DNA from: Hormiphora californensis
Taxonomy: Eukaryota; Animalia; Ctenophora
DNA: 64,000 bases
Direction of reading: 5' to 3'
Assembly (NCBI GenBank): GCA_020137815.1
Contig: CM035350.1
Location: 9,114,001 to 9,178,000, forward strand
A model generated the notes under the pieces. The model was not told the DNA's origin and ran no database searches. It was given only the letters and a program-made list of their open reading frames with translations. Below are positions 1 to 64,000 of this stretch, one piece after another. Position 1 is the first letter of the stretch. Each line of letters opens with the position of its first letter. Position numbers and translations under genes: made by a program.

Positions 1-123
1 GCTTCTCTTGGACACATGTGGGATATATCCGAGCACAGTGAGCTTCTGCAGTCTAACCTATTGAATTCATGAACCATAACACATATCTCTCTCTATCTCT
101 ATCTCTCACTCACTCTCTCTCTC

Positions 124-181
<58 letters not shown>

Positions 182-283
182 GGTCCCCTTTTTATCTGTA
201 TTGTTCTTGTCTCACCCACACGATTCTCTGACAAACACTGTATAATTTTCTAGAGTTAAAATAGCCATCACCTATCATGTGAC

Positions 284-3200
284 TCATCGGTTACTTGTTC
301 CATCATCATAAATGCCCAATCGTGCCCTCCATACATCCGCTGCCCGTTCCGCAGCGACCTTGGGGTCCTTTGTGGGCAGGGACGACTCGGCGGCAGTCGA
401 CCAGAAGTTCATGGCCTTGTCCGTTCGTTTCACCTGCTGGCCGTGTCGCTCAAGGAGTGGTTTACTGACCTCCCTGAATAATCGGTCTCCACCAACACAG
501 GCTGAAATGAGAGAGGGGGTTAGAAACACATTATAGTTGGACAATAAAATTTAAAGGTCATAGAACATTCTTTGTATTGTTTATTTGAGCCTCCTCCTCA
601 TTTTTGTCTCATCGAATTGTAATGACCAATTCAACCACACTCACCTATCACGGAGTTCTTGATGACCTTCTCGAACTCATTAATGTCCATTCTGGCCATC
701 TTCACCAGCTCCAGGATGATATTGATCTCCTCCTCCCTGAGATCCTCACACTGCTCATCGTCCACTGCGGAGTACAGATCCTGGATATGCCTGGACAGCT
801 CCCGACCTGAGTTGTGCTCCTCGATCTGACAGGGGAGGGAGGTTTATAACTGAAATTGTAAGTTAGGATTTTTTTTCCCGTCAGACCTACTCCCTGGTTG
901 ATTTGCTAACCTGTCGTTTGGAGTTAGACCACTTGTCCCAGATTGGTTGAGTGACTGTGAACACGGTTCCTTCCTTCGTCTTGTACTCCTCGATCATCTT
1001 ACTAATCTCTTCAGACATCTGTACCTCCCTTCTCTGCTTCTTCTCCCCCTGGACTTTCTGCACTTGCTCGAGATTTACCGACCTCTTTGCTTGGAACTTC
1101 TCAGCAACGTCCGCAACTAGTTTGTGATGGTCTTGGAGGGTTTTCTTGCAGGAAGCCTCCGAGACATATCCATCTACCCAGAGGAGATCTACTAGTCTGG
1201 TCTTGATCTTGCTCAGAATCTGGGCTACCTTCACCTTTGTTCCCTCCTTTCCAGCGTGAGAAACTTGGAGTTTAGCCAATATTTCACCCATCCTCTTATC
1301 AAAGTTCTTCAGGGTATCCGCTGTCTGCTGGTAAATGTTCCTGGCGGCGAGAAATATATTAGTTAGTGTGAAGGATACGACGAAATAATACAACTGTGGT
1401 TTGGACGATAGTTATCTTCCTGATATCTCTGATACTTACTTTCTGAGCTCGTTGATACAGTCATCCTTGGTAATGACCATTTGTTTCCCCTCCTCCTCCA
1501 GTAATCTAGCATGTTTCTCCTCTAGCTGATCCTTTGTTTTCTGCTGTTTCTTATTCAGGGCCTTTCCAGGAGTAGCGTTGATGGCAACCCTCCTCTCCTC
1601 CGCAAACTTCTCTTCGTATTTCTTTAGCTGTGCAATGTCCTGTAACCATAGCATCTCAACTCTGAAATAAGGATTCATCTTTTAGCGATCACGCTTTCGT
1701 CACGAAGTAACAACACTGCCGGGCGTGTTTAACAACTTATCAAAAATCTGAAATCATCTTGTCAAAAATAGGAACATGTGTTAAACTAACCGTTTGACTG
1801 CTCGGATTCTGCTCATGAAAAGCATGTTTATGACGGAGAGAGCCTGGTGTTGGTGGACGGACATCATATGTTCCCGGTCCTGTTCCGTCAGTCCACTCTG
1901 TGTCTGTAGCACCTCTGCCACGGCATCCTCCTGTTCACCCAGCAGCTCCTCCTGGTCAGCGCTCTGCTTGTGCATCTCACTGTCCAGCTTATCCTTCATA
2001 GACTGACCCCGACTCAAATAGGCGTTAATCTCTTCACGAATCTCATTCAAACCGTCCTCTGAAGTAAAAGGTGTTAGAAGGATTATGAGAAATACTATAG
2101 AAATGAAGGGTCATGTCGTAACTTACGTCGCTTCGTTTCGATGTCCTTGAAGCACTCCCGGAATTTCTGATCAATAGCAGCTACATCGACACCCTTCTCC
2201 TGTTTTATCAAGTCCATCATCTCTGTCATGATTGCCTTGTACTCTCGCTGTTTGCCCTCTGTCCTTGCCAGCACTATCTCACTGAAATACTCTCCCTCCT
2301 TGGCATCCATCCTGTTTGAAGCCAACATTCGGTCCAAACGAACACTCTTTTGGAGCTCGTGGATAGTCTGAATGTATCTGCTAGGCTCAATAAGACCATC
2401 AACTGCAGCCTGGTAGGACTGGTTGGAAGTGGAGGCGATATCCGTGCTACGCTTCCAACTCTTGATCTTCTTCATTTCCTGAACTCGATCTCGGGCACAC
2501 TTCTCAAGGATATCCTGAACCTGTTGGTTGTACTCCTCATCGAACTTTTTATCCGCTCCATTGACCCTGTCCTCGACTGTCTTCTGGGCTTTAGAGATGA
2601 CTGATCCGCTGACTTTCAGGGCCTTTAGGTCATTTGCTAACTTCTTGAACCTTTCCAAGACCATCACGACTTCTTCTCTGTTCTAAAAGGATACACGATT
2701 TGAAATACCAAGTACATACTTTGGTATGGCTTTACTTGTTGGGTCTAAAGTTTCTAAAACTGTGACCGAGTGTTACAGCTTACGACAACATACCCATTCT
2801 CGAGTTGCAAAATGTTCAATGGCAGATTTCTTGATAATATCGTATCGGCCGCTCTTCGATTTCGATATGGATATGTATTCGGCGTTGATTATTTCACAAG
2901 TCATAGTCAGGTTTGAAATTAGTTTTTCCTCCATGAACTCTATCTGAAAAAAGGCAAATGTAAATTGGATGAAATCAAACGTGGTGAAAAAGGGATTATC
3001 ATAACTCCATTCTACGTTATCATATGTCTTTCGGTAACTGTAGCTAGAGATCACTTTACCTCTTCAGCCTTGAGTGTAGTATTGCTGTCCAGTTCCTTGG
3101 TGAGGGCCTCTCTAATCTTGATCATGTGTACTTCGAAGTCCATGGCAGCGTCATACCGGAGCTTCTCCACATCCATACACTGCATAGAATCACCTCCCGT

Positions 3201-4393
3201 TTGTGCTTCAAACACCTGGTGATAGAGACACGGTGTTGGTTGAAAATCCAACGAATCTTTGAATTAAAATGACCCTCTAAGACACCATTATTTTGATATG
3301 TTTTTCAATGCACAATCCTTACCTTGATAGCAGTTTGTAGTTTGGAGTTCCATTCATTTTCAACTTCCTTCAGCTGAGTGGTATAATTCTTGGAGATAGC
3401 ATTCCTTTGTGGTTCATCAATGATCTTCTGCTGTACCAGACTGTCCAGATAGATGTTGATGAGATTCAGAAAGATGTTCCTGTACTGAACTTGTAGCTCT
3501 GTCTCCCAGTGAATCACTGTCTGGAAGTCTTGCGAGGAGACCGCCAGTTGCATTTGAGCCCTATTGAGAAGGATACAATTAGTCAATATACCATGGAATA
3601 GAAACGGATTACTTGTACTTTGGTTGCTGTATATTGCTTACTCGACAAGTTTATCATAATTTGACAAATGTAACCAAATTGTAACCAATTCGGCAACTCA
3701 AACACACTCTTATATAGCACCCACTTACAAGCTGTCCTGTGAGAGAGCATCAATTAGACCATCTTGTACCGTAGGATCGTCAGTTCCAAGGTCTACAGTT
3801 GATTTACGGCGGACCCAGGAGAGTGGTCGGAGACCTTCAGCTGTGCCCACTTGACTCGTTGCTGGTAATTGATCCTGAGTAACAATAGTAACATTAGAAA
3901 CCCGTTAAAAATTTCTCACGTATTTGCAGTTTTCTAGGGTTTTAATCAAGTAGAACATTGACAATGAAACGTACAGGAGGGATAATTTCAGAGTAGGTAT
4001 CATCGTCAGGTTTCATTTCGTCCTCATTTGGTTCCCGCTGCAACCCAGACTCTGCAAGCCGTGTTGCGTCCGCCTAAAACATGTGGTTATATATTCAACA
4101 ACAGCAGATACGACAACTTTTGAAGTAAAGATCAACAATTTTGGGGGAGTAGAGATACTAACACGAACTTAGAGAAATTATCGAGAATGAACAAGTGACA
4201 GAATGTTTGCAGCAATTAAATTCACCTTGGTGTACATGGCAGGGAATTTCTTTCTCAGCATACCCAGGATCATGACCCCAAGGAAGAATCCAAAGAGGAC
4301 CCCAAAGATGACGGCACAAGCCAGCCACAGGTCATTAAACTGATCTCCATCCTGCTCAATGTAGAGCTCCTCAGTTACCGGTACACCGCTCAT
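284..4393 (-). CDS. EVC: Ellis-van Creveld protein EVC-like (N-terminal TM anchor + long coiled coil), ~12 exons, ~950 aa
   Basis: ATG at 4393; TM segment LWLACAVIFGVLFGFFLGVMILGML. Approximate exons 4227-4393, 3975-4073, 3729-3874, 3324-3561, 3060-3216, 2795-2944, 2126-2682, 1792-2058, 1441-1662, 888-1341, 645-825, 284-499. QDFQTVIHWETELQVQYRNIFLNLINIYLDSLVQQK resembles the vertebrate EVC block as recalled ([36 protein letters not shown]). Divergent EVC2-like gene nearby. Confidence 0.72.
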
Positions 4394-5114
4394 GGCGTGC
4401 TGCGTTTATCAAGGGACGACAACACCACCAGGCTTGGTGTAATTTCAGTAATGTGTGCGTGTAGTGTACGTATATGTGTCAACAAGCTTTGAGGAGGAGG
4501 AGCGAGAAAGCTAGCTATGGACGAAAAGAGACTGCTTACTGCCCATGGCAACTGTAGCTCACTAGCAAGCAGCGATGCACATGTGATGGTCACGTGCTCC
4601 CATCGTTGCATGGACACACTCTGCACGTAGAGCTGCACGATCCCCCTCGACACTAGTGTAGATAATTGCAGTGAGTTGGCTAGCCAAGTGTGTTATACAA
4701 TATATAATACTGGCTCTGAAACTGTGATAACATGACAACTATAGCACGTGTGTCATGGGGTGGGACAACAGGTCTATGATATATTGACAGGTCAAATAAA
4801 CACGGTCACAGTTTCACAAGATCTCTGAAATAATATATGTACATGTACACAATTGTGTAATTCACATTTCACATGCAAGGCCCTCGGATTGTGAATTGTA
4901 CTAGCTGCAATGTTGCAGCATAGCCCCTAAAGATTCCCAGTTGAGCTCTACCATTTTAGGGTGCCTTCCTTCTGAATTCTGTTCAGTCCATCGCTCCTGA
5001 AGTCTTTTTAACCCCCTACTCGCAAACTCTCAAATCCAGTTAACAACTTTTTACAACAAATGGCGGGTCACGTTTTAGTATCATTGCACATCACACAAAC
5101 GATCTGAGCTGTGC

Positions 5115-8100
5115 TCAATTAGTTACAATTTTGTCCATTATCCAGTCGTAGTAGGCCGCCACATTAGTGTAGACCCCGTAGTAATTAGGCAGCCCACACT
5201 TGAAGCCCCAACTGACAATGCCACCCTGTACAAAAGTCCCATTGTGACCCAGGTATATGAGGGGACCCCCGCTATCCCCCTGGCAGGCATCCACCTCACC
5301 CCTCTGGAATCCTGCACAGAACATGCCCGTTGTGATGGAACCACCGTAGCTCTTCATACTGTTACACACGTCCCGGTGGACGTAGGGAACTACGATTTCC
5401 TTCAGTGTTGCTGAACTGTGGGATGAGTTCACTTTGCCCCACCCCATGACAATTAGTTCCCTGTTATTCACCAGGTTTATCACCCCATTCTCAGGTAAAC
5501 ACGCCCTATTAACCCGCTCAGTGAAAAGCAGTGATTGGTTCAACTTTATCAGCCCAAGATCATTGTCGATGTGATCGCTGCGGTGTTTAAAATTAGGATG
5601 AATCAGGACCTGGAAGGCAGTCCGTATCTGCACATGTCTTCTATCAATGTTGTATCGATCGTGGAGGCCTGCATAAATTGAAATCACCTCATTAGCTCTC
5701 TTGGGTCTACACGGATCTCTACCCTCTCCGCCACAATTCTCTGTCTTGGACAAACAATGAGCAGCGGTCATTATCCAATCCTTGTTGACAATTGATCCCC
5801 CACAATTCTTCCCCTCCTTCATCTCAATCATGACAGTCCAGGGGTGGTCCCCGGGTTCTGTTTCCTCTCCACCAAATACCCGCGGGTTTCCCTCCTTCTC
5901 TCCCTCCCCCTCCAGCTGTGTGTCATTAAAAGTTGGCTCCGTGAAGTATTCGTACTTCCGATAACCGCACTGAGAGTTTGCAAAGTTTACCACGTGCTCC
6001 CTTCGTTCACATTTAGGTGGGTCGTGGGAGTACTCCCCCGAGCTCAGACAGCTTAGCTCACTCTGACCAATAATGGAATACCCTTCGTTGCAGATAACCT
6101 ACAGGTGGGAGAATTTTGTGACTTAATAGTTCTAATTAGTTCTAACTAGTTATTTTACTGCTTGGTAGCTCTCTTCTAGAGAAAGCACTGTACTTACCGA
6201 TGGATGTCTAAACCCGAAATCTCGAGTTCGCTGCGAGTGATTTTAGCACTAGAGTCCGCACTCCGCACACCACCACTTACCGATAGTGTATGCTGCTCAA
6301 TGGGTGACCCGTTCACCTGGGCGTTTCTAATCTTTAGCTCCGGGCACTCTACCGCATCCTGATCTATCTTCTGGCAGATGGGAAGGCGATCTGAGAACCT
6401 GTCATCCGCTATGCAGGTGAGGTTTTTAGTGCCAACCAGCGCATACCCCTCGTCACACTCAACGTAGAACTTATTTCCATTCTCAAGGACCTGCAGAATG
6501 TTTAACACCACATGATACATTATCTCTGACTATAATTTACATTTATATCACCCAGTGGTTGTCACGAGAAAAGACACTGACGAAAAAAAAACAGATTGAA
6601 CAGTTCAGCAAAAATGGAAAAATGTAATGATATCGATAGTACGAGGATGTTAACTTTAAACTCACAGATGGCCCGTTGATGAATCCATTCTGTATATGAG
6701 GGGTGTTGCATTTCTGCACGTTAGGAACACAAGCCACCACTTGCTTGTTTAGCTGGGCCTCGTAGTAATCTTGTTCGGGGTCATCTATCAGCTGGCATGT
6801 TACTGTCACCTTGGTTTCTCCTCGAGTGTGCTTCAAATGGTGTTCCTTGTTACACTCAATCTACAGAGGGGGTGGAAAAGTGTTACACTTAATCTATAAA
6901 AGAGGGGGGATGTGTCAGCTGCGAATCAACACAGGGTGTAACATGTGTACACGTGCACTTCAGGATAGTTTTGGTTCATCTTTGGTTCATCTTTGAAACC
7001 GTTTTACCATGGCGTATAAATTATTGTGTTACCGTTGCGAAAGTGTTAATTGAAAGACCGTCAGTCACGTTTATATCATTATTTGGACTAAACACGTGGG
7101 TGTTCTCTGCTACTGGAAAACTACACACTGGGCCCACATAGTGGCAATCTAGCTTGGGTTCCCATTGATCGTCCTCCAAACACGTCATTTGAGATGCTGA
7201 AAAATGTTAGTTCGAATCAAATGGCCATTCTAGGCAATATATCTAGACTTACATTTTGTGTTGGTACTTTTATAGACCCGGGTTTTGTCGTATAACAAAT
7301 GCGTTTTGTCTGCCGGATTGAACGAGTACAGTTTATCGCACACAACCTCCACAACATCACCAGGGTGAAAATAGTCCCTGTCCTCGTTGACAAAACGGGA
7401 GTTATAGATCAGGGGTTTACTGCACACTTCCTTTCTGCACACTGGCCAGATGCTAGGGTTGGTTTCCCCGGACTCCAGGCACTGTATTATCCGTATATCT
7501 GTGTGGTAACCCGCCTGACAGATCACTCGATAGTCGTCCTTTCCTAGTGTGGAGTATCATGGGGATAACTTGGGCACATTACGCAATCCCCTGTAGTCAC
7601 TAGTCAGTGCGCGACCAAGGGGATAATAGATTCTTCTGGGAAGTTCAAAGTTGCGGTGTCGAGTTCCTATACTTCGTAATATCAGTCCATGATTTTGTTA
7701 GTGGTTTTTTAGTGGTCGGCCATTCCTAACACTATCTAGTATCTATTGTACTTACCGGCTTCGATGGGGGTGTTAGGAGATATAGTCCCGTGACTTATTA
7801 CCGGAACAGGACACGTCTTGGGTTTCCTAATACACACAGACTCCTCGGTAAATGTCCCATTTCGGTTGCAGGTTAGGACACTTGAACCCACCAACCTGTA
7901 TCCCTCCTCGCAAAACACAGATATCTCCCCACCGACCACTCTTGATCCGGGAAGGGACTGGAGCATGTGGGGTCGAGACACCTCGGGACACTGCACCTCA
8001 GACCACTCGCATTGCGGGATCTCGGGAGGTTTAAATTGGTTTCCTAAAGAGAGACGACAGTGAGAAAGAAACATATAAAAAAGTACAGGAAAGGACAGTG

Positions 8101-11100
8101 ACTTCAGGCATAGGAATCTACGAATCGTCAGTATCTATCGACCGGGCCCCCCTAAAACCCTACCTGAAATGCACTGTATCTGACTAGGATGACCCCTTTT
8201 CAGGACATAGCCGGAGGTACAGGATATCTTGATGGTACCCCCCGGATTCAGAAGTCCGTTTATTCCCTCCGCTTCTATGTTGTTACCAATGGGTAAAAAG
8301 CAATCCCGGAGTGATTCTAGCTGACCTAGGGAGGTTTAGTCACGTTAGAACAAAGAGGAGACCTGAAGTTATGCAACTGACAAGGTAAGAATTTATTGGC
8401 CGAATGCATTTTGTTAGCCCCAGCTCTGATTATGAATGTGTTACTCACTTGATGGTACGCAGGTTGGAGTTATGATGCTGGACCATCCTCCCTTGCTACA
8501 GGTTATCTGGGTGTCCCCATAGATAGTGTACCCGTTATTACAGGTCACCTCCAATACCACCCCATCAGCTACTTGGTCCAGTAAAGCGTCAGTAACTCCA
8601 TTCTCTGAAACGCGGTAACCATGGAAATATAATGGTTACCATGGTAACGATGTAGTGATGCACTGCACTGCCCACTGTGTGGCATGATACAGCTGTATTT
8701 ACCTATTTTAGGAACGTCGCATCCCCCAATGGGAACACATTTTGGTAGGGGTCTCCTGTATTTAAAGTTGTCCTCACACCGTAGGATGCTGGATCCCTCC
8801 AACCGGTAATTGTTCACACACTCCACCGACACCGTACTTCCCCTCTGCGGCTCACGTTCTCTACAAGAAGGGGTGTTCAATTTGAGTTGCTCACACTGGA
8901 TTTTAACCGATAACTCTAGAAACTTTTGTAGGAAACAAGTGCAATATTTCTTACAGTGGCTTCATGTAGGGCATTGCCACTTTAGAACACCCATACTGGG
9001 GTAGTTGACACGGGTGGGCGTAGACATTAAATGGCTCGTAGAAGTCAGGTGGTGTGACACAGACTATGGTCATGAAGTCACTGTAGAGCCCCTCCTCACA
9101 AATAACATGACGGGATACATTCCTCTCAAATCTACCCGGTCCAATGTCAACATGACCTGAAAAGTTATATGACCAGGGGGTGGTTTTTATATCTAGGAAA
9201 TATCTTTGCAACCAGCCTTTCCAGTTTCCCTATGAGATGTATCTTTAAATTGCCCGTTTGGCATTTTTACTGACCATTTCGAACATTAGGAACGACACAC
9301 TGAGTTATGATTCTCTTGCATCTGTTTTGGTAGAGTGAGAAGCCCTGTTCTGCATCCTTCCTTGTACACTCCAGAGACTGAATACCCGATAGATAGTAGC
9401 CTTTATTGCACATCGCACCGATAATCACTCCCTGGAAAATCGGAAATGTTTCACTAATCGTAACAAGATTTTTAATATCTTCTCTGGCTGCTAATCTCAC
9501 TTTCTCTCTCACACATGATACACGCCTAATCGTAATGTAATTATACTCGTCTGATAAGATGGACGGCTATCACACGCTACGAGTAACAAACGGTTAAGTG
9601 TTTGAGCAAACCTCTTTTATGGGCTGACCAGGATAGTAACCGTCATAGTAACCGTTTTCCAGCATGGGAACTTTACACCTGTACTCTCCTGGAACGATTT
9701 ATTTTAGAGAATGGATGCCTTCTTGCAAGCTCTCACAGTGATACCATACAGTCAAGCACTTGCAATGTTACCCTGCAAATCTTACAATTTGCCACCTTGC
9801 AATATGAGGGCACTTGACATATCCAAATCTTGCAATCACTCGTGTACTTACGTTCCTTAGAGCACACTGGAAGTTGTTCAGAGGGATCAAAATACTGGCC
9901 CTCTCTGCACGTCATGGTGGGTATCCCGTTACTTAGGGTGTACCCTGTATTACAACGGAACTCCAGAGCTACCCCTGGCATTATCCTCTGTCCGGGCACC
10001 CACTCGTGCAGGATGTACCCGTTAGGTATCCGCGGTACTGTACACATCGTACTCTGAATATTTAGAGAGGGATATCATCATGGGATACATATTACATTTC
10101 TTACAAGATGTCATTGGAGCTCAAACGCGAGGGTGTATCACGTACCCTATCGAATTCCTTGCAAAGAGACCTCTGTCCTGTGTAGTAGTCCACCACCCCA
10201 TCACTAGAACACGCTATCCGTGGACTGCCCTCCAAGGTATGGGTCGGGGGACATGTTACCAATAACCGGGTATCTGTTCGCATCGTTCTTATTATCACAC
10301 CGTTATCGTCCACGGCTCCGATTGAGGAGATATCGCACTCTGACGAGGGGGAAATATTTTGAGGTGTTGAGGTGGCCACTACTGATCCTCAGATTATACT
10401 GTGTGTACAACTGTACAAGAAGACGCAATGCTGGTTCCACGTGCTACTTATAATTACCTATTTGTTGGCATGTAATTGGTTCATCAGCGATCACAGTGTC
10501 CGCATACCCATCGTAACAAGACATTTGGACGGGTCTCCCCGAATATCCCTCCTCACAGACTATCCTTATCTGTTGGTCGTGTTCCATTAGGATCCCTCCG
10601 ATACCTTCATTCCAACGAGGCCTGGCAATCGTATGGGCTATCTGCCTCACGAAGCACTCTGATGAGGAGGGTGTTCATACTAGGTCAATAGATTCTAACT
10701 GGGATCCGTAATCTGCAGCCTTATGAGTTAGATATTATGCAGCCAGTTAGTTAACGGTATTTTACTTTGGTAACAGTTGAAGTTCGGGAAATCTGGGATT
10801 CCACTGGGTAGGCATTCCATTGATACCGTCTCACGGTACCCCTCCAGAGTATAATCCTCTGCACAACTACGGGGAATGGGGGGGGTGGCTATTATAGGGG
10901 ATGATGGGAATATCTGTGGAATAACGTACAACATTATGCTGCATAATATATGTTGAATATAATTTTGCATTATCCAAAAATATTTTATTATGTTCAAGAA
11001 TGTCTACCTTATTTCTAGTTTTTGGCCCGAGTAGAAATGTGTAACCGTTGGGTGAAGGATGGTGCCATTCTCGTACCGTAATACCACTTTCCGAAAGGGT

Positions 11101-14100
11101 GGGATTTCACACTGTGTCCTATCTAAATGACATCATAGATTTTATTAGGTTACCTTTGGAAACAGCAGCTTCCAATCCATTGTTCATATGCCGCAGCTTT
11201 ATTATATACGGAATTTATAAAAATCAAAGAGTTATTCTGGATTGGAACGCTACTGTTACATAAATAGCAATGATATCATACTTTAGTTTATGATTTACTG
11301 TTAGAATTTTAACAACACTTACACTGAATACACCGGAGGTAGAGTTCGCATTGTCCGCTAGGGCAGGGAAGTTCACATATACCGTGATCTAGCTGGCTGT
11401 ACCCTCGAGAAGTTGATATACTCCCGCTTCTATAGAACTGAAAGATAATACTAGCTCCAAATATAGCTTCAAGAATTGAATGATAGCTACTCTAAACAAT
11501 CGATAAATTTCTAAATATAAGCCAAATATTTACTATTCCTGTGTGCAGGAGAATCATATATAGCTAGGGTCTTAGCTGCTTAGACCCTAGCTTAGAAAGC
11601 ATAAACAAGAATTATTGCATTATGTATTCACCAGAGAGCCCAGGCAAAAGAACAAAAAACTCTCGCACCCTATTGACTCCTCTCAATCCCGATCCCTGGC
11701 TCATGCCTACTTTGCTCCCTACGGCGCCGCTTCGTGGCACCTCCGGTCGCGAGATCATACTCCACACCCCCTTCCCCTGTTGACTCCCCTCAGTCCTCAC
11801 CCCAGACCCCTCTTATCCCTATTGACTCCCCTCGGCCCCTATTGAATCAAATCGTCCCCTATTCACTCCATCTCACCCTCTATTCACTCCCCTATAACAC
11901 CATAATGAACACTCCCCTCACCCCTCTCTCAATCTGTGATCTGAAGCAGTTCAGAACCCCACATTTTCCCTCATTTTTCACCATTTCCCTCATAACTCGG
12001 TCATTTCTCAACCAATTTCAAAATACTAAGGCTCATTAGAAAGGTAATCTCAAGCTCTTTCAAATCAGCTATTATCCTCCAAATTTATAAAACCTTTCCA
12101 CACGCACGTGCACTCCCCAAACCCCACCAAACACCCCTAACAACATGTCAATTTTCCACGTGCAAGCCCTAAAAACCCCCAAAAAACCAATTGTCTTGCA
12201 ACCATCTCTGCTTTATAATATAGACTAGAAAGCCCATTGAAGTAGAGCACCCGTTGACCCGAATCCCCACACTCTTCTCACCCAGGAGCACCCCTCTCAC
12301 TCGCTGCACCAACCCGCACGTGCAACCTCCAATACCCTTCCAAGCCACCTCCTTGGCAACCCCCTCTATTTGCACGTGTGGATACTACACCATCACCACG
12401 CCACGCATTTGCAAATTATAATAAGGATAATGCGGTGTTTCCCTGCCACAAATTGATAAAATATCGATAAATAAGGTTCAAAACTGGATTTCCTTATGAA
12501 TTAAAGAGCATATTTTGGCTGATGCGATGTTGGTAACTAGGTAAGTTGCTATGGTAACCAACGCAGTTGCTATGGTAACCAGGACAGTTGCTATGGCAAC
12601 CAAGGCAGTTGCTTAGGAGACCCTAGTTGGTTGACCCCAGTTGGTTAACTTTAACCGCATCTCAACTCGAGTCACTAGTGTGACAGTAGTTTCATGCTTG
12701 GAAGACGTTCTATCACCTCATAGCATGGCTGTAGGGCGCCCAAAGTGATTTCAGGTGATAGTGGGAAGTGCTATCAGCGAGTAATTGCGCGCCACAATGT
12801 GTGTTAATCATTTCCTTGGTTGAATCAACGAAGCGTGAGATGAAAGTTTTATGAAGGAGCAGACTTGTTGTTAGGCGTTGTCCGTGACGGACGGACGGAC
12901 GGACGGACACTTTTAGTTAACTACACAATCTGCTGATTTCTAAACCCTGAATGATCTTTTTAGCACGTGCGTGCTAAAAAGATCATCCCGGGTGAATGCC
13001 TTCGGCATTCACCCGGGCAGGGAAAAAATGTGTGCAGGATTCCGCAATTAACGTGGGTTAGTGTCTGACTGTGGTCTGTGGTTCATGACTCTATTATATA
13101 CGTACATGAGTGCAGGACTCAGCAGTATATCCCGTCCTACAGGATCCTCTTGGATAATAGCTCGATTCCACCAGGTGGAACATAGCTATCTGCCACCCTG
13201 TCCACTTCAGCACATTCCAGGTAGGCTCGTGTGGGCCTGCCCGGTGCTGCGTACACCTTACACCCATCCTCCATCATCTGAACTCCCACACAGTCACTCT
13301 CCACACACACGCACTCTGAAAATAGGGAATAATAGATGGTGATGTCAGGCATCACGTACTGACCTTTTCTTGAGCTATGAGAGTGGTCAGGCATCGCTCT
13401 GACTGTGCAGATGTGGCTTCAATCACATGTATCAGACGGGACAGTCTATAAAATCAAAAAGAGGAAGAGATTGTCAGTATACGACAAAGAAAGAAAGCTT
13501 ACGTTTTAGTACACTGCCCTGTTGGGCAGACTCCGTGAGTGAAGGACGGATAAGTTGCGAACCCCTCACTAACAAGCCGGTAATCTCCATTCTTTTTATC
13601 CGGTGTTATTGCTGAGAGAGGAAGGGAACATTCAGAGAAACTGATCCAGAAATTGTGTAGTGATCCTGATTCCTGTCTCAAGTCTCAACCTATGCAGCTC
13701 CCAGTGGCCAGTGCAGCTAAGGACCCAGTTACAGTTTGGACGCTGACGCCAGGATCCTAACTGTAACTAGAGCGTAATGTCCCTCTACCTTACTTACGGA
13801 CACACATGGGTTGTTTTCTATATGAAAGAGTGCCATCCTTCTGGCACAGTATGTCCTGGAGAAGATAGGGAACAAAACCGGCCCTACAGGTCGTTTCGAG
13901 GGTCTCCCCCACATACAGCTCTCGTCGGGTCGGTGTTCCATCAAGTATTATGTCAGCAGGTACCTGACAAACTGGAAATGAAATTTAAAAAACGTAGTTT
14001 CTGGGCTTTCCATCCGGTAAAGAATATAATATCAGTTTAAACTACTCAAGTTAAGATTCACATAACTGGTTATTACCAGTTCTGCATTCGAGTTGTTGTC

Positions 14101-15482
14101 CAATCAACTCCACCAGCCGCTTCCCAAAGTACTTAGGTGGTTCACTGCAGTAAGAGTCGTCGTCAATCAGCTTGGGTACTCTCAGATCACAATCACAAAC
14201 CACTGGATTATCAAACATGTTCCTGCACACGTGGAATATTAGTCGCGTATCATCTCAAAACTCATTGATTCCGTGGTGTAGTTCTAAGTTCACTCTTTCG
14301 ATCTGACCAAGGCACAGATTCCTGTGGAATTTACTTACAGGCTGACAGATTCCTGTGACATAAACTCCATGGGAATATTGGTAAGCTGGTTTTTTGAAAG
14401 GTCGATCGTTTTTACTGGCATTGATTTCCTCTCCATGAATCTCGTCAAGTCCCCTTGAATTCTCGTAATATTGTTATCCCTCAGATATCTGTTGATAATC
14501 GTGGTTTAATAGACAAGCAATAGGGAATACAGTGGCAAAACAATCCAAGAATTGATGATAAGAAAGATGTACCTTTACTTACAAGGAAGAAAGCTCCTGA
14601 AGCGGCTCAAACACCTCCGATCTCAGCTCATTTAGGGAGTTACCGCCCAAATATCTGAAGAAACGAACGTGGGGTAAGACTAAGAATTACTGCATACATG
14701 ATATTTAAATGTACTGGTGCCCCGCCTTAGCCTCGTGGACTCGATATCCAAATGGAGATCAGGAATCTTCTTAATTTTGCCTACATTTTCGTTAGTTTCG
14801 GACATCCCTTGAACATGGAATCCGGCAGGGATGTCAGTCCCATACCATATATCTTTATCATTTGAAGCTTGGAAATATCGTGGAATGCCTCTGATGACAA
14901 TACCAATGTGTTGTCCCACTGATAGTTTTCAATAATCCTAAAGGCAGAGGTTTTAAGATAACGAAACGAAATGTTCCAATTTTTCAATGAATTTTAAATA
15001 ACTTACAGTGTTTCAAGTCGCGGAAGTTTCCTAAAGGCATTTGCAGGTAAGAAGTCTATCCGAACGTTGTGTAAATGCCTGGGTGATATTGTTTATTTTG
15101 GTTGGTGAGTGTGATTTAAATCATTGATTGCTGGGACAAGTATTTGCTTAAAATCGTATACAATGACTTACAATTTGTTAAGTACTGGTAAGTATGGCAT
15201 ACTCCATGTCGTAGCATGGTCGTTTCTTATCTTTCTGGGAAAGGTTTTTGTTGTCATGACGGATATTGGTTCCGCAATTTAACAAGAAATGGAAGCAGCA
15301 GACTACTATACTTACAGTTCTTTTATTCCGCCTGTTGACCGTAGTCCTCCAGCGAAAAAGTTCGAATTCTCACACTCGGAACGTCTGGTTATTCGATCAA
15401 AATGGCAAGTGGTAGTGGCTGTGTTTACCAAAACTGCTAACAACAAAAAAGGGGACGTGATCATGCTAGAGGGAGTTGCCAT
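5115..15482 (-). CDS. Secreted modular serine protease: signal peptide - LRRs + LRRCT - Cys-rich module - ~15 Sushi/CCP - trypsin-like S1 domain
   Basis: Signal (MATPSS)MITSPFLLLAVLVNTATT with ATG at 15482 or 15464. LRR exons: LHNVRIDFLPANAFRKLPRLETL, IYGMGLTSLPDSMFKGCPKLTKM, YLGGNSLNELRSEVFEPLQEL, DLSKNQLTNIP. LRRCT NPVVCDC..C..P..C at ~14077-14222. CCPs of type C..P...C..GY.L.G....C...P.C across 6000-13970. Protease domain: NPR|VFGG activation site, TAAHC, DNDLGL, DACQGDSGGP. Stop at 5115. Confidence 0.85.
12438..13028. mobile_element. Helentron/HINE-like non-autonomous element (boundaries uncertain)
   Basis: Short inverted ends tttccctgcc ... ggcagggaaa, internal (GGAC)n microsatellite, hairpins near the right end (tttttagcacg-t-gcgtgctaaaaa; cccgggtgaatgcc-ttc-ggcattcacccggg). 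Confidence 0.4.
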
Positions 15483-16305
15483 GGTTACAACCCCAGATTG
15501 CAGGGAGATATAATTAGGAATTCTGGAGGCTCATCTCGATGGAATGGGGGCCAGATAAAATATCAAACACACGGAAAGGGATCAGCAAAAAGAGGGGGAT
15601 TGTTTTTCCGGCGTTGCTGACGTAATAATAAGCCCCGCTATGTGTGAGGGATTTTAAGTATCGAAATGTTTCATGTGACTATGCGTGCCTAGCACGTAAT
15701 ATATCCGTATTATTACTGGAATGCGGAAGTTTAGTAAAGTTCCGCATTCCAGTTCAAGTTTACGCTCAAGTTACAAATTGGAAACTGACGCCAGTTTGGA
15801 AACTGACGCCATTTTCTAGCTGGGACTCCTGATGAACCATGCTGCGTGCGTCATCTACGATCACGTGACCGAATTTCCAAATTTTTATTTGGGGCCTTAT
15901 GTGTATTCATGGAGAAAAGTCAGGGAATCGAAGTTTATTGGCAGTTTTTCAGTGAATTCTTTGGAAACTGTCCACTGGAGTGAAATGATATATGTCTATC
16001 CCAGCTGCACTTGCTGCCAGTTCTTCGAGGGGGATAGACATTTCAAGGGCCCTCCTTCTACCTCGTCAATGGAACGTGTTGCACCAGCCAGCTCTGCAAG
16101 AAGCAGGCGTTTAGAGGTAACACGCAGGCAATTGCACGTGACATTGTGCACATGTAGTTACACTGTGAGAGAGAGGAAGAGAGAGAAAGGGACAACACAG
16201 GATGCATGAGCGTAGCAAGCTTGTTACTATAGAGAAAGCACACGAAGAAGGACACAGACATCTGTTCAAGCACAGTTGTTATTTCTCTTTTCATCTTCTT
16301 GCACT

Positions 16306-19300
16306 ATGCTGTCCCTCCAGGTGATTAAATTTCCATGTTTTTTAGCCCTATAATCTTGTGTTTTTGAAACCCCATGCCCACTGCTTTGTACTCATGCTGA
16401 CAACCCCCTGTGTGTTCCGATCAGGCTCTGGTCCTGTTGTTGGGACTTGTCTTTGGTTGCCATGGAGACATGCTCAGAAACACCTTCACTGCCAGCACTA
16501 CCACGGTTGAGGCTGGTGAGGCTATTACGTTTAGGATCAGGAGTCAATTTGAACCTGGATTCCCCGCTGAACTGGATGATGATGAGGTGAGCGAACTGTA
16601 ATATTTAGAGGGCATTTAGGAGTAGGTTGAATCTGTGCGAAAATACCACTAAAAGTCACTCCTGGATTGGAATTTGTGTCAAGTTTGCAGCGACCTATTT
16701 TTATTACCAGTAGCAAAGGACTTGGTATTCTCTGAACAACAATTTCTATTTCAGGTGACAGTTAACTTTGATGGACTTGACGGATTGAACTATGACTCGA
16801 GCCTGGTGGACAGTTATATCCAATGTAACCTCCAGGAAAACGCTATCGGTCGAACGGGAGGATTTATGATCACAATCGATGGGTTTACCACCTCCCGGGA
16901 GCTAAACTGTAATGTAACCCTCAGAGCATCCAGTACCCTCTCCCCGGGATCTGATTTCACAACCAAGATCTGGATGAATTGGGATCAAACCAAGGCCGAG
17001 GATAACGCCGTCAGCACGAGCCATATCTACGAAGAAGCCCTTGCCATATCGGTAGCTGATGTCAAGCTAAGTCTACAACTGGATAGTGGTCTGGAGACCT
17101 TCTACACGTGTGGACCTCCTTATCTTGGTATCAATATCATCCTGGACTTCCCCAAATCGGATCTTAGTGAGCTGGAGGTTGAGTTGAGGTGGCCCCTGGG
17201 CTCGACCAACCCTGACACGGAGATCCTGGCTATCTACACTAGTAATGACGAGATTGGAGATGTTGCTGAGGCTAGCGGGGTGAATGCTGGTGCTCTAACG
17301 GCCTCCCAGGAGACTGGAGATTTGACTGGCGGAGTGTTCAAGTTAACGAATATCGAGGCAACAGGTCAGAGTTCCGCTTCGTACGAGGATATCATTATCA
17401 GGACGCATCTCCAGGTCACGGACGAGTTTAACCCGTTAAACTTTGGTAGCATGGTCACGATCACAGCAACCCTCACCCACCCTGCTTCCTCTGGTGCTAC
17501 CGTCATCTCAAAGAGCTTTACGGAGAAGATCTCCTTTGAAATCCTTGGACCCCAGGTTGACCAGCGGTGGGAGTGCGACCAGTACGTCAACGGTGGGAAG
17601 ACCGTCTACTGTTACGTTTGGGTCGCTAACCGTTACAACGCCACCAACCCCGCCAAGAACATCAAGCTGATAGTAGCTGATGTTAATGATGAGGTGGAGT
17701 TGAAGGAGGACGAGATTGAGATCTCGGAGGAGTGGAGTGTTGGGGGCGCAGACTCCATCCCCACCACCCTTCACACTTCCTATACCGGGGATATTGGCAC
17801 CTCGGGCATGGACATCCTCTCCTCTCTTTCAGTGGACCACCAGGTCCTCATCAAGATCCCCATTGTCATTGGAACGGCCACGGTGGGTCCCATTGACGCT
17901 GCCAAGATGACGATCAAGTACGAGAACGACTACACAGCGGACCCGTGCACCAAGGACCTGGGAGAGACTCAGCTGGACTTCATCATGATGATCCCCACCT
18001 TTCCCATGGAGGAGGATGAGCTAGAGGAGTACTTCCCCCAGAATATTGTCATCGGGGAGAACATCACCGTGGTCTTCCCCATGCAGATCCCCCAGGGGGT
18101 TGTGGACATGAAGGTTATCCTGACTGCGGATGCTTCTGGAACAGAAAACTCGACATACGATCGACACACGAGGGATGCACCAGATCAGACCTACTGGACG
18201 GCCCTGGAGTTGCTGAGTGTCAATGTCACCTCGGAGTATGATTTCACCCAGGAGCACAGACCTCTCTCGGATAGCGGGTGGGGCTTCACTTTCCCCGAGT
18301 TCACCAACAGTATCCACCAAACTGAGACCAACATGGATGTGGTTAACTTTGCGGTTAACTTTAGGATGAACAACATGGATTTCCTGGATGCGGGGGATAT
18401 TGTCAACCTGACATGGAGTTTTGATGTCAACGAGTACACCTACACCAGGGTGTTTGCGGTTGTGGTTGGGGAACCAGACATTGGTTTCCAGTTCCAAACC
18501 TACGAGGACGGTGGCAGGATATACTGGACAGTAAACGCTGTCCAACAGCCCGGTGTGAGCCGTAGTAACGCGTATAAAGTCACCTACACAGTGCTGTTCA
18601 ATGATGATATCCCCGTTGTAGATGACAGTTACACAACCGCCAACTTCTCCACCACCATGGTGGATGGAGATACGGTGGACCGGTATCTGTGGTATACTGA
18701 CGATCTCAATGTCTCCGACACCTTCCAGTTTGGATTCACCTCCTACCTGGATGATAGTGGAGAGTTGGGCGTGAGAGCGGAGTACAGTGCCCTCCCGGAC
18801 AACTACGATAATCCCAGGACCTACACCACAACCTACTACTACCCAGTGGCTCTCCATCAAACCTGGAGTGCCCGGAACCTCCGTCTAATCCTCGCCGCTA
18901 CCGCTTGTTTCTTCATCGGTGTCCTCTGTGCTATGCTGGTCATGTTGGTCTGCTGTAAGCGTACCACCGTCCTGCCCCTACCCACTAAATTTGAGCTGTA
19001 CTCCCGCCGGCCAGCTATCCGGCTGGAGAGCTGGATCAGGGACCGGGGTGACATGCTCCTGACTGCTGAGTTGGCTGATGATCTGGTGCAGGCCCTGACT
19101 GAACGGGACTACAAGAGCTCCCTGGTATACCTGGACAAGCTGGATATCGCCCACACGGTTGAGGTTGAGGAGGAGTTAGCCAGGCAACAGCGGCAAGTCA
19201 TCATGGAGAGTGTGGGGTGGTTGATCACAGTTTCAGATCTTCAGGATGAGGGTAAATCCCTCTTCCAGCAGCTGGACAGGGAGTACCAGGCTGAGAGCGT

Positions 19301-20866
19301 GGAACTGACTGACAAGTACATTGTGGAGGAGAAGGAACTGGAGCTGGAGCTGCAGAAGAAGGCCAAGGTCGATCAGGAGAAGTTAATTGATGAACAGGAT
19401 GCTGATCTCGATGGACTTGTCACAGTCCTTCAGATGGTGCCTTTCCAGGACCGAGTTGACTACATTGACCTGATGAAGAAACAACACGACCTCCAGAGGG
19501 GTGACTTCGAGGTGGTTCTGAGGTTCCAGTTGGAAGAGGCTAGGGAGCAGCTGAGGAGGGACTACACCATCAGGAGGAGGGTGGCCCTGAACGTTCTTAT
19601 CAGGGAGTTCTTTAATAACCTAGCGGAGAAAGCTAATCTTAGTGAGGAAGTGAGGGAAGACCTGATGAACAGGAGCAAACATTACATTGAGGTTATTGAC
19701 GAGGCATTCCACGAGGAGGTCTGCAGGCAGAAGTTTGTACTGGAGGAGAGACTACTGAAACGTGAGGCTATCCTTAGGATAAAGGAAGAACGAACAAAGT
19801 ACCACAACAACCTCATGTCTAGTGTGTCCAACTCAATGAAACAGACCATCAACAGGCTTATCAGGGAGTCCCTTATCAAGAGGAGTTATGGGGAGGATCT
19901 TTTGAGTCAGATCAACATTGCTTCTAACGAGAACCTGGCTACCATGATGACTGTCATGAAGAATTATGAGGAGTCTGTGAGGGATACTGTGAGGAACAAG
20001 GCACAGGAGAAGGCTAAGAAGCAACTGAACAGCCACCTTGAGGCATACGAGATGTTCCAGCAGAAGTTCAATGCTAAGATATCCCGGAAGGAGGTGAGTC
20101 CGGCTGAGTTCCTGGAGAGGAAGATCAGGTTCCACATTGGGAGGCGGATGGAAGAAGAGCAGCTTGTGGATGAGATGGATGATCTAATTTCCCAGGAACT
20201 CGCCATGATCTGGGAACACTACACCAGTGAGAGTCTCACGAGATTCAGGGAGACACAGGATAAGATCTTTGAGACGCTCATCAAGAAGGCCATTATTGGG
20301 GGTAGCCAGACTGAGGTGCAGAGGCAGCGGAACTTTAGGGATCAGAGCAAGTTAGAGGCTGAGAAGAATGCGGCGATTAAAATGATTGAGGATGCACTGA
20401 AACAGAGGATTAGTGAGAGTGAGGAGAGGATCTCAAGTCAAATAGAAGCAGAGAAGGTTGAGGAATCTGCTATCAAGGAACAAGAAGCAAGGATGGTCGA
20501 GTAAGTTATTCACCTACTGCATGTACCAAGTATCAATCAATATCACAACCCTTTTAGTGGGGTAATAACCCATTTTCACAAAACTCTTTCTAGACGAATC
20601 ATCCCATTCCCTGTCTAGACGTCTCACCCCCATCTCTCCTTCTAGACGACTCACCCCATCTCCTTACCACTCAAGACCCCATGTTACCTCCATCTCCTTT
20701 TAGACGACTCACCCCATCTCCTTACCACTCAAGACCCCATGTTACCCCCTTCTCCTTGTAGACGACTACTTGAGAACCAGCTGGTTATGGATCAGGAAAC
20801 GAGGGCGAAAGTAATGCGAGAACACAAGAGGAACCTACTTGAACTGGAAGAGGGGTACGTGTAGTA

Positions 20867-20942
<76 letters not shown>

Positions 20943-23147
20943 GTCTCTCTGACGCAATATCATCGTGACTATATATCTGGTATGGCTTTGCTACAAAATA
21001 TGCAAATCTATTGATGATCACATCTCTTTCGGTTCAGGATCACTTCCTTGGTCTAGATATATTATTGCAGAGCTTGATATCTCTCTTAAGATGTCTGCAA
21101 CATACAGACACTGTAATAACAAATTACAAACCCCTAACACGTACACCTCCCCATCATGCATCTAACACGTACCTACATCTCCCCATCTACAGGTTGACAG
21201 TTCAGAAACTACGATACAAGCAAAAGAAGATGACCCTCCAGCTGGAGAGGGTGAAAGAGAGGCTGTGTAAGATAAATAGTGCACAGGACAAGGAACGAGA
21301 TATGTACAAGGCGGGCGATGGGAGGACTGACGAGACGATACAGTCTATCCTCATCAGACACCAGGATGATAGGACCGCCCTGATCAGATCTGAACAGGTT
21401 CTAACGATCAACGAGGTATATATCTTGGCAACCAGCCAACAACACTGGACCATGATGTGATAGTTTCATACATTACTTGCAGCCCCAGCAGGGTTATATC
21501 GCACTGGCTGGGTATTGGCTGTTACTGCCCACTAAATCTTTACTTTCTAGGTGGAGGCAATACATGACGAGATATTGGAGGAGAAATCATTAGTCCTGTC
21601 AGACCAGAAACGCCGTCTTGCATCAATGTTGGCTTGTCTCCAAGTGGAGAAGAGTAGGGAGGTGGCAACGTTGAGGGGACAACTCAACTCGCTCACAAAA
21701 GTAGAGGTATAACAATTAGTGACGTTTTACACAGTCATTTTACCGGGATGCTTGGGGGAAGGGTTTTGCCCGGTAAATCGGGGCCAAATACTACATCGGG
21801 GGAATTGTATCCTCTCGGTAAATCGGGGTCAAATACTAGGCAAGGTAGGATATAGTTCACTCGCGAGCACTCAGAGTGTCGGAGCTATCACATTAATAAC
21901 GAAAGTCGCGGTTGTCCGTTAGGTTTCCAACCCGACATTCCCAGAATGATAAGGCTAGGTAGAGGTAACTTTGTTACCAAGCAGCTCAAGGTAAACCTTG
22001 CACAGTAGCCAATGATAGGAGAGCATCACGGGGTTGAGGCCTCTACGAAGAAGAAGAAGATAGGAGAGCATTAAAAAAGGCTTCTAAGATGGGCCTAGGA
22101 TAATGATATTATTATCGAACGATAGTTAGGTATGCGCTTGGATTGGAATATGCACATAGGAAAAATACCATACCCTACTCCCCTCTCCAGTTGAATCTGA
22201 TTGACGACTTGACCAACAGAAAAGTGATGAAGGAGGAGGACGTGAAAACGATGATTGACACTCACATTGAGGTAAGTGAGAGAGAGAGAGATAGATGGGA
22301 GATCGCTGATTGTTATTATGCATGGAGAGCAAATACTAGAACCGAAACTTTCCTTTACCTCTCCCTCACTGACTCCCTCACTCTCACTCCCAGCCCCTTA
22401 CTCCCCTCCCATACTCACTCCCTCCCTTCATCAGAACATAGAGGGCCAGATTGTGAGCCTGAACGAGCAGAAGGATCGACAGAAGGGGACCCTAGTAAAG
22501 AGGATGGATGAGAAACTAAGGGCACATGAGGAGGAACTAATCGCACGACATCAGGTACACAACCATGGCAGGCCTATATATAGTATTAGTTGAGCTGCAA
22601 GGACAAATTCTCAACTGGAGTGTGACGTGACTTGCTTGGGGATCTCCCACGCACTGCAAAGTGCAAAGGGCTGTGAATCCGTCACTAAGTGGCGTATTAA
22701 GGATAAGGTTTCAAGTATTCCAACAACAATAAAGGCACTACAACATTGAATTGTTCATATACTGTCAGTGTCAGGCGACCCAAAACTTGGTTATGAAATC
22801 ACCCTCTCCAAAATATGTTCATATTAATTGTAAGTTCTGAGAGGCATGTTTTCCTGGAAAGCTTGGAAAACAAGATAAAATTTAGTCGGGATGACACTTT
22901 CCCACGACATATTTACTTTCTGCCTTTTTTACTGCAGAGTTCTAGCCCAACACCCATGCTAATAAACAGCAGTCTGTTTCTACTTACCTCCTCCCCATTC
23001 TAACTTACCCTCTCCCTCATTGTTAGCAACAAGCAGAGGAGATAACTGAAAAATCGGAAAAATCCCCCGCATACATGTACAAGAAAATGCTGTTACTGCA
23101 AAAACACAAAAACGAGAGGAAGCAACTGAGGTTTGTCATTAGCTTTC

Positions 23148-23228
<81 letters not shown>

Positions 23229-26200
23229 CTATCTCTCTCACTATCTTCGTCTATAACTCACTGACCACTCACTTTGTCGACCAAGCCGGATTAGAACATT
23301 GTGATATCGGATTGGGTGAGAAAGGCAGGGGACAGAGGGGATGAGGGAGAAAGAGAGAGAAAGGGAAGTGATAGGGAAGAAGAACACGTTAGGGAAGAAG
23401 AACACGTTGATGGGTATCATTTTCTTAGTTACAGTCACTGATCTCTTTTTCGCCACAAGGTGTACCGATACAGAATACTTTGGATAGGCCACGCTTGCAC
23501 TTTGTCGGTCGCTTTTATTCACGTTCCATTCTTGCCTTGCTAGACCCTGTTTGAACAGAACAACCTTTCAAGCCACAATCACGTTGATTCAGGCCATAAT
23601 CACGTTCCAATCCGGCCATAATCTAGTTCCATTCCGGCCATATTGTGAGTACAGTCGGACCCCGATTTAGTGGCCCCCGATTTAGTGGCAGGATTTTCCC
23701 CCCGATATAGGAAATTAACATTATTTGACCCCGATTTAGTGGCACTCCGATTTAGTGGCAGGATTCCCCCCCCCCCCCCCAAGGATGCCACTAAATCGGG
23801 GTCCGACTGTATAATGTCTTAGAATAAAGATCACAGCATTATTACCATAACTAGTACTATCACGTACTATACAGCAACTTGTACTTGACTTGCTATCTCC
23901 TTTATATAAAAGAGATAGTATCAACAATACAAATCACTACTTTACACTGCTTTCTGGCACACGCGGCTGGGGGGAGGTGGTGGTCACCTTTGCGCTTGCC
24001 AGCGCAGTGATATATATAATACACCTCCATCCTCCATGGTCCAATTATCATTCTGGGAAGTCATCCCCATACCCAGAAAACGACCGAGAGTTTGATAATT
24101 TTCTACCCATAATATACCTTCATCTTATACAGGGACAACATTCGAATTGAGAGTGAGCAGAGTGTTGAGGAGCTCGAGAGGAAGTTTGAGCTGAACAGAC
24201 TGAAGGTGATCAAGAAGAAGGAGCTGATGTTCATCTCCCTGTTGGTGTCCAAGGCTGACTTTGATAAGGATGAATTGTCTGATGTGTTCAAGGCCATGTT
24301 TGTTACCAGGTAATTAGTTAATTAGTTAGGCTGTTAATTAGTTAATTAGTTAATTAGTTAGGCTGTTAATTAGTTAATTAGTTAATAAGTTACAGTTTAT
24401 TGAAAGGCATCTTGTCAATTTCCTTCTGTAATATTCTCCTGATATGAGAATAACTTTCGAATATTGGAGGTTAGTTAATTAGTTAATTAGTTAGGCTGTT
24501 AATTAGTTAATAAGTTAGGCTGTTAATTAGTTAGGCAGTTAATTAGTTAGGCTGTTAATTAGTTAGTTAGTTAGGCTGTTAATAAGTTAGGCTGTTAATA
24601 AAAATGATTAGTTAAATAGTTAGGCCATTAATAACTATAATTACATAGTTAATTTGGTTGCCTGTGTAATTAACTATAATTAGTTGAATTAACTACAGTT
24701 TATTGAAAGGCATCTTGTCAATTTCCTTCTGTAATATTCTCCTGATATGAGAATAACTTTCGAATATTGGAGCGTTAGATCATACCAAATACTTTACAGG
24801 TCAAAAGATGAACTGGACACTCTTCTGGAGAATGCTAAATACCTGACTGATGAACAGAAAGAGAAGAGGGGACCCATCTCTATCCTGAGCAAGGCTAAGG
24901 AGGAACTTGTCAAGCGACAGAGCTCACAGAGGTATTAACGAGTTAAACTACTGCACGGAGAAACATTAGTGAGGAATGAATTTTCTGAGACAGCAGCAAT
25001 TACATCTGTTTAGTATAAATATGCACGCATGTAGGGGAAGGGGGGCAGGGTACGCCATGGCCCCAGTACTTTTCAGGAAATGGCCCCGGTACTTTTCATG
25101 ATTTGACAACGACTTTTTGGCCTAATAACCGAAAATTTTCTTGGGCTCCGCTGTCGCATCGCCCGATCTATTCAAATTTTCAATAGAAAAGTCAATGTAC
25201 CGTGTGCGGCAAAAAAAAGCCCCCCCCTATGTTGAGTTATGGTTTTAGAGCGGAGATCATTTTACAGTGGAAAGAGAGAAAGGGTGTGAAGAGTGTGAAG
25301 ATATTTGACAGTGTATAGAGAGAGTGTCACATTGCATGTATGTGTGGCATGTGCATGTTGTTAAGGGTGCAGAGCACCCTCCTAGAGGATCAAGACAGAG
25401 GATCATGTTACCCTATGAAGAGGATCTCAACAGAGGATCACAACCCAGTAGCAGTAGTAATGAATATAGAAGCAACTCAATCCCCACGTCAAGAAGACGC
25501 ATGCTCGCAGCAGGAGTCTTGTCACCTCGAAGTCAGATCTACAATCTAAGATGCAGCGCTGAAGCAGTCACGTCATCATCAATCTCCACATCAAGATATA
25601 ATTGTTTACAAGACGTGCTAGTTGCAGACACAACACCGAGGACTTGTTTGGACATCAAAGAAGATGTTATGACTGCAGACCAAGCTACGAGGAAGTATAA
25701 AGGAGGAAGAGGAAGGATTGAGGGGGAGCGACAACCAGCGCACTATCAAGAGACTACTACCTACTACCTATTGTAGTTTATCTATTTACAGTTTTTATCT
25801 CTTGTGTTTCTCCAGTCTTCATTCAGTCCAGATCCTTGCACAACAAGGATCGAGATATAGTTCTGCTATTAGCGAGAGTTCCTGATACTACGGACGGTTA
25901 CAGTACGGTTCGGTTATACAGTACGGTTACGCGGTACGGTTACACAGTACGGTTGCACGTGTGTTTTGCAGGGTCATTCATTCAGACACAGTATATTCAC
26001 TTTAACACCTAGACCACCATAGTTGCCGATGTGGTGGAGAGCTGTAACTTGGCAGGGTTGCTCCACTATGTCTATCTTGATCCTGACAGAAAAATCAGAG
26101 CTCTAGCTCAAAATTCATTTTTTTGATAGGAATGAACATTGTCATTCATTCCAAGAAAAAAATATTTTCGGTCCAGAATTCAAGCAATTATCTTTGGCCA

Positions 26201-27079
26201 TCGATTAGCTTTCCAATGTGACCAAGATCATCTAAATTGGGCAACCACAAGAGACACAGTGTCATGTTTCTTAAAGTTAGTCAGGTCATGTGATCTTCAC
26301 CGAATCGTTGATTATCCGGGATTGCTAATCGTGCCAATGGGCAGAGGAATCTCGTATCACGGCCGCTAATGAGGTATGTGTACCAATACAGGGTAATGTG
26401 ATTCGAGGAAAGAGGACATTTATCAAAGAGCTACAGATCTCATGACCAATCAGCATCGTCATCCCTCATTAGTAGCCGTGATACGTGATTCTCTACCACT
26501 TAGACCGATTCGTAATACTGAACACTCAACGATTCGGTGAAGATCACATGACCTGATTAAATTTAAGAAAGATGACACTGTGTCTCTTGTGGTTGCCCAA
26601 TTTAGATGATCTTGGTCACATTGGAAAGCTAATCGATGGCCAAAGATAATTGCTTGAATTCTGGACCGAAAATATTTTTTCCTTGGAATGAATGACAATG
26701 TTCATTCCTATCAAAAAAATGAATTTTGAGCTAGAGCTCTGATTTTTCTGTCAGGATCAAGATAGACATAGTGGAGCAACCCTGCCAAGTTACAGCTCTC
26801 CACCACATCGGCAACTATGGTGGTCTAGGGGGGGGGGGGCTTTTTTTTGCCGCACACGGTATATCATATCACGTGACCAAAAAAATTTGGCCCCACCACT
26901 TTCAAAACTTCCCCTACATGCCTGTAAATATGAAATACACCCCTAACAACCCGCCCTAAAACACATTTCATTTCAGATTCCAACTAAGCGCCAAGAAGTC
27001 AAGTCTGATGAAACCAAAGATCCGACCTCGCCGCTCAAAGGACGCCTCCCAGTTCTTCCCCGTTCCATTAGGACGGTAG
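16306..27079 (+). CDS. EVC2: EVC2/limbin-like type I membrane protein (signal peptide, ~750-aa ectodomain, TM, coiled-coil tail), ~12 exons, ~1700 aa
   Basis: Exons 16306-16320 (MLSLQ), 16425-16586 (ALVLLLGLVFGCHG), 16755-20500, then approximately 20762-20854, 21193-21397, 21551-21706, 22191-22271, 22435-22554, 23027-23130, 24133-24309, 24800-24931, 26977-27079 (last exon tentative). TM LILAATACFFIGVLCAMLVMLV. Post-TM LADDLVQALTERDYKSSLVYLDKLDIAHTVEVEEELARQQRQVIMESV matches the EVC2 block as recalled (LNDQMIDILSSEDPGSMLQALEELEIATLNRADADLEACRTQISKDII). Confidence 0.8.
23652..23809. mobile_element. Tc1/mariner-like MITE (family A)
   Basis: TA-flanked; TIR CAGTCGGACCCCGATTTAGTGGC; related copies at 27560, 44687 and 53754. 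Confidence 0.85.
25200..26859. mobile_element. TA-flanked foldback element (Tc1/mariner-type ends) with ~390-bp inverted arms
   Basis: TA|CCGTGTGCGGCAAAAAAAAGCCCC ... GGGGCTTTTTTTTGCCGCACACGG|TA; arms give mirrored ORFs 26139+ and 26459-. Confidence 0.85.
25230..26007. mobile_element. Solo LTR (778 bp)
   Basis: TGTT...AACA termini; 4-bp TSD CCTA at 25226-25229 and 26008-26011; removing it restores the left arm of the foldback element. Confidence 0.8.
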
Positions 27080-27537
27080 CTCAAGAAGCAATGGTACAGC
27101 GTCTGAGTAGCAGGGGATCGACCCCTAGGGCACCCTAGCACCCCTGGACAGCAAATTTAGAGAAACTGTGTCCGAATGATAATAATGTGTATAATTTATA
27201 ATTGCCTTCTGTAAGAGCTTTGTTTGAAGTGTAAAATTAATTACAAAAACCCAAAATAATCGATCATCCATTTCACTGTCCGGCTCCTCGCACAATGACG
27301 TAGGGCGCCTTGTCAGCACACCACCAAAACCACACTGCACCTCTCGCGCGCTCTCTCTCTCTATCACGCACCATCAGTATCACGTGACCAAACTAGGGGG
27401 GAGGTGCGTGTGTGTGTGTGCTTGGTATTTGCAGTCCCCCCGATCACTTCCATTAGTTCTTATCTCTGTTTCGCGTTCTCTCTCGTTCGTTGTGTTGCAG
27501 CTGTTCTGTGTTAAGTGTTGAGTTAATTTATTGAATC

Positions 27538-30208
27538 ATGCACTACGAAGATGTAAGTACAGTCGGACCCCGATTTAGTGGCACCCCGATTTAGTGGCAC
27601 CCCGATTTAGTGGCAGGATTTTTTCCACGATATAGGAAATTAACATTATTTGAACCCGATTTAGTGACACCCCGATTTAGGGGCAGGATTATTTTCCCCC
27701 GAGGATGCCACTAAATCGGGGTCCGACTGTAATAACTAAATTATTTGATCATCCTGTAGCAGGGGCGGCTCGCGACCGGAGGTCGCGAGTCGTCCAGGGT
27801 GTCCGGGGCCAGGGGCGGCAGCCTCGGTCAGGGGGTATGGGGGGTGAAACCCCCCATCGCAGGGTCCAGGGGCGCAGCCCCCGCAAGCAGGGTCCAGGGG
27901 CTGCAAGCCCCGGTGGGGGTCAAGGGGCGAAGCCCCCTGGAAAATTTGGGCAATTTTGTCAATCTGAGACAGTTTTAGACCCTAAAACGCAATTATCAAA
28001 CTGTTCCATCAAGCTGATCGAGTATTCTCTGTGTTAAATATGTGAAGAATTGATAAATAAGAAAGCAGGAAAAAACCGCATCGAAAAATATTAAGTTTTG
28101 GCGAAGTTATGTTCTGTAGTCTGTACACATAAATAGTGAGTCAATCACTTCTTTTTGTGAGCGATTCGGGACAAGAGACGAATCGCTAGTAAAACTGAGA
28201 AATTGCTCCTCTCAATTAATTGGATAATCCACCACTAACATATTAGTGCGATGACACCCACAACACCCCCTCCACATGACACCCGCCTCCACAGTATCTC
28301 ACTGCACCGATCTGACCACACGGCGTCGTTATGAGCTCGAATAAAAACCCAAAACGGCGCCGCCAGACAGAAACCATTCATCCACCCACCCCAACATCAC
28401 CCCTCTCTCTCTCACCCACAACAACATCACCCCTCTCTCTCTCACCCACAACAACATCACCCCTCTCTCACCCACAACAACATCACCCCTCTCTCTCTCT
28501 CTCACCCACAACAACATCACCTCTCTCTCACCCACAACAACATCACCCCTCTCTCCCACCCACAACAACATCACCCCTCTCTCTCACCCACAACAACATC
28601 ACCCCTCTCTCCCACCCATAACAACATCACCCCTCTCTCTCACCCACCCCAATATCACCCCTCTCTCTCACCCACAACAACATCACCCCTCTCTCCCACC
28701 CCTCTCTCTCTCCCACAACAACATCACCCCTCTCTCTCACCCACAACAACATCACCACTCTCTCTCTCACCCACAACAACATCACCCCTCTCTCTCACAC
28801 ACAACAACATCACCCCTCTCTCTCTCCCAGGTATCTGGTGGTCAGGCGGTGCCGGCTGTAGCTCCTGTGATACAGGGTGGAGTACAGGGTGTTCAGGGTG
28901 TCCCTACAGCAGCAGGACCCAATTCACCTGGCGGTGGGGCGGCCGCTAAAGACGACAAAACAGCAGCTATACTTTATATGGAGAGAATATTTATTGGCAA
29001 CCTAGATTCTAACGTGAGTAGAATTCTGAATTAGAAACTAGAAATTAACAAATTTAAACGAGTAGTCTTGACCACCAGCACCCCCTAACAAACTAATAAA
29101 TTAAGTAGCTTATCAATAGTTAGTGAATTGAGTTGAAGAGTAGCTAAAGTTTATAAAAATATGGGCCGGTGCCCTACAAGAGATTGACACATTCCTTTCG
29201 TATCTCAGTTCATAAGGTGATAGTCTGCGATTCAATTCATTGCCACATGATCTGCTATAGAATGCTAGACCGATAGGGGGCGGTCAGTTAGACGGACTAT
29301 AATTCAACTATATCTCATTGCTATTCGTCTTCTCTGGAATTTACTGTCAAGGCATTCTCTTTTCTCTTGTGTTTAGTCCTGAATAGTTTTAATATATTAT
29401 AGGACAGCCTAATATTCCATAGTGCCATGATAACAGAAGATCTGGAATCTCCATGGCCTCTTGACCCATTCCAGGTTCTTAGTCCAACCCATACAAGCAT
29501 TGTTAGTTTTGTTGGGGGCACGGGGAAACGGGGTCAAGCAAGGCAACGTATTCCAAAACTCACTTCCCACCCAACGCCCCTCCTACTCCCCAAGTGACCC
29601 ATGTTCCCTGTTTCAGAGGCTTGCTATATCTCCCCCTACTCCCTGCCCCTACTCACCCCTGCCCCTACCCCCTGTTTCAGACCACATCAGAGCAGCTGAC
29701 ACCGCTGTTTCAACAGTTTGGCCCTTGTGAGGTGAAGGTGATTCGGGACAAGAATAGTGGCATCAGTAAAGGGTAGGTGAACATTTAGACTGCAGTAGGA
29801 CCCAGTTTGTTATGTTTGTTTTGTTTTAATCCGTGGAGCAGTGAGAGAGTGGTTAACCGGGGGGGGGGGGGGGGGGTACTGTTAAAGGTCCGGTAGCATC
29901 CTGTCTGGCGCCGCGACCCATCTGAGCGCACTGAGAATCAAATGGGGTATATGGCGCCGCCATACAGGTAGCATCTGATTAACGGGGTTGAAACTTTCAA
30001 TGGAAGTGGCCGGGTGTTTGAATTTGGATTTTGGCTGTTAAATCGGCTAACTGGCTGTGAATTATTCCCCTATTTCAAGACTCGCGGCATTCTGGCAAGT
30101 TTAGCCCCGCACCTCACTTTTCAGAACCCTGTCAAGGGAGATTTCACTTCCAAAATTTCACTGCCCCCTCCTCACCAAGTTGAGTTGGCTGTAAATCGTG
30201 CAATCATA

Positions 30209-30284
<76 letters not shown>

Positions 30285-31701
30285 CCTCATTCTCCTTTTT
30301 ATTTTTCGCACCCATGACTCATGCCCAATTAGGCCCCCTTAGGAAGTTCACGTGATTCCTCACCAAGTCACATGACTCTTTGTTACTCTAAATATATCCC
30401 CCTTTGTTGACTGCTGCAGTACAATCGCGGACAAACAAACACTTTTCTAGCTCCTTTATGACTCTCTGTGTGATCGCTGCATATATTTATAAATGCTCTA
30501 CAACTCTCTCTTTCTCCCCGGACTCTCCCTAGCCATTATAATATATATTTACAACACCCCCTACCTTTTCTAACTTCAGCCCCCAAGCATTTTCTAATAG
30601 TGCATCAGCATGAATAGATGCCGGCACGCACCACTTAGAGCTACGATTGATGCAACATGTAAATTAGAGAGCTGGGGTCGGGGGAGCCGGGAGCTGTAGA
30701 CTTACTCCATTAAAACTGGACTGTTGAGTGTTATAGGAGTCTTGAAATAGCATGAAGTTTCAATAACAGCTCATGAATATAACACATGTGTGTTCCTTCT
30801 CCAGGTACGGGTTTGTGACATTTAACGATGCAAAGATTGTGGAGGGTCTCGTGAAACAGGTACCCAGTTACAACCACACATCCCTCTCCACTCTCCCCTT
30901 TTTGTGTGGCTCACATCGTATTATTTCTCTGTGAGCCTCACTGCAGTGTGAGGGTTCGGTAGATCACTCCTACTTATTATCCCCAGCGCCTTATTTGGCA
31001 TTTCAAACAACTTTTACACAACTAATCGAGCTGTTATTGTTATTATTTTGGGGTTTAAACTATTTAATAACAAAACAACCCACCTGATTGGCCAAATACC
31101 CCCGTCTTTTATTAACAGTCGGATAATACAACTCTGTTCACCCCCGAATTATATCCCATGCAGCGCACGATAAAGTTCCAGAGCAGGACCCTGAACATTG
31201 GACTGGCGATAAGGAGGATCAAGCAGCCCCAGGAACAACAGAGTCCCCAACAGTTCCCCCAGCAGTTTCCCTTCAACCCATTCAACAACGTGAGTTAACT
31301 CTTGGCGCAGTGCTCGACCCTATTTCCCCTAGATGTACAAAAGTTTAAAAAAAAAGTTAATTGCTCTTGGTGCTGCAGTGTACCCTTGTATTGTTCATAC
31401 AACAACAACAGCACAAGTGTACCCTAGTTTTGGGAGGTATTTCACTGTCAAAATGACGTGCCTCTTCCCCAGTTTTCTGTTTCTGACATTAAAAACCCCA
31501 CCCCTCCTTTCTCTCTGAAATGACTCACCCCTCCTCTCTCTCTGGCAGGTATTTGTCCCACCGATGCAGTACCTTCCTGGATCCCTCCAAATGACACATG
31601 CCAACCCTGCTGCTGCTGCTGCTGCCGGATCTCATATCATCTCGGGGAGCTCTCTACTCCAACCAGGACCCACTGCCTGGCCCTACATTCAACCATTTTA
31701 A
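27538..31701 (+). CDS. BOLL: Boule/DAZ-family RRM RNA-binding protein
   Basis: Six exons: 27538-27552, 28831-29013, 29681-29772, 30805-30859, 31164-31289, 31549-31701. RRM: ERIFIGNLD...FQQFGPCEVKVIRDKNSGISKGYGFVTF...RTLNIGLAIRR, versus Boule RIFVGG...GVSKGYGFVTF...KLNIGPAIRK. Q/P/Y-rich tail ending WPYIQPF; AT-rich downstream region consistent with a long 3' UTR. Confidence 0.78.
27560..27729. mobile_element. Tc1/mariner-like MITE (family A)
   Basis: TA-flanked with the same TIR; inserted at the TA immediately after the GTAAG donor of boule intron 1. Confidence 0.85.
27749..28189 (+). mobile_element. Helitron-like non-autonomous element
   Basis: A|TC start, GC-rich core, terminal hairpin agcgattcg-N10-cgaatcgct running into CTAG|T. 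Confidence 0.45.
28385..28826. repeat. ~28-32 bp minisatellite (cacccacaacaacatcacccctctctct)n
   Basis: Direct tandem copies ending at the boule exon 2 acceptor. Confidence 0.9.
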
Positions 31702-32769
31702 ACACCTGTAATAGACACTGCTTGTTTTAAATAAACTCTCACAAAAACGTTAAATAAACAATTGATTTTATTGAAAGATGTTATTTTAAAGCTTGTTTTC
31801 ATTGGCTAAAAAGTTTTCTTTGCCAAATGCTGATTTTACGAAAATGAGAAGCGAGTTGGTTAAAACTGTACGGTACTGTTATTGCAAACCGATTAACTAA
31901 TTATTTATATCCTTATTGGATAATTACACCGTTTAATTAAGCCAGTTATTTTACTAATTATTTGTTAACAGCATGTTTAATTAACTTTAACACAAATACA
32001 GTATTCAACAAGTTTATTTTTTCAAAACGATGCTGCTCAAACTGCGAATATTGTTGAATCTTGTATTCTATTAAAGTTAGTTTCAATTGATAGTGGATAC
32101 ATTATCTTTTTTTTTCTGAGCTTTTTGGTAGAGAGCGAGTCGTCATCTAGATTTAAATAAGCTATTTAAACAATTAATTATTTACGGCCAAGTTTTAATT
32201 TAGTTTTCTCTTTGTCACCACGTACCCAAGACTGTATTAAGTTAGTTACGTTGATTTGTAGAAGGTTCAGATTCACGTTGGAGGGTAATTTTAACTGTGT
32301 TCACGTTAGATCAATTATTATGTTAGAAAACTCATTTTATTATTGTCGGTTAACAGATCATTTTATTTCTTTCCTCTTTTTGAGATTGGTGTTTCCTTTC
32401 CTAAATCAGGCAATATAAACACACAGTTTAACCTTTATTTTGGGTTTCTCTGATGTACCATGGTTCAGGTTGGTTTGTGGTGGCCGGTGGGCCAGACCTA
32501 GTCCGGCCATTGGTTACGAAGTCACCCCTTTTATTGCATACACAATATGAGTTATTATAAGTTATAACAGAGGGGTAATTTCATTACCAAGTCCGGCCAG
32601 GTGGTGGGGAAACTACCGGAATTTGAAAGAACGACAGCAGTCAGCAAATAGTTGTATTCTCAAAAGAGATATGCCCATTGTCCATTGCACATCATGTTGT
32701 CCCTCGTCGAGATACATTCGAAATCCATCCTGCTTTTGTGACTGAATTGTCCTCTTTATCAAAATGTGT

Positions 32770-34115
32770 CCCTGTCAGCCAACTTTGTCCCTGTCTACCA
32801 ACTTTGTCCCTGTCTACCAACTTTGTCCCTGTCTACCAACTTTGTCTCTGTCTACCAACTTTGTCCCTGTCTACCAACATTGTCCCTGTCTACCAACTTT
32901 GTCCCTGTTTACCAACTTTGTCCCTGTTTACCAACTTTGTCCCTGTCTACCAACTTTGTCCCTGTCTACCAACTTTGTCCCTGTCTACCAACTTTGTCCC
33001 TGTCTACCAACTTTGTCCCTGTCTACCAACTTTGTCCCTGTCTACCAACTTTGTCCCTGTCTACCAACTTTGTCTCTGTCTACCAACTTTGTCCCTGTCC
33101 ACCAACTTTGTCCCTGTTTACCAACTTTGTCCCTGTCTACCAACTTTGTCCCTGTCTACCAACTTTGTCTCTGTCTACCAACTTTGTCCCTGTCTACCAA
33201 CTTTGTCCCTGTCTACCAACTTTGTCCCTGTCTACCAACTTTGTCCCTGTCTACCTTAACTTTGTCCCTGTCTACCAACTTTGTCCCTGTCTACCTTAAC
33301 TTTGTCCCTGTCTACCAACTTTGTCCCTGTTTACCAACTTTGTCCCTGTCTACCAACTTTGTCCCTGTCTACCAACTTTATCCCTGTCTACCAACTTTGT
33401 CCCTGTCTACCAACTTTGTCCCTGTCTACAAAACTTTGTCCCTGTCTACCAACTTTGTCCCTGTCTACCAACTTTGTCCCTGTCTACCAACTTTGTCTCT
33501 GTCTACCAACTTTGTCCCTGTCTACCAACTTTGTCCCTGTCTACCAACTTTGTCCCCTGTCTACCAACTTTGTCCCTGTCTACCAACTTTGTCACTGTTT
33601 ACCAACTTTGTCCCTGTCTACCAACTTTGTCCCTGTCTACCAACTTTGTCCCTGTCTACCAACTTTGTCCCTGTCTACCTTAACTTTGTCCCTGTCTACC
33701 AACTTTGTCCCTGTCTACTAACTTTGTCCCTGTCTACCAACTTTGTCCCTGTCTATCAACTTTGTCCCTGTCTACCAACTTTGTCCCTGTCTACCAACTT
33801 TGTCCCTGTCTACCAACTTTGTCCCTGTCTACCAACTTTGTCCCTGTCTACCAACTTTGTCCCTGTCTACCAACTTTGTCCCTGTCTACCAACTTTGTCT
33901 CTGTCTACCAACTTTGTCCCTGTCTACCAACTTTGTCCCTGTCTACCAACTTTGTCCCTGTCTACCAACTTTGTCCCTGTCTACCAACTTTGTCCCTGTC
34001 TACCAACTTTGTCCCTGTCTACCAACTTTGTCCCTGTCTACCAACTTTGTCCCTGTCTACCAACTTTGTCCCTGTCTACCAACTTTGTCCCTGTCTACCA
34101 ACTTTGTCTCTGTCC
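32770..34115. repeat. 19-bp satellite (CCAACTTTGTCCCTGTCTA)n, ~70 copies
   Basis: Highly homogeneous tandem array; gives spurious ORFs in all three + frames. Confidence 0.97.
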
Positions 34116-35045
34116 CTGCATGTTATAGTTGTACCAACTCTGTACACATTTACACTTGTCCCTGTAATTGTGCCAACTTTTTCCCTGCACTTTGTTTGTG
34201 AATTGCTCCGATGAACCTACAAATCAGCTCCTCCACTCAATTCCTAACCAAGTTAAGAGACACGTACTAATGTGTGCATGTGATCAAAATGCTTGTTAAG
34301 TACAGTATCACACGATCACAGCGTCCTGGGAATCTCACATTGCACATGGCATTTCCTTATTTCTACCCCTTGGAATCAGGGTGAGAAAGTGTCCCAATCT
34401 CAACAATATTAATCATCAGTTATTTGTTATTGCTTCCCTATTGCAGCTAATTTACTGCAGCTATGAACCTGTTGAGTTCCATGATAGACAATATTAAACA
34501 ATAAATTTAGTATGCTCCTTAGTGCAGTTTAAACTTTTTGGCAGGCCCTCCTCACAAGAGATCACTGCTGTGAAAAGAGGGAGAGAGAGAGAGGGAGGAG
34601 ATTGAGAGAGAGAGAATGAGGGAAGAGAGAGAGAGAGAGAGGGGGAGGGGAGGGAAAGAGAGGAGTAGAGAGAGAGAGAGTGAGAGAGAGAGGAGTATAG
34701 AGAGAGAAAGTTCAGAACTCGATAGAATAGAAAACCGATAGATCGGCAGAGGGCACTATAATTGTGTAAAAGGGGATGATGATTTATCTTGCGTGCTTGT
34801 TAAAGCATCAAGTAGTAGTAGAGTCACCACAGGCAAGCCCTTTGTTACAGGTGAGAGAGGAGAGAGAGGAGAGAAGGGAAGAAGAGATCGAAGAGATCGA
34901 GATAGAGGACGAGAGAGGGAGAGAAGAGAGGCTGCTTACGTAGCGGATGGATCTCTTCGTTATCTCTCTCTCTCTCTCTCTCTCTTCTCCTTCTCTCTCT
35001 CTCTCTTCTCTCTCTCATCTTCTCTCTCCTCTCTCTCTCTCTCTC

Positions 35046-35095
<50 letters not shown>

Positions 35096-35489
35096 GTGTC
35101 TGTTAAACAATCTAGCTCACCACCAGAACTGTGAGATATTTCTCAAGAGGGCTGCTCTCAAGCCAGAGAGAGAAAGAGAAGATCAGAGAGAATGAAACAG
35201 AGAGAAAAAAGAGAGAGAGAGAGGGAGGGGGAGTTGAGACGCATTTAGCTTGTATCTTCTTAGCGTTTGTTATGCTTTCTAGTTGTGAGGCTGGCGGGGT
35301 ATTCTTCAATTAGGAACATTATATAGCGACACAAACATGTCGGGAACAGGCACTCCAGGTAATAGTGTAATACTAATTCACAAAATGTGGAGGTAATTAT
35401 TTAAATACCATTTGTAGGCACTTGTTTAGTTAGTAGACTAGGGAGTTTACAACTTGTTCAGACTCTCTCAAGACCTTTTGACAATCCAC

Positions 35490-35920
35490 GACAAAGTGTA
35501 CAATTGACAAAGTGTACAATTGTACAGTTGACAAAGTGTACAATTGTACAGTTAACAAAGTGTACAATTGTACAGTTAACAAAGTGTACAATTGTACCCA
35601 TCTGAGCGCACTTTGAGAATCAAATGGGGTATGGCGCCGCCATACAGACAAAGTGTACAATTGTACAGTTGACAAAGTATACAATTGTACAGTTGACAAA
35701 GTGTACAATTGTACAGTTGACAAAGTGTACAATTGTACAATTGACAAAGTGTACAATTGTACAATTGACAAAGTGTACAGTTATACAGTTAACAAAGTGT
35801 ACAGTTAACAAAGTGTACAGTTGTACAGTTAACAAAGTGTACAATTGTACAGTTGACAAAGTGTACAATTGTACAGTTGACAAAGTGTACAATTGTACAC
35901 TTTGTCAATGTTGTACAGTT
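35490..35920. repeat. 24-bp minisatellite (GTACAATTGTACAGTTGACAAAGT)n with a ~50-bp dispersed insert
   Basis: Tandem copies; the insert acccatctgagcgcact...ggcgccgccatacag also occurs near 29916-29968. Confidence 0.9.
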
Positions 35921-36104
35921 GACATAGGGGCACAATTGTGATATGATTTGTGTGGCAAAGATCTAACATGATTTCATTTCCCACTCCCAGCTTTAGTTTT
36001 GAGTAACAGCCTGGAAGATAGCAAGGGGTGGAGCTATTGTAGCGATTCAGAAACTGACTCCGTATCTACGTACTCCATTGCCAGCCTCACCTTCAAAGTA
36101 TAGA

Positions 36105-36224
<120 letters not shown>

Positions 36225-37649
36225 CTGATCTCTTTTTCATTTTCAGAGAGATTCCAGGGGTATATTTTTGCCGGATATAGAGACGGACAAAAGCAAGAAA
36301 GATGGTGAGAAAGGTTTGAAGGGAATGGAAAAACCTCTCGTTCTTCCTGATATATCCAGATGTGTTGTCATGACGACAACACGACGCCGAGCAAAAAAGG
36401 AAAAGGGCCGATTTTTTCCCGAGATTTCGATGGAAAGACTGAAAAAAGAAAGGGAAGATAACTCCCCCTCTCAGTCTCACGGCTCCAAAAAATCGCCGGA
36501 TAAAGCGTCCCAGAAAAGAAACTCCTCCAGAGACTCGTCCCCTTCTAAACAGTCGGGAAATCAGAAAAAGGACAGACTGTTTTTGCCGAGTATTTAGCAC
36601 CAATTTTAGCACCAATTTTAGATTCATATACACGTGTTTTGTACCGTACGTACATGACAAGACGGTATCTGGTGATTTTTATAGAATATAATTTCAAAAA
36701 AACTGCCACATTTTTAAAAAAACTAGCAAACACTGAAGTGATTCCTTGTCCCTAAAACAGCATGGGTGCATGTAATGGATCTGTCATCTGATATGTTCCT
36801 GCACAGACTAGCAATATTTAATTTCAAGCGCTTACCAGCGTTGAGATCTCAGACGAGTGGGTGCCAAGATAGAAATCTATCAGTATTACCTGACCTGACC
36901 TATCAGGCACATCTAGCTAACCCGCACGAGAAAAGTGATCAGGTATGGAGACTGGAGAGCCCTGACAGATCAACTGTCAGCGTGTATATCTGACCCAGTT
37001 ATAAGGTACCCCGTATCAGGTCAGGCCTGACCCAGTCTCCTGCCCCACACATAGGGAAGGTCCGAAGGTGTGGAGCCTCCTTTGTGCTGTTGCATAATAG
37101 TATGAACAATACAAAGCCTCCTTTGACCATTCCTAGAAACCTGCCAACCAATCAACGCTATGTGTCCAATTTATCAGAAGCTGGATATATTGGGCACATT
37201 TAAAATCTTAAAACGGCTGATTTTGTTTGTTTAGGAAAATAAACAATCAACAGGAATAAAAAGATACAGCTCGCTCCAGATATATTACATTTTCTGACTT
37301 GTTAATCATGCAAGGGGTGCTCTCCCAAAAAAACTGAGTTGTTTAAATATATAATTTAACAGGTTTTAACAAAAATGATCATAGTCACAGAATGGACCAA
37401 CGGATATAATAATCATGATAATAACAGTTTGTTTTATTCATCAATAATTAGAGAGGCTGACAAAGGATAACACGGTCTCATTACTGTATTTCTATGACGG
37501 TAATACGACTACAAGCAGCACTGTAAGGTACAGGACGCTTTCAAACACATTAGAAAATGTGTACTCGGGATTTCTCATTATATAGCCAAACAACTCAACA
37601 ACAGCTCGAAAGTCCATCATATTCATCTTCCCTCCTCCCTGTTCGTGAG

Positions 37650-40600
37650 CTAGGGTGCCTGCTTTTTAAACAGCACTGTGTGGCAGTTGGGACATGAGTG
37701 GACGGCGTCCTTGCAAGCGTCAATGCAGAAGGGAATCAAGCAGCACCCGAGGGCCAGGCCAAACAAAAAGAGTCCAACACAGAGAGCCCAAACCATTATC
37801 CCAGCTTCGTAGTTGACCGTCGTCATTATATCCTGAGAGGAGGAGGGGGTTTGGGGTTGTCTTACTTACATTCAAGTTCTACAGTAGGGGTGTGATTTGT
37901 GAGACAGGATTGACCCAGGGGCCAGGAGTGGGATTTAACAAAAATGGTAATGATCATTTCTTACCGCTTGGCAGGAGGTGCACTTCATTTGTGCTGGGTA
38001 CCGTCCAAGATACGCCCGCTGTTGAGTAACTACCACAGTTGTTGTTTGGGGTGGTGGGTAGGCGCCCTGTGGTGGTGGGTAGGCACCCTGGGGCGGCGGG
38101 TAGGCACCGGGAGGGGGTCCTCCGGGTGGTGGATAGGCGCCTTGTGGAGGCGGGTAGGCGCCCTGTGGAGGTGGATAGGCACCGGGAGGAGGGGGCTGAA
38201 ATGGGAGATGTGTGTTAGTATGTTTCCAAGTCTGTCTCACAGACCCTGGAAAGGGATCCTCATATTGGACCCATTATACATATAGATGTGACAGATTATA
38301 CAACAATAGCAAGAGATATCTCATTCGTTAGTTAGGGGCATGGGGCTTGAGAATGGGGAAAAAAATGGTACCAGCCAATTCCTTCACCAATGTGTCCCAA
38401 ATGGTCCCCAGAAACACCAAAAAGTTTTGTCCGGCTCGGGATGAAGGGCAGAGGGTCCATTTCCGGGTTTATATGCATGGCGCATGCGCATCAAATACTG
38501 TGAGGGGGGAATTAAAAATCTTAAAAATTTGAGTTTTGGTCCCGGAAAAAGGGTCTACTCCGACCGGAAATATCGTGTTAGTGGGGGTAGAGCATGTCAA
38601 ATTTATCATTAAACCATTCGCTAATGAGATAATTACATAATTAGTATACTAATTATCGAAAAATCGTAAAAATTGGAGTTTTGGATCCGAAAATGACTCA
38701 CCCCGACCGAAAACCGCGTGTTAGTGGGGGTAGAGCAGGTCAAAATTACCCTCAAACCATTTGCTGATGAGATAATTACATAATTAGTCGACTAATTCTC
38801 GAAAAATCGTAAAAATTGGAGTTTTGGACCCGGAAAATGAGCGTACCTGATACCCCTCAGACCCTACTAGATACTCCTCTGACCCTCCCAGGAACCCCTC
38901 TGACCCTCCCAGATAACCCTCTGATCCTCCCAGATACCCCTCTGACCCTCCCAGATAGCCCTCTGACCCTCCCAGATAGCCCTCTGACCATACTAGACAC
39001 CCAAAGACCCTCCCAGATAGCCCTGTGACCCTCCCAGATACCTTGGTTACGAAGTCACCCTTATTATTGCATGAGCTAGCGCAGAGGGGGAATTTCATTA
39101 CAAACCAGATACCCCACTGACCCTACTAAATACCCATCTGACCGTCCATATATACCCCTCTGACCCTCCTAGATAGCCCTCTGACCCTCCCAGATAACCC
39201 TCTGACCCTCGTAGATACCCCCTGATCCTCCCAGATAGCCTCTGACCCTCCAGATACCCTTCTGACCATCCCAGATACCCTTCTGACCATCCCAGATAAC
39301 CTCTTGGGAGGGTCAGAGGGTTATCTGGGAGGGTCAGAGGATATCTAATAGTGTCAGAGGGGTATCAGGTAGGGTCAGAGGGCTATCTAGGAGGGTCAGA
39401 GGGGTATATGGGAAGGTCAGATGGCTATCTAGTAGGGTCAGTGGGGTATCTGGGAGGGTCAAAGGGCTATCTGGGAGGGTCAGAGGGGTATCTGGGAAGG
39501 TCTGAGGATTATCTGGGAGGGTCAGAGGGTTTTCTGGGAGGGTCAGAGGATATCTTATAGGGTCAGAGGGGTATCAGGTAGGGTCAAAGGATATCTAATA
39601 GGGTCAGAGAGATATCAGGGTGTAGGACCTGAGTATGTCAGTCCTAGTGTGTCATGTGTGATTGCAGTGTGAGTGAATGTGTGAACTGTGTGATTGTTGC
39701 CGTAGGAGTATGTTTGTCCGTTTGTTTATTATTTAGTGCATGAGATTGTGAGTTGCATTTGTATGATTGTGATAGTGATAGCGAGGTGTGAGATGTCAGC
39801 ATGTTTGGTGCAAGTTGGTGGTTATCGGGCTTGCAGTACCTCGGAGTCTGAATGCGAAGCCATTGTGGTTGAGTATTTAAGCTGTGAGATAACTGTGATT
39901 GTTAGAGCACTCTGGAGCGCCATATGGAGTTCATGGTCAGAGCTAGCTCTCCCGGTATCTTCCCCCTTGTACTGAATATCTGGGTGTGCAAGTGATAGTG
40001 TGACGTGAGGAAGTTGACCTGTTCTTTTACCTTCTTTTATCTTTACCCACAAAACAGTTAACTTGTTTAGAACTTTGTTCTGCCACTATGGGAATACCGG
40101 TTAGGACTTGGAGGATATAGACTATACGATACGGCCGATACAGCCTGGACTTGAGTTGATATGTGGTGTTGGGTATAACACACATGAGGTGCAGTGACAC
40201 GGGATATATTGTGTAGTGTGCTGTGTGAGCCTGGGACCACGGGAGAAGGTCAAGGTTACAGATAGGCTCTACAGAGAGACACACACTCACAAATGGTGCT
40301 GTAACCAGGATGTCACCCCAAAAGGGTATATATGGGACGGTCAGATGGGTATCTAGTAGGGTCAGTGGGGTATCTGGGAGGGTCAGCGGGCTATCTGGGA
40401 GGGTCAGAGGGGTATCTGGGAGGATCAGAGGGTTATCTGGGAGGATCAGAGGGTTATCTGGGTGGGTCAGAGGGGTATCTGGGGGGAATGAGGATCAGAG
40501 GGTTATCTGGGAGGGTCTTAGGGTATCTAATATTAGGGTCAGAGGGGTACCTGGGAGGATCAGAGGGCTTTCTGGGAGGATCAGAGGGGTATCTGCGAGG

Positions 40601-41437
40601 GTCACAGGGCTATCTGGGAGGGTCTTTGGGTGTCTAGTTGGGTCAGAGGGTTATATGGGAGGATCAGAGGTTTATCTGGGAGGATCAGAGGGGTACCTGG
40701 GAGGGTCAGAGGAGTATGTAGTAGGGTCCGAGGGGTATCAGGTACGCTCATTTTCCGGGGCCAAAACTCCAATTTTTACGATTTTTCGAGAATTAGTCGA
40801 CTAATTATGTAATTATCTCATCAGCAAATGGTTTGAGGGTAAATTTGACTTGCTCTACCCCCACTAACACGCGGTTTCCGGTCGGGGTGAGTCATTTTCG
40901 GGTCCAAAACTCCAATTTTTACGATTTTTCGATAATTAGTATACTAATTATGTAATTATCTCATTAGCGAATGGTTTAATGATAAATTTGACATGCTCTA
41001 CCCCCACTAACACGATGTTTCCGGTCGGAGTAGACCCTTTTTCCGGGACCAAAACTCCAATTTTTAAGATTTTTAATTCCCCCCTCACAGTACTTGATGC
41101 GCATGCATATAAACCCGGAAATGGACCCTCTGCCCTTCATCCCGAGCCGGACAAAACTTTTTGGTGTTTCTGGGGACCATTTGGGACACATTGGTGAAGA
41201 AATTGGCTGGTACCATTTTTTTTCCCATTCGGGGTGAAATTTTCCATTCCCGCCCCTTACTACGTACTTTCGTATATACTTGATATAATATGCTTATAGT
41301 AATAAGACACACTAGGGGATAATAATCCGTGTCCTAATATTATTAGAGCACGGATTATTAATTAGCAATTACATAACACCACCCCCTCCTCGACTTACCC
41401 CAGCTGCTTCATAGGGAGGTGGAGGCGGGGCAGACAT
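37650..41437 (-). CDS. LITAF: LITAF-domain protein, paralog A
   Basis: Exons 41399-41437 (MSAPPPPPYEAAG, contains PPxY), ~37966-38196 (YPPPQG repeats, CTSC), 37650-37832 (hydrophobic segment, CCLIPFCIDACKDAVHSCPNC). Confidence 0.92.
38335..41256. mobile_element. Large foldback element, PIF/Harbinger-like ends, internal 21-bp minisatellite
   Basis: TTA|GGGGC ... GCCCC|TTA; ~0.7-kb inverted arms (~38350-39040 vs ~40590-41230); (ggagggtcagaggggtatctg)n in both orientations; lies in LITAF-A intron 1. Confidence 0.75.
39621..40311 (+). mobile_element. LTR remnant with putative tRNA-His primer-binding site
   Basis: TGTAG ... CTACA (39621-40273), then TGGTGCTGTAACCAGGAT at 40294-40311, resembling the complement of the tRNA-His 3' end; no internal region follows. 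Confidence 0.55.
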
Positions 41438-42244
41438 GGCTGCTAGAATGGGGAGGTAGGGAGTTATATGAAACGGGTAGTTGGGTAGTAAGGATAAAAA
41501 ACAGTTCGAAGTCGGGCAGGGCCCGAGGAGAGGGGTAAATTTATCAAAATTAAAATGGATACACGGATAAACTAAATGTGGTACATCCCATTATGTAACA
41601 CAGGCATGATCTTGAGAGGGAGAGATATTTCAACACAAGATATATATATACTTCTAGCCCTCCTGTACATCTGCTGCTACCACGGGACTCATTATGCCAT
41701 ACCTAGATGAATATAATCAACACCCGAATATCTTCGGTGTTGCTTCATGTTTGTTCATGTTGGTTCTATTTGGGAAGATGTTGGGAATTAGTCAGGATAA
41801 TTCATTAGAGCAATATTTCACAGCTTTTATTAAAACTCAAGTTCTACTAAAGTTATTATTGTTCTATTTTAATAATGTTACATCGGTCAGAATACATGTA
41901 ATAATAATAAATGTAAGTTACTCTGTAAGTTAGTATGTACAGCTATAAGTTTGATGCAATAATGTAATTGTATAATTGATAAAAGAATGAATTTGATTAT
42001 AAAAACATGCAAAATCAGATATAAAACTAATGATTGAAAAGGAATAAAATCAAGTAAGTACATGCAAATCAAATATAAAAGACTAATGATTGAAAAGGAT
42101 AAAATCAATTAAATTATAAACCCTGTTATAAAATACATATATATTCTATGTATAGCTATGCATATTGTAAAATAAAATCAGTTGTTTAATTCTACTTTTG
42201 ATTGGTTCTGTTTGTAATATCGATATTACAAATATCCTATATGT

Positions 42245-42815
42245 CTACATAGGAGACTTTTTGTGCAGGACAGCATTACATTTAGGACAATGATGGACGG
42301 CATCTTTACAACCGTCTATAAAGAGCGGTATAAGACAACATCCGATGATTAGACCGGGAACAAAGCAAAGGGCGATCACCAGGATCCAGCAAAAGCCACC
42401 AGCCACATATTCTACTCTCGTCATAACGCTCTGAGGTAGGGGAAGAGGAGTGAGATTTACTATAGGGGGAGAAGGTGATTATTTCGGATTTTAATTATTT
42501 AATTAGCTATTAGTACATATCCAACAACATTTGATCCCATGTCCTGCTCACCTCGTTGCAGAACCGGCAGACTGTCTGGCAGGGATTCCGACCCATTATT
42601 GGTGCTTGTACAACAGCTTGTACAACCACTGTGTTACCGGTTTGGGGAGGCGGGTAGGGTGCCGCCCCCTGGGGAGGCGGGTAGGGTGCCGCCCCCTGGC
42701 CTTGAGGAGGGGGATAAGGTGCCGCCCCTTGGCCTTGAGGAGGGGGATAAGCAGGTTGTCCGGGGCCATACGCAGGAGGCTGATCCTTATTGTAATCCAT
42801 AGCTGGGGCTGCCAT
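42245..42815 (-). CDS. LITAF: LITAF-domain protein, paralog B
   Basis: Exons ~42552-42815 (PPAY, YPPPQG repeats, CRFC) and 42245-42430 (GGFCWILVIALCFVPGLIIGCCLIPLFIDGCKDAVHHCPKC). Confidence 0.92.
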
Positions 42816-43344
42816 ACTGCAGGGGCTATAAAATAGTTATAGGAATTAGGATACATATAGGATACATATAGGATACATATAGGATACATATAGGATACAT
42901 ATATAGGATGCATATAGGATACATATAGGAATTAGGATACATATTGGATGTTAAAATGGGGGAAGGGATAAAGTAGAGTATGTAGTATTAGTTATAGGAG
43001 GGGTTTAGTTGTTACTAGATGGGCAACTCAGAGCAGGAACATGTCGAATTATAAAGGGGATGGTAAAAGGAGGAAAAACACAAGAAGTACGGGAAAAGGA
43101 TAAATTCGTATAAATCTGAACGGTATCAAAGATAAATCTGTCAACTTGTAAATAAAGATATTATATTTGTAAAGAAGTCATATAATCATATCCAGAAAAC
43201 AAACTACTTATATAAAGTTATAAACTGGGTTTAATAAACTTTTAATACACGACAAGAGAAACTTATTAAGAAACTACCCCTGGTCACAAAAGAAAACCAA
43301 AAAACAAACAAAGAATAATTTTTTATTACGTCGTCTGAAAAATA

Positions 43345-57476
<14,132 letters not shown>

Positions 57477-59299
57477 CAACTTCAGTCCATCGCCTAAAGC
57501 AGGGACCAGGGTTTTGAGATTGAACAACAACAACACTAAATCAGTTTGTCAATTCATTAAAGACTTGTGACCAACTGATATATCGCACACAGTTATAATC
57601 ATTTGTCGCAAGATGTGATAAGATCCGCGAAAGTTCCCGTACCGGTGTGTTCAGCGTTTGTACTTGGAAAGAGAAATGCTTAGCAATCGCAAGCCATTAA
57701 TTTTTGGGCAGACTACATACATATGCATTATGCTACGGCCTACTGGCCTGAGGCCTCACACACGCAATGTGGGATAAAGCAGCGTGTTTTCAGTTGCAAA
57801 AAGCGGCTTTTGAAACACCAGAGTGGGTTGGAATATGCTTACAAGCCCCTCGACAAACCGCGTCACATGCAGTACGATCCGTTAAAAAGTTCAAAGGCCT
57901 CCAGGATACTGACAGGAGACACATAGTGAATAAAACAACAGCAAAAAACATAAATTTTAAAAAAATACTGAAAAGTTCTTCGGTCTGGCTCAGAAAATTT
58001 TTATAAATTCAGATACGCGCGCCGCACCACAGTTTTGTTATACGCTGCAGGTGTTGTACGCGCGTTCGATTCATGATCTCGTTTTTTATTTTGTTGCTGA
58101 ACCAAACAAAAACGGAAAAATCGAAACGCGGAAACAAGACAATCCTCGTGTTATTCTAGCTTATAGCTACCTGGTGTACGGTGTACCATGTGATTTTGGA
58201 GTCGGTAGTCCCCTGTAATCGAATCCACACCGGTGCCAAGTGCTAAGGGTATGTGAAGTGTGAGGTTTGCAGTTTGTCTAGAGGCCCAAAGGCCGATGAA
58301 GGCAGCTGTGTTTGTTTTACTATACCCACTTTTCCGCCGCATTAACAACAAATTCAGCAATAATTTACAACTTACACCAGCTCTTTACAGGCCATGATTC
58401 CCTTACATGCCATGGAACGTCCTCTTCCCATCTGATGGTAACCTGTTTTCTTACCTTCCCCTCATCTACCTTATCTTCTTCTCCTTCATGTTTATTTTCT
58501 TCCGAGCGGTACAGCGCCTCGTTCCAACTACTCCACCGGACAGTGAAATTAATGCACGACCAAGCACGAATTTCTATAAATCAACCATGCCCCATCTCGT
58601 GACGATAGACTCAACCAAATCCAGTCTCAACAGGGGAGTGGTGTTGAGTGTAGAGAGTTTATCTCCCGGTGTGCTTCATTGCTACTGGGGCGTCAGCACA
58701 AATCTCCTTGCCCGAGTCTCCCTTGGCAGTTTTAGAGAAGACGATTTAGCTAGTATACTGTCAGCAAACTCAGTTCAAACATCAAACAAGATAGCTCTAT
58801 CTGCTGGTACCTTTGAGGTAGTTATAAAACCTGAGGGATCACTTGATCTTGGTCCCCCACCACGCCGATCAATACCCCTCGTGACACTCTGTATTTCTGA
58901 TATCCCACCACCCTCCACCACCATCTCCCAGCTTCTATCCACCTTCCACATCAGTGAACCACATGCACCTGAAGCAACACGAAAACTAAACGAGCTAGTG
59001 TGTAACAATGATGGTGGTAAGTGGATGCCTCTTTACCGGTTCTATGAGGCAAGTGATACTAACACCTGTGTGGTTTGCCACGATGCCCCCATTAGTATGG
59101 TTGTCCTGCCATGTCGCCATGCGTGTCTGTGTGTACCATAATAATAATAATAATAAAGATTTTGGCCACACGGCCAACTCGAAATTCACTCTACGCAAAT
59201 TACGTCTAAACTCACTTCCATTTCCCACAATAGTAATTAAAAATATACATTGAAATGTGCATCAGGCACATACATTGACCATTAAAACAGTTCGGTTCT

Positions 59300-62290
59300 C
59301 TAAAACATGTTGGTGTTAATTCCCTTTAATTTAGCTAGCGACGGATTAGCAGACATGTACTCAGCATACGAATCATGATTACAATTGTTATTAATTTTTG
59401 CAATCAGGATTTCGCTCAGCTCCCAGAAATGCCCCAGAGACGGTGCTCCACTCGCAATTGTACTAGCCTTGTACTGCTCCAGGCGTGATTTGAAAGCATC
59501 CACACTGCTTGCTTCCTTCACATTAGCTGGAATCTTATTCCAGTAGTTTGCTACTCGATTGGATAGAACTCCATCCCCACGCCCGTCCTTCAGAATCTTT
59601 GTACCACTGCGTGAAACTCTGAATAGATCTTTTCCGTAGTCCACTTTGCCAGATGTTATCTTGAACGTCTCAATGAGATCACCTCTCATGCGACGCTCAA
59701 GTAGTGTGGTGAGTTGAAGAATTCTCAGTCTTTCGCTGTAGGGAAGTAATCCAATCCCGTCAATTAGCCGTGTGAAAGAGCGCTGTACATCCTCGATCTT
59801 CATAATTAGCTTCCAGTATCCGTGGGCTGCAGGTGGGTTCCATACTTGGACAGCATATTCAATATGAGGTCTTACTAGAGTCCTGTAGACATTCAGCATA
59901 ACAAATTTGTTCCGGCAAATGAGACTTCTGGTGATCCAGGAAATGACTGATTTTGCCTTGGATACTGCCTTCTCGATACATGTTGTCCAGTTCAGGTCTG
60001 AGCTGGTAAGTACTCCTAAGTCCTTCTCAGCACTTACTTCCGGTAGTTGGCAACCATTCATGAAGTACGCGTTTTTCGGGTTGTCTTTACCAATGTGCAA
60101 CACCTTGCATTTCCCATCATTCACATTGAAACGAAGGAGCCAGTCCTGTTCCCACTTGTTCAGCTTGTCGATGTCCTCTTGTGCAGTGTGGTATTGATCA
60201 GAGCTGGTGACCAACTTCAGATCATCTGCAAATAGTGATACAAAGCTTCTGAGACCGCATGGCAGATCATTGATAAACAACAGGAATAACAGGGGTCCGA
60301 GGACCGTGCCCTGGGGTACTCCTGAAGTAACATTGAACCAGTTGGAGAAGGTGGCTCCGACTCTTACTCTGAATGATCTGTTTGACAAGAAGTCCTCAAC
60401 GATTTCAAGAGCCTTCCCATTTACTCCGTAAGCTTCCAGTTTCTTCAGTAGCCTTTTGTGAGGTACCGAGTCGAAAGCCTTCTGGAAATCAAGATACAGG
60501 ATATCCGCAGATCCAGATCCATTGGTAAGAATTTCATTTACAGTGTCGATGCACTCCAGCAAGTTGGACACACATGATTTACCGGGTAGAAAACCATGTT
60601 GCTCCTTCACAATCATCGGAGTTACAAATCCCAGGATGTGATTTCGCAGGACCTTCTCGAAAATCTTAGACAGGATACATGTGAGGCTGATAGGCCGGTA
60701 GTTACTGGCTTTCGATTTGTCTCCTTTCTTGTGTAGAGATGTTATGTTAGCCTGCTTCCATACCTCGGGCAGTTTCCCTGTGTCATAACATGTTTGAAAC
60801 AGATGGGTCACACTCCTTACAAAATCAGTGTTATTTGCTAGTGTCTTCAGAAGTTTTGGGTGGATGTCATCTGGCCCAACGGATTTCCAAATGTTGACCT
60901 TCGATAGCAGCTTCTGTATTTCCCCAGTACTGAATACAAGATCCGGAATTTTACCCTGATCATTGAGACCCGCCTCGAAGGCGGGCATGTGGGCTGTGTC
61001 TTCCTGGACAAAGGTACTCTCGAAGAAAGACCCTAGTTCGTTTGCGACGTCTTTTGCAGATGTCAGAGTAACACCGTTTTCACTTCTCAGACCGGATATT
61101 GCTGCTTTAATCTTCCGCTTGGAGTTCATATAGCTATAAAAAGCTTTAGGGTTATCCTTCAACTGTGAGGCCGCGGAGTTTTCAAACCGTATCATCGCCT
61201 GCTTTTGGCACCTGTCAAACACACCCTGCTTGCTAAGGGCTATGCTAAGATTGCGATGTGTTGGAAAGTTCTCAAACTCAGCCCAGTGTTTCTCTTTCTG
61301 CTTCCTGGCCTTCTCAAGGCAAGGGCGGTCCCACACGGATTTTGTTTTCACTGCACCCGTGTGAGATACACGGATCTTGCTGATAGGTACCAGGTCAACA
61401 ATCTTCATAGCATTGGCATGCATGCTCTTCCATAGAATATCCACTGAGTCTGAACTGCACTCCCATTGTAAATTGTGATTAGCAGCTATGATCTTTTCCG
61501 GGGACATTTTTGACCAGTTCCGCTTCTCATGAGGCATGTACTCCGAGTTGTTGGATATGCGCCAGGAGCTAATAATTCCGACATGGTCTGATTTTCCCAG
61601 AGGTGCGGTCACATTGACATCAGCAAAGATGTTGTTGTCTGACGTTAGGACATTATCAAGTGTTGCTGCCTGTAGTTCATTTAAAACTTGACGCCTGCGA
61701 GTTTTAACACCATCGCCGATAACCCAGGTGAGATCATGTTGCACGAAGAAATCTAGAAACAATTGCTGAATTATATACTTTTGATTAGAGGTATTAAACG
61801 GACATGCGACTACACCTACATCCCACAAAACATCAGGGAGGTTGAAGTCCCCCATCATAATAATTTCATGTTCAGCAGACATTTGTTTTACTGCCACAGA
61901 TAAGCTATCTAACATACATTTATTTTCAATTAGGGACAGTGAAGGTGCACGGTATACAATGAATAGCACAATGGAAATTGTATCAAACATTATTTTGACG
62001 CAAGCACATTCAGGGACATTGATTATTATTTCGTGACACTGAATCGAATCATGAATATAAAGACACGAACCGCCTCCTTTACTTTGCCTATCTACTCTGA
62101 ATAGCTTAAAATTAGCAATAGACACTTCAGCGTCTACAATCTCGTCACTGAACATAGTTTCCGTTACACCAAGAACCTTGCAGTCATTGAGTTTAGCCGT
62201 GAGTTCTAACTCATGTATTTTATTTTTTAAGTCGTTGGCATTTGTGTAATATATCTTGAGATGACTGTCAATATTAGCAGTTGAGTGCAT
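59300..62290 (-). CDS. LINE ORF2: AP endonuclease + reverse transcriptase (996 aa, uninterrupted)
   Basis: YTNA, GVTET, MGDFN, SDH (APE); YRPISL, YLDFQKAFD, GVPQGTVLGP, LFADD (RT); CR1-type LERRMRGDLIETFKI. Confidence 0.95.
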   Translation of the reverse strand: MHSTANIDSHLKIYYTNANDLKNKIHELELTAKLNDCKVLGVTETMFSDEIVDAEVSIANFKLFRVDRQSKGGGSCLYIHDSIQCHEIIINVPECACVKIMFDTISIVLFIVYRAPSLSLIENKCMLDSLSVAVKQMSAEHEIIMMGDFNLPDVLWDVGVVACPFNTSNQKYIIQQLFLDFFVQHDLTWVIGDGVKTRRRQVLNELQAATLDNVLTSDNNIFADVNVTAPLGKSDHVGIISSWRISNNSEYMPHEKRNWSKMSPEKIIAANHNLQWECSSDSVDILWKSMHANAMKIVDLVPISKIRVSHTGAVKTKSVWDRPCLEKARKQKEKHWAEFENFPTHRNLSIALSKQGVFDRCQKQAMIRFENSAASQLKDNPKAFYSYMNSKRKIKAAISGLRSENGVTLTSAKDVANELGSFFESTFVQEDTAHMPAFEAGLNDQGKIPDLVFSTGEIQKLLSKVNIWKSVGPDDIHPKLLKTLANNTDFVRSVTHLFQTCYDTGKLPEVWKQANITSLHKKGDKSKASNYRPISLTCILSKIFEKVLRNHILGFVTPMIVKEQHGFLPGKSCVSNLLECIDTVNEILTNGSGSADILYLDFQKAFDSVPHKRLLKKLEAYGVNGKALEIVEDFLSNRSFRVRVGATFSNWFNVTSGVPQGTVLGPLLFLLFINDLPCGLRSFVSLFADDLKLVTSSDQYHTAQEDIDKLNKWEQDWLLRFNVNDGKCKVLHIGKDNPKNAYFMNGCQLPEVSAEKDLGVLTSSDLNWTTCIEKAVSKAKSVISWITRSLICRNKFVMLNVYRTLVRPHIEYAVQVWNPPAAHGYWKLIMKIEDVQRSFTRLIDGIGLLPYSERLRILQLTTLLERRMRGDLIETFKITSGKVDYGKDLFRVSRSGTKILKDGRGDGVLSNRVANYWNKIPANVKEASSVDAFKSRLEQYKASTIASGAPSLGHFWELSEILIAKINNNCNHDSYAEYMSANPSLAKLKGINTNMF

Positions 62291-63366
62291 TAAAGTCCTT
62301 GCGTCACAACGATGGCGGAGTTTCCCGAATCTGGTGCGGTACCCCCATCTTCTCTTCTCCTGGCCCGATCCTTCCTCTTCGCCCTTGCCCGCCAGTTTGC
62401 CTTCCTTTCCGCCCGAGTCAGGTCGGGGTTCACCCAGTAAATCACTCCATCAACAATTAGTCTATCTCCGTTACCATATTTGTGCTTAGACTTGGCCAGC
62501 TCAGGAGTCTCCAAGATAACAATTAGGGGTCGTGGTCCCTCTTTATCCTTGTTTGAGCCTGTCCCGATCGGGGGACCAGCTCGGTAGCAAGTTAGTACCT
62601 GGTTTCTCCGTATCTGCAGTAATTCACTGGTAAACACTGCATCAGCTTCCTCCCTATCCTTGGATTCAGGAAGAGAACTTTCAGGAATGTTGACAATTGT
62701 CACGTTCCGGACTCTCCTCTCTTTTTCAAACTGATCGTCCTCTTGTCGGGCTGTAGTCTTAGCGACAATTTCGTTCTGGCTCTCCTGCAGGGCAGAAGAT
62801 AGACTTTCGTCGAAACACTTCTTTGTTTCCTTTTTGATGATGTTCTGGGAGTTATTAACAACCTCAGCAAATGTCTTCTTCATTTTATCGGTGTTCACGA
62901 TCTTGTTCACAGCTTCAGTCATTACCTCCTTCAGGTTGTCCTTTACTGCATCCTTGATCTCCTTCTTCATGGTAACATCAACTTGAGAATGGGCTGGATC
63001 AGGGAGGTCCCGCTTGAATTCGGTCAGCATTTCCTGGACCTTATCAGTTACCTTGCTGTAGTCTGTTAACTTCTCATTCACCTTCCAAAGATCTGCATTC
63101 TTCGCTGTCAAGACACTTACCTCTCCATTCAAGTCTGTATTTTCTTTCTGCAGTTTAGCAATGCCCTCACTCCCCTGCAAAACACGGTGGATTGCTGGTA
63201 GATCCCTGTCGAGCACCCCTGTCACCCATTCCATGAGCTTCTTGTACTCCTTGATGGTATCCTCTTTACTTTTTCCGGATGACTGGATCACCTTGTCGAT
63301 CTGCGCTTTAATTTTGGTCAAACTCGTGTATCCCGTATTTGCAGCATTAAGCAGAGTACGGGACAT
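62290..63366 (-). CDS. LINE ORF1 (coiled coil + RRM-like C-terminal region)
   Basis: First ATG at 63366; coiled coil followed by RNVTIVNIPES ... PRPLIV ... WVNPDLTRAER; stop overlaps ORF2 start (TAATG). Confidence 0.88.
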   Translation of the reverse strand: MSRTLLNAANTGYTSLTKIKAQIDKVIQSSGKSKEDTIKEYKKLMEWVTGVLDRDLPAIHRVLQGSEGIAKLQKENTDLNGEVSVLTAKNADLWKVNEKLTDYSKVTDKVQEMLTEFKRDLPDPAHSQVDVTMKKEIKDAVKDNLKEVMTEAVNKIVNTDKMKKTFAEVVNNSQNIIKKETKKCFDESLSSALQESQNEIVAKTTARQEDDQFEKERRVRNVTIVNIPESSLPESKDREEADAVFTSELLQIRRNQVLTCYRAGPPIGTGSNKDKEGPRPLIVILETPELAKSKHKYGNGDRLIVDGVIYWVNPDLTRAERKANWRARAKRKDRARRREDGGTAPDSGNSAIVVTQGL

Positions 63367-63904
63367 ACCCAAGGTATAAGGTTACAGCAACTGTTAAAAG
63401 AACTGGACAAGCACAAGAGAAAATGTTTTGAGAAAACTCTCTCTAAACTCGCTCTAAAACTCTATACCGGTGTCCTATCTGCAGGATGTCAGTAACATCA
63501 TCGGCCAGGGTGTAATGAACTGAGTAGTGAGCTGAGTATGCTGTTTATATTCTGTGTGCTAGAGAGATATTTGGTAATTTGATAGTTGAGGGTTTATTAA
63601 TTTCGACGTGCTTATCCATCATATATTATTGTGTTTCACTGCTGAATCGATAATGCCGGAGAATGGAGAGAGATGTATATAACAGGGTGGTGTTTCACAA
63701 CACATCATGTATTATGATAAACAATTGTCCACATGGAGCTGTTGTGAGGGAGTGGGCGTCTTTCCGAAACTTTTCTTTGTTTTGTACTGCTGTCTTTGTT
63801 TAAATTTGTGTTTTGTTTTCCATTATACATATAGTCTTATTTAACCTCTCGTGTATTTGGCAATTATCTCGGATCTCCCCTCCCTCATAAAGGATTGCTT
63901 CTAG

Positions 63905-64000
63905 ATGACGGGCCCGAACAGCCTCTCGATAAATGATGGTAAAGCAGGCATGGAAGGGTTGGACAAGGAGAAAGTGAACGAGATAATCAGAGAGGCCAGC
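63905..64000 (+). CDS. POLK: DNA polymerase kappa, N-terminus (runs off window)
   Basis: MTGPNSLSINDGKAGMEGLDKEKVNEIIREAS matches the Pol kappa N-clasp motif NDNKAGMEGLDKEKINKII; AG acceptor directly before the ATG. Confidence 0.85.
   Translation, partial: MTGPNSLSINDGKAGMEGLDKEKVNEIIREAS

What the first reader, a model, noticed from the sequence alone, without database searches (positions are those of the whole stretch)
284..27079. Divergent EVC-EVC2 pair with a protease gene between them, possibly in a lineage without canonical Hedgehog signalling
Seen: an N-anchored coiled-coil gene (-) and a signal/ectodomain/TM/coiled-coil gene (+) in head-to-head orientation, each with EVC-family post-TM blocks, 12 kb apart. 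Known: vertebrate EVC and EVC2 are head-to-head paralogs forming a ciliary-base complex that binds Smoothened; ctenophores are reported to lack core Hedgehog/Smoothened components. Inference: if the host is a ctenophore or other early-branching animal, the linkage is very ancient and the complex would have a Hedgehog-independent ciliary role.
Basis: partly seen in the sequence, partly recalled or inferred. Interest (0 to 1): 0.85.

Follow-up and report, generated by a model that had tools for sequence, protein, structure and literature searches.

The report
Linked EVC-family gene pair in ctenophore
A comb jelly genome with no detectable Hedgehog, Smoothened or SUFU genes carries two divergently oriented membrane-anchored coiled-coil genes, 12 kb apart with a protease gene between them, and both show weak but specific similarity to the EVC/EVC2 ciliary protein family, so this family (and perhaps its gene linkage) is older than Hedgehog signalling.

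Summary
The minus-strand gene (287-4393) has 12 exons and encodes 943 aa with an N-terminal signal anchor and a helical tail. Spliced RNA contigs and a full-length cDNA contig of a close relative confirm the model. The plus-strand gene (16306-~27140) encodes about 1720 aa: signal peptide, an all-beta ectodomain of about 740 aa, one TM helix and a long coiled coil. The two start codons lie 11.9 kb apart in divergent orientation. An LRR-Sushi-trypsin gene (5115-15482, minus) lies between them, and its start codon is the one that faces the plus gene (824 bp).

The host is a ctenophore, most likely Hormiphora californensis. Exon-wise HMM scans of its genome find no Hedgehog ligand, Hint or SUFU domain, and the two well-supported Frizzled-family genes are both Frizzled-type, not Smoothened-type.

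Family evidence is marginal but specific. The plus protein matches Pfam EVC2_like at 20-24 bits (cut-off 25), and its orthologs reach E 6e-7. The window's own minus protein gives no match. Its Bolinopsis-type ortholog does (25-29 bits, E 5.5e-7). The two families also share a post-TM block (hhalign P 0.004; 0 of 120 shuffles reach it).

Orthology to EVC/EVC2, as opposed to the known EVC3 branch, could not be tested. A Hedgehog-independent ancestral role for this family has already been proposed in the literature. Moderate interest; a new member of a known kind.

The parts
1..4510 (-). EVC-type gene: transcript with 12 exons. The CDS runs 4393 to 287 with the stop at 284-286, and encodes 943 aa. 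Exons (minus strand): 4225-4393, 3975-4072, 3729-3874, 3321-3560, 3060-3213, 2794-2943, 2127-2682, 1791-2058, 1439-1661, 911-1339, 645-825, 287-501. The 3' UTR reaches the window's left edge.
   Evidence: Spliced RNA contigs give nine GT..AG introns. Exon phases are consistent. cDNA contig L013 maps in 12 blocks and carries a 943-aa ORF.
4256..4330 (-). N-terminal signal-anchor TM helix (about aa 22-46). The flank before it is acidic and RKK follows it, so the bulk of the protein is predicted to be cytoplasmic.
   Evidence: Translation of exon 1. The helix is invariant in the five full-length orthologs.
3467..3871 (-). Post-TM block (aa 91-169, split by the intron at 3561-3728) that aligns with aa 766-844 of the plus-strand ORF. 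Shared motif: RP..SW[VI]R ... L[IV].AL[ST][QE][DR].
   Evidence: hhalign of A4 against A2: P 0.0076, P 0.0032 with the TM helix included, and P 0.0039 without it. Reversed controls score 13-14. None of 120 block shuffles reaches the observed score.
2127..2682 (-). Exon 6 (about aa 320-505), containing the block invariant across ctenophores, IKSWKRSTEIASTSNQSYQAAVDGLIEPSRY. In the Bolinopsis-type ortholog this is the region that matches Pfam EVC2_like positions 177-342.
   Evidence: Alignment A1. L015 segments score 25.3-29.2 bits with E down to 5.5e-7. The window's own exon gives no match. The predicted fold is long helices, pLDDT 82.
5115..15482 (-). Intervening gene, a mosaic protease: signal peptide, LRR, several Sushi/CCP repeats and a C-terminal trypsin domain. 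Its start codon at 15482 faces the plus gene's start codon 824 bp away.
   Evidence: Trypsin E 1.4e-56. Sushi matches in five exons and LRR. The ORF at 15312-15482 looks like a signal peptide.
16306..27145 (+). EVC2-type gene, about 11-12 exons and about 1720 aa. Mini-exon 16306-16320 (MLSLQ), exon 16425-16588, large exon 16755-20501, then smaller coiled-coil exons to about 27140.
   Evidence: tblastn of Mnemiopsis KAL5261974.1 (P0018) is collinear from 16461 to 27135. Splice sites and the start codon were read from the sequence.
16755..18893 (+). Ectodomain of about 740 aa: all-beta, a string of Ig-like beta-sandwich domains. No relative was found outside ctenophores.
   Evidence: AlphaFold model with pLDDT 72, strands only. 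Foldseek gives generic matches to tandem Ig-like domains, integrin legs and complement MG domains. The sequence search found only ctenophore proteins.
18894..18959 (+). Single TM helix (aa 741-762 of the ORF), followed by KRTTVLPLPTKFELYSRRP.
   Evidence: ORF translation. The helix is invariant in nine orthologs.
19065..19913 (+). Region matching Pfam EVC2_like (aa 798-1080 aligned to profile positions 127-414 of 429).
   Evidence: 24.0 bits, E 2.1e-5, cut-off 25. All segments tested score 19.8-22.7 bits over the same range. Six of nine orthologs match, best E 6.1e-7. The three nearest ESM Atlas clusters are EVC clusters, scores 0.77-0.83, which is a lead only.

Best explanation
The two genes are a linked pair of EVC-family proteins in a ctenophore. 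The minus-strand gene has the EVC architecture: an N-terminal signal anchor and about 900 aa of cytoplasmic helices. The plus-strand gene has the EVC2 architecture: signal peptide, extracellular part, one TM helix and a long cytoplasmic coiled coil. Here the extracellular part is unusually large, about 740 aa of Ig-like beta-sandwich domains. By analogy with vertebrate EVC-EVC2 (inferred, not shown), the two proteins would pair through their cytoplasmic helical regions and sit in the membrane at the base of cilia. This genome lacks detectable Hedgehog ligand, Smoothened and SUFU, so the complex must serve something other than Smoothened-to-GLI signalling. The likeliest roles are a membrane scaffold or receptor at the ciliary base, with the large ectodomain as the sensing or adhesive part. 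Shown here: the gene structures, transcription of the minus gene, the orientation and spacing, ctenophore origin, absence of Hedgehog-pathway domain matches, and marginal but specific family similarity for both genes. Inferred: heterodimer formation, ciliary location, function, and orthology to EVC and EVC2 specifically.
For: - Gene models.
- Plus protein: Pfam EVC2_like is the only family found. It scores 19.8-24 bits over the same 283 residues whatever segment is scanned. Six of nine orthologs match, best E 6.1e-7, and one ortholog carries a precomputed PF12297 hit. The ESM Atlas nearest clusters are EVC families.
- Minus protein: the Bolinopsis-type ortholog L015 (XP_063680674.1 cluster) matches EVC2_like at 25.3-29.2 bits, above the cut-off of 25, with E 5.5e-7. 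No other Pfam family falls below 1e-3 in about 100 scanned pieces.
- Shared block: the two families share a post-TM block at the same place relative to the TM helix. hhalign gives P 0.004 without the TM helix. Reversed controls score 13-14 against 33, and none of 120 block shuffles reaches it.
- Linkage elsewhere: orthologs P0030 and P0038 sit on contigs of identical length, 279,839 bp. In Bolinopsis both orthologs are on the same 26.2-Mb chromosome with accession numbers 12 apart.
- Hedgehog pathway: no HH_signal, Hint or SUFU match, and the Frizzled-family genes are closer to FZD than to SMO.
Against: - All family evidence is near threshold. The window's plus protein is 1 bit under Pfam's cut-off, and the full-length Mnemiopsis ortholog gives no Pfam hit at all.
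- The window's own minus protein, its 95%-identical relative L013, and the L014 and L016 lineages give no EVC2_like match. Full-length minus proteins give none either, even at E 10.
- Direct comparison of the two window proteins finds nothing: tblastn, hmmsearch, and the exon-6 profile against the plus-family profile.
- A profile of exon 6 searched against 1.84 billion proteins found only ctenophore fragments.
- No non-ctenophore relative of either protein was retrieved, so orthology is untested.
- Coiled-coil composition can inflate HMM scores.
- The genes are not adjacent.
Confidence: 0.5

Rival explanations
1. Both genes belong to the EVC family but are not orthologs of EVC and EVC2. They would descend from the EVC3 branch (EVC3.1/EVC3.2), which is known from choanoflagellate, sea anemone and sea urchin cilia, or from a separate old duplication. 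In that case the divergent orientation is not the bilaterian EVC-EVC2 linkage.
For: EVC3 is described as the ancestral, Hedgehog-independent ciliary branch present outside animals, with EVC and EVC2 arising later together with ciliary Hedgehog signalling (preprint 10.1101/153437). Ctenophores lack the pathway. The plus protein's 740-aa ectodomain is unlike the roughly 200-aa N-terminal part described for mouse Evc2 (PMC3052239). An unrelated gene separates the two genes.
Against: The signal-anchor versus signal-peptide-plus-TM split mirrors EVC versus EVC2 exactly. The Pfam model that both match is EVC2_like. The architecture of EVC3 is not available to me, so this rival could not be tested either way.
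Confidence: 0.25
2. Only the plus gene is an EVC-family member. The minus gene is an unrelated, ctenophore-specific membrane-anchored coiled-coil protein that happens to lie nearby.
For: There is no EVC2_like match in the window's own protein or in three of the four ortholog lineages. NCBI names the Bolinopsis ortholog 'CCDC141-like'. The exon-6 profile finds nothing outside ctenophores. Local gene order is conserved generally between cydippid and lobate ctenophores (the lectin neighbour in L015), so conserved linkage is not special to this pair.
Against: The L015 match (E 5.5e-7) is to the same one of 24,736 Pfam families as the neighbouring gene. The post-TM block similarity exceeds all 120 shuffles. 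By my own estimate, not measured, an N-terminal anchor followed by about 900 helical residues is a rare architecture, and here it occurs within two genes of an EVC2-like gene in divergent orientation.
Confidence: 0.15
3. Neither gene is an EVC-family member. The EVC2_like matches are coiled-coil composition artefacts, and these are lineage-specific membrane coiled-coil proteins.
For: All scores lie within a few bits of the cut-off. Matches appear and vanish with the segment scanned. No relative outside ctenophores was found.
Against: No generic coiled-coil family (myosin tail, filament, SMC and the like) ever matched. EVC2_like was the only family below 1e-3. The 812-aa coiled-coil fragment P0017 gave no hit, so the model is not a general coiled-coil attractor. 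The plus-protein match always covers the same 283 residues, starting 36 aa after the TM helix. The independent ESM Atlas lead also points to EVC.
Confidence: 0.1

Closest known systems
EVC2 / limbin (vertebrate EvC complex subunit; Pfam PF12297 EVC2_like)
   Same: Signal peptide, extracellular part, one TM helix and a cytoplasmic tail of about 1000 aa of coiled coil. The Pfam EVC2_like similarity starts shortly after the TM helix. The gene is divergently oriented relative to a signal-anchored coiled-coil gene.
   Different: The ectodomain is about 740 aa of Ig-like beta sandwiches, whereas the TM helix of mouse Evc2 is at aa 209-231 (PMC3052239). The Pfam score is 1 bit under the cut-off. The host has no Smoothened. 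The partner gene is 12 kb away with another gene in between, instead of 1.7-2.9 kb. The EFCAB7-binding C-terminal peptide was not examined.
EVC (vertebrate EvC complex subunit)
   Same: An N-terminal signal anchor followed by coiled coil, and a similar size (943 aa against 992-1005 aa). It is transcribed divergently from the EVC2-like gene. It shows weak similarity to the EVC2-like family, as reported for human EVC against EVC2, which was found only at the second PSI-BLAST iteration (PMC3052239).
   Different: No direct match to any EVC sequence could be obtained. The Pfam 38 families EVC_N and EVC_C are not in the library at hand. Only one ortholog lineage reaches the EVC2_like cut-off.
EVC3 (EVC3.1/EVC3.2; Pusapati et al. 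2014, as cited in preprint 10.1101/153437)
   Same: An EVC-family branch present in organisms without canonical Hedgehog signalling (choanoflagellates). It was found in ciliary proteomes, occurs as two paralogs, and is proposed to be ancestral and Hedgehog-independent.
   Different: Its sequences and architecture were not available, so it is unknown whether the ctenophore pair belongs to this branch.

Membership tests
EVC2 (limbin) | Signal peptide, extracellular segment, single TM helix and long cytoplasmic coiled coil | tested here: met
   The mini-exon plus exon 2 encode MLSLQALVLLLGLVFGCHG. The TM helix is at ORF aa 741-762. About 960 aa of helical tail are collinear with Mnemiopsis KAL5261974.1.
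EVC2 (limbin) | Match to Pfam PF12297 EVC2_like at or above the gathering score of 25 bits | tested here: inconclusive
   The window protein scores 24.0 bits, E 2.1e-5, and its segments score 19.8-22.7 bits. Six of nine orthologs match at E <= 0.01, best 6.1e-7. The full-length Mnemiopsis protein gives no hit.
EVC2 (limbin) | Reciprocal best similarity to EVC2 of other animal phyla, or placement in the EVC2 clade | not testable with these tools
   Searches returned only ctenophore proteins.
EVC2 (limbin) | Adjacent to EVC, 5' to 5', across a short shared intergenic region | tested here: not met
   The orientation is divergent, but the ATGs are 11.9 kb apart with the LRR-Sushi-trypsin gene between them. 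The plus gene's 5' neighbour is that protease gene, 824 bp away.
EVC | N-terminal signal anchor followed by about 950 aa of cytoplasmic coiled coil | tested here: met
   The ORF is 943 aa with a TM helix at about aa 22-46 followed by RKK. Exon 6 is modelled as long helices.
EVC | Detectable homology to the EVC/EVC2 family | tested here: inconclusive
   Ortholog L015 matches EVC2_like at 25.3-29.2 bits, E 5.5e-7. The window protein, L013, L014 and L016 do not match. The post-TM block against the plus family gives P 0.004, and none of 120 shuffles reaches it.
EVC | Match to Pfam EVC_N (PF28139) or EVC_C (PF28141) | not testable with these tools
   Neither family is in the Pfam copy at hand.
EvC complex | EVC and EVC2 bind each other, localise to the ciliary base, and are tethered by EFCAB7 and IQCE | not testable with these tools
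   No multimer prediction or localisation data are available. EFCAB7 is noted in this genome only by another first-stage reader (s1-875393, unchecked).
Canonical Hedgehog pathway in the host | Hedgehog ligand (HH_signal plus Hint), Smoothened and SUFU are present | tested here: not met
   Exon-wise genome scans give HH_signal 0, Hint 0 and SUFU 0. The two well-supported Frizzled-family genes score higher against FZD1/7 than against SMO (121 against 66 bits) or match FZDs only. A third weak match (24.3 bits, three stops inside) was not followed up. Patched-family domains are present. A missing match in a six-frame scan is not proof of absence.

The most novel reading that the evidence does not exclude
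The EVC-EVC2 heterodimer and the divergent arrangement of its two genes already existed in the last common ancestor of all animals, before Smoothened-based Hedgehog signalling. The complex would have begun as a receptor-like unit at the ciliary base, with a large Ig-like ectodomain (kept in ctenophores, reduced in bilaterians), and was later co-opted to couple Smoothened to GLI.
Probability: 0.35. Interest if true: 0.7.

Novelty: new member of a known kind. Interest (0 to 1): 0.5.

Why it matters
EVC and EVC2 are human disease genes (Ellis-van Creveld syndrome, Weyers acrodental dysostosis), and their only known job is to pass the Smoothened signal on at the base of the primary cilium. A pair with the same two architectures in a comb jelly would show what the complex did before Hedgehog signalling existed. 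Comb jellies have no detectable Hedgehog, Smoothened or SUFU and are probably sister to all other animals. The pair would also give an experimental system (comb-plate cilia) for studying a Hedgehog-independent function, and would push the gene linkage back to the root of animals. The value is limited for three reasons. An ancestral Hedgehog-independent EVC3 branch has already been described. The similarity here is marginal. Orthology is unresolved.

Tried and rejected
- tblastn of the plus protein's tail against the minus gene found nothing.
- A local HMM of the plus family against the minus exons found nothing.
- hhalign of the exon-6 profile against the plus family found nothing.
- Pfam scans of every minus exon and of the full-length minus proteins at E <= 10 gave no EVC2_like match. 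The post-TM block on its own gave none either.
- ESM Atlas on exon 6 gave no usable hit.
- A profile of exon 6 against 1.84 billion representative proteins found only five ctenophore fragments. The test had little power, because the plus protein would also fail at that database size.
- Word-indexed searches with the plus protein's tail and ectodomain found ctenophore proteins only.
- A PDB sequence search found no EVC or EVC2 structure.
- A fold search with the exon-6 model gave only generic helical hairpins.
- PF28139 and PF28141 are not in the library.
- PF12297 and the plus-family profile against the host genome found no further paralog.
- Pusapati 2014, Ryan 2013 and Moroz 2014 are not held in the paper library.
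- The window's exons were never joined into a spliced protein. They were searched one by one by reference, and natural intronless cDNA contigs (L013-L017) were used instead for full-length tests.
- I rejected the idea that either of the two well-supported Frizzled-family genes is Smoothened.

Full report
**What is in the window**

The window is eukaryotic: G000:C1:9114001-9178000, from a genome of 110.69 Mb in 45 contigs.

On the minus strand, contigs from four marine metatranscriptome runs lie on positions 191-4492. They skip nine intervals that all begin and end as GT..AG introns of a minus-strand gene. All exon phases fit together. Reading the sequence gave one further exon (3729-3874) and the true end of exon 2. 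The resulting model has 12 exons and 2829 coding bases, which is 943 aa.

A scan of JGI metagenome and metatranscriptome contigs with the exon-6 alignment returned five intronless contigs with full-length ORFs. One of them, L013, is about 90% identical in DNA to the window. It maps in exactly these 12 blocks and carries a 943-aa ORF. The protein has a TM helix at about aa 22-46 with an acidic stretch before it and RKK after it. The rest is predicted to be helical (for exon 6).

Exons were searched one by one by reference, and the natural cDNA contigs served for the full-length tests.

On the plus strand, the 1276-aa ORF at 16674-20504 is the large exon of a gene that is collinear with the full-length Mnemiopsis leidyi protein KAL5261974.1 (1727 aa) from 16461 to 27135. 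The start codon is at 16306, in a 15-nt mini-exon that is spliced to 16425. Together they give MLSLQALVLLLGLVFGCHG, which matches the signal peptides of the Mnemiopsis and Bolinopsis proteins. After the signal peptide come:
- an ectodomain of about 740 aa;
- a TM helix at ORF aa 741-762;
- about 960 aa of coiled coil.

The ectodomain model is all-beta (pLDDT 72). It resembles strings of Ig-like domains in general, and no sequence relative outside ctenophores was found.

Between the two genes, on the minus strand, lies a gene with a signal peptide, LRR, several Sushi repeats and a trypsin domain (5115-15482). The two coiled-coil genes are therefore divergently oriented, with 11,913 bp between their start codons, but they are not neighbours. 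The plus gene's start codon faces the protease gene's start codon across 824 bp.

**Host and Hedgehog pathway**

Cluster look-ups name the relatives. The plus gene's relatives are Bolinopsis microptera XP_063680686.1 and XP_063680720.1 and Mnemiopsis leidyi KAL5261974.1. The minus gene's relative is B. microptera XP_063680674.1.

Exon-wise HMM scans of the whole genome gave these results:

| Family | Result |
|---|---|
| HH_signal | no match |
| Hint | no match |
| SUFU | no match |
| Frizzled family | two well-supported genes, plus one weak match with stops inside |
| Patched family | domains present |

One of the Frizzled-family genes scores 121 bits against FZD1 and 66 bits against SMO. The other matches only FZDs. 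The third, weak match (24.3 bits, three stops inside) was not followed up. This agrees with the statement that Smoothened is not found in Mnemiopsis (PMC9695228). A missing match in a six-frame scan is not proof of absence.

**Are they EVC-family genes?**

Plus protein:
- Pfam EVC2_like is the only family found, at 24.0 bits (cut-off 25) and E 2.1e-5.
- The match covers aa 798-1080 against profile positions 127-414, and it covers the same range whatever segment is scanned.
- Six of nine orthologs match, with best E 6.1e-7.
- The ESM Atlas puts three EVC clusters nearest. This is a lead only.
- The full-length Mnemiopsis protein gives no Pfam hit, which shows how marginal the signal is.

Minus protein:
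- Exon by exon and full-length it gave no EVC2_like match.
- A profile of its best-conserved exon found only ctenophore fragments among 1.84 billion proteins.
- Segments of the Bolinopsis-type ortholog L015 around aa 300-520 match EVC2_like at 25.3-29.2 bits, with E down to 5.5e-7. The match covers aa 329-498 against profile positions 177-342.
- No other Pfam family fell below 1e-3 in about 100 scanned pieces.
- The other three lineages do not match.

Independently, a profile-profile comparison of the two ctenophore families aligns a block just after the TM helix in both (minus aa 91-169 with plus aa 766-844):
- P is 0.004 with the TM helix removed.
- The score is 33, against 13-14 for reversed controls.
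- It is higher than all 120 block-shuffled controls, whose maximum was 28.6.

The order TM helix, shared block, Pfam-matched region is the same in both proteins.

**Linkage elsewhere**

An ortholog of each gene sits on an ENA contig of 279,839 bp, presumably the same contig. The Bolinopsis orthologs are on the same 26.2-Mb chromosome with accession numbers 12 apart. However, the lectin gene downstream of the minus gene is also conserved. Local gene order is therefore conserved in general, and this linkage is weak evidence for a functional tie.

**What is known**

- Blair et al. 2011 (PMC3052239) showed that EVC and EVC2 are paralogs from an early metazoan duplication. They lie head to head in vertebrates, amphioxus, sea urchin and Lottia, but not in Nematostella. 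Ctenophores were not examined.
- The preprint 10.1101/153437, citing Pusapati et al. 2014, describes a third branch, EVC3.1/EVC3.2. It was found in choanoflagellate, anemone and urchin ciliary proteomes, and it is proposed to be the ancestral, Hedgehog-independent form.
- No held paper mentions EVC family genes of ctenophores.

**Verdict**

- Ctenophore host and missing Hedgehog pathway: supported.
- EVC-family membership of both genes: probable but marginal.
- Orthology to EVC and EVC2 rather than EVC3: untested.
- 'Head-to-head': true only as orientation.
- A Hedgehog-independent role: inference, and not a new idea for this family.

Noticed in passing
window 27050-27066: The last coding exon of the plus gene changes frame at a run of four C (27058-27061) relative to the Mnemiopsis and Bolinopsis orthologs. 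As assembled, the frame stops six codons later, while the other frame continues with about 28 conserved residues. This is either a homopolymer assembly error or a real truncating allele.
   Followed up: partly
window 26008-26829: A 339-nt inverted repeat, 95% complementary, with a 144-nt spacer, lies inside the last intron of the plus gene. It looks like a foldback or MITE-like element.
   Followed up: partly
window 15482-16306: The LRR-Sushi-trypsin gene and the EVC2-like gene have start codons only 824 bp apart on opposite strands, which suggests a shared divergent promoter between two unrelated genes.
   Followed up: no
L015:3665-4750 and L001:5000-9700: A C-type lectin/CCP gene lies convergent to the minus gene both in this genome (left of the window) and on the Bolinopsis-type cDNA contig. 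Local gene order is therefore conserved between cydippid and lobate ctenophores.
   Followed up: partly
L002:1072-2490 (G000:C3:8750300-8751718): A single-exon Frizzled-family gene lacks the KTxxxW motif after TM7, although it is closer to FZD1/7 than to Smoothened.
   Followed up: partly
window 69-245, 20785-21021, 23023-23344: Long (GA)n/(TC)n tracts lie at the left edge of the window and in introns of the plus gene.
   Followed up: no
L013-L017: JGI 'metagenome' contigs that hold intronless full-length ORFs of a ctenophore gene are evidently metatranscriptome assemblies. They are a useful source of natural spliced proteins when exons may not be joined.
   Followed up: yes
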